From positions 10,217-74,216 of IMG/VR virus record IMGVR_UViG_3300034061_001913: a stretch of 64,000 nucleotides of DNA; one strand, given 5' to 3'. A program made the translations under genes and the position numbers. Source of the stretch: a virus. This document shows positions 1 through 64,000 of the stretch, one piece after another; the stretch's first letter is position 1; each line of letters begins with the position of its first letter. Under the pieces are notes generated by a model that ran no database searches, was not told the origin of the DNA, and saw only the letters and a program-made list of their open reading frames with translations.

Positions 1-1
1 T

Positions 2-871
2 AAAGAAAATAAAGTTGCAGCAAGAGCTCTTATTTGGCGAATAGGAGATGATGTTTGGTTTGATCGTATCTATGCTATAAACCATGACACAGAGATTATC
101 TTAAAAAATCATTTAGAAGAGCTAAACATGAACAACTGCTATGACGAAGACTACAAATTGTTTGTTAATTTAAAAAACACTTACTTTGACTATTATCCTT
201 ATATGGATACTTTCCGTTACTTAGTATTGGGTTCAGGCTTATGTAGTGATACGACTGTGACCTATGACAAAGAATTAACTGATGCAGAGGGTAATGTTGA
301 TGGCAGCGAATGCAGCAATTGCGGAAGTCACGAAGATTCAGATGATCTACACGAGATTACTGTGGGTCGTTACACAGGACATATGATGTGTTCTGACTGT
401 TGTACTCTTACAAAGGATGACGAGTGTATTGTATGTAGTGATGCTGTTTATTGTGAGTATGTAAATGGTCATTATCACCGAGAGGACGTAACAAGACTTC
501 ACGACGGAAATTACGTCCATAATTATGATGTAGTTGAAAGTTATGAAGGCAACTATTACATAAAAGATGATATTTCCGACTATGCAGTTAAGTACAAAGA
601 TCAGTGGTATGAGTTTACTGGAGATTACACAGTAGAAGTAAACGGAGAATGGTATCACAGAGACTCTGAAGATATTGAATATATTGAAGGAGAATATGTT
701 GAAGCCGAGTCAGAACGTTACTATGAATTATTAGAACAAGTTAAATTAAGAGAAAATCTCCAAGAAACGAAAGAAGAAGTTAAACTACAAGAAAACAAAA
801 CAAATGACGAACAAAGCAAAGAAATCAATACCATCTCAGCAGAAGAAGACTTTTACCCCTTCCCCCTCTAA
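2..871 (+). CDS. Cys/acidic-rich hypothetical phage protein, 5'-truncated by the window edge
   Basis: Frame is open from nt 2 (KENKVAARALIW...WFDRIY) into the tracked ORF 128..871; contains YPYMDTF and several CxxC pairs. Confidence 0.7.
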   Translation, partial: KENKVAARALIWRIGDDVWFDRIYAINHDTEIILKNHLEELNMNNCYDEDYKLFVNLKNTYFDYYPYMDTFRYLVLGSGLCSDTTVTYDKELTDAEGNVDGSECSNCGSHEDSDDLHEITVGRYTGHMMCSDCCTLTKDDECIVCSDAVYCEYVNGHYHREDVTRLHDGNYVHNYDVVESYEGNYYIKDDISDYAVKYKDQWYEFTGDYTVEVNGEWYHRDSEDIEYIEGEYVEAESERYYELLEQVKLRENLQETKEEVKLQENKTNDEQSKEINTISAEEDFYPFPL

Positions 872-3294
872 AAAAAAAGAAAAGTATTATGATGCTTCTG
901 ATACCTCTAATTCCTATAGAAGCTATTACGAGAACAAGCCTTCTTTTCCTGTATTAGACAATGAAATTAAAATTGATTGGGATTTATTTTATAATTTACT
1001 AGAACAGCAAACCCCTAGCAGAAGTATTCAACAAGAAAGGTTCTTAGAATGGTTGGTACAATATCTTACTAAAGTTCCTGGAGTAGAAGTTACAAGAGAC
1101 AATTTTGGTAACATCTATGCAGTTAAAGGAGAAGCAGAGTTTTATCCTTGTGTCATAGCGCATACTGACATTAACCAAGACTATACTACTCATTTGAAAA
1201 TAGTAAGAAACGAAAAGTGGGTTTATGGTATGGATATGGATACTGGGCTACAATGCGGTGTCGGTTTCGATAAATGTTGTCGCGTAGTACAGTAATGTAC
1301 TAATGAAAATTGGGTAAAATCGGAGAAAGCTAAACGAAACTATTGACTTTTATTTTTTAATTTTGTATTTTTGTCAAATGAGTACAAGGTTAGATGATAT
1401 AAAAATAAAAGAAATGTTTGAAGAGTACGAAAACTGTGCTGAAATAAACATTTCTCAGTTGGCTAAAAAATATGGAATTTGCAGAAGCTCTTTTCATAAA
1501 CTAAGAGAATTATATAATATCTCTGAAAAAGATAGATTAGATACAAAATATCCTAAACTTCTTATACAGGAAATACATAACAAGTACTTAAATGAGGGTA
1601 CTAGTTTAGTAGCATTGTACAAAGAGTATAAAATCAAACCTTTTAGGTTAAAAGAAAGGTTTGAGAAATATGGATTTAAAGTAAAAAACCCTAAACAAGG
1701 GTTAAATCTAAACTTTTTTGATAATATTGATTCTGAAATTAAAGCCTATTTACTAGGATTTATTGTAGGAGATGGTTCTGTTTCAGATGAAGGATTGCAT
1801 ATCAGAGTGGCTTATAATGATATTTATATCATAAAGTTATTTCAAAAGTATATTAATCCAGAAGTTGAAATAAAACATCTCCCCTTAGAAAACCAACAAG
1901 ATCAAGTCATAATAAACTTTTATAGCGTTGAATTAATAAAAAAATTAGAAAATTACGGTATAGTACAGAATAAAACGTATGTACCTATGTGTATTCCTGA
2001 GATGCCAAAAGACTTAGTGAGGCATTTTATAAGAGGATATTACGATGCAGATGGTACTGCAAGTTTTGGGGTTAAAATAAATCCTAAGACTCAAAATACA
2101 AAAGGAACTACTTTTAAAGCTGCTTTTACTTCACATCTTCCCAATTTACTGGAAGATATAGTAAAAAACTTAGCTATAAAGAATATTTCAAGTTCTTTAA
2201 ATTATTATAGGAATAACAAACAAAACTATTACTACTCCTTAGTAATTAGTATGAGGTGTTTAGATTTGTTTGAGAACTACCTGTACCAAGATTCTAATTT
2301 TTATTTATTAAGAAAACGAGAAAAGTTTTTGTTGCGCATGCTAACACCGAGGGAAGCCTTGATATTAAAAAATCAAGTGCCCCGTAACGCATAGGGATTG
2401 AACCTCTAACGAGAATATAACATCCCCACGAGTATCCGACACCCTTAGTCAAGGGTGATAATGTATGCTGAACTTATGGGAAACCATAAGAACTATAGGA
2501 TAAAAAGCCTATAGGATAACATAATGGACAAAAATGGCTGTTTGTTTGCTTTGACTATGCTAAAACACTTAGACGCTATTAAGATAGCTTTCTTTAAAGA
2601 CGAGGAGATTGGAGCTGTAGGTAGCAAAAAAGCAGATCCTACTTTTTTCTATGACTGTTCAATGATTTTTCAAATGGACAGAAATTCCTACAAAGGCTTA
2701 GAGCTAATAACCTATACTAATGGGGTTACTAGTTGCTCTAAGGAATTTGTAGAGGCTGCACAACCCTTAATGACTAAATATTCTGTTACAGAAGGAAACG
2801 GTATCTTTACAGATGTTGGAGAAATTGTAAAATTAGCAGGAGTTGATTGTATCGGTTGCAATATTGGAGCTGGTTATTTTGACGAGCATTCTGAAAGAGA
2901 AATCACTTCTATTCAAGCTCTAGAAAATTCTATTAACTTTGGCTATGAATGTCTACTTACTCTTGGGAGTACTAAATGGTATCACAGAACAGGTAACTCT
3001 CAAAGAAAAGATAAAAGAAGTTACAGAGACGAAATGTACGATGCATACTTTGTAGAACAATCTGCACAACTTCAAATGCCAGATTACGAGTACAGGCACG
3101 TCTTTTCTGAATTAACAGATGAGGATTATTTAAGTGATACAGACATCCTTTATGACTTAAATGATGGTTTTTGTCCTTGTTGCGGTAGTCAGGATTTATG
3201 TCAAGAAGGTTATTCACATGCTAGTATTTCTTGTTTTGACTGTGGATCTCTTTATTTTGTACCTACACACTATTTAAAAGAACAACTTAATTAA
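804..3294 (+). CDS. M28/M42-clan zinc metallopeptidase, spliced (exon 1 804-1271, exon 2 2527-3294)
   Basis: Exon 1 has IAHTD. Joining the exons restores GFD-DKNG (GxDDKxG), followed by DEEIG, FQMDR, TDV and GYFDEH; C-terminal CxxC...CxxC ribbon. Confidence 0.88.
1343..1373 (+). promoter_or_regulatory. Bacteroidota-type promoter inside the intron, upstream of the endonuclease
   Basis: TTG(1343)-N20-TATTTTTG(1366-1373); ATG at 1378. Confidence 0.65.
1378..2394 (+). CDS. Intron-encoded LAGLIDADG homing endonuclease with an N-terminal HTH-like extension
   Basis: Two motifs, YLLGFIVGDGS and HFIRGYYDADG; ATG at 1378 preferred over TTG at 1363. Confidence 0.9.
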   Translation: MSTRLDDIKIKEMFEEYENCAEINISQLAKKYGICRSSFHKLRELYNISEKDRLDTKYPKLLIQEIHNKYLNEGTSLVALYKEYKIKPFRLKERFEKYGFKVKNPKQGLNLNFFDNIDSEIKAYLLGFIVGDGSVSDEGLHIRVAYNDIYIIKLFQKYINPEVEIKHLPLENQQDQVIINFYSVELIKKLENYGIVQNKTYVPMCIPEMPKDLVRHFIRGYYDADGTASFGVKINPKTQNTKGTTFKAAFTSHLPNLLEDIVKNLAIKNISSSLNYYRNNKQNYYYSLVISMRCLDLFENYLYQDSNFYLLRKREKFLLRMLTPREALILKNQVPRNA

Positions 3295-3302
3295 CCTATA
3301 AG

Positions 3303-3329
3303 AGAAGGGGACTAGTTCCCCTTCTTTTT
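3303..3329 (+). terminator. Intrinsic terminator
   Basis: AGAAGGGGA/TCCCCTTCT stem plus T tract after the peptidase. Confidence 0.75.
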
Positions 3330-3349
3330 AATTTAAAAACAAATTTAAA

Positions 3350-3724
3350 ATGACACAACAAGAAATACAAGAACGTAATGAGAAGATAGCAATTATGCTT
3401 GGATGGAAAACTATTTCACAATTAGAGGAAATAAACGAAGAAAATGAACATCTGAAAGATTGTTATTTTTTACCACATACAGAATTAGTTTTTTGGTCTG
3501 TGGAAAATTTAAAATTTCATTCAGATTGGAATTGGCTTATGGAAGCAGTTGAGTTTATTGAAAGTAGGGGTTACGAAATTGATATATTTGCAAATTGTGT
3601 TGAAATTTGTACAACTCCTGATGAAGATTATGTATCTGAAGCTGTAGGTAAAACTAAAAAAGAAGCCGTATTCATAGCCGTATCTGATTTTGCTAAACTC
3701 CATAACGAAATAAAAGCAAACTAA
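3350..3724 (+). CDS. Hypothetical phage protein (DWNWLMEAVEFIE-type)
   Basis: ORF with an A-rich leader. Confidence 0.7.
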   Translation: MTQQEIQERNEKIAIMLGWKTISQLEEINEENEHLKDCYFLPHTELVFWSVENLKFHSDWNWLMEAVEFIESRGYEIDIFANCVEICTTPDEDYVSEAVGKTKKEAVFIAVSDFAKLHNEIKAN

Positions 3725-3726
3725 AT

Positions 3727-3951
3727 ATGAGTAAAATATGGAAAACTCCTATGGACAAACCTTTAAGGTCAGCTCAATTAGTAAAAAGAGTCATCATTGA
3801 CGAACAGTTACCTGCTGGTTGGCCTGTTAAGTGGGGAAAACAATGGGACATTACTATTAATAATAAACTTATTCCTACTGGTTTAACTAGTCTTACTTGG
3901 ACAGGAAATCAATGGAAAGAGTTTATCTTAAAACACTCAAACAAAGTATGA
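3727..3951 (+). CDS. Hypothetical protein
   Basis: ORF in a tightly packed operon. Confidence 0.55.
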   Translation: MSKIWKTPMDKPLRSAQLVKRVIIDEQLPAGWPVKWGKQWDITINNKLIPTGLTSLTWTGNQWKEFILKHSNKV

Positions 3952-4820
3952 AAAAACTATTATTAGCAATTATGTCTATTTATATGAAAAAGAAAAGAAA
4001 TTTATGGGTAATACCAACAGAAAAACCAAGTCGATTATACGAATTTGGCGGTCAATTCCACATTGAAGCAAGTTTACAAGAAAATTTCAGGAGCTATAAT
4101 ATCTATATCACTTCTGATGAAGAAATTAAAGAAGGAGTTGACCAATGGTATTTAGATAAAGTACTAAATAAACCTTATAATTCAGGAGGGGCGCAATATT
4201 CATCTAATCAAGATGTAATCATATTAACAACAGACCCAGACTTAATCAAAAATGGCATACAAGCTATTGATGATACATTTCTTGAATGGTTTATTAAGAA
4301 TCCAAGTTGTGAGGAAGTTGAAGTTGAAACTACTAGAGAAAGGAATGGTTACCATAGTAAACATAAAAAAAGATACAAAATCATCATTCCACAAGAAAAA
4401 CCTAAAACATACTCCTGTTGTGGTAGATGTAATGGTGTAGATGATATATGTATTCTTGATAGAGAAGAAGCTAAACAAAGAGCTGCAAACTATATGCGTT
4501 TAAAAGGTGCATTAGAAGTAAAGGAAGAACCACTTGAAGAAGCTGATAAATGGTCATTAGAAAAGGCTGAAGAATTTGCGTTAGAAAGATTTAAAAGTGA
4601 CCATAAAAAAGGTATAGTTACATGGGATTTAATTTTAGAAGTGTTAAAAGTAGGGGTTAAAACAGGACATAAATTTGGTTCTAAATGGCAACAAGAGCAA
4701 GACAAGATAATGTATAGTGAGTTATCTATTTATTTACAAGAATTAGCAGATAAAGATAGATTAAAATCACTAACTTCTAATCAAATAAGAACAGCTATTG
4801 AACAATTTAAAAAAAAATAA
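3948..4820 (+). CDS. Hypothetical phage protein (IPTEKPSRL...IILTTD...FLEWF type); start uncertain
   Basis: Long ORF; ATG at 3948 overlaps the upstream stop (ATGA). Confidence 0.65.
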   Translation: MKKLLLAIMSIYMKKKRNLWVIPTEKPSRLYEFGGQFHIEASLQENFRSYNIYITSDEEIKEGVDQWYLDKVLNKPYNSGGAQYSSNQDVIILTTDPDLIKNGIQAIDDTFLEWFIKNPSCEEVEVETTRERNGYHSKHKKRYKIIIPQEKPKTYSCCGRCNGVDDICILDREEAKQRAANYMRLKGALEVKEEPLEEADKWSLEKAEEFALERFKSDHKKGIVTWDLILEVLKVGVKTGHKFGSKWQQEQDKIMYSELSIYLQELADKDRLKSLTSNQIRTAIEQFKKK

Positions 4821-4821
4821 T

Positions 4822-4998
4822 ATGACAGTAAAAGAATTTTCAGATAAAACAAGTGAGTTAATTAAAATGCATCCAAATCAATCAGATTTATTATGTATTG
4901 CTACAACAGATGCTTTTGATGAAGAAGATGAATCACCAATGTTAGACCAACTAATGGATTGGTGTTTAGAAATATGTGCAAATAATGTTACAATTTAA
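4822..4998 (+). CDS. Small hypothetical protein
   Basis: ATG just after the upstream stop (the track starts it at 4798). Confidence 0.5.
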   Translation: MTVKEFSDKTSELIKMHPNQSDLLCIATTDAFDEEDESPMLDQLMDWCLEICANNVTI

Positions 4999-5009
4999 AA
5001 AGAAGTAAT

Positions 5010-5315
5010 ATGGAAACACCTGAAAGCTGGGTAATATTAAAACTACCAAACAACTGCTATAAAGTTTTTGGAACTTGGGCTGGTGGTTATCTAGACGGGG
5101 ATAGATGGAAGTTAAACTCTGGAATAGAAAAAGTTGAACAAGAAGATGATTACTATTATTTTATAGGATTTAGTGGGAGTTGTTATAAGTGTCACAAGAA
5201 AGGATATGGAACAGCAACATCCTATGGATTAGGCATTCTGAATAAAATAATAGAGGAAGGAAATGGTCAGATTGAACTAATGGAAGATAGTGGTGATTGG
5301 TCAAATGTAATATAA
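5010..5315 (+). CDS. Hypothetical phage protein (YKVFGTWAGGYLDGDRWKLNSG)
   Basis: ORF; motif resembles a widespread phage family. Confidence 0.65.
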   Translation: METPESWVILKLPNNCYKVFGTWAGGYLDGDRWKLNSGIEKVEQEDDYYYFIGFSGSCYKCHKKGYGTATSYGLGILNKIIEEGNGQIELMEDSGDWSNVI

Positions 5316-5372
5316 CGGTTGCAGGTATATTTAGTCCCGAATTTAAAAACGAAAAACAATGAATAACTAAAA

Positions 5373-5672
5373 ATGATAAAAGCAACATTAGATTATTGGA
5401 ACCCACGAAACGAAACGGTTGTAACTGAATCGGGATTCTGTTATCTTGATACCACATCGGTTATCACCAGAACGAAAGATATATCGGATAATACCGAGAT
5501 AGGTTTGTTTGAGCAATTCTACAAACTTAATAATAGTTTGCGGTATTGCAATGGCTCATACTATACGTTCCAAGATAAACAATGGGAAAACAAGTATAAA
5601 GAGTGGTTAAAGTCAGATGACTACAAGAAGAAATCGTTTGAACTTTATTACGGAAACGGAGTAGTTGATTAA
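5373..5672 (+). CDS. Hypothetical protein
   Basis: ORF with an A-rich leader. Confidence 0.6.
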   Translation: MIKATLDYWNPRNETVVTESGFCYLDTTSVITRTKDISDNTEIGLFEQFYKLNNSLRYCNGSYYTFQDKQWENKYKEWLKSDDYKKKSFELYYGNGVVD

Positions 5673-5683
5673 TTAAATTAAAA

Positions 5684-6733
5684 ATGAGTAATGACGTAAG
5701 AAAACAGTACCAACAAGAAGCTTTTGAAGCTTTAAAAGCAAGAAGCGGAGTTGCTGTTATGCCCGTTAGAACCGGTAAAACTGTTGTAGGTTTACACCTA
5801 GCTAATTACTATAATGATGTTCTTGTGGCCTATCCTAGTAAATCTATTCTAGAGTCTTGGAAGAGTGACGCTGAGAAATTTAATATCAACATAGACCATG
5901 TTACCTTTACTACTTTTAGTAGTTTAGTTAAACATGATTTGTCAAAGTTTGATGCAGTCATTTTGGATGAAATCGACCAAATTTCAGAAGCAAAGTGGCA
6001 ATTTATTTGTCAAAATCGTCCCAAAATTCTAAACGGCTTAACAGCTACTCTTCCTAGAAAAGGAACCCGTAAAAGATTCTACATAGAAAGTTATGCCCCT
6101 ATTAGATATGAAATCAGAATAGATCAGACTGTAGGAGTTTTAAACAAACCCTATCATATCTATGTACATCTAGTAAATCCTTCTGAAGCAAGAGATATAC
6201 CTAAACAGTCTGGCGGTTTCTGGAGTGAGAAAGCAAAGATTAACTTCTTTGAGAATCATTCCGGAGACAGCTTTGCTATGATGCTTAGACTTATACAGAC
6301 TATTTCAGGCAGTCCTACTAAATGGAACAAGCTAAGAGAGCTGTTGAGTGACTTTAAAAGATGTTTAGTCTTTGTAGAGACTATCCAACAATGCGGAGAG
6401 ATATGTCGTTACAGTTATCATTCTAAGAACTCTGAAGAAGTAAATAAAGAGAACTTAAGAATGTTTAATACAGGTGAGATTAACTTTCTGGCTACTGTTA
6501 ACCAGTTAAATGCTGGTATTACTTTTCCTAATCTAAACAAAGCAGTTATTCTACATGCTTATGCTTCTAGTTCAAAAGCAGCACAAAGAATAGGAAGAGC
6601 CTTAAACTACCTAGAAGGAGAAAAAGCTGAACTTCATATAATCTGCATGAACAACACTAGAGACATAGTTTGGACCCGTAAAGGTCTAGAATACTATGGA
6701 GCAGAAAACATCACTTGGATTGAACCAAAATAA
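5684..6733 (+). CDS. Superfamily 2 helicase
   Basis: RTGKT Walker A, ILDEID, LTAT, LNAGITFP and QRIGRA motifs. Confidence 0.88.
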   Translation: MSNDVRKQYQQEAFEALKARSGVAVMPVRTGKTVVGLHLANYYNDVLVAYPSKSILESWKSDAEKFNINIDHVTFTTFSSLVKHDLSKFDAVILDEIDQISEAKWQFICQNRPKILNGLTATLPRKGTRKRFYIESYAPIRYEIRIDQTVGVLNKPYHIYVHLVNPSEARDIPKQSGGFWSEKAKINFFENHSGDSFAMMLRLIQTISGSPTKWNKLRELLSDFKRCLVFVETIQQCGEICRYSYHSKNSEEVNKENLRMFNTGEINFLATVNQLNAGITFPNLNKAVILHAYASSSKAAQRIGRALNYLEGEKAELHIICMNNTRDIVWTRKGLEYYGAENITWIEPK

Positions 6734-6821
6734 TACTTAACTTATGAATAACGAAGAGTTATACTATTACTTAAAGGAGCAAGAAAAAACTGAAAAAGCA
6801 AAAAAAACTCCTCAAGAACAC

Positions 6822-6852
6822 TTGACAAGGTTATGTTATATACGTAACTTTG
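6822..6852 (+). promoter_or_regulatory. Bacteroidota-type promoter
   Basis: TTG(ACA)-N20-TAACTTTG, about 30 nt before ATG 6883. Confidence 0.65.
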
Positions 6853-6882
6853 ATACCCCTAAAATTAAAAACATAAAACAAA

Positions 6883-7386
6883 ATGAAGTTGACATTTTAC
6901 GAAGTCCTCTGGAAAATGCTGGAGAAGGAACGTAAGCTAGAAGAGTGGGTAGCCCTAGGATTATTAGTAGAAAAGCAGAATGAATGGTATTGGACTATAG
7001 AGGCTCTAGACTCTTTAGGAGTTGAAAGTGCTTTGAGTCTTACCACTAATTTAGATTGGGTTAAACTATACGCTGAGAAGTTTTCTAAAAAGAACATAGG
7101 TATTATAGGCAAAACAAGTACTCCTAAGCAAATTGCTGAAAAGCTAGACAGGTTTATAAAAGAATATCCTGAATTTGACAAAGAGACTATTCTTAATGCC
7201 ACAGATATGTATGTATCTTTTTGGAAGAAACAAGGCAAATCACAATTCATAAGAGAGGCTCACTACTTTATCTTTAAAAAAACAGAAAGAGGTAGCGAAA
7301 CTTCTGATTTGGCTACTTGGTGTCAAAACTATTTATCAGAAGGAAACACTCCTAAGAAAGAAGATCGTTTTGGGGGAGACCTATAA
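6883..7386 (+). CDS. Hypothetical replication-module protein upstream of the helicase
   Basis: ORF position; function not recognised. Confidence 0.65.
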   Translation: MKLTFYEVLWKMLEKERKLEEWVALGLLVEKQNEWYWTIEALDSLGVESALSLTTNLDWVKLYAEKFSKKNIGIIGKTSTPKQIAEKLDRFIKEYPEFDKETILNATDMYVSFWKKQGKSQFIREAHYFIFKKTERGSETSDLATWCQNYLSEGNTPKKEDRFGGDL

Positions 7387-7388
7387 TT

Positions 7389-8525
7389 ATGCCGGGGAAG
7401 TTTGAAGAGATATACAAAAAGATTGAAGAGCACAGACAGAATAGATTAGAAAACAAATACAACTCTATTCCATGGGCACTAGATCGCCTAACAGATGAAT
7501 ACAATTACCCAGGTTGGGTTAAAGGTAAAATGTATCTCATTACAGCTTCTTCGGGTATAGGTAAGTCTAAGCTTTCTAAATGGCTTACTATCATTTCTAC
7601 TTATATGAAATGGAAAGACAATCCTTTTAATACAAGAATCTTTTGGTTTGCCTTAGAGGAATCAAAAGAAAAACTGTACCTAGAAGCGGTTTCTGTGTGT
7701 ATTTATTACACTCATAATGTAGTTGTTACTCCAGAAATGATGTTGAGTTACGGTAAGTATGTGGTTTCCTCTAAAATCTTAGAATGGATACAAGAGGCCA
7801 AAGAATCTAAGTTTCTTAAGTTCTTTGAGAATCATGTAGAAGTTATAGACCACATTTCTAATCCTACCGGTATAAAAAAACATATCGAAAGATATTTTGA
7901 TGACCCCTCTAAAGGTCAAATGGTGTACGAAGAAAGAGAAGAAAAGAAGTATCCCTTATACTATAACCATAAGATAGATGCTTATTACTTTGTAGTAGTG
8001 GATCATATCTCTCTTTTACACACGGAGACAGTAAGAGGGGTTAACTTTGACTTAAGAGAAACTCTTAGCTTTTTTGTAGACCAGTATGGTTTAGAGGTAT
8101 TCTGTAAGAGGTACAATTTGATATTTGTACCTATCCAACAACAAGCCTCTAGCGGTGAATCTCAAATGTTCACTAATAGAGGAGAATTAGTAGAGGCTAA
8201 ATTAGAGCCGTCCTTAGCAGATTTAGCAGACTGTAAAACAACTCAACGGTCTGCAGATGTAGTTTTGGGTATCTTCGCACCTTTTAGATACGACATAGAG
8301 GTACATCAGGGTTATGATATAAACTACATGCAAGACAATTATAGAAGTGTTAGATTTTTAAAAGACCGTCTAGCTGGTTTATCAGGTAGATTAGGTATGT
8401 ATTTTGCTAGAGGAGTCCCTCACTTTGAAGAGTTACCTAAAGCTCAGAATATGGGTGGACCTAAATATAACTATGAATATTACGTAAAAAAGAGTAAAAA
8501 CGAACAGTTTAACTTGGAAAGTTAA
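7389..8525 (+). CDS. dnaB: DnaB-like replicative helicase
   Basis: ASSGIGKS Walker A, FALEE, VVVDHISLL Walker B, QRSADVVLG and FLKDR. Confidence 0.85.
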   Translation: MPGKFEEIYKKIEEHRQNRLENKYNSIPWALDRLTDEYNYPGWVKGKMYLITASSGIGKSKLSKWLTIISTYMKWKDNPFNTRIFWFALEESKEKLYLEAVSVCIYYTHNVVVTPEMMLSYGKYVVSSKILEWIQEAKESKFLKFFENHVEVIDHISNPTGIKKHIERYFDDPSKGQMVYEEREEKKYPLYYNHKIDAYYFVVVDHISLLHTETVRGVNFDLRETLSFFVDQYGLEVFCKRYNLIFVPIQQQASSGESQMFTNRGELVEAKLEPSLADLADCKTTQRSADVVLGIFAPFRYDIEVHQGYDINYMQDNYRSVRFLKDRLAGLSGRLGMYFARGVPHFEELPKAQNMGGPKYNYEYYVKKSKNEQFNLES

Positions 8526-8544
8526 TATTAGTGATTTAAATTTG
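8514..8544 (+). promoter_or_regulatory. Bacteroidota-type promoter
   Basis: TTG-N20-TAAATTTG; ATG at 8549. Confidence 0.55.
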
Positions 8545-8548
8545 AATA

Positions 8549-8857
8549 ATGCAGAAAAAACAGATAAGTATACATCTTAGAATTATATTACAAAAAATGT
8601 TTGAGAATACCAGCATTGAGTATTCTGACGAGTATGTACAGTCTGACAATTGGTATTTAGACTATCAATGGACAGAAGAACAAGAACAAGAATTTATAAA
8701 CTGGTTAGCTAATTACCTATCAGAAAATGCAGATGCTAGAAAAGAACTTTTATACTCAAAAGTTAAAAGTAAAAAAATGTGTGGTCTTGCTGCTAAACAA
8801 TTTGTAACTTTTTTTGGATGGACAATGGACTTAAAAAAAGAAAAACAAGAACTATGA
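8549..8857 (+). CDS. Hypothetical protein
   Basis: ORF coupled to the next gene by ATGA. Confidence 0.65.
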   Translation: MQKKQISIHLRIILQKMFENTSIEYSDEYVQSDNWYLDYQWTEEQEQEFINWLANYLSENADARKELLYSKVKSKKMCGLAAKQFVTFFGWTMDLKKEKQEL

Positions 8858-9072
8858 AACAAACAGCAGTAGAGTGGTTGATTCAAAAATTAACGAATAG
8901 GCAAAATGGAGTGTTTGATGGGTTGTTACATTTGTCAGTTGATGAAATTTATAACCAAGCCAAACAAATGGAAAAGGAGCAACATGAAAATACTTGGTAT
9001 GCAGGAGATGAAGATGGGGCAATACATGAATTTGAGTATTATTGGGAAGAAACATACGGAGGTAACAAATGA
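8854..9072 (+). CDS. Small KQTAVEWL-family protein, copy 1
   Basis: MKQTAVEWL...QAKQMEKEQ...YWEETYGGNK. Confidence 0.75.
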   Translation: MKQTAVEWLIQKLTNRQNGVFDGLLHLSVDEIYNQAKQMEKEQHENTWYAGDEDGAIHEFEYYWEETYGGNK

Positions 9073-9221
9073 TAATAGCAGTTTTACTTATATTTTTTTT
9101 GATGTGTGTTATTACTGAAAAATCAGATTTTCAACGGATGAAAGATGCAGATGAGTTGCCTCCGTTTACAAAAGAAGAAGCATTTAATTACTACGAAGAA
9201 AATTACGGAGGTAACAAATGA
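9069..9221 (+). CDS. 50-aa ORF missing from the track, with a hydrophobic N-terminus
   Basis: MIIAVLLIFFLMCVITEK...YYEENYGGNK; ATGA overlaps at both ends. Confidence 0.65.
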   Translation: MIIAVLLIFFLMCVITEKSDFQRMKDADELPPFTKEEAFNYYEENYGGNK

Positions 9222-9424
9222 AATGTAAATGTTGCAACAGAGAACAAGATTTAAGATTTGGATTTTGTTTTGATTGTGCTAATGCAGAATCTATTATTAC
9301 TGAAGGGGTTGATATGTGGGATGAAGAAGTTACTAAAGAAGAAGGTATGTCAATTATACTTTCAAAACTAAAAAAAATACTTACAATTTACGGAGTAGTA
9401 AAAATACAAGGAGATGAACAATGA
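9218..9424 (+). CDS. Small Cys-rich (zinc-finger-like) protein
   Basis: CKCC...CFDC; ATGA-coupled. Confidence 0.65.
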   Translation: MKCKCCNREQDLRFGFCFDCANAESIITEGVDMWDEEVTKEEGMSIILSKLKKILTIYGVVKIQGDEQ

Positions 9425-9648
9425 CAAACAATAAACAACAAACAGCAGTAGAGTGGCTTATTAAAATATATCTACAAACAAACAAGATAGATAATTTTGA
9501 TATTGAACAAGCCAAAGAAATGGAAAAGCAAAGAATTGAAACTGCATACAACAAAGGAACAGTTCATGGGATTGATTATCCTGAAAGTACGCTACCACTA
9601 ACTGGCGAACAATACTACGAACAAACCTACGGAGGAGGTGAGCAATGA
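9421..9648 (+). CDS. Small KQTAVEWL-family protein, copy 2
   Basis: MTNNKQQTAVEWL...QAKEMEKQ...YYEQTYGG. Confidence 0.75.
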   Translation: MTNNKQQTAVEWLIKIYLQTNKIDNFDIEQAKEMEKQRIETAYNKGTVHGIDYPESTLPLTGEQYYEQTYGGGEQ

Positions 9649-9878
9649 CAAACAATAAACAACAAACAGCGGTTCAAAGATTGATAGAACAATTAAGATT
9701 TACCCATAAAGAAGCGTATAATGATTTATATGAGGTAATTCAGCAAGCCTTAGAAATGGAAAAGGAACAGATAGTTGAAGCGTATAAAGAAGGTTATAGC
9801 GATGGTGATTTTTACGAAGATGAACGCTTAGATAAAGAGTTAGCAGAACAATACTACAAAGAAACTTATAAAAAATAA
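9645..9878 (+). CDS. Small KQTAV-family protein, copy 3
   Basis: MTNNKQQTAV...QALEMEKEQ...YYKETY. Confidence 0.75.
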   Translation: MTNNKQQTAVQRLIEQLRFTHKEAYNDLYEVIQQALEMEKEQIVEAYKEGYSDGDFYEDERLDKELAEQYYKETYKK

Positions 9879-9881
9879 AAT

Positions 9882-10547
9882 ATGGCACTATTAGTAGGAG
9901 TAATCGGTCCTTCAGGCGAAGGAAAATCAACCAGTATTAGAACATTAAATCCGGAAGAAACCATTATCATTGGTGTAGCCGGTAAGGAGCTACCGTTCAA
10001 AGGAGCTTCTAAAATGTACAGTTTAGACAAAAAGAATTATCTAGAAATCTCTACGTCTAAAGAAATTGTAGACTTGCTTAAAAACATAAGCGAGAAAGGT
10101 AAACACGTTAAGAATATTGTTATTGACGATATTCAGTATGTTATGGGTTTTGAATTTATGAAAAGAGCTACTGAGATTGGTTATACCAAATTCTCTCAGA
10201 TAGGTCAAAACATGTTCAACATTCTACACGCAGCTAGAGGTTTAAGAGCAGATCTTAAAGTATTTTGCTTAGGTCACTCAGAAACCGTAGAAGATGGCGG
10301 AGAGATTGTTGCTTATCAAATGAAGACAATTGGCAAAATGTTAACAAATAACATTAATTTAGAAGGTTTATTCACCATTTGTCTTTACACCTTTGCAGAA
10401 GAAGGTAAAAATGGTATGGAATATCACTTCCTTACAAATCGTTACAAGAAGCGTCCTGCAAAATCTCCTATGGGAATGTTTGATGATACAATGATTCCTA
10501 ATGATTTGCAACTTGTTTCAAATAAAATTGAAGAATATTACTCTTAA
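9882..10547 (+). CDS. AAA_24/Sak4-like P-loop ATPase
   Basis: GPSGEGKST, IVIDD, LGH and AKSPMGMF. Confidence 0.85.
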   Translation: MALLVGVIGPSGEGKSTSIRTLNPEETIIIGVAGKELPFKGASKMYSLDKKNYLEISTSKEIVDLLKNISEKGKHVKNIVIDDIQYVMGFEFMKRATEIGYTKFSQIGQNMFNILHAARGLRADLKVFCLGHSETVEDGGEIVAYQMKTIGKMLTNNINLEGLFTICLYTFAEEGKNGMEYHFLTNRYKKRPAKSPMGMFDDTMIPNDLQLVSNKIEEYYS

Positions 10548-10601
10548 TGAGAAATCACCAAAGACAACTAAATAACACAAACAAAAAAACAAAAAAGTAT
10601 T

Positions 10602-11435
10602 ATGGCAATTAATGTAAATGACGTAGAAGAAAACCAAGGTGGGTTTGAGAAAAAACTTTACACCGGTTATGCACCTGTTCAGATTGTAGCAGTTAACCCC
10701 AACGAAAAAGCACTAGCTAAATTATTCGATGTTGACGTAGAAAAAATCAAAGACCCTGCTTATGATAAGACTGAGGGCAAAATGAGACTAGATTTCTGGT
10801 ACAAGAATCATTCTTCTTGTGATACCGAACTCCTAGGCAAATTCAGCCTATGGGTAAACAATGATAGCGTTGTTGGCCAAAATAGCGGTAAAAAACAGTA
10901 TATAGATAATTATACTAAAACCGCTTGGGCTATCGACTTGGCATCTTTAAGCCAAGACCAACAAACAAAAGACCCTATGTATCGCCTAGATACAAAGACA
11001 ATCAGAGAAGCTAAAACTGGCGAAGAGGATGTTTACGAACTCCTTAAAGCTTATGCTAATGCTAGACCAAAAGAAAAGCCATTTGTGCTTGACTCTTGGG
11101 AAAGTATATCTAAAGGTAAAGTAGGAGAGTTGAAAGACTTCTTCGATGCCTTTAACCAAAAAGGTTCAGGTATCAAAGTTCCGCTAACTATCCGTGACGG
11201 AAAATATCAAAGTGTATTCACTAAAGGTATTATTCCTTTGAGCTCACCTGTAACCGACTATGTGAAGAAGAAGTTCCAAGGTCAGTATGGTTGTAAAGAT
11301 TTCTACGGAGATTCTTTTATCTTGAAAGAATTCGTGGATGATGATAACCCATTTTTTGCACCTGATGAGGAGCCAAACTACTCACCATCAAGTTCAGAAA
11401 ACAACTCAGCACCTGGAAGCACAGGATTGTTTTAA
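10602..11435 (+). CDS. Putative single-stranded DNA-binding protein
   Basis: Lies between the ATPase and primase; acidic low-complexity tail ending in LF. Confidence 0.5.
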   Translation: MAINVNDVEENQGGFEKKLYTGYAPVQIVAVNPNEKALAKLFDVDVEKIKDPAYDKTEGKMRLDFWYKNHSSCDTELLGKFSLWVNNDSVVGQNSGKKQYIDNYTKTAWAIDLASLSQDQQTKDPMYRLDTKTIREAKTGEEDVYELLKAYANARPKEKPFVLDSWESISKGKVGELKDFFDAFNQKGSGIKVPLTIRDGKYQSVFTKGIIPLSSPVTDYVKKKFQGQYGCKDFYGDSFILKEFVDDDNPFFAPDEEPNYSPSSSENNSAPGSTGLF

Positions 11436-11448
11436 GTTTTATTTAGGA

Positions 11449-11484
11449 ATAAAAGGGAAAGTCTTGTACTTTCCCTTTTTATTT
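11449..11484 (+). terminator. Intrinsic terminator
   Basis: AAAAGGGAAAGT/ACTTTCCCTTTT stem plus T tract. Confidence 0.75.
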
Positions 11485-11506
11485 AACCCAACACCAACTT
11501 TGTTTT

Positions 11507-12469
11507 ATGGATATAAATAGTATAGAAACGCTACCCACTATTCAAAAGGTTTATGACTTAATAGGACAAGAGAACATTATGTCTTTTTACTTGGAGTCTG
11601 TTAAGATAGGTAAGAGGTATGTCAATCCTTTTAGAGACGATAGAAACCCTAGTTGCTTTTTTAAGTGGACAAGTAAAGGCAATCTTTACTTTGTAGACTA
11701 TGCAACTGAGAAAGTGTATTTTAGTCCTTTAGACGTAGCTCAGCTTAAGACCGGTTATGAATTTCCAGAAGTCCTCTATAAGATAGAGTCTGACTTTAGG
11801 ATTAATGACTTGTCTATGCACGAGCTAGAATCTTTGAAACTAAAAGAAAAGGAACCTATAATCTTAGAACCTGCAGATATTAGAACAACTGGTTCTTACT
11901 TTAAGACAAAAGACTTAGAGTATTGGGAACAGTTTGGTATAACCCCTGATATTCTAAGCTTATATGACGTAAAGAAAGTTGAAAAGGCTTGGATAAATGG
12001 AAAGCTATGGTACATTAGAAATGATTTTGACCCTTGTTATCGTTACTTAGAAAAAGATAAGATTAAGCTTTATAGGCCATTTGCAGACAAGAAAATTAAG
12101 TTTCGTACTAACTTCTTTGGAGGCATGCTGGAAGGCTGGAATCAGCTTCCTGAACATGGAGACGAGCTAATTATTACAAAAGGAACTAAAGACGTAATGT
12201 GCCTGAAAAGTTGTGGAGTAAATGCTGTAGCTGTTAGAAGTGAGAACACTCCTATTAGCGAGAATGCATTTAATCTTCTAAAGTCTAGATTCAAAAACAT
12301 AAAAATATGGTACGATAACGATGGACCGGGACAAAAAGCTTGTAAAAAAATGGTAGAGATGTATGACTTGGAATGCATAATGCACGACACAAGTTTACCA
12401 AAAGACCCTTCAGATATATACAAAGAGTTGGGCAAAGAAAAAGTACTCGAATTAATAAAACATGGATAA
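11507..12469 (+). CDS. dnaG: DNA primase (TOPRIM)
   Basis: NPFRDDRNPSC, IITKGTKDVM and WYDNDGPG motifs. Confidence 0.85.
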   Translation: MDINSIETLPTIQKVYDLIGQENIMSFYLESVKIGKRYVNPFRDDRNPSCFFKWTSKGNLYFVDYATEKVYFSPLDVAQLKTGYEFPEVLYKIESDFRINDLSMHELESLKLKEKEPIILEPADIRTTGSYFKTKDLEYWEQFGITPDILSLYDVKKVEKAWINGKLWYIRNDFDPCYRYLEKDKIKLYRPFADKKIKFRTNFFGGMLEGWNQLPEHGDELIITKGTKDVMCLKSCGVNAVAVRSENTPISENAFNLLKSRFKNIKIWYDNDGPGQKACKKMVEMYDLECIMHDTSLPKDPSDIYKELGKEKVLELIKHG

Positions 12470-13085
12470 CACAGTTGTAAAAGAAAATTCCGCAGTCGTG
12501 GAAAGAGAAATACCAGGATACTTAAAAGAAAAAGACCTTATACGAAAAGTTTCTAGTAAAGTTAAAAAAGAACTAAACCTAGATGTACTGAACGAAGATC
12601 TAACAGATTGCCTATACGGTGTACTAAAAGAATGCATGGCTGAGAACCTAGCTTTTATGTATTTTCAACCAGAAAAGTATGAAGAGTTTACATTACCACA
12701 TGGAATAAGTCTAGACATGATGCTCTTAAATCTAAAAGATTATGAAGCAAAGCGAAATTTTGAGAAGCTTGTAGAGTTTTTCTTTAAGGTAAAGTGGCTA
12801 AGAATTGCTTCAAAAACAAGAAAGAGAGAAATAGTTATCCCTAGACAGTTTGTAGAAACATGGCTTGTAGACAACACTAATTGGAGCCTAAAAGAAGTAG
12901 GCGCATTTATGGGCAACAGAGACCATTCTACAGTAATACACTCTTCGATGGCAGTAAGAGATAGTATTAGTGTAGATAGAAAGCAACTTAACTATTGGAA
13001 TAACTTTAATGAATTTTTAAATGTCTATATTAAACCAGATACTTCCGAAAGAGTGGGCCAACCTCATCACAGAGCAAGAAAATGA
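12462..13085 (+). CDS. Protein with a C-terminal DnaA domain IV-like HTH
   Basis: RKREIVIPRQ...SLKEVGAFMGNRDHSTVIHS matches the DnaA C-terminal signature. Confidence 0.8.
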   Translation: MDNTVVKENSAVVEREIPGYLKEKDLIRKVSSKVKKELNLDVLNEDLTDCLYGVLKECMAENLAFMYFQPEKYEEFTLPHGISLDMMLLNLKDYEAKRNFEKLVEFFFKVKWLRIASKTRKREIVIPRQFVETWLVDNTNWSLKEVGAFMGNRDHSTVIHSSMAVRDSISVDRKQLNYWNNFNEFLNVYIKPDTSERVGQPHHRARK

Positions 13086-13707
13086 GCTTCTTAAAATAGG
13101 AACTTATATAGCTGAGAGAAGAACTCAGTGTAATGTCTTTCCTAAATCTGAAGAAGTGTTTAGAGCTTTCTGGGAAACCCCTCTAGATAAAGTAAGAGTA
13201 ATTATGCTCTCAATGGACCCTTATCCTAACTTGTATAAAGGAGAGCCAGTAGCTTGCGGATTATCGTTTGCTCCTAGGAATCCTAGTTATGTACCACCTT
13301 CTCTTAGAATCATATCTAGGTGTATCCAAGAAGACCTAGGAGAAGGAGAACTTGATTGGCAAAATTTACCAAAAGAGGGAGTGCTTTTACTAAATGCAGC
13401 TTTGACTGTAGAAGAGAAGTCGCCAGGCTCACACTTAAAACTTTGGGAAAACTTTACTCTAGGTGTTATAAAAGCACTACAGCAGTACAACACTGGGCTA
13501 ATCTTTGTCTTGTTAGGCAAGGATGCTCAGAAGTTTAAACCTGCTATCAACTCTTCCTTTAATTACGTATTAGAAAGACCACATCCTGTATCAGAAGTGT
13601 ACTCAGGAACTAAGTGGCAACACAATAATCTTTGGTCCGAAATTAACAATATAACAAAAGGACTAAATGGAGAAACAGTACAATGGTTGAAACCTGTAGA
13701 AGGTTAG
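13021..13707 (+). CDS. ung: Uracil-DNA glycosylase, family 1
   Basis: MDPYP, ACGLSF, PPSL, GVLLLNAALTV, SH and HP motifs. Confidence 0.88.
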   Translation: MSILNQILPKEWANLITEQENELLKIGTYIAERRTQCNVFPKSEEVFRAFWETPLDKVRVIMLSMDPYPNLYKGEPVACGLSFAPRNPSYVPPSLRIISRCIQEDLGEGELDWQNLPKEGVLLLNAALTVEEKSPGSHLKLWENFTLGVIKALQQYNTGLIFVLLGKDAQKFKPAINSSFNYVLERPHPVSEVYSGTKWQHNNLWSEINNITKGLNGETVQWLKPVEG

Positions 13708-13729
13708 TCTGTACTAAAATAAGTTTTAT

Positions 13730-13933
13730 ATGAAATACTTAGCAATTTGTCACGATTGCGGAAAACTCTTAGGAGAGACTAAAGAGTTCCAAGAAGAAGA
13801 ACTCAAAGATAATATGGGGCAAGTAATGAAACTTGCTTCATTCTCTTTTAAAGAATGTCCTCGTTGTGGCTCAGAGAAAATTAATCTAAAAAAAGATTAT
13901 TTTAACCTTGAAAATGAAGAAAAAGAAACTTAA
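13730..13933 (+). CDS. Small zinc-ribbon protein
   Basis: CHDCG...CPRCGS. Confidence 0.65.
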   Translation: MKYLAICHDCGKLLGETKEFQEEELKDNMGQVMKLASFSFKECPRCGSEKINLKKDYFNLENEEKET

Positions 13934-13938
13934 CTTTG
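13908..13938 (+). promoter_or_regulatory. Bacteroidota-type promoter
   Basis: TTG-N20-TAACTTTG before ATG 13962. Confidence 0.6.
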
Positions 13939-13961
13939 AAAATTAAAAACAAAAAAAACTA

Positions 13962-14822
13962 ATGGCAATCGCAAATTTTAAACAAGTAGAAGGTACTATT
14001 TCAGTAGATGAAATGCTTACTGCATCCGGAACCAACTGGAACGTAGTAAAGAAACCTTTAGTAACACAAGAGGGTTGGACAACAGACTCTTATGGAGTCT
14101 TTAGAGAAGATACAGGAGCTTATCTAGCTACTGTAGGTAATCGCTATACCCCTACACAAAACAGAGACTTATTGAGTCTTTTACATCAAGCAGCAGAACA
14201 TGCTCACATAACCATTTCTAGAGGAGGTACAATTTCTCAAGGCAAAAGGGTGTTTTATCAATTGAGCCTGGGAGAAGATAAAATCGGAAACAGCGTACTT
14301 AAGCGTTGGTTGACAGCTTTGAACTCTCATGACGGACAAACTCCTTTGGGCTTTGGTACTACTAACGTAGTTGTAGTTTGTCAAAATACTTTCTTTAAAT
14401 CTCTTTCTGAGGTTAACAAAGTAAGACACACTCCCGGAAGCTACGATAGAATTTCTATTATTGTGCAATCAATGTCTGATGCTATCCTACAAGAAACCTT
14501 GCTAGTAGAGCAATTTAAAACTATGAGTGGTGTTTATGTACCTTCAAAGGTTGATGATGATTTCCTAAGAGCTATTCTAGGTGTAAACGAAAACACTAGA
14601 AGTGATAACAGACTTATCACTTTAAAAGAGTCTATTGCTAAGGACATTAATATTCATGGCAGTACTCAATGGGGATTGTTTAACGGAGTAACTAGATTTA
14701 CTACTCACCACGATAACGTAAAGGATCGTGCTAGAAGTGTAATGGAAGGCTCTGGTTTTAAAATCAATAACAATGCTCTTGAGTTGGTATCTGCTATGTC
14801 TAGCTTTTCTACTTCAATGTAA
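13962..14822 (+). CDS. DUF932 family phage/plasmid protein
   Basis: VGNRYTPTQN, NSHDG, VVCQNTF, RHT and WGLFNGVT. Confidence 0.85.
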   Translation: MAIANFKQVEGTISVDEMLTASGTNWNVVKKPLVTQEGWTTDSYGVFREDTGAYLATVGNRYTPTQNRDLLSLLHQAAEHAHITISRGGTISQGKRVFYQLSLGEDKIGNSVLKRWLTALNSHDGQTPLGFGTTNVVVVCQNTFFKSLSEVNKVRHTPGSYDRISIIVQSMSDAILQETLLVEQFKTMSGVYVPSKVDDDFLRAILGVNENTRSDNRLITLKESIAKDINIHGSTQWGLFNGVTRFTTHHDNVKDRARSVMEGSGFKINNNALELVSAMSSFSTSM

Positions 14823-14827
14823 GTACT

Positions 14828-15109
14828 GTGGCAAAAAGTTATTATTTTATTTTTGGCGAAGAGGCTTCAGATATTATTGCTAGAGCTGGTTTTAGTTACT
14901 TTCTAGAAAATATGGAAGATATTCCACACGGTATCTATCACTTTAAAGATGGAGACTCTCCTTTTAAACTTCTTGATAGTTACACAGGATGGAATGACTT
15001 TTATATAATAACTGAGTCAGAGTGGGAACAATACCACGAAGAATTAAATAGTAAAGCATCTCAGGAAACTGAACAGCCTATAAATAGAGAAGATAATTTC
15101 ATTATCTGA
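14828..15109 (+). CDS. Hypothetical acidic protein
   Basis: GTG-start ORF followed by a terminator. Confidence 0.6.
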   Translation: MAKSYYFIFGEEASDIIARAGFSYFLENMEDIPHGIYHFKDGDSPFKLLDSYTGWNDFYIITESEWEQYHEELNSKASQETEQPINREDNFII

Positions 15110-15119
15110 TTTAAATGTG

Positions 15120-15150
15120 AAAAAGGGGAGAAGCAATTCTCCCTTTTTTC
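15120..15150 (+). terminator. Intrinsic terminator
   Basis: GGGAGAA-GCAA-TTCTCCC plus T tract. Confidence 0.75.
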
Positions 15151-15190
15151 TTGTTATGCCTTTACATATATTTGCCTCAACTAATAAGCT

Positions 15191-15841
15191 ATGCTTAATA
15201 AAACAGTAAAACCCAAAAAAACTCCTATCAAAGGAGAGATTATAAAACACAAAGAACAGAAACCTTGTTCAGATTGTGGTAAAATAAAACCTTTAGCCAA
15301 TAAGACAAAAAGGTTATGTGCTACTTGTCTTGTAAAGCAAAGAAAAGAAAAACAAAAATCTCGCAAGGAATACAAGAAAAGAATCAAACAAGAGACCATA
15401 ACTCAAAGTAGATTAGACCAAGTAACCTCTTGGTTAGTTAGAGCTGCACATGAAGAAAAGTGTCACTCTTGCGAAATTCCACTAGACCCTAAGCAAAGCC
15501 AATGTTGTCACTTTGTAGGAAGAACTAAAGGCCCTACTCGCTACAATCTATTAAATTTACTTCCAGGATGTAGGACTTGTAATTTATTTACTCCTCATCA
15601 CGTTTGGAACTTAGGTAAGACTTTAAATAAACTATGGGGAGACGACACTACTGAGAAAATGTTACAACTCTCAACTAGACATTTAAAACTGAGTAACAAC
15701 GACAGAAAAATGATTTACGACATCTTCAAACATTATTTAGATAAAATTCATGACGGTAATTACTCTCAAGACGAGAAGTATTCACTAATCCTTGAAGCTC
15801 AATCTAAATACGAGAAGATTGTCAATTCACTTATTTCATGA
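15191..15841 (+). CDS. NinG/Rap-like HNH-type endonuclease
   Basis: CxxC...QCCHFVGR...RYNLLN...CxxCN. Confidence 0.75.
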   Translation: MLNKTVKPKKTPIKGEIIKHKEQKPCSDCGKIKPLANKTKRLCATCLVKQRKEKQKSRKEYKKRIKQETITQSRLDQVTSWLVRAAHEEKCHSCEIPLDPKQSQCCHFVGRTKGPTRYNLLNLLPGCRTCNLFTPHHVWNLGKTLNKLWGDDTTEKMLQLSTRHLKLSNNDRKMIYDIFKHYLDKIHDGNYSQDEKYSLILEAQSKYEKIVNSLIS

Positions 15842-15848
15842 AACCTTT

Positions 15849-17834
15849 ATGAGGTATTTAATTTCAGCACAACAACAACTACCTTCACCTAATTACCAGA
15901 CATGCACAGTAAAAGAAAGTTTAGATTATCTTAATAGTTTAGACGAAATAGCCGTAGATACCGAAACTCTTGGCTTTGATCCTTATACTTGTGCACTTAT
16001 AAGTATTCAATTAGGTGATAGGAATAATCAGTATTTTATTGACACAGGAACTATTAATATTCAACAATACAAAACGTTACTGGAAACTAAGCTGCTTGTC
16101 ATGCAGAATGGCAAGTTTGACCTTAGATTTCTTTATCATAATCGTATTGTACCGTCACGCATTTATGACACTTATTTAGCAGAAAGAACTCTTTATCTTG
16201 GTATTGACTCACACAGAGCTGGTTTAGACAGCTTATGTATGGAGTATCTAGGAATTATGTTAGATAAAGAAGAACGCAAGAACATTTCTGCTCGTCTTAC
16301 CGAATCTTTAATAGTCTATGGCTGTAAAGATGTAGAATATCTTCTAGAGATCAAAAGGATTCAACAAGGATTCATTAAAGAAAAAGGACTAGAAGTCTCA
16401 ATTGAACTGGATAATCGCTTTGTAAAAGTTCTAGCTTATATAGAGTATTGCGGAATCAAACTAGACGCAGAGAAATGGAAAGCTAAGATTGAATCCGCTA
16501 AGAAAGAAATGGTCAATTATAAAAATCTCTTAGATGAGTTTATCCGAGAGAACAATATGAAAGAATTCATTAACTTTCAAGGCGACTTATTTAATTCAGA
16601 ACTCTCCGTAGTTATTAATTGGAACTCACCTAAACAGGTTATTCGTTTCTTTAACTTAATTGGAGTAAACACTAAAGTTAAAGACAAAGGCGAATACAAG
16701 GATACAGTAGAACAAGGACATCTTATTAAATTTGCAAAGAAGTTTCCAATTATAGAAACTTACTGCAAGTATAAGGAATGTCAAAAGGACTTAAGTACCT
16801 ACGGTGAAAACTGGTTCAAACTAATTAACCCTGTTAGCGGAAGAGTACATACTCAGTTTAAACAACTGATGAATACTGGTCGACTATCTTCTGGCGGTAA
16901 AGATAAAATAATGAAAGTAGAACTACCTAATATGCAAAATATTCCTTCTGACGAAGAAACAAGAAGTTGTTTCGTAGCAGATAAAGGTAACTTGCTTATA
17001 GGGGTAGACTATTCTGGTCAAGAACAAGTAGTTCTAGCTAATCGTTCTATGGATAGAAACCTTTTAGAATTCTATGATAAGGGTCTTGGAGACATGCATT
17101 CGTTTGTTGCTTCAAAGATGCACAGAGAACTAGAAGGACTAACTCTAGATGAGATTAAGAAAAAACATAAGGATAAAAGACAAGCAGCTAAGGTTGCTGG
17201 CTTTGCAATCGGTTATGGCGGCTCTCCAACTGCTATAGCAGATCAACTACAAGTAAGTGAAGAACAAGCTCAAGAAGTTTACAACGGATACTTTGAGGCT
17301 TTTCCAGGACTCAAAGAATATTTCGATAAAACAAAACAAGAAGGACTTAAAAATGGTTATGTACTAATCTCTCCAGAAACAGGAAAGAAATGTTACATAA
17401 ATTATTATGAAGAGTTCTTAGAAGTACAGAAAGAATTCACTAAAGACTTTTGGACAAGATACAAAAAGCTAAAAGAAAAAGGTTTTGAGTCTCCTACCTT
17501 TTTAGAAATGAAAGACAAGGTATCTAAGTATTTCACAAAGAAAGGTGAAATAGAAAGGATGTCTCTCAACTATCCTATTCAGGGTTCCTCAGCAGAAATT
17601 ACAAAACTCTCAGCAGTTTATTTTTGGGATGAATATCTTGTGCCTAATAATTTGCTTTTTATCGTTAAATTTGTGAATGTCATTCACGATGAAAACCTTA
17701 TTGAAGCACCTGAAGAACTTACTGAAGAAGCTTGTAAGGAACTTATTAGATGTATGGAAAAATCAGGAGAAAAGTTCTGCAAAAGAGTTCCTCTTAAAGC
17801 AGAACCAGCCATTGCAACATTTTGGCGGAAATAA
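15849..17834 (+). CDS. polA: Family A DNA polymerase with 3'-5' exonuclease
   Basis: VDTET, NGKFDL, TGRLSS, DYSGQE, RQAAKVAGFAIGYG, NYPIQG and IHDE; ATG 15849 preferred. Confidence 0.95.
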   Translation: MRYLISAQQQLPSPNYQTCTVKESLDYLNSLDEIAVDTETLGFDPYTCALISIQLGDRNNQYFIDTGTINIQQYKTLLETKLLVMQNGKFDLRFLYHNRIVPSRIYDTYLAERTLYLGIDSHRAGLDSLCMEYLGIMLDKEERKNISARLTESLIVYGCKDVEYLLEIKRIQQGFIKEKGLEVSIELDNRFVKVLAYIEYCGIKLDAEKWKAKIESAKKEMVNYKNLLDEFIRENNMKEFINFQGDLFNSELSVVINWNSPKQVIRFFNLIGVNTKVKDKGEYKDTVEQGHLIKFAKKFPIIETYCKYKECQKDLSTYGENWFKLINPVSGRVHTQFKQLMNTGRLSSGGKDKIMKVELPNMQNIPSDEETRSCFVADKGNLLIGVDYSGQEQVVLANRSMDRNLLEFYDKGLGDMHSFVASKMHRELEGLTLDEIKKKHKDKRQAAKVAGFAIGYGGSPTAIADQLQVSEEQAQEVYNGYFEAFPGLKEYFDKTKQEGLKNGYVLISPETGKKCYINYYEEFLEVQKEFTKDFWTRYKKLKEKGFESPTFLEMKDKVSKYFTKKGEIERMSLNYPIQGSSAEITKLSAVYFWDEYLVPNNLLFIVKFVNVIHDENLIEAPEELTEEACKELIRCMEKSGEKFCKRVPLKAEPAIATFWRK

Positions 17835-17857
17835 TAATTGTTGGAAAAAATAAAAAT

Positions 17858-18112
17858 ATGAACATTACAGTACTAGGACAAACCGTATGTATGGAAGGAA
17901 TTAGAGTGATTAGAAAAGAACTAAAAGTTTACACTCTATTCTTTCCAGACGAAGAAACAGAAAGCAGCTATGAAAACGCTGAAAAGACTTACTTACCTAC
18001 CGGATTATTAATTGATAAGATAGTCGGTAAAACTTTTCATGGAGAAGAGTATGAAGACTTTGTAGAAGTCAACCTTAACAAAATAATAGAATATGGAATT
18101 CAATCTAGATAG
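17858..18112 (+). CDS. Hypothetical protein
   Basis: ORF; ATG 17858 preferred over TTG 17822. Confidence 0.55.
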   Translation: MNITVLGQTVCMEGIRVIRKELKVYTLFFPDEETESSYENAEKTYLPTGLLIDKIVGKTFHGEEYEDFVEVNLNKIIEYGIQSR

Positions 18113-18236
18113 TTTCAAGATAAAAATAATTGAAACAGCCGAACACATTACTTTCTATATATACAACAGAGCAGGTACTTACTTACTAAAGAAAGAAACC
18201 TACGACAAAAAGAAGTTGCTATATGAAGACTCCTAA
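18093..18236 (+). CDS. 47-aa ORF missing from the track
   Basis: MEFNLDSFKIKII...LLYEDS fills the gap between its neighbours. Confidence 0.5.
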   Translation: MEFNLDSFKIKIIETAEHITFYIYNRAGTYLLKKETYDKKKLLYEDS

Positions 18237-18513
18237 CTTAACAGATAAAGACCAACAAGCCCTTAAAGACATAAGAAAAGCTTACTTGTTGGCTAAAACC
18301 GCAGCAACCATGCTTGAATATATCAAACACGATATAAGTAAAGAGCTAAGGACTGCTGCTTTAGAGGCCAAAGCAAAAAACAATTACTTTGTAAAGTTAG
18401 TTGACGAGGCTTTTGTAAAAAACAAAGTACCAAAAACATTTATAGAGTCAGAAGACGAGCTAAGTTTTGACTTCCTAGAAACTCTATACGAACCTAAAGT
18501 AAAAATGTCATGA
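18223..18513 (+). CDS. Hypothetical protein
   Basis: ORF. Confidence 0.6.
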   Translation: MKTPNLTDKDQQALKDIRKAYLLAKTAATMLEYIKHDISKELRTAALEAKAKNNYFVKLVDEAFVKNKVPKTFIESEDELSFDFLETLYEPKVKMS

Positions 18514-18724
18514 CACTAAAAGAATATATTGACCACTTAAACAATATTATTGAAAATAATCCCCAAGCTGGGGATTTTTTAGTCATTTACGCTTGTGATG
18601 ATGAAGGTAACTCTTTCCACAAGACAAACTTTCCTCCTGCAATAATGCCGTAAAAGACACTGAGACACTATACGATCTACAACTTGATAGGTCGGCTGAA
18701 CCAAATGTAATATGCATAAATTAA
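18510..18724 (+). pseudogene. Apparently frameshifted small gene (DDEGN...VICIN type)
   Basis: Frame stops at 18653; a shifted frame continues VKDTET...PNVICIN to 18724. Confidence 0.55.
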
Positions 18725-18728
18725 AAGT

Positions 18729-18986
18729 ATGGACAATAAAGAAGAATTAGAAGACAACAGCATGGACAGTGTAACAATTGCAGATTGTGTATTCATGCTA
18801 TTAACCATCTTACCAGATGGCAATATTCATTACGTAGATGTAAATTCAGACGACTTAGCTGAATTTCTAAGAGAAAAAAAAGAATTTAAAGTATTAGAAG
18901 GTGCTATAGGCTACGTCCAAGAAGTAGATTCAGACCCTTCTATTTCTTTTCCTACTTCACCAAAAGACCGTAGAGATATTAACTAA
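18729..18986 (+). CDS. Hypothetical protein
   Basis: ORF. Confidence 0.6.
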   Translation: MDNKEELEDNSMDSVTIADCVFMLLTILPDGNIHYVDVNSDDLAEFLREKKEFKVLEGAIGYVQEVDSDPSISFPTSPKDRRDIN

Positions 18987-18987
18987 T

Positions 18988-19434
18988 ATGCCTAACTGGT
19001 GTTCTAATTTTATACAAACAGATAACGAAGACGTTATTGTTGTATTTAACTATTTAGCAAAGAAAGAAAAAGAAGAAGGTCGAGGACAAACTTTGGACTA
19101 CTTTGCAGATGATAGACTTTTGTTTAGTATTGTAGTAGAAGACAGCTATATTAACTGTGAAACAAGGTGGAGTCCTCCTATAGACACAATTCTTAATTTA
19201 TCTAAAAGATTTGATTGTAGGGTTGAACTAGATTATGATGAGCCAGGTTGTCTTCTTTTTGGTAAATACATAGCTGACAAAGGTGAAGAAACAGCCTACT
19301 TCTTAACAGACAAGGATTTTGATTTATTCGAATATGACGAAGACAAAAACAGTTATATGTTTGAAGGAGAAGAATGGGAGTCAGACTCAGACATTAAAGA
19401 GTTATTACTAGAAAGGAAAATGAATGGAAATTGA
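18988..19434 (+). CDS. DUF1281/YubB (Api92-like ferredoxin fold) protein
   Basis: MPNWCSN start, ETRWSPP and YDEPG. Confidence 0.75.
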   Translation: MPNWCSNFIQTDNEDVIVVFNYLAKKEKEEGRGQTLDYFADDRLLFSIVVEDSYINCETRWSPPIDTILNLSKRFDCRVELDYDEPGCLLFGKYIADKGEETAYFLTDKDFDLFEYDEDKNSYMFEGEEWESDSDIKELLLERKMNGN

Positions 19435-19639
19435 TAAAGCTAAAAAAGTTCTAGAAGAAGCTGGATACTACGTAAACAACCTATGGCATGTTGATGACGT
19501 GCATTCTAGATTTGATTGTTCTAAAGATGAAGCAATGAATGTTTTAGAAGAAGCTTTAACTTCAGATTCTACTTTTGAAGCAATCTGGTTTAATATAGAT
19601 TATTTCGGAAAAGAAGAAGGATTAGTAAGAAATGATTAA
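19424..19639 (+). CDS. Hypothetical protein
   Basis: ORF with LWHVDDV. Confidence 0.6.
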   Translation: MEIDKAKKVLEEAGYYVNNLWHVDDVHSRFDCSKDEAMNVLEEALTSDSTFEAIWFNIDYFGKEEGLVRND

Positions 19640-20099
19640 TAGAATTTACATACCGGGAACTCTTGTTAAAAAGATAGACGGTACTATACAACTCGATGGA
19701 GACCGTGATTTAATGCAAAGTTATTTCACGGAACTCCTTCGGGGAGATAACTACTGTGATGTAGAGATTTGTTTTATTAGAAACGAAGACAAGAAGAGTA
19801 ATCCACAGCTGCGTTATTTCTTTGGTATTGTTCTTCCTATCATTAAGCAAGCATTTGAAGAAATGCAAGGTGAGAGCTATTCTAAAGATGAGGTAGTTAA
19901 CTTGCTTAAGGATATGTACTTTTATGAAGAAAAGTATTCTCCTATTAGCCAAGACACTATCAAAGTACCTATGAGTTTAGAGCATGCTAAAAAAGCAGAG
20001 TTGGCTAAATTTATAGAGAAGTGTGTTACTTTTGCAACAGAGATACTTAATGTAAGTATCCCAGACTCCGCTAATTACATTAAGAAAGATGGCTTTTGA
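19632..20099 (+). CDS. NinB-like protein
   Basis: KSNPQLRYFFG...ELAKFIE...IPD pattern. Confidence 0.65.
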   Translation: MINRIYIPGTLVKKIDGTIQLDGDRDLMQSYFTELLRGDNYCDVEICFIRNEDKKSNPQLRYFFGIVLPIIKQAFEEMQGESYSKDEVVNLLKDMYFYEEKYSPISQDTIKVPMSLEHAKKAELAKFIEKCVTFATEILNVSIPDSANYIKKDGF

Positions 20100-20493
20100 A
20101 GATTCACCTAAAACTACAACTAAAAAGATTATAACTCCTATGATTCCTAGGACTCCTATGACTCCTAAAAACAATGCTTTAAAATTTGATGACGGTAAGC
20201 TTCCTTACTTTACAGTCTTGACTACTCAGTTTCCTCTTGCGGTTAAAGAAGTAGTAAGAAGAAGTCTAGAAGGCCACATCAAGTATGAAAAGCCTGGAGA
20301 ATGGGACAATTGGTTTAAAGTAGCAGAAGAGAGAGGTGTCTTGGCTTACAATAATGCTTTAATGAGACACTTATTCCAAGACGGAGAGGATACAGAACTA
20401 CAGCATGATGCAGCAGTTGCTTGGAATGCTCTAGCTAAACTAGAGTACAAACTAAGAAAAGGTATGTATCCAGAATTAAACAAAGAAAAATGA
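20089..20493 (+). CDS. DUF5664 dATP/dGTP diphosphohydrolase-like protein
   Basis: KFDDGK, GHIKY, NW, ALMRHL and HDAAVAWNAL. Confidence 0.75.
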   Translation: MAFEDSPKTTTKKIITPMIPRTPMTPKNNALKFDDGKLPYFTVLTTQFPLAVKEVVRRSLEGHIKYEKPGEWDNWFKVAEERGVLAYNNALMRHLFQDGEDTELQHDAAVAWNALAKLEYKLRKGMYPELNKEK

Positions 20494-21479
20494 TTATAGA
20501 TAACACTTATTTAGAAAACAAGGCTTTAAACCAAAGCCTATTAAAAAAGATACTAATACACCCTTCTTTATTCCTTAAGAGATTACAAGAACAAGAAGGG
20601 CAAGAATTACTAGATGACGAAGAGCCTAGTGAGAATATAATGATAGGAGATGCTTGCGATCTTATCTTAACCCAAGGAGAGTTTGTATTCCACGATCAAT
20701 TTGTAGTTACCGATATAGTTAAGCCTAGTGGACAAGTAGGTGACTATGCTTGGTATTTATTCATTACCGGTAGCGAAGAGCTAGCTTATCAAAAAACAGG
20801 AGCCAAGATTACTCACCTAGCTTTAAAAGCTAAATTTGACAAAGACGGAAAAGACTATTATGAAGCTTTATGTAACAACAAAGACAAAAAGATTATAACT
20901 ACTGAACAGTTTAACAAAATCCAAACAGTGGTAGAGAGTCTTCGTTATAATGAGTTTGTAAAACACTACTTTACTAATACTCCGAATTGTGAAAACTTCT
21001 ACCAAGTAGAACTTAGTTTTAACTATGATGGAGAAGAGTGCAAAGGTTTGATGGATTTAATCCATATAAACCATAGCCAGAAACGTATAATCCCCGTAGA
21101 TTTAAAAGTAACAGAGAGTCCTACTGATAGCTGGGAATGGATATTCTGGAAGATGGGATACTACTTTCAATCGGCTTTTTACAGTAAAGGTTTAGAGCTT
21201 AATCCTCCTAGTCAAATTAAATCCTTATTAAAAGAAGGATACACACTAGAAAACTTTTCTTTTGTGGTTGAGTCTTTCAGGTATCCTGGAAGTCCTCAAG
21301 AATATATCTGTTCTGACAGCATCTTACAATTAGGAGAGCTTGGAGGCAAGAAAGATAACCGACATTACTTTGGGTTCCAAGAAGCTATCAAAAGATATAA
21401 GTGGCATACAGAAACTAATATATGGCACTATCCTATGGAAGTTTACATTAACAAAGGAAGAAAAATATTAGATATATGA
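20490..21479 (+). CDS. PD-(D/E)XK exonuclease (RecE/ExoVIII-like)
   Basis: NQSLLK, CKGLMDLI...VDLKVT and YYFQSAFY. Confidence 0.8.
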   Translation: MIIDNTYLENKALNQSLLKKILIHPSLFLKRLQEQEGQELLDDEEPSENIMIGDACDLILTQGEFVFHDQFVVTDIVKPSGQVGDYAWYLFITGSEELAYQKTGAKITHLALKAKFDKDGKDYYEALCNNKDKKIITTEQFNKIQTVVESLRYNEFVKHYFTNTPNCENFYQVELSFNYDGEECKGLMDLIHINHSQKRIIPVDLKVTESPTDSWEWIFWKMGYYFQSAFYSKGLELNPPSQIKSLLKEGYTLENFSFVVESFRYPGSPQEYICSDSILQLGELGGKKDNRHYFGFQEAIKRYKWHTETNIWHYPMEVYINKGRKILDI

Positions 21480-21934
21480 GCTTTAACAAGACAACTCTTA
21501 TTCTGCACTCTTTGATTTTTGAGAAAGGAAGTCTTAACTTGTTAAAGAAAGTAGGTCTACATAATATATACTTAGATGACCATGGTTCAAGAAAGAAATA
21601 CAGAAACTGTATATTCTTTTTGTTTAATATTAATGTAGACTTTGTTATTAAGTCTGATAAGCACGGCCTTAATATAATAGCGTTCTTAGATAGTATAGCT
21701 AGCTTTAGTTCTTATCACGACTATTACGAGACAGAGGACGGCTGGATGTTTGTATTTAGATACAATACAGTGTTTAAGCCTGATATAAAGGCTTTTAGGG
21801 AGAGTAAGTTCTCTGAACTCTCTACTGTCTTTAAGGAAGCAGTTTGTCCAAACGCAGAAGAAATATTAAAGGAATCTTCTAAGGTGAATTTAGAAGAAGA
21901 GATTTATAGATATAATAAAAAGGGGAGTTTTTAA
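21476..21934 (+). CDS. Hypothetical protein, last gene of the + arm
   Basis: ORF coupled by ATGA. Confidence 0.65.
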   Translation: MSFNKTTLILHSLIFEKGSLNLLKKVGLHNIYLDDHGSRKKYRNCIFFLFNINVDFVIKSDKHGLNIIAFLDSIASFSSYHDYYETEDGWMFVFRYNTVFKPDIKAFRESKFSELSTVFKEAVCPNAEEILKESSKVNLEEEIYRYNKKGSF

Positions 21935-21945
21935 CTCTCCTTTTC
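21917..21945. terminator. Probable bidirectional terminator where the two arms converge
   Basis: AAAAGGGGAGTT/AACTCTCCTTTT spanning the two overlapping stop codons. Confidence 0.65.
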
Positions 21946-22359
21946 TTCTCTTTTTTGTATTTTATGAGTGTCTATCTTTTCTAGAATTATAGTGAGAAGT
22001 TCGTTCTCAATCAATCCTGCTCTCTTTGCGTTCTTCAAAGCAGAGATAAGCTGGAAAAGAATGAATGGAGCACACACAGTTTCGCTAAGCCAAGATGTTC
22101 CGGGGAAACCTTTTTCTATCAAAAGCACTCCGGTTAGGATTAGAATCCAAACAAACAAAGTAGTTAATACTTTAACTGCTTTCTTAGTTTGGAAACCTTC
22201 TGTTTTAGATCCAGCCCAAATTCCAAAGAAGCCATCAATCATAATCACGGAAACAACAGCTAGGTACTGTTCAGCATTATCTGCACCAAGTTTAAAAAAG
22301 TAAGTACCTATTAAGGCAAAGAATGTAGTAACCATGTATAATAGTGAAGTAGTTTTCAT
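21931..22359 (-). CDS. Holin
   Basis: About 3-4 hydrophobic segments, IDGFFG, ISALKN and a charged C-terminal tail. Confidence 0.75.
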   Translation of the reverse strand: MKTTSLLYMVTTFFALIGTYFFKLGADNAEQYLAVVSVIMIDGFFGIWAGSKTEGFQTKKAVKVLTTLFVWILILTGVLLIEKGFPGTSWLSETVCAPFILFQLISALKNAKRAGLIENELLTIILEKIDTHKIQKREEKES

Positions 22360-22374
22360 TTTTAAATTAATAGT

Positions 22375-22668
22375 TTAGATTTCTCCTTCTGAAACAAGTT
22401 TAAGAACGTAATACTCAACCAAGTCTGCAACGTTTTCAGCAACAGTCTTTGTTGGGTCTCCCATTGTGCTTTCTAAGTCAGCAGTGTCTAGTGGCCCACT
22501 AACAACATTAAAGTGAAGTTCTTGAATATCTGAAATTGGGTTTCCGTTTGAATCTACGCAGTATTTAAAACCGATAAGCTGATAGCCTATTTCTGGAGTA
22601 ATTAATTTACATTTTACTTTTTGGTTATAACCGTGTCTAGTTTGATTTATGCTAATAATATATTTCAT
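22375..22668 (-). CDS. Hypothetical protein downstream of the fibre gene
   Basis: ORF. Confidence 0.6.
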   Translation of the reverse strand: MKYIISINQTRHGYNQKVKCKLITPEIGYQLIGFKYCVDSNGNPISDIQELHFNVVSGPLDTADLESTMGDPTKTVAENVADLVEYYVLKLVSEGEI

Positions 22669-22683
22669 GATTTATTTTTAATT

Positions 22684-23730
22684 TTAGTATTTAACTTGTG
22701 TTAATTCAACAGTTGCAACTACTCTAAAAGTAGTAGTAGTACCTGCAGTTGAAGGAGGAGTAAACTGAACTCTTAAAGCTTCGTTAGTATCGTCTGCAGT
22801 AATAGTCACTACAGAGGTACTCATAGTTGCATCTGCTTGTGCTGTTCCAATAGTTTGAACAGAGCCAACAAGAGAAGTAGTTGTGTTAAGTCTCTTTATA
22901 CCTGCATGTCTTTCAGTTACATAAGATGCTCCAACAACAGTTGTTCCGTTACCAGTTGCAGTACAAATAGCTACAAGTTGAATTCTTACCATCCATAGTG
23001 TATTTGTTGCAGGAAGAATTGCTTGTATACTTGAACCGTCAAGAAACAAATCAGCAATTGCGGTTCCGGTAATAGCTCTACGCATTTGAATAGTTCCCAT
23101 TTGAGCATCAGCAAGTGCAGAAAACTGACCTGCTGAGTATGCTTGCATTGCATAAAGAGTAGCGTTTGCTTGTCTACCCCCAACTATAGAACCAAAACTT
23201 GCATTTATTTGATTTAAATAACCACCTGTTAAAGTAGCCCAATCTCCATTTAAATAGTTTGATTCTCCAGCACCTATAAATGCGTTTGCACCTGATTGTA
23301 TATTATTTGAAGTACCACCCCCTATAAAAGAATATGTACCCCCATTAGTGTTATCATATCCGCCACAGATTACAAATCCGTTATTAAAACCGTAGTTAGA
23401 AAATCCTGAGCCTATAAATGACCAAACACCTCCTGCTTGATTATCTTGACCACCTCCAATAACTGAGTAGTTTCCACCTGCTACCATAGCTGCAGTAGAA
23501 CGAGCTCTTTGAAGGTCTACTGCATATTGACCACGAGAGTTACCACCAGCAGCAGTTGCGTCAGGTATAGTACAAACTAAAGCACCAGTACCTTTTGGTC
23601 TTATTGCAGCGTTTACATTAGTAGCACTTACTTTAGGAGTAAATGAAACTGTATCTTGAGTAGTAGTAGAGGAGGCTTCTATCCAAAATTTAAGACCTCC
23701 ACCTGTAAATGAAACTGTAGCGCAACTCAT
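22684..23730 (-). CDS. Tail fibre/adhesin-like virion protein
   Basis: About 7 beta-roll-like repeats (FIGGGxxN); Thr/Ala/Gly-rich. Confidence 0.65.
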   Translation of the reverse strand: MSCATVSFTGGGLKFWIEASSTTTQDTVSFTPKVSATNVNAAIRPKGTGALVCTIPDATAAGGNSRGQYAVDLQRARSTAAMVAGGNYSVIGGGQDNQAGGVWSFIGSGFSNYGFNNGFVICGGYDNTNGGTYSFIGGGTSNNIQSGANAFIGAGESNYLNGDWATLTGGYLNQINASFGSIVGGRQANATLYAMQAYSAGQFSALADAQMGTIQMRRAITGTAIADLFLDGSSIQAILPATNTLWMVRIQLVAICTATGNGTTVVGASYVTERHAGIKRLNTTTSLVGSVQTIGTAQADATMSTSVVTITADDTNEALRVQFTPPSTAGTTTTFRVVATVELTQVKY

Positions 23731-23732
23731 AA

Positions 23733-24083
23733 TTAATAAATGTAAATTAGTTTAACTGTACCACCAACTGCAGTAATTGTAAGAGTCTGTGTGTTGGTAG
23801 TTGAAAAGCTTAGATTCCCGTTAGTCTCAAAGGTGTTAGTACTTGTTCCGTTTGCTACTTGAATAGTAGCACCAGATCCTAGTTCCCAAGCAAAGCTATG
23901 TACTGTACCTGGAGTAAATACTTGAGTTCCAGCAGCAGCTATGGAGACGCTATCCATCTCATTGTATGTAACTAAGGGAGCAATGTTTGTGTTTATGCAG
24001 CATAGTTGCTCGTGGATAGCTCTTAGCTTTTTGTTTGACTCGTTAATCCCATCTGTAGGGTTAGTCATCTTTTTATTTTGCAT
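23733..24083 (-). CDS. Small putative virion protein with an NPTDGIN...QLCC N-terminal module
   Basis: N-terminal ~28 aa shared with 24119..25447. Confidence 0.65.
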   Translation of the reverse strand: MQNKKMTNPTDGINESNKKLRAIHEQLCCINTNIAPLVTYNEMDSVSIAAAGTQVFTPGTVHSFAWELGSGATIQVANGTSTNTFETNGNLSFSTTNTQTLTITAVGGTVKLIYIY

Positions 24084-24118
24084 TTCTATACAATTTTAAT
24101 ATTTTACATTAATTTAAA

Positions 24119-25447
24119 TTATCGGCTTATTTCTTCCCAGTCCATTGATGCGAGAACATTACCACCCCCACCTCCAGCATCAGAAGCAACTAAAATAGTA
24201 AGTTCAAAAGGAGTTGATGTGAATGAATTTCTTTCAAGCTGTGTTTTAAATAGTGCTTCTTTAAGAATATCAACTTGGGTTGATCCTTGGTTTGATACAC
24301 CAAAAAATCCACTTGCAAGTATTCTACCTCCTGTAAATGAAGTTCCTGTTATATTATACTGAACAGAAGAACCACCAGGAGCATCAACCCAACTACCTGC
24401 TGCAGTAGTTCCTGATGCTACAACTTGCCAGTTATAATGACCTGATGTAGTTGCTATTACAGAAATTGCTGTGCATATTACTATAGCATCTAATCTATTA
24501 GGCGATGTTTTAAGACGTAAACTTACTACGGGGTAAAATGTTCCAGCTACGGATAAGTTCTTTGGAGTAGTTACAGGAATACCAACCGCTTGTTGCAATC
24601 CATTAAGTTGATACCCTCCTTCAGACAGTACAGTAGAACATATTTGTTTTAATGTACTTGCTCCACTTGTAGCTCCTGTGTTTGTTATTTCATATCTAAG
24701 TGGTAATGAAGCTGTAGTTATATATGTAGAAGTAATAATGTTAGCATGATGAAACTTATGGCAAACATAAAAGTTGCCATCTATAACAAAACCTATCCTA
24801 ACTGTTCCTACTCCTAACCACTCTAAATCCATAAACAGAATCTGAGCCTTTGTTAAATTAAGGGTTATTCCACTAGGTCCTGAACCATCCATAGGATCCA
24901 CATTCCAACTTGCTTGAGCAACTGGAGTGTCCACTAATGAACCTGAAACAGAACTTCTTTCAACAAAACTCACTGTGTTGTTGTTTAGTTCTAAATAATA
25001 CCCATTAGCTGCTCCATAATACCCAACTCTTTGTCTAAGACCTGTTTTAGCAGCAGACAGTACAAAAGTATTTAAAATAAGAAGAGATTTACCCGGTTGA
25101 TAAGCAAACACTTTAGTAGTTTCTCTTAATACGGAAGAACCAGAGGCTGCTGTAACATTTAAGTCAACAAGTCCTTGGCTAGAATTAAACACAGCAGTAC
25201 CACTAGTAGCAGTTGATGTTGACCAAAGTCCGTTATCTGCAAATCTATGACTAGAATCAAATAATGTAAAAGGAGAAGATGTTCTTAATCTGCCAAAAGA
25301 ATCTAACTGAGAAGTACCGGCTAAGATAACAGATGCTCCAGTATTTAAGGTAGCATTGGCACAACAGAGTTGTTGTTCTATTGCTTGTAATTGTTTATTA
25401 CTTTGGTTAATCCCGTCTGTAGGATTTGTCATCTTCTTATAAGTCAT
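24119..25447 (-). CDS. Putative virion structural/receptor-binding protein
   Basis: Beta-rich, S/T/G-rich; DSFGRLR, YQPGKS and EWLGVG motifs. Confidence 0.7.
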   Translation of the reverse strand: MTYKKMTNPTDGINQSNKQLQAIEQQLCCANATLNTGASVILAGTSQLDSFGRLRTSSPFTLFDSSHRFADNGLWSTSTATSGTAVFNSSQGLVDLNVTAASGSSVLRETTKVFAYQPGKSLLILNTFVLSAAKTGLRQRVGYYGAANGYYLELNNNTVSFVERSSVSGSLVDTPVAQASWNVDPMDGSGPSGITLNLTKAQILFMDLEWLGVGTVRIGFVIDGNFYVCHKFHHANIITSTYITTASLPLRYEITNTGATSGASTLKQICSTVLSEGGYQLNGLQQAVGIPVTTPKNLSVAGTFYPVVSLRLKTSPNRLDAIVICTAISVIATTSGHYNWQVVASGTTAAGSWVDAPGGSSVQYNITGTSFTGGRILASGFFGVSNQGSTQVDILKEALFKTQLERNSFTSTPFELTILVASDAGGGGGNVLASMDWEEISR

Positions 25448-25491
25448 AACTATACGGATTAGAAAATCCCGTCCTTTCGGACCAATAACTT

Positions 25492-25521
25492 CAAATATAA
25501 ACTTTTTTTAAAATTTGTCAA
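25492..25521 (-). promoter_or_regulatory. Bacteroidota-type promoter for the fibre/holin operon
   Basis: Minus strand TTG(ACA)-N19-TATATTTG. Confidence 0.7.
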
Positions 25522-25522
25522 C

Positions 25523-25551
25523 AAAAAAAATCCCACTGGTTAGGTGGGATT
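25523..25551 (-). terminator. Intrinsic terminator
   Basis: AATCCCAC/GTGGGATT stem followed by a T run on the minus strand. Confidence 0.7.
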
Positions 25552-25607
25552 AAATGGAAATTAAAAACAAGTAACGGGTTATCGAAAGATTATAGCGGTT
25601 TTATTGG

Positions 25608-25874
25608 TTACTCAGGATCGTTTTTAAGAACTGTAAAGTCTTCTGTAGACTCTGAAGGAAATTCTCCTTTAATAGCAATTCCTTCGTCCAACATTCTTTT
25701 TAGAATGTCTTGACTAACTTGTACTGCAGGGAAAAACAACTCTTGATAGTCCTTAATACTAAGTTGATTTAGAGGAATCTCAAACATAGATACAAGTCTT
25801 GCTAGAAATTCAAACTCTCTACCAGTTACTTTAATCTTTGCTTCGGGAGACCATGATATTTTTTCTTGTTCCAT
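25608..25874 (-). CDS. Hypothetical protein
   Basis: ORF between a promoter and a terminator. Confidence 0.65.
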   Translation of the reverse strand: MEQEKISWSPEAKIKVTGREFEFLARLVSMFEIPLNQLSIKDYQELFFPAVQVSQDILKRMLDEGIAIKGEFPSESTEDFTVLKNDPE

Positions 25875-25892
25875 AAAAATTTGTTATGTTGT

Positions 25893-25926
25893 TTGCAAAT
25901 ATAGTGCCGTGGTTTTATATTTGCAA
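25893..25926. promoter_or_regulatory. Palindromic bidirectional promoter
   Basis: TTGCAAATATA-N12-TATATTTGCAA gives TTG-N20-TATATTTG on both strands. Confidence 0.75.
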
Positions 25927-25938
25927 GTATACATATAC

Positions 25939-26310
25939 ATGGAAAATAAAAATTTATTTTGGTATCACGAAGAGTTTGAAAGGGAAGTCGAGAAACGTAT
26001 TCAACATGAAGACGAGATGGAATTTATTCCACAGAAAGAGAAAACACTAGTAGTTAAAGGTGCTTTTAACATAGAGCACATATCTGCATGTCGTATTGTT
26101 GAAGGCGGAAACATCGAAATCTATCTTAACCTAGCACACGATCAAATGATTCCAGACCCCAGCAAGCCTAAGTACAAAATGATTGACGGTCAAAAGCAGA
26201 TTATCGGCTTTGAGCAAAAAGTATTTGTTATGCCAATGGGTGTCAGTTTGACAGTAGCAGAAGATAAGGAACGCTTTTTGAAACTAACTGGAGGAGAACA
26301 ACATGTTTAA
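25939..26310 (+). CDS. Hypothetical protein
   Basis: ATG 25939 lies downstream of the promoter (the track starts it at GTG 25909). Confidence 0.65.
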   Translation: MENKNLFWYHEEFEREVEKRIQHEDEMEFIPQKEKTLVVKGAFNIEHISACRIVEGGNIEIYLNLAHDQMIPDPSKPKYKMIDGQKQIIGFEQKVFVMPMGVSLTVAEDKERFLKLTGGEQHV

Positions 26311-26554
26311 GCCATTAGGAAATAGAATCCTGGTTAAGCCAAATGAAAAAGAAGATATGGTTAATGGCTTATATATTCCGGACCAAATAAAAACCAATCC
26401 TCCACGAGGTGTCGTTGAGGCAGTTGGTCCAGAGTGTAAAGACTTGGAACCAGGACTCTTTGTTTACTATAGTGAGCATAGTGGTTCTCCTCTTAAATTA
26501 GATAAAGAAGAATATCTGATTATGAGAGAAACTGACATATTCGGAATTGAATAG
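26303..26554 (+). CDS. groES: Co-chaperonin GroES
   Basis: FKPLGNRILVK, GLYIPD, GVVEAVGP and YLIMRETDIFG. Confidence 0.92.
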   Translation: MFKPLGNRILVKPNEKEDMVNGLYIPDQIKTNPPRGVVEAVGPECKDLEPGLFVYYSEHSGSPLKLDKEEYLIMRETDIFGIE

Positions 26555-26577
26555 TCATAACTGTTTTTCAAAAACCA

Positions 26578-26614
26578 ATAAAAAAAGGGAGTTTATGACT
26601 CCCTTTTCTTTTTT
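26578..26614. terminator. Bidirectional terminator
   Basis: AAAAGGGAGT/ACTCCCTTTT with A and T tracts between convergent genes. Confidence 0.75.
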
Positions 26615-26852
26615 ATAACGACAAAACTCTAGGGTTATCTAGAGGTACATTTGTTAACATAACTGTAAGACCATAGAGTTCAGTCCAAGTTTCTTTCATG
26701 TTTTTAGTATTGATTCCTATACTGTTTAGGATAGCATCGTAATGCTCACGATTTAAAAGCAGGTGAGTTGGTTTTTTACGAACTAACTCGCCAAGCTCAT
26801 TGACATAAGTTTGGTTTTCTATTTCCATACACTGTTCTACTATATTAAACAT
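26613..26852 (-). CDS. Hypothetical protein
   Basis: ORF overlapping the upstream stop. Confidence 0.6.
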   Translation of the reverse strand: MFNIVEQCMEIENQTYVNELGELVRKKPTHLLLNREHYDAILNSIGINTKNMKETWTELYGLTVMLTNVPLDNPRVLSL

Positions 26853-28101
26853 ACAATCTCTCCTCTACGGTCATTGATACTCCATATTCTTTATCGTAAA
26901 CAATAGCTTGTGCAGCCTTAATAGCGTTTACAAAGTTGGATTGGTTGTGCCAATTATCTTCTTTTGACAGCGAAGGTAATTGTTTTATGCGAACTCCTTG
27001 TATTTCTTTTTCAAACACATGGTGTTTATCACCGGTAAGGATTTCATGGTAGGAACACTCTCCCCACTCTTTAGTAAATTCTTTAGCAAATATTAAAGGT
27101 AGGTCAGCAATCTTACAGTCTCCATGGTGCATACCTATGAAAGTAGAACCGTAAGTAAATATCTTGCGAGGTGCAGGGTTCGTATCGAATAATATATTAG
27201 TTTGTTTTTCAAAGTATTTCTCCAAGGCATAAGCTAGATAAAACTCTTTTGTTCTTGCGTGGTTCCCAGAAACTAAAATGATATTTAAAGTATCGCAAAA
27301 CTGAACTAGTATATTAATAACAGTAGCGTAAATATCAAATCCTTCTACAAAAGCTTTATCCCAAGTAGTGTTTACATTCTGAGGAGTTTGGTTAGTAGTT
27401 GTTCCTTGGTAAGTGTCGGTGTGTAACATATCACTTCCTAAAACAAATACAATCTGCTCTATATAGTTAGATTGGTAGGCTCTAAAAAGAAGTCTCTTAG
27501 TTATATTAAAGAACTGTTCTTTCTTTTCTTCTAGAGTAGTTCCGTAAATGTCTAATTTGTCTAAGTGAAAATCGGTCAAGTGAAGGAACAAACAAGTCGG
27601 CCTGGTTAGCTGGCTATTCTTGAGAACGTTACTTTCTGTAATTACTTTGTAATTACTTTTATAACCTTCAAGAGCTTTTACAAAGTCTTCTGCTTCTGCT
27701 GTTTCTACTGTTTTTTTAACAGCAAACACACTAGAAGTAAAAGAGCCATTAGGTTGTTTCTTACTCCAGTAGTTTTTAATTATGTAAAGATTAGGGTTGA
27801 TCTTGTGCTCTTTGTAAAGTTCCTCTACTGACTTAGGTTGAAAGTTTATACTAATTGTACTTTCTAGTGTACCCTTGGCAAAGTTTTCTTTTACGCTAGT
27901 TGTAGGGTCATGCTTATCAAACCTAGCATTACTTCTTCTACCAAAGGCAACCCTTTTTAAATCTCTTACGTGCTTGGCAGTTTTTTCTGGGTTCTTTAGA
28001 AAGAAATTAAATTTCTTTGCTACTTCTAAAGCCTTTAAATCCGTGTTAGGATTTTGTTTGTAGAACTCTACAATTGCTTTTTCTATGTTTAATATGTCCA
28101 T
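26845..28101 (-). CDS. Calcineurin-like metallophosphoesterase with an N-terminal extension
   Basis: DFH, GSDMLH, GNH, HHGD and GDKHH motifs. Confidence 0.85.
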   Translation of the reverse strand: MDILNIEKAIVEFYKQNPNTDLKALEVAKKFNFFLKNPEKTAKHVRDLKRVAFGRRSNARFDKHDPTTSVKENFAKGTLESTISINFQPKSVEELYKEHKINPNLYIIKNYWSKKQPNGSFTSSVFAVKKTVETAEAEDFVKALEGYKSNYKVITESNVLKNSQLTRPTCLFLHLTDFHLDKLDIYGTTLEEKKEQFFNITKRLLFRAYQSNYIEQIVFVLGSDMLHTDTYQGTTTNQTPQNVNTTWDKAFVEGFDIYATVINILVQFCDTLNIILVSGNHARTKEFYLAYALEKYFEKQTNILFDTNPAPRKIFTYGSTFIGMHHGDCKIADLPLIFAKEFTKEWGECSYHEILTGDKHHVFEKEIQGVRIKQLPSLSKEDNWHNQSNFVNAIKAAQAIVYDKEYGVSMTVEERLYV

Positions 28102-28163
28102 ATATTAGACTATATGGAATACAAATCTAAGTGCTCGGATTTGTAATTCCTAATTTTTAAATT

Positions 28164-28598
28164 TTACTTAGTAACGAAGAGTGTAAAAAAGACAAGTGTA
28201 GTTCCCTGGAATATCTTTTTCCAAAGTGATTCTATTTGTTCTTTTTTGATAGCATCAGCTAGTTCTTTTTCTTTTCCTTTAAACTTATCGGCCCATTCTT
28301 TGTCAAGGATTTGATACTTGACAATAGTTGTATCCTTAGCAGCTATGATTTGAGAATCTAAAGAGATTCTTTCTCTAAGTACAAATACAAGCTTTCTAGC
28401 CTCTAAGCCTTTAGCTAAGTATATATTGATTGTTTTCTTAGAAATGGTATCTACTTGCTTGATAGTATCAGCTGTGATAGTATCATTTGATAGCTGAATC
28501 CAAGGCTTTGTGTTCCCGGATAAGCTCTTCGGTAATAATATGCTGACTACTGTCAGCAGTAAGTATAATCCTTTCAATGGTTTTAAGATGTTCTTCAT
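28164..28598 (-). CDS. Putative spanin-like lysis accessory protein
   Basis: Hydrophobic N- and C-termini; overlaps the upstream gene out of frame; follows the endolysin. Confidence 0.5.
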   Translation of the reverse strand: MKNILKPLKGLYLLLTVVSILLPKSLSGNTKPWIQLSNDTITADTIKQVDTISKKTINIYLAKGLEARKLVFVLRERISLDSQIIAAKDTTIVKYQILDKEWADKFKGKEKELADAIKKEQIESLWKKIFQGTTLVFFTLFVTK

Positions 28599-28836
28599 GT
28601 ATTGTTTTTTCTTTTACTAACAAAGTCTTTTTCTGGACTTGAAGCGAATCGACTTTTGTGTTTAACTTATTTATCTCTGAGTAGATAGAGTCTAATTTAG
28701 TATCACGGACAGATGTCTCGTAGTTCTGTGAGCAAGATTTAAAAATTAAAACCAAGCCTAAAAAAAGAACAATCAAGGATACAGTATCCAAGAGTATAGT
28801 AAAGTTAGTCTTTAGTACAGAGTTTAATTTCTTCAT
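28483..28836 (-). CDS. Putative spanin-like membrane coiled-coil protein
   Basis: N-terminal TM segment, FKSC, coiled coil; coupled to the endolysin. Confidence 0.55.
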   Translation of the reverse strand: MKKLNSVLKTNFTILLDTVSLIVLFLGLVLIFKSCSQNYETSVRDTKLDSIYSEINKLNTKVDSLQVQKKTLLVKEKTIHEEHLKTIERIILTADSSQHIITEELIREHKALDSAIK

Positions 28837-29303
28837 TAGTCTTTTACCTCAAAATGCATAAAATCTCGATTTTGCTCTCTACCTAAAGATGTTAAGCCGT
28901 TCTTATAAGCTATGTCAATCATAGCTTTATATTCTGGTCTTGCAAATCTTGCAGTCTTGCTAGTTTCTTTAAGTTGGTTTCTTTCTGGGTCCAAGTCAAT
29001 TGCAATTCCCCAAGAATGGCGACTAAATTCTGTACCGCCTCTCATAGCTCTGTAATTGAAACATCCGCCAAAAATATCTATGCCCAGCTCTACTAGCTTT
29101 TCATATCCGTAATGGGCCAAGAGTTCATTAAAGAATCCTGTGAATCTATCAGCAGCTAGTCTATGGCATTTCATCTTAGTTACTTTAACAGACTTATCCC
29201 AGGCTAGTCGCATAGGATAAGGTAAGTTGATAGTAACAAGGTATGGTTTTCCGTCTTGAGTTGGTTTACCATATTTCTCAAAACATTGTTTTTGGGTTAT
29301 CAT
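28836..29303 (-). CDS. Endolysin, peptidase M15 family
   Basis: NYR, SRHSWGIAID and DFMHFE. Confidence 0.9.
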   Translation of the reverse strand: MITQKQCFEKYGKPTQDGKPYLVTINLPYPMRLAWDKSVKVTKMKCHRLAADRFTGFFNELLAHYGYEKLVELGIDIFGGCFNYRAMRGGTEFSRHSWGIAIDLDPERNQLKETSKTARFARPEYKAMIDIAYKNGLTSLGREQNRDFMHFEVKD

Positions 29304-29310
29304 GGTTTGG

Positions 29311-29340
29311 CAAAAATAGATTTTTAAAAAATTAAGTCAA
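29311..29340 (-). promoter_or_regulatory. Bacteroidota-type promoter for the lysis genes
   Basis: Minus strand TTG(ACT)-N19-TATTTTTG, just upstream of the endolysin ATG. Confidence 0.7.
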
Positions 29341-29345
29341 TACTC

Positions 29346-32300
29346 CTATTCAATCACGTTGTCTTCCATCTCATTTAGTAGTGCCCTTTGTTCTGAGCCT
29401 TTCCAATACAGTTCACTTTGTTTTTGCTCAATCAATCTTCTTAGAGATGTTCTGTATTCAACGTCGTCAGTTTGGCTTGCTTCAATACTCAAAGCTTTGA
29501 TTGCTTTTTTAAGCTGCTTCATGCCCTTTCGTGTTTCTTGTAGATCTTCCTCAGTAGATTGTAAATAGTATTTTGGGTTATAGTGAGTAAAGGTTCTATA
29601 TCTATATTCCGGATTAAGGAAGTAGTTCATAGACCCAGCTAGTTTACTTTGTTCTAGGAATAAAGCAACTATATTAGAGTGTCCTTTTAAAGCAGGGTTA
29701 ATTGGAACATCTTTACGATTTGATATATAACCATCTTTGTCTCTTTGTACGTATTCGTCAAATAGGTTATAAGTTTCTTGTGTAGCAAAACTATAACCCT
29801 CTCTCAACAAATCATAACTTGCTTGGTAAGGAAGCAGTACATTCTTACTAGTGTAATATTGAACTATGTTTACTTGAGTATTCTTATCAGTAACTCTTCC
29901 GTAGTATATAGAAGCAGGACTAGCAATAGGATGCAAAGTCTCTATTTCATCTATAAGATATACTAAGTTGTAGAGTGCAAAGTAAGTACCCCAGTTATCT
30001 TCGTCATCACCTGAATCTCCTTTAACTAAACCAGACAAAGCATAAGCTATAGACATAAGAGTTACAATTGCTAGTGTGTCATACAAAGCACCTCTTAATG
30101 CTCTTCTTGATGTACGATCTAAGGTTAACATATAAGCTTGTATACCTTCTTTTCCTTGGGTAAGAGCTTTAAGGAATTTATAAGACTGTTCAACAACAGC
30201 TCTATAAAAACCTTCATACTCATAACCTCCGCCATAAGAAATTCTTCTACCACCAAAACGTCTAATAGCTTGATAAGCTAACCAGCTTCTCATGTAACCG
30301 GCTAGTCTACCTAGAGCAAATCTTTTGTATTCTCCTTGGTCCATTTTTGCATAAGCTCCATTTACAACTGCTGTTATGCTATGAAGCTTTTTCATAAAGT
30401 AAGACTCTTGAGCTTTTACTTCGGCCTCATCAAACTCAGGCTTTATTCTAATCTCTCCATCTACTATTTCATAGGCATCTTTTAAGGTTCTTTGCTCACC
30501 TGACGTATTCTTGATAAAAGTCTTTTTCAAAAGGGCCTCATAGATACCAATAGTAGTTTCCATTTCAAGGAAGCTTCTTCCAAATCTAAGCAAGCTTAAT
30601 GGGCTATAAGTTTTACCTTCTCTGAAAGGATTGTTAACAATGTTTCTTAGCTTTTCATTCTGTTCTTTTGGGAACACATGGAAGTAATCAAGCATCTTAA
30701 CATAATCAGATTCTCTTCCTACACGAGTATCTCTATCGGCCAAGAACAAGTCTTTAATATGTAGTGCGCCTTCTCCCATTCCAGCAAATATGTCTCCAGG
30801 GGATAAATCAAATTCTCCTGCTTGGATTAGTGTATTTTGTAAGTTACTGAAAAAGTTCTTTATTGCAGAAGGTACGTTATAGTTCAAAGAAAGCTTTCTT
30901 CCTGCACTAAGTAATGGGTCAGACAATAAACCTATAAGTCTACCAAACTTACCGTCTCTAGTGTTTATTCCAAAGAGTTGTTTTTCATAAAGATTCTCAA
31001 TCATCTTTATGGTGTACTGTCCTTTTTCTTCTTTGCCTATTTTCTTAGAAGACAGAATATCTTCTAGACCGAATAGAGTTGGTGCGTTCTTGAGAGCTAT
31101 TTTAAACTTTTCAGCTTCGTGGTTGAACATAGTTAAAGAGGCAAATACGTTTCTGCTCTTTAAGCCTCTGTCCATATTAGAAGAGTACTTTAAATAAAGT
31201 TTTCTGTGTACTCTACTAGAAGTTTTTACACCGGCCAAGGAATCTTCGTCTTCTTCGTTAACACCTAAAACATTATCTCTAACATCTAAGTATTTTAGCC
31301 TTAATTGTTCTACAGGATTTAAAGTCAAGCCAAAGTTTGTAAACTTATCTTTTCTTACAGAAGGAAGCACTAGTCCTCTTCTTAAAGAAGCTGGCAAGTC
31401 TTGCTGGCTTTTCTGATTCATCTCAGTCAACTCTGCTAAGATTTCTCTTTCTGCAGGGTCAAGATTGTTGTATGATTCATTTACATACTGAGAAGTTGGT
31501 CTTAACTGTACTCTTCCTGGAATATATTTATAATCAGGATTAACAAACAAAGGCTTACCTGTTTGAGGATTTAGTACTTGATCGTTTACCCGGTATGAAT
31601 TCCAACGGAAAGAAGGAGTAGTTCTATTGATATATCTTTCGTCTACAACTTCATTAATAGAATCCCAAGGAAGTATCTCATTCCAGAAGTAAAGAGGTTC
31701 AAAACTCTTTATTTTTCTTCTAACCATAGGATCAAACTTCTCTACAGGAATGTGGTTAGCTTTAAACCAAGGAGACTTTTGGAAAGCAATCATTACCTCT
31801 CTATCAATAGCTGATGTGTTAAGCAAAGATTCTTTTTCATACAAAACGTTAAGGGCTTCTCTAGCTGCCATTTCTCCTATCTCTAATGCTGTTAAGTTAG
31901 GATACTTCTTTTGAGTAGCTAAGGTTGCTTCTTTTAGATACTTTTCATAGTTTAAAGCAAGGTCCGGATTTAACTGCATAAACTCAACAACTACTTGAGC
32001 CCTAGTTTGTGACAAGGCATTATTATAAGCAGCCGTATAATAATCAGTTGATTGTCTAGTTTGAATGTCATTTAACTGAGCAAACAAATCTGCAAGGATA
32101 GCTTTGTCTTCTTTAGAAACTAGCTTTGCTTTTTTGAACTCATCCATGTTAGAGTTAAGCTCTTCTTGGAGTTCCTTAATTCTAGTGCTTATATCTAAAG
32201 GAATGTTAGTACCTACATAAATACCGTTTGAATCTCTATAACCTTTAAGTAGGTTAAAGATTTCGTCCCAGATTTCTGAAGCAGTTCTAATATTTACATT

Positions 32301-34274
32301 CTCTTCTTGGAAAACTTCTAAGTAATCTGCTTGAATTTCAGATATAGCATCTAAGATTTCTCTTCTTTGTTTGTACCAATCAGGGTCAATAGTACGTCTT
32401 ACGTTTGCTTTAGACCAAGAATCAAGATTTTGTTTGGCTACATAAATAGCTCTTTTTGCGTCAGACAAACTGGCTGCAGTAACTTCTCCTTTATTATATA
32501 AGTCTAGTATCTCTTCGTAAGACTTTTCTGCTTTAGTTACTGCACTTGTATACTCATCTAGTTTGGCTTTCCATTGGTTTAATTTATCTTCGTCTGGTTC
32601 ATAGGTAAAGAGTTGAGCAGCTCTTGTAGATTCTTTCCACTTTTTAATGTCCTCAGCTATAGCTAAATCCTCACCTACTTTAGGTGTACCATCTAAGTAA
32701 ACAAAAGACTCTAATCTTTCTAGTTGAAAGCGAAGGTCTTCTATCTGTTCCATAACCATATCATTCAAAATGTCTCCACGATCTCTAGATTCTAGAAGTT
32801 TCATTTTGTCTATGATAGCTTTACGGGCTCTCTTTGCTCTCAAGGAAAGAGAACTCATTACTTGATAGTACTCTTCTGTTAATCCTCTGTCTTCGTTGGC
32901 TTCAACAAAACGAGCTAGGTTTTCTTCATCTTCAAAAGTATCCTCACCATTTAGTTTCTTTTGAGCTATAGCGTGTTCTTTTCTTACTCTTTCGTTTTTG
33001 TAACCAATCTCATCCATCTCAGACTGAAGAGCTAAGTCTTGTCTTGTTTCAAGTTCACCATTTTGATTTACAAAAACTACATCTACTTCTCTTACGTATG
33101 TGTCAAAGAAACTATCCTCGTTTAAACTTGTTAGGAAGTTTCCTCCTTTGCTTCTATAGTGGTCTAGTGCTTTTTTAACAAGCTTAGACATTTGGTTTTG
33201 AAACTTCTGAGAGTTCTGGTCTGCAGTTGTTTGCATATCCCAGATAAAATTACCTGTAGAACCAGTTAATATGTTGGAAGACAACTGAGCAGATTCAAGC
33301 CAATAAGACCACCAGTTTACATGGTCTTGGTTTTCAAACCCTTCCTCTTCTAAAGCCTTTTGAATATTCTCTTTAGTTGCATATTGTTGGGCTCTCTTTT
33401 CTAATTTAACTATAGCTTGCTTTAGAGTGTCTATTACTTGCTTTCTATTTTTTGTAGGACCTTGTTCTTGTAATCTTTCAAGCCTTTGTTTTTCTGCTCT
33501 TAGCTTCTCTAGTTCTTTTTGGTTATTGGCAAGAAGCTCTTGAGACTGTTTATGTATAACAGTAGCAAGTTCTGCAGCTACTCTAGGTATTGAAAACTTT
33601 TCATTCTTTTCTTTGATAGCCTTAGCACTTGATTCTATACTAGCCATAACTTCTTTTAAGAAGTTGGTTCCAGTACTATCCATCATAGATTTAAAGTAAG
33701 GCTTCCAATCATTTATACTGTTCTTTAGTTGGTTTGCTAGTTGAGTAGCAAAGTATGCAGTGCTTGCTCTTTCTTTTTCCGGAATACTCTCATCAGCTAA
33801 GTGGGCCGATAAAGCTTCTTCCATTGCTTTTAAGTATGTAGAGTTTTCATACAAGTAACTAAGTATGCCTTCTGCTATCTTTTTAATATCGGTTTCAGAA
33901 GCAAGGTCCTCTAGAATTCTAGAAGAACCTATCAAAGATATATTTTTAATCTGTGCCCTCTTTGCCAAGTCTATAATAGCTGGCCAATTTGTGCTTTCTA
34001 TTAAACCACGTAGTTTACTATAAAAGTCGTCAGTCTTTTCTAACTCATCTTTAAGTTGGTCTAACGAGTCTAGGTTCCTAGCAATAGCTGGGTGGATATA
34101 AGACTGTTTTTCTAGTCTTATCTGATTGTATATACTTGTTGCTAGTTCCGGAGTTAAAGGACGATTAGTATACTTTTCATTGTATACCTCAAGAATCTTA
34201 GAGGTAGCTACCTCATTAAAAAGAAGTACTATTGCTTTAACTTCTGGATCGTTTATATTTAGACAAGTTGCCAT
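29346..34274 (-). CDS. Giant helical virion cargo protein (1642 aa)
   Basis: Last of the giant genes; coiled-coil-rich; hydrophobic segment TLAIVTLMSIAYALSGLV; single Cys at residue 4. Confidence 0.7.
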   Translation of the reverse strand: MATCLNINDPEVKAIVLLFNEVATSKILEVYNEKYTNRPLTPELATSIYNQIRLEKQSYIHPAIARNLDSLDQLKDELEKTDDFYSKLRGLIESTNWPAIIDLAKRAQIKNISLIGSSRILEDLASETDIKKIAEGILSYLYENSTYLKAMEEALSAHLADESIPEKERASTAYFATQLANQLKNSINDWKPYFKSMMDSTGTNFLKEVMASIESSAKAIKEKNEKFSIPRVAAELATVIHKQSQELLANNQKELEKLRAEKQRLERLQEQGPTKNRKQVIDTLKQAIVKLEKRAQQYATKENIQKALEEEGFENQDHVNWWSYWLESAQLSSNILTGSTGNFIWDMQTTADQNSQKFQNQMSKLVKKALDHYRSKGGNFLTSLNEDSFFDTYVREVDVVFVNQNGELETRQDLALQSEMDEIGYKNERVRKEHAIAQKKLNGEDTFEDEENLARFVEANEDRGLTEEYYQVMSSLSLRAKRARKAIIDKMKLLESRDRGDILNDMVMEQIEDLRFQLERLESFVYLDGTPKVGEDLAIAEDIKKWKESTRAAQLFTYEPDEDKLNQWKAKLDEYTSAVTKAEKSYEEILDLYNKGEVTAASLSDAKRAIYVAKQNLDSWSKANVRRTIDPDWYKQRREILDAISEIQADYLEVFQEENVNIRTASEIWDEIFNLLKGYRDSNGIYVGTNIPLDISTRIKELQEELNSNMDEFKKAKLVSKEDKAILADLFAQLNDIQTRQSTDYYTAAYNNALSQTRAQVVVEFMQLNPDLALNYEKYLKEATLATQKKYPNLTALEIGEMAAREALNVLYEKESLLNTSAIDREVMIAFQKSPWFKANHIPVEKFDPMVRRKIKSFEPLYFWNEILPWDSINEVVDERYINRTTPSFRWNSYRVNDQVLNPQTGKPLFVNPDYKYIPGRVQLRPTSQYVNESYNNLDPAEREILAELTEMNQKSQQDLPASLRRGLVLPSVRKDKFTNFGLTLNPVEQLRLKYLDVRDNVLGVNEEDEDSLAGVKTSSRVHRKLYLKYSSNMDRGLKSRNVFASLTMFNHEAEKFKIALKNAPTLFGLEDILSSKKIGKEEKGQYTIKMIENLYEKQLFGINTRDGKFGRLIGLLSDPLLSAGRKLSLNYNVPSAIKNFFSNLQNTLIQAGEFDLSPGDIFAGMGEGALHIKDLFLADRDTRVGRESDYVKMLDYFHVFPKEQNEKLRNIVNNPFREGKTYSPLSLLRFGRSFLEMETTIGIYEALLKKTFIKNTSGEQRTLKDAYEIVDGEIRIKPEFDEAEVKAQESYFMKKLHSITAVVNGAYAKMDQGEYKRFALGRLAGYMRSWLAYQAIRRFGGRRISYGGGYEYEGFYRAVVEQSYKFLKALTQGKEGIQAYMLTLDRTSRRALRGALYDTLAIVTLMSIAYALSGLVKGDSGDDEDNWGTYFALYNLVYLIDEIETLHPIASPASIYYGRVTDKNTQVNIVQYYTSKNVLLPYQASYDLLREGYSFATQETYNLFDEYVQRDKDGYISNRKDVPINPALKGHSNIVALFLEQSKLAGSMNYFLNPEYRYRTFTHYNPKYYLQSTEEDLQETRKGMKQLKKAIKALSIEASQTDDVEYRTSLRRLIEQKQSELYWKGSEQRALLNEMEDNVIE

Positions 34275-34300
34275 GTATTTTTTTGTGTTTATTTTTCGGT

Positions 34301-34570
34301 TTACAATTTACAGCTAAGGAAGTATTCTTTTGCATCTTCCTCTGGCATATTTGGGTTTTCTTCAATAAAGTCTTCTAGCTGGTCTTCTATGGAAGGTTCC
34401 ATAGTTGTTTCTGTGGCGGTAGGTTGAGATTTAAGAAACTGTTTAAATCCTTCTATATCTTCTTTATTACCTAAAAAATTACCAGCAAACTCAAAAAAAT
34501 GAGATTTAAAATACTCATTAAATTCTGGTTGAGAGTATTTTTTATTATTATATGTTATTGTGCAAGCCAT
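34301..34570 (-). CDS. 89-aa mini cargo/linker protein
   Basis: Cys3 and Cys87; [13 protein letters not shown] resembles [13 protein letters not shown] in the 1146-aa protein. Confidence 0.65.
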
Positions 34571-35202
34571 ATTTGATTGTTCTTTATTTTGTAAATTGTT
34601 GTAATTGAAACATTAAATTTATTAGCTAATTCTTTTACTGATTTATTAGAACTTCTAATAAAAGAAACACTATCCCAATTCAATTTAGCAGAATTATTAT
34701 TCTGCCCTTTTTTAGATTCTGATAATTCTTTAGCTCTCTTTTGAGCAGCTAATTTAAGATTTAATTTATGTTCTTCTGAAAATATTTTTCCCTTACCAGA
34801 TTCAGACATTTTGTTTTTAGTTTCTTCTGAAACAGTAAATCCATAACCTCTTACAGCTTTACCTTTTCTTTTTTCTGACATTTTTTGTTTAGTTTCATCT
34901 GATGCTTTTAAACCGTAATTACTTTCTGCAATCAATCTAATGTTAAATTTATTGCTGTACTGTTTTAAAAACCATTGTTCTAATTTAATACAATATTCAG
35001 AAGGACATGTTGCTAATATTTTAAAATCTACATTTTCAATTCCATATTTATTTACAAAGTTTTGTAAGGGTTTATTTACATGAAAATTAGACCTTAATTT
35101 ATCAAAATGTGTTTTCTTTCTTAAACAAAAATTGGTTGCAGAGCCTATATAAACCCTATTATCTATTTTAGAAAATATTCCGTAAACTCCTGAATTTAAC
35201 AT
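34555..35202 (-). CDS. Free-standing GIY-YIG homing endonuclease with NUMOD3-like repeats
   Basis: GVY...YIGSA, R..H, LEQ and [10 protein letters not shown] repeats; C-terminal HTH-like segment. Confidence 0.9.
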
Positions 35203-38200
35203 ACTCTATCTATTTTACCAGTTTCTATTAATCTGTTTTCTATTTCCATAGAAGACTTGTTTATAATAAATTGTCTGAATTGTTCATAAGTTCCATATTT
35301 AGCAAATTCGCTATTTTCAAAAGCCATGTAATTTTTGAAACCTTGAATATCAGTTTTAGATAAAAGTATATGTATTTGTTCTGGTTCAAATACTATAATT
35401 TGTTCTTCGTTAATTCCAAAAGTTTCTTTTTCATCCACATCTTTTGCAATTACCGCATCATGAACCTTTATCCATTTTTGTACATTCTGCTTATTCCAAT
35501 TATTTATCCATTCTGGGTTTTCCTTAGTATTAATCTGTTCTTCCGCTACTATTTGTCCTATTTCCTTCCAATGAGTTTCTTCTTTTATTATTCTTGGATT
35601 TTTAATATTAAGCAAAATAGGATAAATAGTTTCTTTATATTTATCTTTTACACTTTTTTGATATTCTTTATTTGATGCAATTTCTTCATTTTCATCGTAT
35701 TTTTCTGAAATTTCAGTGTCTATTCTGTCTTGTGTTCTAAAAGAAGAGTATCTTTCAGCAGTTTCTTTATTTCCAAACCAATATCCTCTAATATTATTTG
35801 GAGCTTTAAAATTTTCAATATTAGGATTACTTGTACCATGATAAACAATATCTTTTACTTGACTATCAGGAAAGATAGTATCTAAATACTGAGAGTATGC
35901 TTGTAAAGCTTGTTGTTTTTGCTCTGGGGTTATTGAAGAAAAGACTTCGTTATTACCATCAAAGACTCCTACAGTTCCTTGTATGGTATCAGTTAATGGT
36001 TGTACTTTGTCTAGATTCTTTTGTATCTCTTCGTTGCTTTCAAAAGGTTTTACTCCTTTAGCAGTTGATAGTGTGATGTGAGGGAATCTGTTTTTAGACA
36101 AAGGATTGTCTACAAGTAAAACATCTACTTTATATGTGGTAAGTCTTCCTACTATCTTAATCTCTTTGTTTTGTCCTATAGGAAGTCCGGTTAGATCACT
36201 TGGTTTAAATTCAATAGTAGAATGATGTGAGTACAGATTAGGATGAACTTGTTTGTATTTTGAAACTACATCATTTGTATCAAAGAACACAGCACTATAT
36301 ACAACGTTAGTTGCTTTAGGTTTAAACCCTAATGCTTCGTACACTTGATTAGCCAACTCAAAGTCAGAGTCAAATAGCTCTTCTAGTCCTGGTTTGATGA
36401 TTACAGATTCTTTTTTTGTAGGAAGCTGGTAATACATTAATCGACTCTTTAAGTCAACAGGTGCTTCTATAGTGTCGCTAAACGGTTTCCACTTTTGGTA
36501 ATCGTAGGAATCTTTAGGTCTGCCCATAGTAGATTGCTTTTCATAAAAAGACTCCGAGAAGTGATTGAGGGTTAATCCATACTCTTTCTCTGCTATAACA
36601 GTATACTCGCTAGAATCTCTAGGAGACAAGAAGAAGTCAAACAAGTACATCTTGGCAAGTTCTTCTTCGGTGTAGTTAGAAAGTCTTTTATTAAAAGAAC
36701 CAGTATAGCTTTTAAAACGGTCTTTGAGGCTTTGGTCTTCTGACCATATTGCATTTATTGTAACGTAGTTAACACCAGCTTTGTTATTGTTGTAAGCATA
36801 AAGAAACTCGGTGTCTGGGTACTGTTGTTTAAGTTCTCTTAAAACAGGAATTTTTTGTGCTAGTTTTTCAGCGTTTATTCTTACGTAGCCAAGGTTGCCT
36901 CTGATTTCAGAAATGTCTTTTGTTAACTCAACAAAATCTTCTATATCTAAAGAAATGCCGTGAATGTTTTGAGGAACTACATTATCTATATCATGTAAAG
37001 CATCTATATTAGGTCTGTATGTTTCTCCTTGGTAACGGTAAGACAAGCTTCCAGTAATGATCATGCCGTGGTCTGAAAACCATTTCATGAATTTTAACGC
37101 TTTTCCACCATCTTTTTTATTCTGTTGTTTTATAGTTTCAGAATAAGAGAGCAGATTGTAGTTAGCAGTACTTCTTTGAATCCTGTCTAGCTTTTTGTAG
37201 TTGTTATTAAGAATGTCTCTAGCAATAGAATCTGCTGCAGTGTTCAAAGAAACATAAGGAACAGTGTCTAACAAGCTAAACACATAGTCAATAAGCTCTT
37301 TTACTTTGGCCCAGAAGGTTTTTGATTTATCCATACCTTCATAGTTTCTTACTAGAGCCAAACCAATAACTTGTCCTATAGCTTCTTTTTTAATCCTAAA
37401 GTAATCAGGATTGCCTAGAGGTGTAACATACAAATTCTTATAGTCATTAACGACTCTTTCATATCCTTCCCAAGATTCTATGTTATCAAATAGATATGTA
37501 ATCAAAGGGTTCTCTGATTTTTTACCTGGGATGGCTCCTAGTAGTTCAACAAAGACGTGACCGTATTCTTCTGGCACAGTAAGAAGGTTTCGATTTTTTG
37601 CATAATAAACCGCTTTATTCAAAACGTCAAATACACCAGTGCTGTCTACACCAAACCTATCTTTTAGGCTTTCTATTTCTTCGTTTTTAATGTGGAACCT
37701 TTCAAAGTATTTGATAAGCAAGTTTTCCAACTCTTTGTTAATAGGTTCTAGAATTGCTTTATAATACTGTTCGTTAGAGTTTTTTTCAAACTGTTTTATG
37801 TAAAAGTTTAAAATTTCAGAAACCTTTAAGGTTCTAAGCTGTGGGTTATTATTTACCAACTCTAAGAACTCTTGTCTTAGTTTAGTATCAACCCCTGCTT
37901 TCTTTAAGACCTCGTTTAGATTTTTTTCGGAACCTATACCTAGTACAGATTTGTTTATTGACCGAAGTTTAGTGTTTAATTCATCAATACTATTAAAGAG
38001 ATTTCTAATTTGAAAGAATTTCATTTGGCCGGTTTCATCCATAATAGGCCCAATCTTTTGTTCAGTACCTCTAACTTCAGAACTTTCTACTAACTCTTGT
38101 GCTGGAGGAAACAGATCTAAAGCAATATCAGCAATCTCTTGACCTACCATACTCAAAGCAGTTGTTGCTTCACTAGGGGAAGCTGTTAACTGTTGGGACA

Positions 38201-38636
38201 ATTCAAGTAAACCTTCCTCTACAGTAGAGGGGTCTTTTAATGCAACAGCTCCTATAGCATTGATGTTCTGTGCTAACTTAACTACTTTATCTAGCTTTTC
38301 TTGTTTAATACTCTCTAGCTTTACCACTTCTTTTCTTCTTTTCTCTAGAGCATCAACCACAGAGTTGTTGTAAACCCAACGAGTTGTTGTGTATGTTTTA
38401 CTAAAACCATATACATCAGGCCTTAAACCCTTTACCTCTGAAGTTTGAGTAGTAAGAACTTCTCCTTCTATAGATACTCCAAGCTGTTCTTTTAGCTTAC
38501 GAGAAAACTCTTGGTTGAATAAACCAAAGTATTTTCTATCTAAGATAATGTTGCCATCGACTATAGGCTTTTGTCTATCATTTACATAACTTTTTATATT
38601 GTCTGATATTACAGTATGTATGTTACATTCTTTCAT
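35196..38636 (-). CDS. Polyvalent cargo protein: zincin-like, nucleotidyltransferase, 2H phosphoesterase and ADP-ribosyltransferase domains
   Basis: EEYGH; ITGS...HDID; HST...PHIT; VYHGT...GYWF...LNIKNP...[11 protein letters not shown]. Confidence 0.72.
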
Positions 38637-38655
38637 TCTTTTGTTGCTTTATTAC

Positions 38656-41600
38656 TTAGGAAGGTTTTTTGCCTTTATTACAAGAGATTTTATCTTTATC
38701 TTCAATGTTGTTTAGGCTTTGACCTAAACTTGCGTCACTGAGTTTTAATTTACCTCGACTAGGTTGCTTACGTTCATCAGCTTTTTTTTCTTTGCCAGGT
38801 AAAGTAAGTTTTTGTTTAGGGCTAGCTGGTTGTTGACCAAGTTCTGATTCTGGAATAAACCAAACATCATCAAAGCTTTGTCCATAATCACCTTGGAAGT
38901 TTTCATCATACTCTTCACCAAAGTCTTCAAAAAACTCAAATTCATCTGTAGACACTTCAGATTGTAGAACATTGTTAACTTGGTCTAAACCAAAGTTTTT
39001 AATATACAGAGAAGAAACTTTTTTACGTTCTAACTGATCGTATTCGTTCTCTAGAAAACTAATAATGTACTCTTGAAACTTCTTGTCGTTATCTGTATTT
39101 TTTTCAGCATTAATGTATGGCAAGAAATTTTGAATTGCATTGTTAAAATAAGGAGCACTTATACTAGCTGAGATAATACTTTGGAGAGTGTTACGTTGAA
39201 GTTTGAATCCTTGGTGAGCCATAACTCCCATAGCCAACTCAAAGAAGAACTTGCGAACATCTTGAGTTATCTCTTCAGTATCTCCTTGGAAGTTATTTAT
39301 AAGACCAGTTAGTTCGTTGTTAAACGCATCTACCGCATCGTTAGAACCAGTTTGGATAAGAACAGGATAGTAGTAAGTTTTAACTCTTTTGTTCTTAGGA
39401 TTAGTTATGTCTACTTTTCTAAAGAATAGATATTTAGCAAAACTGATATTTTCCATTATCCAAGTATAGCTTTCCTCTTTAGATTCAGTCATTTTAATCC
39501 AACGATCCATCAAAGAGTTTGGATTATTCTTTTGTAGTAGGCTAATTGGCAATGCTTGTTCAACAGACAAGTCTCCTACTCCTCCATAATTCCAGAACAA
39601 AGATAATATAAAATCGTCGTTAAAGTTCCTAATATAACTTTCAGCTTTCTTACCTCTAACTAGGTATCTGTATTTAGTCGCTAGTAAAGCTTCCATGTGA
39701 GAAGCAACCACTTCTTTATACTTTGGATTACCGGTAATAGCTAACACGTTTTCTAATACGGTATTACCAAAGTTAGAAACGTTAAAAGGAGAAACTACAG
39801 ATTCTTTTACAATGTAATCTAGAGCCTTTTGGTTAAATATCTCATTAACAGGTTGATTTTCTATTGTCCCTTCTTTGATAAACTTATACTGGTTGTACAT
39901 TGCTTGTCCAGATTGGAATGTGGTTGTATTCAAATCTAGATTTTGGTTCAAGGTAACTACTGCAGAGTTTTGTTTTTCTACAACATAGTATTGAGCCAAA
40001 GTAACAAGTTGTTTTAATAAGAAGTCTTTATCCTCTGCTGTAAGTTCTCTCTTGGCAAGAGTTGTGCTAAATTTAGTTTCAGCTACGTTCTTAATTGACG
40101 GAGGCATTCTTGTGAAGGCAGTTTCAAAGTTAAGGTCAGAAAGTATTTTTGGCCCATGATTAGTAAGTATTTTAGATATAGTTGCTTTTAAGTCAAGAAC
40201 CGGTCTACCTTTTTCTGACTTCTTCATCACCTTTAACTTTGAGTCAACTCTTGCAATAGTCTTCTCTAAAAAGTCTACAAACATAGCATCTTTGCTACTT
40301 AATTTTCCTGACACAGCTTGTTTGAATTTACCTTGTTTAGATTCTCTAAAGAACTCATTCATAACAGGCTGAAGCAAAAGAACTACAGCAGATTCCATAC
40401 TAGAACCATTTAATGTAACCATTTGGTGATACAAAGCAGTTCTAACTTTATCCGCAAAAATGCGGTTAATCCAGTCTTCTTTCTCCGCATCCACACTACC
40501 ATTAATGAACTGACTACCAACATCGCTAATCAAAACATTATCTACTGTGTATCTATTACCCAAAGTAATAAAGTTATTCTCATCTCTTCTGGCCGGTAAG
40601 AAATAAAGGTTATAGAATGGGTCCACAAATCGTAATCCGCTTTGCTGGAATAGTTTGTGCATCGCATTAATCTTAGCAGAGATACCCAAAGGACTCTTAG
40701 CTCCAACTACTTCTCTTTGAATCCTGGTTGAAGTCATTGGCATAAATATCTCGGCTCCTCTAATCTTTTTAGAAATGTCTTCTACGTTAGTGTACCTTTT
40801 GCTAGAACCTTTTTGTTCTTCTACTCTATTATAAAAGTCTACAATAAAAGAGTGCAAGTAGTCATTGTTGTTAGGTGCAGTCAAAGACTTAAACATAATA
40901 GGCTGAGACATCATGTTAGAAACCGCTTTAACAAAGTTATTATGCGAAGTGGCTAACATTCCTTCCGGAACCTTTTTAAGATCTTTAATAAAGCCTACTA
41001 ACTCTTTGTAAGAAGCCTGAAGCTTTTCAAACTTAGCAAAGAATAATGTATCTAGGTCGCCTTCTTTTCTAGCTTCTGCTGCTGCTTTCTTAGCTTCAAT
41101 TATGTCTTGTTTAAATATTGCTATTCTTTCTTTTACTTCTTTGCCTTTTTGTGTAGTAGGTTTAAACTTTAAGTTATATAGCTTGTGAAGAATTGCTTTG
41201 TCTTTTGCATAGAGTGTGTTATAAAACTTGTATGAGTCAAAGTATGAGTTGTTACGCATCTCTACCTCTAACGCATCCATCTGTTCTACTACAACAGATA
41301 TAAGTTCCTGGTATCCTTCTAGTGCTTTAAGGTTTTTGTTGTACTCCTCTACAGAGTAAGGTATATCAAACAACTGTCCATCTTCATTATAAGAAGGTTC
41401 ATACATGAACAGTTTGTCAATATCAAAGTCAGATCCAGACTTAGTAACAATGTCTGGGTTAACTATAATAACTGGACCTGCAGAAGTAGGCAAGAATTCT
41501 CTAACTCTAAACATCTCAATAGAGTTGTGACCCTGTACAGGGATACGCACACCTACAATTGTGATTTTTTCTTTGTTAGCTTCTACCCACGCATCATCCA

Positions 41601-44600
41601 TTAACGCTTCATTCAAACGTTTGAGGTCAGCAATCTTTGCTCCTTTATAGTTTAGGTTAAGTAAGGCTGCATGTTTATTAGGATTAAAAGCAATCTTAAC
41701 ATCTGCAGGTTGAACTTTACCGTTTTCTATTCTGTAGTTTCTAAGGTTGTTAACTCCAAACTCTTCTAGTTGCTCAGGGGTTGGGTTTTTAAATCGGCCA
41801 CCCTTTTGGCTATAACCAGTAGAAGCTGTTTGGATATAAGGCTCTCCGTTTAATTTTGGTCTAATGAGTTTTTTGTTAAGAGCAGAAACAAAGATTCTTT
41901 CAGCTACGTTTCTGTAACTCAAACTATCCAAAGACAACGGATCTTCTTTCTCAGATTCTGTCTGCAGGAAAGAGAAGAAGTCTTCTCGTATATCTTGTTT
42001 CTCTGCTTCTTTCTGTAGCCATTTGTAGAATTTATTTTTGTCAACACCAACTACTTTTCCTTTGTCTAGAGTGATGCCCATTGCTTTGGCCATATCTAGT
42101 TGTTCTAGTTCTACTGTGTGACGAATAGAATCAACAAATGCTTTTCTAGCTTCTTCTACTATTGGAGCAAACTCTTCAGGATAATCTTCAGAAAATTCTC
42201 CATTCTCAAAGAAGTCACCAAACAACAGCTTAACAAGCTGAGTAGACAAAGTAGCTTCTTCTTTGAATTTAGGTGCTATGTACTGCTGCTCTCTTAATCC
42301 TTCTATAGAGTATGTACCTACGATGTTAGGGCTAATCTTGTTAACCTTCATGTCTTTGTCGTAAATTTCATACTCCGGATAAGGGAATGCCATCTTTTGT
42401 CCAGAACCAAAGGTGATAATATCTGTTCCAGATTCAAACATGCTTTCCATTACATCCGCTAAGTCAGTGCTTCCTAAACCTGCTCCGATAACAACAGAAG
42501 GCAACAAGGTATGCAAAGAGAACTTACCTAGTAGAGTGTCTTCTGGGTTATTTAGTTCTGCTCCATACAAACCAGTTTTTAAAGAAGGAATCAAACCTAT
42601 ACCAACACTATTAATAAGGTCTTCTAGGCGAGCTTGTTTTCCTTCTAATGTTTCTCCTAAATCTTCAAAACTTGTTATTCTTCCTGAAGCTTTTTTCTTT
42701 CCTCTGCTTTCTTTAATCTCTTTGTAGAGTCTGTAAATCTCAACCTCTTTCTTATAGGCCTCTTCTAGAGTAGGAGACCATCTGTCAATAGATTTTAGAT
42801 ATACTCTAACAAAGTCCAAGTTACCCCAAGCTTGTGCATCTGCTTCTTTCTTTTGGTTAGCATAATCCTGGTATCTAGCTTTAACTAAGTCTTTTAGTTT
42901 GTTAGATTTTGTGTTTGATAATTCTTTATACTCTTTAGAGTCTATGCCTTTAGTAGCTTCTACTTCTTTGAGAATTTGTATCTCAAAGTATTTCATAACA
43001 GACTCTTTGTTGTTTTGGTGAGGACCAAGATCTTTTGCAACAACAACTTTGATTTCTGAATTGTAAGCTCTTTCTGCTTGAGTTGATATTTGTTCAAGCT
43101 CTCTAGTTATTCCTAAAGTTTGTAGCTTATTAAAGAACTCTTGACTAACTAGAGGCTGTCTTCCTGGAGAAGAGGTAAAGCCCAAACGTTTAAACACTTC
43201 TTTGTAGCCTTTACCTTTAGTCTGATAGTTTCTTGGGTTGCCCACAAATAAGTGTACAATTTCTGTCTGGTGGACAAAGTAGTTTGTTAGGTAGAACTTT
43301 AGTTTGTCTTTAATCCATTGAGCATTTGTAATGTTTTCATTAGGCATCAACTTAGCAAAGGCTCTAACCATCTCTTTGTCTTGATTTTCTGGAGAGAGTG
43401 TGTTAAAGTTTTTAAGCAAAGAATACTTCAAAGCTTCGTAGTGTTTATCTATAGCATTGTTAAAGTAATCAGCTATTTCCTCTCTTACGGCTTTTCCGTA
43501 ATCTCTAAACCCTTTGCCTTCAATTGCATTTTGCTTTAGTTGGCTCTCAAGCTCAGGAGACAAGATACCATCAAAGATTACAAACTTTCTGTCTTCTTCT
43601 CTTCTTGCGTTTTTAATTTGATCCATCTCATACCGCAAGTAGCCAATCATAGCACTCATAAATTCTGGTGCATATTCTTCTGTAAAAGACTCTTCCGGAA
43701 AGAGAGTAATGTTTTTCTTGTTTCCTTTAAACTGAATTGAGTAAGCAGAAGACTTGGCTCCAAATCTTAGGTTCTCAACTAATCGTATTTTAAGGAAAGA
43801 AAAGAAGTCATAGGCCAATTTATCTTCTGGGGATAGGTCAACTGCTTTACTACCTCTAGTAGTATCTGAGTTCCCTTGAATAGACATACCTTGCCAACCT
43901 AATAGAGACAGTTCTTCTTTCTCGTTCTCTACACCTCTGTTACGTTTTTTACCGTTCTCTCCAAATAACTTCTTCATAAATACAGAAGAAGTGAAGAAAC
44001 CGTTAGTAACCATAGAACGAGTCTGTTCATTCTCTTGCAAGTCTTCTACGGTCTTTGCAGCATTGATACGGTTAATCTTATAAGACAACTCATTCCATTG
44101 ATGCATACCCCACTGAAGTTCTCCTTCAATGTTAATGTAAGATTGGTCTCCATAGAATTGTTTTAGGTCATCGTAAAGAGAAAGAATGTTATTGGCTGTA
44201 GATTTTATATTTTGTATTTTAAACTTATCTTCTTTCTGTACTAGGGAAGTGTTTATTCCCATGCTTTGAAACACAGAAAGTACTGCTTTGCTATAGTTAG
44301 TTGTTAGTCTACCTAAAGGACGAAGTATTCCCTCAACCTTATTTGCTGAATATAAAGTCTCTTGTGCTATAATTCTTGCAAAGGTTTGAATAGCCAACTC
44401 AGACAAATCAGCTTTTCTGCTTTTTAGTTTAGCAGTTTCAGCATAAGGAGTAAAGTCCATGTTAAACACATCGTTAAAGAAAGTGTATATAGTTTTACCG
44501 TCTACACTTAATACATCTGGATAAGAGTCAAAGAACTTGGTATAGTCTTGCACAATAGCTTTTGTGTTCAATATAATCTCTCCAGTTTTTGGATCTTCTA

Positions 44601-46728
44601 TCCTATACTTTCTGTTAGCGTCTACTGCAAACTGGTTGTCTAGTTGTTCTTTTACTTTAGCTCCTCCAGTAGTATTAAGCTCAAACAAGTCCATTTCATA
44701 AACGGTAACAGGGCCACCTTTACTTGCAACTGTTTTAGCTTTAACTCTTAGTCCCCAAGGAACAATTCTTGGAAGAGACATAGACTGTTTAAAGGCTTGG
44801 ATAAGTTGTAGGTCTTGGTCAGTAGTTGCTTTCTCAGTACTCTCTGGTAACTGTTTTAATAAGTAACTAAACTGAGGAAACTCTTTTGACAACTCTTTTA
44901 CCTTTTCTATCATTTCCTCATAGGAAACTTTTCCTGACAAGGCATTCAATAGAATGTTGTAGTTAGTGTTGTATTCTCCAGAAAGAGGAAGCATAAACTC
45001 GCTACCTCTAGCTAAAGCTGGAGTTCCATCTACAGACATATCAGGGTCTATTTTAGGCAGACCTTTAATGATAGAAATAATAATAGGAGATGCTACCTCT
45101 TTAGGGTTTATATCTGCTGCGGTTTTGTTTTCAAAATCTTTTGAAGAACGGCCTCTCTCGTTTTCATCTTCAGGAGTCATTGCAGACTCTACCATGTTTT
45201 CATAGTCGGCCAGTTCTTTATTTAGAAACTTACCATGCCATGATTTAATGTCATTCCACATATTGATGACATTAAAAAGATTCACTAGCTCGTTTCCAAC
45301 ACTATCAGGATCTTCTAGGTATAAAGCTTTTCTTTCCTCAAACAAAGCAGTTAGAGAATCTTTCATTCTATCATACACTTGTTTTTTGTACTCTCCTCGA
45401 TTAAGAGACAAGAGGTCAGAAACTTTTAAGCCTAAATCATTTAAAGCTTGGTAGAACATATAGTTCAAAGAACTTACTAGTTCTGCACCTTCAAGAGAGT
45501 CAAACTCTAACTTATCTATAACTGCTACTCTATAGTTGTTGTTGCCTAGGTTAACTAAACGAACTACAGTATCATCTAAAAGTTTATATACACCGTCTTT
45601 GTAGTTTTGGTCTAACTGTATTTCTCGAAGACCATTCTTAATTGCCAGATTAATACTGTCATCTAGTCTAAGTATCATATCTGTATAGAACTCTTCTGAG
45701 AAAGATTTAGACAAATTTAGACTTGCCCATTCATTATGTTCGAAGTTTTGTTGGGCGTTTATTTTACCGGTTTTAAGAACACTAAACCATTCTTCAACTA
45801 TACCCTTAGACTCTTGTGCTGTTTTTCCTTTAAAGATGTAGTTAAATAGATCAACAATCTTTTTGAATAGCTTTTCAAGAAACGTCCTTTGTGGAGTATA
45901 CTCGTCTTTAGCATTCAACATATACTCTCTAAACTCTTCTGCTAAAACTTCTTCTGCTTGCTTTCTAGTTAGTTGACGATATGGAATCTCAACCCCATTA
46001 AAGCTATAAGTTCCTACTCTGTTTCGAACCTCTGCATAGATAACGTTTCTTTGTGCTTGAGTTAAATAAGTCTGAGTAAAGTTGTGCCAGGCTTCATGAT
46101 ACAAATCAGTATAGTCGGAACCATTATATAGAATAGTAGCATTTGCAGTCCACTGAGCTAAAGAATTGTTATTAGCAATTCTTGTTGCTACAACAAGAGG
46201 AGTAGCTTTAGATAACTCATTAGTTCTGAACCACATTAAACCCCTAGCTTGTTGTGCTGCTGTGGGTTTCATACGTTTACGATACTCTCTTTCTTCTTTT
46301 ATGTTTCTTTTGTCTGAAGCGTTTAAATCGACTTTGATAGTCTGAAGACTTTCCATGTCCTTAAAAGCACTCTCCAAAAGATTCTCTACAGTCTTTTTGT
46401 TGTTTTGTTCCAAGAAAGACTGCATAACAGAAAACTGACTAGGCTTAGGTAGTTTGTTTTGTTTGGCTTCAGAAAACACTTTTTCAGAATAAGCCTTATA
46501 GTTGTCACCTAAAGCAACTGCTTTTAGCTGTAAAGCTTTAGCTCTACTTCCAGTATTATCATAAAGGTCTTCAAAGAAAAAATCTCTTTCCCCGGTAGGA
46601 GTTTTATCTAAGGAGTGTCCGTTATTGACATCCCAAAAATAATATGCAAGAGATTCACCTACTACATTTTCTAACTCAGAGAATTCTTTTTTGATTTGAG
46701 GATCACTGAGTAAAGGACATATCGACAT
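38656..46728 (-). CDS. crAss-like virion two-barrel RNA polymerase with an N-terminal zincin-like domain
   Basis: VRIPVQG...SGSDFDIDKLF (about 41413-41436), KR, DAQ and VDAEK motifs; HEAWH...EEVLAE near the N-terminus. Confidence 0.92.
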   Translation of the reverse strand: MSICPLLSDPQIKKEFSELENVVGESLAYYFWDVNNGHSLDKTPTGERDFFFEDLYDNTGSRAKALQLKAVALGDNYKAYSEKVFSEAKQNKLPKPSQFSVMQSFLEQNNKKTVENLLESAFKDMESLQTIKVDLNASDKRNIKEEREYRKRMKPTAAQQARGLMWFRTNELSKATPLVVATRIANNNSLAQWTANATILYNGSDYTDLYHEAWHNFTQTYLTQAQRNVIYAEVRNRVGTYSFNGVEIPYRQLTRKQAEEVLAEEFREYMLNAKDEYTPQRTFLEKLFKKIVDLFNYIFKGKTAQESKGIVEEWFSVLKTGKINAQQNFEHNEWASLNLSKSFSEEFYTDMILRLDDSINLAIKNGLREIQLDQNYKDGVYKLLDDTVVRLVNLGNNNYRVAVIDKLEFDSLEGAELVSSLNYMFYQALNDLGLKVSDLLSLNRGEYKKQVYDRMKDSLTALFEERKALYLEDPDSVGNELVNLFNVINMWNDIKSWHGKFLNKELADYENMVESAMTPEDENERGRSSKDFENKTAADINPKEVASPIIISIIKGLPKIDPDMSVDGTPALARGSEFMLPLSGEYNTNYNILLNALSGKVSYEEMIEKVKELSKEFPQFSYLLKQLPESTEKATTDQDLQLIQAFKQSMSLPRIVPWGLRVKAKTVASKGGPVTVYEMDLFELNTTGGAKVKEQLDNQFAVDANRKYRIEDPKTGEIILNTKAIVQDYTKFFDSYPDVLSVDGKTIYTFFNDVFNMDFTPYAETAKLKSRKADLSELAIQTFARIIAQETLYSANKVEGILRPLGRLTTNYSKAVLSVFQSMGINTSLVQKEDKFKIQNIKSTANNILSLYDDLKQFYGDQSYINIEGELQWGMHQWNELSYKINRINAAKTVEDLQENEQTRSMVTNGFFTSSVFMKKLFGENGKKRNRGVENEKEELSLLGWQGMSIQGNSDTTRGSKAVDLSPEDKLAYDFFSFLKIRLVENLRFGAKSSAYSIQFKGNKKNITLFPEESFTEEYAPEFMSAMIGYLRYEMDQIKNARREEDRKFVIFDGILSPELESQLKQNAIEGKGFRDYGKAVREEIADYFNNAIDKHYEALKYSLLKNFNTLSPENQDKEMVRAFAKLMPNENITNAQWIKDKLKFYLTNYFVHQTEIVHLFVGNPRNYQTKGKGYKEVFKRLGFTSSPGRQPLVSQEFFNKLQTLGITRELEQISTQAERAYNSEIKVVVAKDLGPHQNNKESVMKYFEIQILKEVEATKGIDSKEYKELSNTKSNKLKDLVKARYQDYANQKKEADAQAWGNLDFVRVYLKSIDRWSPTLEEAYKKEVEIYRLYKEIKESRGKKKASGRITSFEDLGETLEGKQARLEDLINSVGIGLIPSLKTGLYGAELNNPEDTLLGKFSLHTLLPSVVIGAGLGSTDLADVMESMFESGTDIITFGSGQKMAFPYPEYEIYDKDMKVNKISPNIVGTYSIEGLREQQYIAPKFKEEATLSTQLVKLLFGDFFENGEFSEDYPEEFAPIVEEARKAFVDSIRHTVELEQLDMAKAMGITLDKGKVVGVDKNKFYKWLQKEAEKQDIREDFFSFLQTESEKEDPLSLDSLSYRNVAERIFVSALNKKLIRPKLNGEPYIQTASTGYSQKGGRFKNPTPEQLEEFGVNNLRNYRIENGKVQPADVKIAFNPNKHAALLNLNYKGAKIADLKRLNEALMDDAWVEANKEKITIVGVRIPVQGHNSIEMFRVREFLPTSAGPVIIVNPDIVTKSGSDFDIDKLFMYEPSYNEDGQLFDIPYSVEEYNKNLKALEGYQELISVVVEQMDALEVEMRNNSYFDSYKFYNTLYAKDKAILHKLYNLKFKPTTQKGKEVKERIAIFKQDIIEAKKAAAEARKEGDLDTLFFAKFEKLQASYKELVGFIKDLKKVPEGMLATSHNNFVKAVSNMMSQPIMFKSLTAPNNNDYLHSFIVDFYNRVEEQKGSSKRYTNVEDISKKIRGAEIFMPMTSTRIQREVVGAKSPLGISAKINAMHKLFQQSGLRFVDPFYNLYFLPARRDENNFITLGNRYTVDNVLISDVGSQFINGSVDAEKEDWINRIFADKVRTALYHQMVTLNGSSMESAVVLLLQPVMNEFFRESKQGKFKQAVSGKLSSKDAMFVDFLEKTIARVDSKLKVMKKSEKGRPVLDLKATISKILTNHGPKILSDLNFETAFTRMPPSIKNVAETKFSTTLAKRELTAEDKDFLLKQLVTLAQYYVVEKQNSAVVTLNQNLDLNTTTFQSGQAMYNQYKFIKEGTIENQPVNEIFNQKALDYIVKESVVSPFNVSNFGNTVLENVLAITGNPKYKEVVASHMEALLATKYRYLVRGKKAESYIRNFNDDFILSLFWNYGGVGDLSVEQALPISLLQKNNPNSLMDRWIKMTESKEESYTWIMENISFAKYLFFRKVDITNPKNKRVKTYYYPVLIQTGSNDAVDAFNNELTGLINNFQGDTEEITQDVRKFFFELAMGVMAHQGFKLQRNTLQSIISASISAPYFNNAIQNFLPYINAEKNTDNDKKFQEYIISFLENEYDQLERKKVSSLYIKNFGLDQVNNVLQSEVSTDEFEFFEDFGEEYDENFQGDYGQSFDDVWFIPESELGQQPASPKQKLTLPGKEKKADERKQPSRGKLKLSDASLGQSLNNIEDKDKISCNKGKKPS

Positions 46729-46754
46729 ATTTATTAGTTATTTACTTTGTAAAG

Positions 46755-49700
46755 TTATATTGTATTTGACTTTTTTCGTATCCTGCTTTGATTATTTTTT
46801 GCGTTTTTCTCACAATTGTTTTTCTGCTTTTCAGCAGCTTCAATTTGCTGTACGGTAAGACTAGCAGCAAGTGGACTATAGTTTTCTTTTTCCTCTTGAC
46901 TTAGTTCAGGTTCGGCTTCTTGTGTAGGTGCAACTTCTAAAGCATTTAATTCTGTAAACAGCGCATTCACAAAGTCTTTTATACCTTTAGATTTAAGTTG
47001 ACTTGGTGCTCTATTGAACGAGTCTTTACCTTCATAAAGAGTGCTTATCATATCATATAAAGCAGATATAACACTTTCCTTAGCCTGCTCAAACGCTTGA
47101 GGAGTATTGCCAAACTGAGAAGCTAACAATTTTATTCCTGCTTCTACACTTGTATTTTTAAAAATACTCTCTTTATTGTTTTCTAGATATTCTTTTAATC
47201 CAAGATTAAACAGTACTTCTTTCTTATTATAAGTTTTTACTTGATCTGCTTTATTTAAGAAAGAAGGGAAGCTAGTAGTCACTTCAACTTTAGTATCTGT
47301 TTCTTTAGTTATTGTACCTAGTTCGTATTTTAATCCTACTAATGAACCAGAAGTAGAAGCAGCTTTTTGTTCAACAGGTTCACTTTTTTTACCAGCTAAC
47401 TCTTGTTCAATCAAATAGCTAATTCCTGCAAAAAACCTAATATCACTTCCTGGGTCTGTAAGATACTTACTTAATCCTGTAAAAGAACCGCCATCAGGAT
47501 AGATAGTTGTTGTTTCTCCATTTTCAAAGGTAACATCAAATGTGTGTTGAGGTTTTGCATCTTTTAGTCCTTCTCTTGTAACAATTTGTGTTTCTTCAAC
47601 ATTGATCTTTATTTCTTTTATTCCTCCAAGTGTATCAATTACTTTTTTTGCAAACTCTTTTCTTTTGCTTTCTTCAATTCTTGTAGGATTAAAGTCTGTT
47701 ACAATAGTTTCAGCAGGTTTAGCTTCTACAGGAACTATGTCATAAACATATAGCTTTCCTTTTCCATTAACCCAGTCTTTAGTTTGTTTGTACATAAAAT
47801 CATTTTCAGACTTTACACCCTCAGACTTAATTATTGCATCTTTACCACCAGCTTCTTCAATTGTAAGGGCCCCTCTATTTGTTACCTTAAAATCTTGACC
47901 GTCAAAATTTACAATAGCAGATTGACCTACAGGTATATTAATTTGTTTAGCTTGAGCAGCACTTCTTACAGTAGTTGTTTTTACTCCCGCTTTTATTTTT
48001 TTAATGTTGTCTGGTTGCATTTGTATTTCAACCTTACTTTCTGTAGCGGGGGCAACAGTTTCTAGAGCAGCTAGTTCTGCATCATACTTAGCATTAATTT
48101 CTTCTGTAGAAGGTAGTAATTCTTTCCAATTAGGTAATAAATCATTCAGCTCTTCTATTGAGTAAGCACCTCTTCTTATTAATGTGTCTAATGTTTGGTA
48201 ATTAGCCCCTTCTCTATCATCATTATTATATGCTTTTTCAACTATCTCTCTTGTTACATATCTTTGAATGTCTCCTCTAACTTTAGCTCTATTATCTCTA
48301 AGTATTGGTATAGAATATACTTCATTTTTAACTGTAGAACCATTATTGTTTTTTAATTCCTCTTGTCTTCTTTCTTCAATAGCAGCTTTAGCATCTGTAG
48401 AAACAGGAGCAGGAGCTTCTTCTGCAGGTTGAAGAGTGACTACTTGTTTTGTGCGAAGTTTTGGTTTTGCGTTTTCTTGCAAAGAAGGAATAACAAGAGT
48501 TTTATCTACCGGTATTGGAAGTGCAGGTTGTCCATTTTCTGTAAGAATGGTTGCTGAAGTAACATTAAAGGTTTCTTCATCCTTAAAGGACAACTTTATG
48601 TACATTATATTCAAACCAGGAGTAATACCATACTGTCTAGCAAACATTACACCATAGGAGTTCTGTTGGCTTATGTGTTCTGATTTAGGATTCTCTGCCA
48701 TACTAACATAACCATTGGCTTCACTGCTATAACCTAGTATATTTTCTTTAACCTTCTTATACCACTTAGATGTTTTAAAGTCAACTATATCCACTTCTCC
48801 GGTTTCTTTGTTGATGAGAAGCATATCTATTGCACCAGCAATTTTAGCATCTTCATCCCAAAGAATAATTTCATCAGTGTTTATAATGTAGTTGTCTTTT
48901 AACGCATTGTAAATAACAGTAGCTTGGTTTGTTATAAACTTAAAAGCAGCTGCAGATAATAAATCTGGTTTAGTTGGAGTCCTACCTGCAAAAACATCTC
49001 TAAGAATTGTGTCTATAGCTCTACCAACTGTAGTTGCTCTCTTTGTAGCAAAAGACTCTTTGTCTCCTCCAAAGTCTATCTCAGAAGAAACTCTTTCGTA
49101 ACGGTTTCCGTCAATTAAATAATAAGAAACTTCTTTACCGTTTTCGTCTACCTCTTCAACTAGTTCTGCTCTTTTTTTGTTTTTAGCTATCTTGTCTAGC
49201 AACTCTTGGTTTCCTGGAGCTTGTCTCTTACTATCAAGAATAGCAAGAGCTTCGTCGGTTTGGTCCTCAGTCAATTGCTCTTCTGCATCTTTTAGACTTA
49301 GTTTACCTGCAGGACCTTTCTTTTTAGCTGGTGTTTGTTGAGGTCCTGTTTTAGCTTTTGGTTGAGGAGCAGCTTTTGTCTTAGAAATAGAAACCCCCAT
49401 ATCAAATATGATTCTTTGGTTTCTTCTTACACCCGGAGTGTTTCCTGTCATGTAAACTTTGTTGGTTGATTTAACAAAGTCTACATAAGTTTGGTCTTTA
49501 ACCTTTACTACTTCACCTTCTTGCATAGAGAATCTAGGGACCATAGAGTTTACTTCTCCTTTAGATACGTTATAATACAACTCTTTAAATAACTTGGTGA
49601 GTTGTTCTTGGTTAAGTTGTGAGCCACTAACTCCAGGAATAAAAGGAACAAGTTCTTGAGTTTCTTGGTCAAAAGCAAAAACTACTTTTCTTCCTTGCTT

Positions 49701-52700
49701 TTGATATATGTTAAGTGTCTTAGCAATGTGTTGTTTAAGTTTTTCAGCTTCTTCTGCTGCATCTTCTCCTGGAAAAAACTGTTCTCTAAGAGTCTTGTCA
49801 AATACCATAGCAGCTAAAGCTTCTGCTTCTAGCTCATCTACTTTGTCGTTCATCAAAACAACTGGGCTATCATTAACTACAATAAAGGTTTGTCCAGGAA
49901 CACCTGCTATAGTTTCATTGCCTAGTTTTTGTTTTGCATTCTTTAAAACCTGTATGTTCTCTTCTGTTACTTCTAGTCCACTTTCTTGTAAAGGAACTAG
50001 AGTTTCTGTTGCAGTTATAAAAGTTCCCTGAGTAATTCTGCTGATAGGGAAGTCTTCTGAATGGGTAGGATCTGTTTTAATTTTTTTGGCTAATTTTACA
50101 ACAGCCTCTTTTATAGGAACAAATTGTTGAAGTTCTGCTACTCTTTCACCTAAGATGTTTTCCCAATAAGGAAGTCGCTTAGTGTCTTCTTTTTCTAGAA
50201 TCTGAGGATCGCTATCTATGTTAGTATAGAAGGGATAACCGTCAAACGATTGTATAGCTCCTGCAGAGTTAACAATTGTTAAGATTGGGTCCGAAAGATT
50301 GGCTCCATTCCTTTCTACCATATACAATAACTCTGGAAGGTTTCTTCCGGAGCTAAGAGTTTGTTCAAAGAAGTCTTCTCCAAAGAAGTCGTTTAGTTGT
50401 TTAAGCATAGGAGCAATCTGCTCTGCTTTTTTTGCTGGAGAACCTTTAATTGCTTTGTAAGCTTCATGAGCTTCATTAAGTAAGTTTACAAAGTCTTGGA
50501 AGTCTAAACCTTGGTTGGCAGCAAGCTGTTGTAGGAAGTTTAGCCTAGAAGTGATTCTTACTTTAAATGTACTGTAATCTTGTTGAACAAGAAACCTTAA
50601 AATGTTTGCATTTCTTTGAATCGCAGGATCTTTGGAAAGTTCGTTATTCTCAGGCACTTCAAAACCATAAGTAGAAGAAGGTATCTGCAATTGTATTACA
50701 GCATTCTGTCTTTCTACTAACGCTTTCTCTTTTGGAGTTGCTTCTGCATTGGCTTGTTGTTGTAGTGGGGTTTGCGGAGGAGCATCTTCTAATGTTAGTT
50801 TAGAAGATTTTTTTGGAGACGGAGCTTCTTCTTCCTCTGTTTTTGGTTGAATGCTTTTTCTCTTTTTATTAACTAGAAAGAACTTTGCAGCATATTTGGC
50901 CAAATCAAAAACACCAGTTATTTTATCTCTATACTGAGAAGGTACAGCATCTAATATAGCTTTACTTTCAGAAAGCATTTTATTAGAGTCATAAACTCCA
51001 GTTACAGTATTTGATATAAACTCTACTATCTTAGCCCAAATAACCGGGTCAGCTTTAATCTTAGCTAACTCTAACATGTCTTTTGTCTTCCTAATAAGTT
51101 TATTAGCAAAAGCTTCTTTAGATAAAGTGCTAGTTTTGTCGTTTGTCTTATTGTGTTTTTCAAAAAGGTTTGCAATAAACGTATCGTCGAATTTACCATC
51201 CTCACCTACATTTTGTCTAGTCTCTAAACCTTTCTGTTCTTCTGGAGTAAAAGCATCCCTTTCCTGGTCCTCTGTTTCTACTTCAACTGGGGCTTCGCTA
51301 GCAGCAGCTTGTTGTTTTCTTTCTTCTACTCTTTTTCCTAATGCTTTTTCTTTTGCAGCATCAAAAGTTTCTTGACTAATCTCTGGCACAAGTACCTCTC
51401 CAGTCTGTGGATTTTGTAAAGTAAAGGCTTTTTTTAGAGTCTCTAATTCAAATAAAGAGTCAAGGTTGGTATCTGCAGCTTCTTTCAAGATTTCAACAAG
51501 AGCTTCCTCTTTTTGTTCTTGAGGCAATTGTACAAAGTCATAAATCTTTTGAACTCTATTCTGTTCATAGCTAGCCATTAATTGTGCATAGTCTTCTTCA
51601 TTGACAAAATCTGCATTGGCTTTTAGGTTTTTAATTCTATTTTGGCTTTGAAATACAGAGTCACCAGAAACATCTTCTTCCAAAAGGTCTTCCGTAAATT
51701 TGTTTCTTCCGGTCTCAGGATTAATTGCTATCTCTTGACCTAGTTTTTCTTCCAAAGCCTGAATCAAAGCTTGTCTACCAGTTTGCTCTGTTTTGTATTT
51801 AGGAGGCATGGTTTTTACAAACTCTAACTGCTGCGTAATTTCTACTATACGGTCACTTATAACTTTAGGGTTACTTAGAGTTTGTACAGAATCAATTTGT
51901 TCTTGGAAAAGCTTTGCAACAGTTTTTTCCTTTTCCTCATCTGTCATATTAACAAACTGGTCAACTCTCTTCTTATTTTTTAAGATGCTCTTGTCTACAC
52001 TTTTAATCTCTTCTAAAAGGTCTTCTGGAGAGTTTTTAAAGTTGTCCTCTTTTAAGATACCTAGATCTACTAACTTTTTCTTTTCAGCCTGAGTAAACTC
52101 ATGGGTAGAGACAAATGTAACATTCTTCATAGTCTCTAAATAAGCTTTTTCTTGTTGGTCCTCTTTAGTTAAAGTTTCTTGCTTAGATAGTTCTTCTAAC
52201 CGTTCATTTGCTGACTCTTCAAAAAGTTTAATGAGTCTTGTATTTTTTAACGCTTTCTTTTGCTCATCGTTCAGTTCTTCATAGTTTATACTCTGTAGTT
52301 TGTTTTTGTACAAAACATCATGGAAGTATTTTTTCTGTGCATCTTTATCTGAGAGAAGAGTTCTTAAATCTTTTATGTTTGCAAATTCTGGAATAGAATC
52401 TAAGATAGACTTAGCCTCTGCAACAACCTGCAAAGCTTGAGCTGCTTGTTCCGGAGTGTATTTCTTTTTATTAAGTAACTCTTTAATTTTAACTTTATAG
52501 TGGTCTGGGTTATTAGCCATATCCCACAAAGTCTCATGTTCAGGTCCTAATTTATTTCTAGCAGCAGCTTGCTGTATTCCTACCCCTAAAAGACTATAGG
52601 GAGCCATACCTGCTAAAGAGTCTAGAAAAGTTTGTACTACATCTGTTGGTGTAAACTCATCTTCTTTTTTATAACTTTCATCCCCAGACTTTATCATTTT

Positions 52701-54668
52701 CCCTAGAAGGTAGTTTCCATAAAGAGACATCTCTTCTTCTAAAGATTCAGTAATACTTTGAGTTGCAGCTAACTTTCCTACTCTAGCACTATTCAACATA
52801 AAGTTTGTAAGCTTTTGAGTTGTAGTTGCTCCAAGAGGAGTAAACATACTTAAAAGTCCTCTAGCTACAGATTGGTCAAATCTTGTAGCACTAAACATAC
52901 CTACTTCAGGAGCACCTATAGCTTCTGTTAATCCTTCTACTACAGATCTACCAAAAGCACGTTTAGAAGCAACATCTCTGTCTTTAGTCCACCTAAGTTC
53001 ATCTTGGTACATATTACTATAAACACTTCCGGTAACTAGACCAAAAGTACTTACTCTATCTGCAAGTCTTAGTCCATTCCAAGCATTTACTGCATTCCAT
53101 CGTTTTCCAAAAGAAGAAGCAAATTTTCCTGCAGTTCCTAAAAAACCAGCAGCTTTACTAGCTCTTGCTAACTTACCCCCAACACCTTTAGTTACTGCAT
53201 CAAGTATTAAGATAGGAGCCATTTGTCCTATTACTGCAGCAGAAAGTTCTGGAATAGCTCCAGAGTTAAAACCTAAACTACCATCTTTTTTTGTATAAGT
53301 AAATTGGTTTGAAAGAATTAAGTTTCCATACTTATCAATGTCTAATGTGCCGTCTTTGTTTAAGTCTACTGGAACAGGACCATATTTTATATCATTACCA
53401 AGATGCTGTGCGTCTGGTTCATATTCATAAAAAGGAGTATAATAACTAACTATAGAACGAAACCCTCTACCAATTTGTATCCTAAATTGAGCTATAGACC
53501 TTTCAAACTTGTTATAAGTATCAATGTCGTAATCTTTGTTGCTGTTAGATACTCTTTTGTTTATGTTATCTAAGGCAGTTTCATAGTCTTTGATAGCTTC
53601 TACATTTCCAGTATCTGCTAGAGTCTTCATTTCTTTGTAGAAATAGTTAGCTATTCCATTTAAAGTTCTGTCCTCTAAACTTTTTGCAACAACTCTTTCA
53701 GACTCTGTAAGGTCTGCACCTGATAATATTTTTTCTCTGTCTTCTGGTTTTAATGTGTATATGTCTTCACCAGGTGAAGCATTCTCAAAAGCAAATGATT
53801 GCATTGCTTTTACAAATAAATCATTGTCTTTCCAAGATTTATTTGGGTCAAACAATTTATTAAACTGAGTTGCAGAGTTATTAGTATACCTTTGAAAAGG
53901 GTCTTTGATAGCAAACTCTCTGTACTCTTCTAAAAATTTCTTGCCTAAGTAAGGCGCTTTCATTTCGCCTAGCTTTTTTTGAATACCAGAAAATACAGAC
54001 TCAATCTTATTAACATCTTTAGTGTTTGTTTTGATAGCATCTTCAAACTCTGCAGGATATTTAGAAGGGTCTGGAAGAATGTAATCTCTTTCAGCACCAA
54101 AACTTCTTTTCATAGAACTGATTGTATTACGAGTACTGTATATCTCGTCTGCTAATCTAGTTTGGTAATCAATAGCCTTTGTACTATAATTATCTATCTC
54201 TTCTGCAATTTTATTAAAAGCAACAATATTGTCATCATTAACACCTTCTTTTTCTAAGTCAGTTATACTTTTGTAAAGATTGTCTACAATTAAAGACTTT
54301 CCTAGGTTTTGAGCATAAGTGCCTCTAGTGTCTACTACAGGTTTTATTCCAAAAGGAGGAGGTGTAGCTTGTCTTTTAGGTACAATGTTGTCTAAAAAAT
54401 AATTTGCAGACTCTATTTGTTGAGGAGTTACATTAACAGTTGTACCAGGAAAGTCTAGCAACTCTGTTAATGCCCCTCTTAAATTTAACGCAGGTACTTC
54501 TGCTTGCTTTGCTTTAGCTTGTGCTATTCTTTGTTCAGGAGTTCCATGTATAGCATCAGACATAGCTTGCTGTCTGTACAGTCTTTCCCCAACAGTTTTT
54601 CTTCCTTGTTGGTTTTGAGATACATACTTGTCTATACCCCTATTGAAGTTTTCTAACTTATTAGGCAT
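46755..54668 (-). CDS. Giant virion cargo protein (2637 aa) with C-terminal PD-(D/E)XK and ASCH-like modules
   Basis: IAGAIDMLL...IVDFKT...Q...Y; IKAGVKTTTVRS; hydrophobic G/A-rich segments in the N-terminal third. Confidence 0.75.
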   Translation of the reverse strand: MPNKLENFNRGIDKYVSQNQQGRKTVGERLYRQQAMSDAIHGTPEQRIAQAKAKQAEVPALNLRGALTELLDFPGTTVNVTPQQIESANYFLDNIVPKRQATPPPFGIKPVVDTRGTYAQNLGKSLIVDNLYKSITDLEKEGVNDDNIVAFNKIAEEIDNYSTKAIDYQTRLADEIYSTRNTISSMKRSFGAERDYILPDPSKYPAEFEDAIKTNTKDVNKIESVFSGIQKKLGEMKAPYLGKKFLEEYREFAIKDPFQRYTNNSATQFNKLFDPNKSWKDNDLFVKAMQSFAFENASPGEDIYTLKPEDREKILSGADLTESERVVAKSLEDRTLNGIANYFYKEMKTLADTGNVEAIKDYETALDNINKRVSNSNKDYDIDTYNKFERSIAQFRIQIGRGFRSIVSYYTPFYEYEPDAQHLGNDIKYGPVPVDLNKDGTLDIDKYGNLILSNQFTYTKKDGSLGFNSGAIPELSAAVIGQMAPILILDAVTKGVGGKLARASKAAGFLGTAGKFASSFGKRWNAVNAWNGLRLADRVSTFGLVTGSVYSNMYQDELRWTKDRDVASKRAFGRSVVEGLTEAIGAPEVGMFSATRFDQSVARGLLSMFTPLGATTTQKLTNFMLNSARVGKLAATQSITESLEEEMSLYGNYLLGKMIKSGDESYKKEDEFTPTDVVQTFLDSLAGMAPYSLLGVGIQQAAARNKLGPEHETLWDMANNPDHYKVKIKELLNKKKYTPEQAAQALQVVAEAKSILDSIPEFANIKDLRTLLSDKDAQKKYFHDVLYKNKLQSINYEELNDEQKKALKNTRLIKLFEESANERLEELSKQETLTKEDQQEKAYLETMKNVTFVSTHEFTQAEKKKLVDLGILKEDNFKNSPEDLLEEIKSVDKSILKNKKRVDQFVNMTDEEKEKTVAKLFQEQIDSVQTLSNPKVISDRIVEITQQLEFVKTMPPKYKTEQTGRQALIQALEEKLGQEIAINPETGRNKFTEDLLEEDVSGDSVFQSQNRIKNLKANADFVNEEDYAQLMASYEQNRVQKIYDFVQLPQEQKEEALVEILKEAADTNLDSLFELETLKKAFTLQNPQTGEVLVPEISQETFDAAKEKALGKRVEERKQQAAASEAPVEVETEDQERDAFTPEEQKGLETRQNVGEDGKFDDTFIANLFEKHNKTNDKTSTLSKEAFANKLIRKTKDMLELAKIKADPVIWAKIVEFISNTVTGVYDSNKMLSESKAILDAVPSQYRDKITGVFDLAKYAAKFFLVNKKRKSIQPKTEEEEAPSPKKSSKLTLEDAPPQTPLQQQANAEATPKEKALVERQNAVIQLQIPSSTYGFEVPENNELSKDPAIQRNANILRFLVQQDYSTFKVRITSRLNFLQQLAANQGLDFQDFVNLLNEAHEAYKAIKGSPAKKAEQIAPMLKQLNDFFGEDFFEQTLSSGRNLPELLYMVERNGANLSDPILTIVNSAGAIQSFDGYPFYTNIDSDPQILEKEDTKRLPYWENILGERVAELQQFVPIKEAVVKLAKKIKTDPTHSEDFPISRITQGTFITATETLVPLQESGLEVTEENIQVLKNAKQKLGNETIAGVPGQTFIVVNDSPVVLMNDKVDELEAEALAAMVFDKTLREQFFPGEDAAEEAEKLKQHIAKTLNIYQKQGRKVVFAFDQETQELVPFIPGVSGSQLNQEQLTKLFKELYYNVSKGEVNSMVPRFSMQEGEVVKVKDQTYVDFVKSTNKVYMTGNTPGVRRNQRIIFDMGVSISKTKAAPQPKAKTGPQQTPAKKKGPAGKLSLKDAEEQLTEDQTDEALAILDSKRQAPGNQELLDKIAKNKKRAELVEEVDENGKEVSYYLIDGNRYERVSSEIDFGGDKESFATKRATTVGRAIDTILRDVFAGRTPTKPDLLSAAAFKFITNQATVIYNALKDNYIINTDEIILWDEDAKIAGAIDMLLINKETGEVDIVDFKTSKWYKKVKENILGYSSEANGYVSMAENPKSEHISQQNSYGVMFARQYGITPGLNIMYIKLSFKDEETFNVTSATILTENGQPALPIPVDKTLVIPSLQENAKPKLRTKQVVTLQPAEEAPAPVSTDAKAAIEERRQEELKNNNGSTVKNEVYSIPILRDNRAKVRGDIQRYVTREIVEKAYNNDDREGANYQTLDTLIRRGAYSIEELNDLLPNWKELLPSTEEINAKYDAELAALETVAPATESKVEIQMQPDNIKKIKAGVKTTTVRSAAQAKQINIPVGQSAIVNFDGQDFKVTNRGALTIEEAGGKDAIIKSEGVKSENDFMYKQTKDWVNGKGKLYVYDIVPVEAKPAETIVTDFNPTRIEESKRKEFAKKVIDTLGGIKEIKINVEETQIVTREGLKDAKPQHTFDVTFENGETTTIYPDGGSFTGLSKYLTDPGSDIRFFAGISYLIEQELAGKKSEPVEQKAASTSGSLVGLKYELGTITKETDTKVEVTTSFPSFLNKADQVKTYNKKEVLFNLGLKEYLENNKESIFKNTSVEAGIKLLASQFGNTPQAFEQAKESVISALYDMISTLYEGKDSFNRAPSQLKSKGIKDFVNALFTELNALEVAPTQEAEPELSQEEKENYSPLAASLTVQQIEAAEKQKNNCEKNAKNNQSRIRKKSNTI

Positions 54669-54700
54669 TTTGTTACTAATATAAAACCTTATTTAGTTTT

Positions 54701-56566
54701 TTAATCTTGGTTATCTGAGTTTTGTTGATTCCGTTGGGTCTGTCGATCTGCATTTGAAGAATCTGAGCCAGAAAAATCAATAGTACTTCCAGTTCTAGGC
54801 ATAATTTGTTCAGTAGTAATTTCTTTATACTGGAAAGGCTGTCCTAGTATAACATGAGGGTCCATAAAAATTCTAGGATCCGTTATAAAGTTCATACCAT
54901 CTAAAACTTCTCTGTTATAGGCCAAAGAGTTATTAATAGCTATCCTAGTATTTGCACCTTTTTTTGAAGTAAGTTCATTATAAACTGAGTTAAGAGGATT
55001 TACTATTCTGTTGTTAATTTGAATTTCAACGTCTTTAGGATCAATATAAGCACGACGATCTAAAGTCACAGTGCTGTACAATCCACTCCACATAAAGTTA
55101 TGGTATTTGCTACCTGGCATACCTTTTCCAAGGTAATCATTAAAGACTTTAGCAATATTTGCTAATTGGTTCAATCCTTTTCCTTGAGCAGCATCAGATA
55201 AAGCAAGTCTAAAGTTTTCTACTTTTTTAATTTCGTTATCTGGTACTTTGTCTTTTGCTAAATCTACTTCCATTTGAGCTAGTTGATCTAGTATGTCAGG
55301 AATACGTTGGAGTATTTTACCTGCTTCTCCACCACCAGTACTAATACTTGCAGTAGGTACTCCATCGTTTATACCTTTGCTAGGTTTATTATTATAAGGC
55401 AATCCGTTTAGGGGATTTATTGATTCGGTTTCAATTTCTTTAAGTTTTTTATCATACAAGAATTTTTGGTAATCTCTTGCTGAGTTTAGGTTATGCTCAA
55501 GATTCTTAATGTAAATATCATCCGGTTTATAGTCATGCTCTTCTTTTCTCTGGCTGTAGTTACGAGATTTGCTAGTTATGTAATTATCCAAGTAATAAGG
55601 ATAGTATACATTTTCATCTATCTGATTAACATCAGCAAATTTTTGAGCATTTTCGTAAGCAGACTCTAATTGTATGTTTAGATCTTCTACCTCAGCTTCT
55701 GCTCTATCTAGCTGTTCTCTATTAAGGGCTGTTGGACTAGTCTGATACATTAACTTAGCTTTTTCAAGATTTGGTATAGCGGTCACTAAACCTTGATTAG
55801 CTAACTCGTATCTTTGTTGGAAATCTTGCAAAGCCATTTCTTGAATGTTTTGTACACCTAATTGTTTTAGGCTATGTCTAGCATTCATGTTTAGCTGCAT
55901 TAACTCTTTTTCGTCTAGTTCACTTTTTATAAACTGAGCTACTTTAGCATTTGTTAAGTACTCTGTTGTAACAATGTCTAAAAGGCCATCACGTCTTTGG
56001 CTAAGTCCTTTAAATATGTCAGGTTTTAAGTTTTTAATCTTTTCGGCTATTTTAGCATTAACATCTATGTAGGGAAGATACTCTTTGCCAGAACTTAAAG
56101 TAGAACCTACTTTACCATCGTTAAGATAGTCGTAAGCGTCTTCCATAAAGTAATAGTCATTAGCAGGTCCTCTGTCTTTAGAATCAAGACTAGAAAGAAC
56201 TTTCTGTCTTCTTTGTATCTCTTGACTGCTTTGTAAAGCATTCATGATAAGAGGATCAGTTTCTAAAGGTCTTCCTACAGACAACAAGTCTCTAAGACTA
56301 TTTATGTTTGCAAAGTCTGTTTTAGCAGCTCCTTCATTAATAGCCTTCATAAACTTATCCATCTCTTGACTAAAGTATTTTTTGTCTTCTTCTTTTACGA
56401 TAGAAAAACCATACTGGTCTAGAGTGTCAATTTGATTCTGAACTTTAGCAACTCCTTCGTTATAGAGTTGTTGTTTTATAGTACCTACTCTAATCAGTTC
56501 ATCAGCCGGTAATGGACTAATATAATCTGGGTAAACAAAGGGACTGTGTTTATGTGAAATAGCCAT
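54701..56566 (-). CDS. Putative virion cargo/ejection protein
   Basis: YISPLP...KQQLY start; position before the giant genes; no Cys seen. Confidence 0.65.
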   Translation of the reverse strand: MAISHKHSPFVYPDYISPLPADELIRVGTIKQQLYNEGVAKVQNQIDTLDQYGFSIVKEEDKKYFSQEMDKFMKAINEGAAKTDFANINSLRDLLSVGRPLETDPLIMNALQSSQEIQRRQKVLSSLDSKDRGPANDYYFMEDAYDYLNDGKVGSTLSSGKEYLPYIDVNAKIAEKIKNLKPDIFKGLSQRRDGLLDIVTTEYLTNAKVAQFIKSELDEKELMQLNMNARHSLKQLGVQNIQEMALQDFQQRYELANQGLVTAIPNLEKAKLMYQTSPTALNREQLDRAEAEVEDLNIQLESAYENAQKFADVNQIDENVYYPYYLDNYITSKSRNYSQRKEEHDYKPDDIYIKNLEHNLNSARDYQKFLYDKKLKEIETESINPLNGLPYNNKPSKGINDGVPTASISTGGGEAGKILQRIPDILDQLAQMEVDLAKDKVPDNEIKKVENFRLALSDAAQGKGLNQLANIAKVFNDYLGKGMPGSKYHNFMWSGLYSTVTLDRRAYIDPKDVEIQINNRIVNPLNSVYNELTSKKGANTRIAINNSLAYNREVLDGMNFITDPRIFMDPHVILGQPFQYKEITTEQIMPRTGSTIDFSGSDSSNADRQTQRNQQNSDNQD

Positions 56567-56572
56567 ATTGAT

Positions 56573-59458
56573 TTATTTTTTGTAAACTTTACCGCCAAAC
56601 TTTTTAGTGGCCTTAACTGGTCTAAAAGTTTCTGGTAAGTAATCTTCTTGAGGAAGTCCTGGATACAAGTCTTCTGCCATAGGAAGAGCTGTAGGAAGAA
56701 CTACAGGTAATACATTGTTGTAAGGATCTACATTATCTGTATAACTAGGATAGTACATATCTTCAGTTATAGGATAAGTTAAATCTTGTCTGTATACAGG
56801 TTGAGCCCAATTACCTTGATAAGCATCTAAAGGTGAAATGTTATTAGCTTGTGCAACTTTATTATCAATTGGATTTGTAGAAACAGGTTTTGCTACAGCA
56901 CCTTGTGGAGCTTGCGGTCTTGGATACCTGTTATAAAATCTTTGACTATATGGATTTACTTTTAAAGGATTTTTTAGGTCTGTTCCCTCATAGTAGTAAT
57001 TAGGCATAAGGTTAGCTACGTTGAACATTTTTACAAACTCATCTTGATTAAATTTACCATACTTGTTTGTAAGGCTGCTTATTGCTCTAAGTTTTTCTTG
57101 TTCTGCAGCATCTTGGGCAGCAGCCATGTATTCGTTATAGATAGAAGCAGCAGAAGTTACGTCTCTGTAGTTTTCTAGGTCTCTAGCTTGAGCATTGTAT
57201 TGGTCAGCTTGGAAACGTGCATTTGCATCGTAGTTCTGTTTGTTACCAAAGGCTTGTTGCTTGGCAGCTAAAGCTTGGTTAAACATTGCTGCATTACGGC
57301 TATTGCCAATAGAAGCATTTCCTGTATTCTGTCTAATTGCAGACTGGAAAGAATCATCAATAGCTTGAAGCTGTGGGTCAATGTTTAAAGTAGGAGGAGC
57401 AAGCTCAGTATGAGTAAAGTCCGGAGTGTAGTAACTGTAAGGTCTGTTAGCATACATGTAACCTAGAGCTTCTGGAGCAGCCTGATACAAAGGGAATCTA
57501 CCCATAGTACTAGGATAAGGTTTGTAAGTACTTTGATAGTCAATTTGACTACCTGGAGGAAGTACAAGAGGACCAGGAGGCTGTTCTTCTACAGGAATAT
57601 TAGCATAAGAAGGATTTCTAACATAAGAAGCAGCATCGTAATGTTCCCAACCTGATAACATATCATTTCCTATAGAAGGCCTAAAGCCTGATTCAGAAAA
57701 GCTATTCTCAATGGCCTTTGTTACATCTTGATAACGATTTTTGTAAAAGTCATCACTTATTAAAGCACTATCAGGAATATCAGAAACATCATAATTTAAT
57801 TCTTGAAGATAATTTCTTCTGTTCTCCGCTTTCTGTTTGGGATCACTTGTTATTGCTAGTTTTTCAGCTTCTTCGGGACTAACGCCTTCTGCTAAAGCTC
57901 TTTCATAAGTAGCACGTTGCTCGTAGTCTTGTGGAGTCATACCTCCTACAAAAGAACCAGTTTTTTCTAAAGTACCTGATTTACTCTTTGTAGAGTATCC
58001 TTCTGTAGGTTGTTGTATCTTGATTCGATATTTATCAGTTCCAAAACCTTTACCTGTTTTATTAACTACTTCAGAAATAAGTAATCTATCTTTAAAAGAA
58101 GGTTTAAAGTTTCCTTTAATTATAAGTTCAGTAGGATCGCCTTCTTTCCAACCTCTAGGTTTAATTTCTTCTATTTGTCCTGCTTTGATAGCCTGAGCAA
58201 TAATATCTTCAGCTATTTTTAGTTTATTAGCATTTTCAGGAGATTCTTGTGCCCAACCTCTCAAGAACAATCTTCCTTCAGCAAAATCTTTTGCAGCAGA
58301 AGATCTACTAGCTTTGGCTAACATTTTAGCCTGTACACTACTTACTTTAACAATAGTACCATCGGCTCTTTGTACAAAGTCTCCAGCTTTAATAGACTTA
58401 TCGTCTTCTTTTTTAATAACTGCATCTTCGGGTAGTTTGTACTTTTTTCCTTCGGGAGAGTAATATCCTCCACCTTGAAATTTAGCACTACCCATTACAT
58501 CAGTACCTGTAGTTAAAACAGAAGTATCACCAGGTGTTGCTCCGTAGAATGTAGAATCTTCTGGGAACATTCCACCGTCTTGAAACTCGGCCATTCCACC
58601 GGTGTATACTCCGCCATATTCAAATGGGTCTGTAAAGCTTAGGCTTTCTCCTTTCTTTAAGTCTAGTCCAAATTTAGCCATCATTCTTGCTTGGTCTGTT
58701 CCGTCTGAGTTACCATTCTGTCTTTGTTGGTCCTCAAACAATTCATTCAAGATAGCATTTTTACGGTCAAACATTAACTTGGCCGTATTTCTATCTATGT
58801 CATCTGCATAAGGGTTATTTAAAACCTCAAGTTCTTTTTTAGGATCGTGTTTCTTCGCTTGTTGAGCATAAGTTTTTTTACTACCAAAGGGTCTAAGAAA
58901 GTTAGAAAAAACACGACTACCATCAGGTAAGTTAGTATGTACTCCACCTTGTTCGTGGGAAGGTCCATGCACATGCTCAGTAGAAAGATTAGGAAGTTGT
59001 ATAAACTCACCCCCTTCTACTTCTACTTCTGTTATATCAGGAGAAGTACCTCTTCTAATGTTTGCACCATTTTTTCCTCTTCTAATTATACTTTGATATT
59101 CAGTACCTCCACTAGAATCTGGACCATGCATATGGTTGTAGTCAGTGATAGGCGTGTTTATAAATTGGTTTCTGAAGTCACGCTGAAACTCTTGACGTTC
59201 TTTCATAGCATCTTGGTTTATAAGATAGTTATCAATTGCATATAACGCAAGAGGAAAGAGATCATGGCCTTTGATATTGTCAAAAGAATTTCTATATGGA
59301 TCTTTGAGTTTATTCTGGCTTAAATCAACTCTTTTGTTATTAGCCATAACTTCACTCTTGTTGACTGTAGCAGTAGGCTTTATAGAAAGAGATTTAAACA
59401 CTTGGTCTCCAACTTGCAGTTTTCTTTTGTTGGAGACTTTGTTAGATTTTTTAGTCAT
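56573..59458 (-). CDS. Putative virion cargo protein
   Basis: EVEGGE...GPSHEQGGV...RVFS module, xxxGG motifs and a Q/N/A-rich helical C-terminal part. Confidence 0.7.
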   Translation of the reverse strand: MTKKSNKVSNKRKLQVGDQVFKSLSIKPTATVNKSEVMANNKRVDLSQNKLKDPYRNSFDNIKGHDLFPLALYAIDNYLINQDAMKERQEFQRDFRNQFINTPITDYNHMHGPDSSGGTEYQSIIRRGKNGANIRRGTSPDITEVEVEGGEFIQLPNLSTEHVHGPSHEQGGVHTNLPDGSRVFSNFLRPFGSKKTYAQQAKKHDPKKELEVLNNPYADDIDRNTAKLMFDRKNAILNELFEDQQRQNGNSDGTDQARMMAKFGLDLKKGESLSFTDPFEYGGVYTGGMAEFQDGGMFPEDSTFYGATPGDTSVLTTGTDVMGSAKFQGGGYYSPEGKKYKLPEDAVIKKEDDKSIKAGDFVQRADGTIVKVSSVQAKMLAKASRSSAAKDFAEGRLFLRGWAQESPENANKLKIAEDIIAQAIKAGQIEEIKPRGWKEGDPTELIIKGNFKPSFKDRLLISEVVNKTGKGFGTDKYRIKIQQPTEGYSTKSKSGTLEKTGSFVGGMTPQDYEQRATYERALAEGVSPEEAEKLAITSDPKQKAENRRNYLQELNYDVSDIPDSALISDDFYKNRYQDVTKAIENSFSESGFRPSIGNDMLSGWEHYDAASYVRNPSYANIPVEEQPPGPLVLPPGSQIDYQSTYKPYPSTMGRFPLYQAAPEALGYMYANRPYSYYTPDFTHTELAPPTLNIDPQLQAIDDSFQSAIRQNTGNASIGNSRNAAMFNQALAAKQQAFGNKQNYDANARFQADQYNAQARDLENYRDVTSAASIYNEYMAAAQDAAEQEKLRAISSLTNKYGKFNQDEFVKMFNVANLMPNYYYEGTDLKNPLKVNPYSQRFYNRYPRPQAPQGAVAKPVSTNPIDNKVAQANNISPLDAYQGNWAQPVYRQDLTYPITEDMYYPSYTDNVDPYNNVLPVVLPTALPMAEDLYPGLPQEDYLPETFRPVKATKKFGGKVYKK

Positions 59459-59509
59459 AACTTAAAAAGTTAAATAATAAAAACGGAAATGTAACGATTT
59501 CCGTTATTA

Positions 59510-59539
59510 CAAAAATAAATGAAAATTAGAAAAAGTCAA
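59510..59539 (-). promoter_or_regulatory. Bacteroidota-type promoter upstream of the cargo/RNAP operon
   Basis: Minus strand TTG(ACT)-N19-TATTTTTG. Confidence 0.7.
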
Positions 59540-59671
59540 GTTTTTCTTTTAGGTAATAGGGTTCAGGTATATAATTTTCTTTGTTAATATAGTAACCACT
59601 ATTTTTATGATAAGCTAGTCTAGTCTCAAAATAATTAAAAGTTTTAAATAAGTGTTCTATTTTATAAAACC

Positions 59672-59836
59672 TTACTTACCTTGTCTTCTATAGGGTTTCT
59701 TATAATTCTTTGAAGATTTCAAACCTGAGTTCTTCTTCTTAGAGACAACTCCCTTACGTTTTACTTTTGATTTTACTTTCTTCGTAGGTACACCAAGTGA
59801 ACTCTTGGTAGATCCTTTTGCTTTAGATGGAGCCAT
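59672..59836 (-). CDS. 54-aa highly basic protein missing from the track
   Basis: MAPSKAKGSTKSSLGVPTKKVKSKVKRKGVVSKKKNSGLKSSKNYKKPYRRQGK; no acidic residues. Confidence 0.75.
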   Translation of the reverse strand: MAPSKAKGSTKSSLGVPTKKVKSKVKRKGVVSKKKNSGLKSSKNYKKPYRRQGK

Positions 59837-59854
59837 TTGATTTTATATTAGTTG

Positions 59855-60118
59855 TTAATAGTTAGATTTCATGTATGCTTGTTTGAGCATACCTTTATTT
59901 CCAGTAGGTTTAGTATACATACTAAGTCCATCCTTACCTCTTCTCTTAGCCATAGCTTTAAAAGTCTTGGCAAGGTTATATCTTTTAGAACCTTTAGGGC
60001 AAGTAGGTCCACCAAATTTAGCACCGGTGCATACACCTTCTGTCCCACGTTTTTTAATTCCTTTTACAACACCGGAAATCCAATTCTTTCCGCCTTTTTT
60101 AAATTGTTGAGTTTGCAT
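59855..60118 (-). CDS. Small basic protein
   Basis: FKKGG...CTGAKFGGPTCP...YNLAKTFKAM. Confidence 0.7.
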   Translation of the reverse strand: MQTQQFKKGGKNWISGVVKGIKKRGTEGVCTGAKFGGPTCPKGSKRYNLAKTFKAMAKRRGKDGLSMYTKPTGNKGMLKQAYMKSNY

Positions 60119-60743
60119 ATTTATTTAATATTAGTTGTGTTACTTTTACTTTGTCATTTTCATGTTGTTCAGCATGGCATTTTCCACAAAGTAAAATACC
60201 ATTAGTTATTTCAAACCTAAGTTCCGGATGGCTTGAAAATGGTTTTATGTGATGTGCAGATAAAAAAGTTGTGTCATTACATGTTTGACAACATTTGTCT
60301 CTTCTTTTAACTTCAGTGGCCCAAGTCTTTAACCTGGCTTTTACTTTCCTTTTTTCGTCTTTGTATCCTTTATAGTTACCATTAAGTTCTCCAACCCTAA
60401 AGGAAGCTAAGTGTCCTAAATGTTTTGACAAACATTCTTTAGAACAAAACTTTGATGTTTCTTTTCTTTTTAGATTTACAAAATATTTTTGGTTACAGAT
60501 ACCACAATCTAGACTTACTTGTTTAGTACTAGATTTAGAAAAACACTCAGACGAACAATACTTAGAATTTTTATTGTGATATTTTTTATGGAACTCTTTA
60601 GAGCAAAATAAACAAGTTTTTGTATTTAACTGTATTTTAAGTTTATCTGAACACTCTCGACTACAACAATGGTGTTTGCTTCTTTTGTACCAACAATGAG
60701 GAATGTTGTATTCTTTACTACAGTAATCACAAGAAACTATCAT
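60099..60743 (-). CDS. Free-standing HNH endonuclease with three N-terminal CxxC...CSxxC repeats
   Basis: CQTC...AHHIKP...NGILLCGKCH. Confidence 0.85.
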   Translation of the reverse strand: MIVSCDYCSKEYNIPHCWYKRSKHHCCSRECSDKLKIQLNTKTCLFCSKEFHKKYHNKNSKYCSSECFSKSSTKQVSLDCGICNQKYFVNLKRKETSKFCSKECLSKHLGHLASFRVGELNGNYKGYKDEKRKVKARLKTWATEVKRRDKCCQTCNDTTFLSAHHIKPFSSHPELRFEITNGILLCGKCHAEQHENDKVKVTQLILNKYANSTI

Positions 60744-63655
60744 ATCTTGTTGGGTTTCTGTTTTGAGTATTTTAAAACTTGTTTAACTTGTTGGTTAGAC
60801 ATTGTTTTGACGTTTCCTTTATTGTCTTTTTTTACTGAGCCTCTTGTCTTCTTAACAGAAGCTAGTGGATAAGAACCGCTAGAAACTACTTGTCCATTTA
60901 CTCCAGGTATTCCTATAGTTCCTCCCATTTGATAACTTTTTCTAGATTGTCTGTTAAATTTTTGAGATGCTTTTGTTCTTAAGTTAGTTGTACGTGGGCT
61001 AACAAAACCTCCTAAAGAAAAAGCTTTAATCTCACCTTTACCAGTTTTAAATTTTTCTGGAATATCAAACTCATACCATGTATTACCTTTATCGTCTGTG
61101 ACTACTTTGGGATCAAGTCCAAATAATTTTTTAACAGTCTTAGGCTGTTCTGTATACTTTTTAAGAATAGTTTCTCTGTAAGTATCATATATATCTCCTG
61201 TAATCTCTCCTTTTAAAATTTTTTCTAGCCTTATTTTATCTGAGTCAGGTGTTAGGGACATAAGATCTTCCCATTCAGGAGTACCCTTTAATCTATTATA
61301 TTCTTCAATAACTTGTTCTGAAGTTTTTACAGGTTTATAATTTTGAACTTTAGCAGCAGTCTCGCGGGTTGGAAGTCTTACTTTACTTACATCGCCTCTT
61401 TCTCCAGAATAGTTTACAAGTTCTTGTAAGTACCTTTCTTGATGATTTTTATCTAATAAAGATTTCTGAGAAAAATTTTCTATCTCTACTTTTTGAAGTA
61501 AGTTAGCTTGTTCTTGAGCTTTAACTATCTCTTCAAACTCTCTTATTTGGTAGTCTTGTACGGGTACTCCAGCCTCGTCTACACCTTTTGTTTTCATTGT
61601 ATCAAGAACAGCTTTGTTTCTATCTTGAAGTTTCTGCATTCTTTCTAAAGATTTTTGATATTTAGAAAGATCTGAAGCATTCTTTGCCATTAGTCTGTGA
61701 GTACCTTGAAAAGCATCCGATTGCATTTGTGTCACAGTTAATACATCAGGTGTTTTCGCATCTCTTAAAAAATGAATATGACCAAGTGTTTCTTCTGGAT
61801 TACCATGAGCATCTGAACCTCTACCAAATTTATTCCTATTACTAAGTACAAGAGTTTGATTTTCAATATGGTCAGAGTTATATGTATGCATTCTTCTACC
61901 ACCAACCTCTGTTGTTGTAAATGTTCCGGGTTTATAGCCTAATCTCTCAAGACCATAATTAGAAGAATGATTTACAAAAGTCTTTTCTAAAGGAATAAGT
62001 TGGCCTTGAACTATTTTTCTAAACTCATTATAATCCATTTTTTTAGGAAGTGTTTCTCCTAATCCTTGTTTAATAAAAGCTACTTTATCTACTCCTCCTG
62101 ATTCTTTTGCTATAATACCAAGAGCTTGTTCTACATTCACTAATCCTGTTTTAGGTTCTACTATCTTAGAAATAGGTCCGTCAGCCATTGTAGATTTTAA
62201 ATGTAATCCTGGAAGTTCTTGCATTTGCCATGTCTGTGTAGGTAAACCAGGTGTATTATTAACAACATTTTTTAAAGGAGTTTTTGTAGTAAGGTGTTTT
62301 CCAAGATTTTTAGGACCCATTCCTGCTAAAGGATTAACAAGATTGTTTACAAATTGACCTGTTGATTTTGTTCCTAGGCCTCCTAATGCTCCAGCTAACA
62401 GTGGGCCTCCTATTCCTGTCACATAAGGCATTAATGAGTCAGTTTCTCTAGCTACATAAGGAGCAGAGCCAAGTCCTTCAGCCCAACTACCAAGCATAGC
62501 TACTGGGTTAATGTTGTCGGTCCAATTTCCAGCATTCCAACTTCCTAGATTTCTACCATATACATAAGCTTTCTCTCTCCAATCCATATCTTTCCAAACT
62601 TTTGTTGTTCCGCTTGACTGCAAGTATCCGGCAGGAAAAGTAAACTTAGCGTTTTCATCTCCCCAATCTTCTACAGCTTGTGTAGTTTTAGCTGCTGCTT
62701 TTCTTTCTGCTTGTAAGCTTTGTGCTTGTCTTTCTTCTGCCTCAGCTTGTGCTGCATCTTCCCATTGACGTAAAAGATCAGCAGGAGTTACCCTAGGTCC
62801 TGCTGCAGCAATAGCTGCATAGTCACTATCTAATTTTTTGTAAAACTCAGTTCTAAGATTATCTTGAGTAGGCTGTTGTTGGTAATAATTATTACCTAAG
62901 TTAGTAGGGGTTTTAGTTGTAGGTACAGGAAGTGGTTTTGGTAGAGGAGTATAAGGACGAACATAAGTATTGTCAGTAGTATTGTTGTATCCGTAACGAT
63001 CTTCTACATATCTAGGAATGGGTTTTTTTGTTCCGCCAGTTTGATAATTAGTACCAAATCTAACAGGATCTTCTAACATGTTATACTTTAAAGTACGCAT
63101 TCTAGAAGCATACTCTGATTCAGGGACAGTGTTATATTGTCCCATGTGCAAACCAGTATCATAGTATCTTTGTATAGCTTGGTCCTCTGTAAGTTGTGTA
63201 CCATTTACTACGGTAGGAATAAGAGTTTCTTTACCATCTACATTTACACCCATTCTATACTCACTTCTTTTCCATCCTTCATCGTCTATGTAAAAAGGTC
63301 TGTCTATATCAGAGAGTAAAAAGTTTCCTTGCTTGGGGGCTTTTTCTAAATCGTAATCAATTTGTGGAAGTATAACTGGCGATTTTGCTCCTCCGTCTTG
63401 AAACCTGTTGTTTCCCATGTTTCTCATAGGAAACTCTTTAACATAATTCCCCGGAAAGGTATAATCGCTTCCAGGCTTCATGAGTTGTCTGTTTCCAAAG
63501 TTGTCTACTCCTAGAACAGGAAAGTCAACACCCTTCATTGTAATCTGATTAGAAGGGATTACATTGTAAGGATTGTTTACATCAGGCGAATTCCTTTTGT
63601 ATCCTTTAGTAGATAAGAATTTTTCTTTGAGATATGATTTACTGAGATTTCCCAT
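60740..63655 (-). CDS. Mosaic putative virion protein (about 970 aa)
   Basis: N-terminal GYKRNSPD...ITMKGV module; modules bounded by xxxGG; QMQSD-containing domain; TAATG-coupled start at 63655 (track start 63661). Confidence 0.7.
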   Translation of the reverse strand: MGNLSKSYLKEKFLSTKGYKRNSPDVNNPYNVIPSNQITMKGVDFPVLGVDNFGNRQLMKPGSDYTFPGNYVKEFPMRNMGNNRFQDGGAKSPVILPQIDYDLEKAPKQGNFLLSDIDRPFYIDDEGWKRSEYRMGVNVDGKETLIPTVVNGTQLTEDQAIQRYYDTGLHMGQYNTVPESEYASRMRTLKYNMLEDPVRFGTNYQTGGTKKPIPRYVEDRYGYNNTTDNTYVRPYTPLPKPLPVPTTKTPTNLGNNYYQQQPTQDNLRTEFYKKLDSDYAAIAAAGPRVTPADLLRQWEDAAQAEAEERQAQSLQAERKAAAKTTQAVEDWGDENAKFTFPAGYLQSSGTTKVWKDMDWREKAYVYGRNLGSWNAGNWTDNINPVAMLGSWAEGLGSAPYVARETDSLMPYVTGIGGPLLAGALGGLGTKSTGQFVNNLVNPLAGMGPKNLGKHLTTKTPLKNVVNNTPGLPTQTWQMQELPGLHLKSTMADGPISKIVEPKTGLVNVEQALGIIAKESGGVDKVAFIKQGLGETLPKKMDYNEFRKIVQGQLIPLEKTFVNHSSNYGLERLGYKPGTFTTTEVGGRRMHTYNSDHIENQTLVLSNRNKFGRGSDAHGNPEETLGHIHFLRDAKTPDVLTVTQMQSDAFQGTHRLMAKNASDLSKYQKSLERMQKLQDRNKAVLDTMKTKGVDEAGVPVQDYQIREFEEIVKAQEQANLLQKVEIENFSQKSLLDKNHQERYLQELVNYSGERGDVSKVRLPTRETAAKVQNYKPVKTSEQVIEEYNRLKGTPEWEDLMSLTPDSDKIRLEKILKGEITGDIYDTYRETILKKYTEQPKTVKKLFGLDPKVVTDDKGNTWYEFDIPEKFKTGKGEIKAFSLGGFVSPRTTNLRTKASQKFNRQSRKSYQMGGTIGIPGVNGQVVSSGSYPLASVKKTRGSVKKDNKGNVKTMSNQQVKQVLKYSKQKPNKI

Positions 63656-64000
63656 TAGCATTTCCAGCGTCTACGTGCTTGTCTGATTCTTGAGTTTGGA
63701 TCGTTTTTAGTTGCTGCAGAGGATCTCTTCAGTTGTCCTAGTGAACGAGCACAATAAGATTTTCTACGGTTAGCAGCTTTGCTTCCTGGTTTTACTTTAC
63801 CAGTTACTGCAGTTTTAAGTTTGGAGCCAGGGTTAGCTCTACGATATGCAGCAACACCTTTAGCGGTCATACCGGCTCCAGATTTAGTTGGTCGATAGTT
63901 TGCCCCTTTACCTTTGGTTGTGTGGGGAATTGTTCCTCCTTTAGAGTAACTCATCCCCTCACTACCGCAAGCTTTCATGTAGGCAGATTTAAGCCTAGAC
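63655..64000 (-). CDS. Basic protein (RRKSYCAR...RRRWKC type), open to the window edge
   Basis: Frame stays open upstream of ATG 63978 (SRLKSAYMK). Confidence 0.7.
   Translation of the reverse strand, partial: SRLKSAYMKACGSEGMSYSKGGTIPHTTKGKGANYRPTKSGAGMTAKGVAAYRRANPGSKLKTAVTGKVKPGSKAANRRKSYCARSLGQLKRSSAATKNDPNSRIRQARRRWKC

Follow-up and report, generated by a model that had tools for sequence, protein, structure and literature searches.

Paired terminal cysteines around a crassvirus virion RNA polymerase suggest a disulfide-linked chain of ejected proteins

We analysed a window of 64,000 nucleotides (the whole stretch of DNA considered here) from an IMG/VR contig of an uncultured phage. The minus strand of the window carries co-directional giant genes in the order 961, 621, 2637, RNA polymerase (RNAP) and 1146/89/1642 aa. 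As in the Crassvirales module, the RNAP is flanked by giant co-directional genes and lies downstream of two smaller cargo-like genes. It is a two-barrel virion-type enzyme of 2690 aa (38656..46728), with cysteines at C4 (46717-46719) and C2683 (38680-38682) and the catalytic motif DFDID at residues 1767-1771 (41416-41430). It matches phi14:2 g066 in BLASTP (E = 1.3e-13, residues 1386-1821) and has tblastn matches in 98 crassvirus records, which agrees with the preliminary description of the locus, where it was called an RNAP. In an alignment of five RNAPs with approximately 20% identity, C4, C2683 and GSDFDxDK are invariant columns. The gene upstream of it on the same strand (46755..54668) encodes P1, a protein of 2637 aa that was assigned its role from gene position only. 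Its single cysteine, C2619 (codon 46812-46814), is found 19 residues from the end, counting itself, and is followed by an 18-residue basic tail; there is none at the N-terminus. The nearest relatives of P1 have a similar tail type, with cysteine at -19 in L011 and at -9 in L009.

Downstream of the RNAP, also on the minus strand, is a putative polyvalent effector module of 1146 aa (35196..38636), with a head (N-terminal) cysteine C4 (38625-38627) and a tail (C-terminal) cysteine C1146 that is the last residue (35199-35201). Its conserved central domain is NTase-like and another is ART-PolyVal-like, the latter with a score of 30.9 bits against Pfam PF18760 (gathering cut-off 31.2; E = 5.3e-7), a family that is present in many of its homologues. 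Nearly all of its 114 homologues have one cysteine at positions 3-7 and/or -1 to -4, and almost none have an internal one. It is followed by a GIY-YIG homing endonuclease of 215 aa (34555..35202) with three internal cysteines, which is not a member of the proposed chain; by an adaptor of 89 aa (34301..34570) with head C3 (34562-34564) and tail C87 (34310-34312); and by the last chain member, of 1642 aa (29346..34274), which has head C4 (34263-34265), no C-terminal cysteine and a C-terminal part resembling crAss001 gp49 (BLASTP, E = 1.5e-7). Upstream of the chain and outside it, virion proteins of 621, 961 and 973 aa (minus strand, 54701..63661) occupy the place of the crAss001 cargo proteins, and a gene for a Cys-rich HNH endonuclease (60099-60743) interrupts this gene series. 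Another virion protein of the window (63655-63999) has a C-terminal cysteine without a facing partner. It should be noted that four of the five chain proteins were without matches in PHROGs and Pfam. Close relatives in public phage records were sought with megablast, with tblastn (1146-aa protein as query) and with an exact-peptide scan of IMG/VR, and none was found; relatives were reached only via protein and profile searches.

The distribution of cysteines in these proteins is far from random. A script count found 8 cysteines in the 8,204 aa of the five chain proteins (2637, 2690, 1146, 89 and 1642 aa), all 8 of them terminal and none internal. Every position given in the preliminary description was reproduced, and no internal cysteine had been missed. 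The count likewise agrees with that description in that the first chain gene lacks an N-terminal cysteine, the last lacks a C-terminal one, and the 8 cysteines form four facing tail-to-head pairs. The spacing at the four junctions, from the C-terminus and from the N-terminus, is -19/4, -8/4, -1/3 and -3/4; in a linked chain, the first of these would leave a longer side stub than elsewhere. The proteins of 621, 961 and 973 aa, described earlier as apparently Cys-free, contain no cysteine at all. Enzymes of the plus arm had been thought to use cysteine normally, and the plus arm indeed has 106 cysteines in 6,063 aa (1.75%); at this density, 144 cysteines are expected in the chain proteins versus 8 observed. 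For 8 cysteines placed at random, the probability that all fall in terminal zones is approximately 1.5e-15. The genes for the 2690, 1146 and 1642 aa proteins have no alternative in-frame ATG, GTG or TTG within 80 codons; thus, their N-terminal cysteines do not depend on doubtful start codons.

Conservation of the terminal cysteines was assessed in orthologous operons from 63 de-duplicated RNAP clusters, with 117 complete giant ORFs comprising 299,266 aa. Positions 3-6 of these ORFs account for 72 cysteines and the last 20 residues for 67; only 36 are internal, the internal density being 0.012% versus 1.62% in control ORFs. Among cluster representatives, both tail and head cysteine are present at 88 junctions, the tail only at 10, the head only at 11 and neither at 90 (odds ratio 72, p = 5.5e-32). 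Most discordant junctions involve inserted homing-endonuclease ORFs, a cysteine at -19, a start miscall or unrelated Cys-rich proteins. The tail cysteine is present in 55 of 56 RNAP-bearing ORFs, and the sequences and positions around terminal cysteines vary widely. The terminal-cysteine rule is therefore order-wide, being neither a chance result nor local to the window, and the lack of conservation in homologues that would have spoken against the earlier proposal was not observed. The removal of internal cysteines is not absolute, since the 4,400-aa fusions of gut Suoliviridae keep 6-8 of them.

Cultured crassviruses obey the same rule (phi14:2, crAss001 and crAss002), and cr111_1, cr4_1 and cr6_1 fit it too. 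For example, phi14:2 fits exactly, with C-1 in g067, C3 and C-2 in g066, and C3 in g065. The modules g067-g066-g065 of phi14:2 and gp47-gp50-gp49 of crAss001 share with the window a homologous DFDxD RNAP, the gene order and the distribution of cysteines, i.e., C-terminal only in the first protein, at both ends of the RNAP and N-terminal only in the last. The window chain has five members, compared to three in these phages, the last protein being split into those of 1146, 89 and 1642 aa. The crAss001 genes for the two partners, gp47 (C-3) and gp50 (C5), are separated by 11.6 kb and lie on opposite strands; hence, the pair is not a feature of a DNA junction. Mass spectrometry has found the module proteins of phi14:2 and crAss001 in virions, these being the two phages for which packaging is established, and the papers on these two phages do not mention the terminal cysteines; published gels and purifications of crassvirus cargo used reducing agents (DTT). 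Particles of crAss001 are known to contain disulfides, namely in gp57 and in the proteins of the tail hub and ring (PMC10172136).

Gene splits and fusions provide a further comparison. On the RNAP tree, the N-terminal cysteine of the RNAP tracks the split state through at least seven independent split/fusion changes; the pairs vanish at fusions, as the preliminary description had anticipated, and new splits gain them. In fused crassvirus RNAP polyproteins (e.g., cr53_1 gp57, cr4_1 gp26 and L025), domains and their order are as in the window. P1 and RNAP are there one peptide chain, and hence the P1|RNAP cysteine pair is absent; the L025 fusion, for example, has a single cysteine in 4,665 aa. 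Such polyproteins keep the last junction, from the tail cysteine of the fusion to the next head cysteine. In L044, P1 has no cysteine and the RNAP has no head cysteine, while the RNAP tail and P3 head cysteines are still there; in L083, the RNAP ORF is long enough for an RNAP-P3 fusion and has no tail cysteine. In these three lineages and in 26 fused clusters, facing cysteines were lost together and the next junction is intact.

New splits appear to bring a ready-made connector with them. The P1|RNAP junction of L088 is a duplicate of the tail and head of its own RNAP|P3 junction, and in the window the 1146|89 split corresponds to a tail/homing-endonuclease/head cassette that is absent from a relative with 86% identity (P0001), in which the protein is whole. 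The gene between tail and head, skipped in the pairing, had been named GIY-YIG, and both PHROG (6e-26) and Pfam GIY-YIG (1.6e-7) matches concur. In the 89-aa adaptor, a Cys-x-Ile-x-Tyr head domain is followed by an ancestral C-terminal tail that closes with SCKL: the C-terminus of the unsplit relative aligns with residues 17-89, whereas residues 1-44 to 1-68 match the N-termini of proteins that follow homologous endonuclease genes in L002 and L031, and L003 matches residues 3-82. From these alignments, the endonuclease gene is part of a mobile tail/endonuclease/head cassette, and the fourth link of the window arose where this cassette split a formerly whole protein. A group I intron around the endonuclease gene is ruled out, since the ORF overlaps both neighbouring genes and leaves no room for an intron core.

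A structural precedent for such a bond comes from the unrelated cyanopodophage A4 (Anabaena phage A-4L), in which cryo-EM revealed the C-terminal helix of gp27 inserted into gp26, with a Cys1715-Cys5 disulfide (PMC12002296, PNAS 2025). By this analogy and from the sequence pattern, a disulfide between the facing terminal cysteines of the window proteins is probable. The whole is best explained, with a probability of about 0.6 in our estimate, if the five chain proteins are joined by four disulfides into one ejected string that can be separated by reduction. What stands of the earlier proposal that the cargoes are joined tail to head is thus the pairing, which is conserved order-wide, lost jointly, absent at fusions, gained at splits and matched by the A4 disulfide. 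Threading in gene order is less probable than the bonds themselves, and so is release by reduction in the host, each being slightly less likely than not.

Phages assemble in the reducing cytoplasm; therefore, the proteins would have to dock non-covalently beforehand, and bonds could not form until packaging or lysis had taken place. Docking of a short tail segment with a small head domain at the N-terminus would come first; on exposure of the particle to oxidising conditions, the two cysteines would lock the joint. Each of the four disulfides in the finished particle would then run from the tail cysteine of one protein to Cys 3-4 of the next, resulting in a single unbranched string of approximately 8,200 residues. 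Such a string would be the split-gene equivalent of the 4,000-4,900-aa fusion proteins of related phages, and would be comparable to the 3,500-aa RNAP of N4. With all other cysteines removed, wrong cross-links would be avoided and the string could partly unfold; with links a few residues from the chain ends, the joints would be thin enough for portal and tail. Inside the host, thiol reductants would separate the parts. The fused relatives cannot be opened in this way, and thus reductive release is not essential in every lineage. Ten other proteins of the window were searched for a phage-encoded thiol oxidase or a thioredoxin, and only replication enzymes were found.

Structure predictions hint weakly at the docking step. 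Co-folding of RNAP tails with P3 heads gave an ipSAE of 0.43 (runs 0.43, 0.43 and 0.50) versus 0.01 for the best control; the runs share at least 40% of contacts, with partner pLDDT of at least 51. Of 80 solved complexes, 58 passed the threshold, as did 2 of 110 mismatched pairs; these counts are only rough given the use of own alignments. Passing scores of 0.60 or below occurred in only 7 of the 80 solved complexes and in both mismatches that passed. The model of the head domain (mean pLDDT 59) is confident for residues 1-40 only (pLDDT 74-82), where an extended N-terminus is predicted to be followed by two helices. The head-domain profile retrieved nothing from PDB sequences (best E = 0.06).

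The disulfides could also be real and yet structural, holding a fixed complex in the head (a pre-ejectosome or a 1:1:1 RNAP module) for equal packaging and stability, with no role in threading. The A4 bond stabilises an ordered ring around the portal, the pre-ejectosome, and by analogy suggests a structural lock rather than a thread; equal copy numbers have been estimated for gp47, gp49 and gp50 in crAss001, and the L088 duplication indicates that tail and head can be copied as one docking unit. However, no ordered structure was seen for the RNAP-associated cargo in crAss001, and a structural lock would need neither cysteines within some five residues of the ends in almost every lineage nor the internal purge. 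The equivalence to single-chain fusions also suits a linear string, and we consider the structural explanation unlikely.

Still less probable is that the terminal cysteines serve other chemistry, such as a bridging metal, acylation or lipidation, attachment to another virion part, or packaging recognition. The unpartnered C-terminal cysteine of the 63655-63999 protein and the lone Cys2 of T7 gp14 are compatible with such roles. The usual metal site needs more than one cysteine per side, and conserved His or Asp residues are absent alongside them; a packaging or lipid signal would not vanish from both neighbours at fusions, nor would every lineage lack it at the N-terminus of the first protein and the C-terminus of the last, and the matching signature in A4 is a disulfide.

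Pairing between non-neighbours, in which the middle proteins close on themselves and P1 pairs with the last protein, is permitted by the parity of N- and C-terminal cysteines alone. It is very improbable, given that fusions and losses remove facing cysteines and spare the next junction (L025, L044, L083 and the 26 fused clusters) and that new splits add tail and head jointly. Intramolecular and other pairing schemes are ruled out by this coupled-loss pattern. Nucleotide signals at junctions, split inteins, or chance in proteins poor in cysteine can practically be dismissed as the source of the pattern: the two codons lie within approximately 30-60 nt of each other in most genomes, but the crAss001 gp47/gp50 pair is kept across 11.6 kb and a strand switch, an inverted arrangement that rules out a DNA-level signal, flanking sequences and positions differ widely, and chance is approximately 1.5e-15 in the window alone. 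Split inteins require an N-intein of approximately 100 aa and a C-intein of approximately 35 aa, and are ruled out because only 0-18 residues follow the tail cysteine and 2-5 precede the head cysteine, leaving no room for intein halves.

Crassviruses, which outnumber all other viruses of the human gut, pack and inject approximately 5 MDa of protein, their RNA polymerase included. By indicating which end is tied to which, the cysteine rule offers a concrete and cheaply testable model of cargo order and stoichiometry, and it explains the free variation of module gene boundaries between fused and split forms. Annotators can use it to verify start codons and membership in the chain; the start of crAss002 gp33, for instance, looks misplaced. 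The pattern further points to a small connector pair of natural origin with which proteins might be linked reversibly. As a rather doubtful extension, a short Cys-ended tail and a Cys-started head of approximately 40 aa may form a portable, self-recognising and redox-releasable connector, which phages would copy, or gain with a homing endonuclease, splitting giant injected polyproteins, reshuffling effector modules and delivering one covalent thread. If true, this would be a natural modular system for joining and delivering proteins.

Among known systems, A4 is the closest in design. Two consecutive large ejection-protein genes encode gp27 (1,717 aa; one cysteine, at -3) and gp26 (1,114 aa; one cysteine, at 5), and the window proteins show the same features, i.e., a tail cysteine near the C-terminus, a head cysteine at position 6 or earlier and no other cysteine. 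A4 belongs to a different family, Saffermanviridae; no BLASTP match between gp26 or gp27 and the window proteins was found at E <= 1e-3, and the resemblance is one of design, not descent. A4 has one link and no RNA polymerase, whereas the window has four pairs and an RNAP, and the A4 bond was presented as part of a single structure, with no claim to a general rule (PMC12002296). The large proteins ejected through podovirus tails, i.e., the N4 virion RNAP gp50 with gp51 and gp52, and T7 gp15 and gp16, are wholly Cys-free and have no terminal pairs. The N4 enzyme, which has been likened to beads on a string and is said to be unfolded or loosely folded within the head (PMC13434306), owes its continuity to a single 3,500-aa polypeptide. 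The link type had been thought undescribed; this needs some qualification, since the A4 gp27-gp26 link was published in 2025, but the crassvirus, N4 and polyvalent-protein papers searched contained no multi-link chain around the crassvirus RNAP. The 1146-aa member resembles polyvalent proteins in that it combines unrelated enzyme domains, including an ART-PolyVal-like one, and lies among virion genes. Polyvalent proteins were described as single polypeptides, with cysteines unmentioned (Iyer et al. 2017, PMC5512222), whereas the modules of the window are encoded by separate genes and their products are apparently re-joined through their ends.

Five minus-strand genes encode the proteins at issue: a 2637-aa protein (P1, 46755-54668) with C2619 only, the 2690-aa RNA polymerase (RNAP, 38656-46728) with C4 and C2683, a 1146-aa protein (P3, 35196-38636) with C4 and C1146, an 89-aa protein (34301-34570) with C3 and C87, and a 1642-aa protein (29346-34274) with C4 only. 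An ORF listing and a script count gave 8 cysteines in 8,204 residues, none of them internal, and the chain ends (the N-terminus of the first protein and the C-terminus of the last) have none; every number in the preliminary description was thus reproduced. At the cysteine density of the plus-strand genes (1.75%), 144 would be expected, and the probability that 8 randomly placed cysteines all fall in terminal zones is ~1.5e-15. The genes of the 2690-, 1146- and 1642-aa proteins have no alternative in-frame start inside 80 codons. The upstream virion proteins of 621, 961 and 973 aa have no cysteine; between the latter two genes lies an HNH endonuclease gene (60099-60743, minus strand; 214 aa, 19 cysteines) that overlaps the stop of the 973-aa gene. 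The source is a 74-kb IMG/VR contig from an uncultured phage, and a virion-region ORF cut by its end (63655-63999, minus strand) terminates in Arg-Arg-Arg-Trp-Lys-Cys; the protein after it has no N-terminal cysteine, so that this terminal cysteine is unpaired. Similar basic, Cys-ending tails are found in two comparison loci (L014 and L062).

Its sequence identifies the 2690-aa protein as a virion RNAP of the crAss type, with DFDID at residues 1767-1771, a match to phi14:2 g066 (BLASTP, E = 1.3e-13) and tblastn hits to 98 crassvirus records. In an alignment of five RNAPs (~20% identity), C4 and C2683 are among the invariant columns, together with the catalytic GSDFDxDK. The C-terminal part of the 1642-aa protein is similar to crAss001 gp49; the central domain of the 1146-aa protein is highly conserved, and the protein matches ART-PolyVal at a borderline score; the gene passed over in the preliminary description is a GIY-YIG homing endonuclease. 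It should be noted that the N-terminal region of the RNAP contains His-Glu-x-x-His (residues 211-215, ~46084-46098), with Tyr-His-Glu-Ala-x-His at this position in the majority consensus of the five. This motif may be a zincin-like peptidase remnant, comparable to the peptidase domain that Iyer et al. 2017 (PMC5512222) point out for N4 vRNAP.

We surveyed 84 related IMG/VR loci with called ORFs, which together with the window and phi14:2 gave 86 RNAPs in 63 clusters at 60% RNAP identity. The 117 complete giant ORFs of these clusters (299,266 residues) contain 175 cysteines: 72 at positions 3-6 (head cysteines), 67 in the last 20 residues (tail cysteines, mostly at -1 to -5, where -1 is the last residue) and 36 internal, an internal density of 0.012% compared to 1.62% in control ORFs. 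Likewise, among 114 sequences homologous to the 1146-aa protein (650-1,980 aa), nearly all have one cysteine at 3-7, one at -1 to -4, or both, with internal cysteines near zero. A tail cysteine predicts a head cysteine in the next ORF (88 junctions with both, 90 with neither, 21 discordant; odds ratio 72, p = 5.5e-32). Most discordant junctions involve small inserted ORFs (several being GIY-YIG endonucleases by Pfam), unrelated fibre-like proteins rich in cysteine, a cysteine at -19 or, in one case, a miscalled start.

The terminal pairs also track gene splits and vanish at fusions. P1 and RNAP form one ORF (3,800-4,900 aa) in 26 clusters, and the junction pair is missing there; one such fusion (L025) has a single cysteine in 4,665 residues. 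Across at least 7 changes on the RNAP tree, the presence of a head cysteine in the RNAP-bearing ORF goes with the split state. The RNAP ORF of L083 lacks a tail cysteine and is long enough for an RNAP-P3 fusion. L088 is a split sister of the fused L073, and at its new P1|RNAP junction it carries a duplicate of the tail and head found between its RNAP and P3. L044, the sole clear split without a pair in the survey, has lost it from both neighbours without fusion and retains the next pair; its P1 (2,044 aa, no cysteine) and RNAP (no head cysteine) are encoded by distinct ORFs 243 nt apart (4469-17469). Neighbour-to-neighbour pairing, as originally proposed, is the sole scheme that accounts for these splits, fusions and coupled losses.

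The 1146|89 split offers another case. A homologue of the 1146-aa protein (P0001, 86% identical) continues unbroken into the C-terminal tail that the 89-aa protein carries in the window. The window has a three-part cassette at this position: a different, Cys-ending tail, then the GIY-YIG gene, then a head domain starting Met-Ala-Cys. The split thus arrived with a ready-made connector that left the chain unbroken. In three other loci this head domain likewise comes after a homologous endonuclease (29-36% identity; window, 34301-35202; L002, 13613-14400; L003, 15777-16600; L031, 10024-10800), suggesting that the endonuclease and its connector-coding flanks move together. In all four, the head domain directly after the gene reads Met-x-Cys-[Lys/Thr]-Ile-[Ile/Thr]-Tyr.

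Among cultured phages, phi14:2 is an exact fit (g067, cysteine at -1 only; g066, the RNAP, C3 and C-2; g065, C3 only). In crAss001, the only cysteine of gp47 is C-3 and that of gp49 is C5, while gp50 has C5 and C-9 plus an internal one; the gp47 gene is on the other strand and 11.6 kb away from the gp50 start, which defeats an explanation of the pairs by DNA junctions. Terminal pairs are retained in cr111_1 (Steigviridae) and in the TAG-recoded cr6_1, cr4_1 and cr109_1 (Suoliviridae). In crAss002 (Intestiviridae), gp32 has a single cysteine at -2, and gp33 (a fusion of RNAP and the last protein) would begin Met-Ser-Cys if translation starts 32 codons downstream of the annotated start; with an AT-rich leader before it, this internal start would satisfy the head rule, and the annotated start (MN917146, 15243-15341) probably lies upstream of the true one by that distance. 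Suoliviridae fusions have 5-8 internal cysteines (gut loci L090, L091, L095 and L008, per 4,300-4,650 aa); most of the mostly environmental relatives (L009-L088) have none. We speculate that cysteines may be purged less strictly in an anoxic habitat.

Co-folding of RNAP tails with P3 heads gave an ipSAE of 0.43 (runs 0.43, 0.43 and 0.50; contact agreement at least 40%, partner pLDDT at least 51) versus 0.01 for the best control. Of 80 solved complexes, 58 reached the pass mark, as did 2 of 110 mismatched pairs, passes at or below 0.60 comprising just 7 of the 80 and both mismatches; these counts apply roughly, the inputs being our own alignments of tails and heads. The models thus lend weak support to docking of the RNAP tail on the P3 head. 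The head domain is modelled with moderate confidence at residues 1-40 only, where an extended N-terminus leads into two helices.

We favour a chain in which disulfides join separately encoded proteins head to tail, and we put the probability that the terminal cysteines form disulfide links at roughly 0.7. Such a chain would rebuild, out of several gene products, what fused relatives make as one polypeptide; removal of non-terminal cysteines would prevent wrong links, and the string would stay linear because it is bonded at the very termini of its members. Ordered threading and release by reduction are each rated slightly less likely than not. The main rival accepts real disulfides and gives them the role of a structural lock, as in the ordered pre-ejectosome of cyanopodophage A4.

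In the A4 cryo-EM structure, the C-terminal helix of gp27 is inserted into gp26, with a Cys1715-Cys5 disulfide (PMC12002296); other disulfides are present in crAss001 particles (PMC10172136). The A-4L genome encodes gp27 (1,717 aa) with one cysteine at -3 and, in the next gene, gp26 (1,114 aa) with one at position 5, the same signature as in the window, although no sequence similarity to the window proteins was found. N4 gp50, gp51 and gp52 and T7 gp15 and gp16 have no cysteine, and cysteine removal is therefore common to ejected podovirus proteins, the special feature being the terminal pairs; T7 gp14 (L094, 1729-2319) has a single cysteine at position 2. Our literature search for a pre-ejectosome disulfide found the A4 paper alone, and terminal cysteines go unmentioned in the crassvirus papers on structure and RNAP and in those on polyvalent proteins and N4; within these papers, the initial impression of novelty thus holds for the crassvirus RNAP chain and not for a single link, which A4 already provides. 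Compared to A4, what appears new is a multi-link chain that includes the RNAP, an order-wide rule, re-tested here on 63 RNAP clusters and cultured phages, and putative spread via portable connectors.
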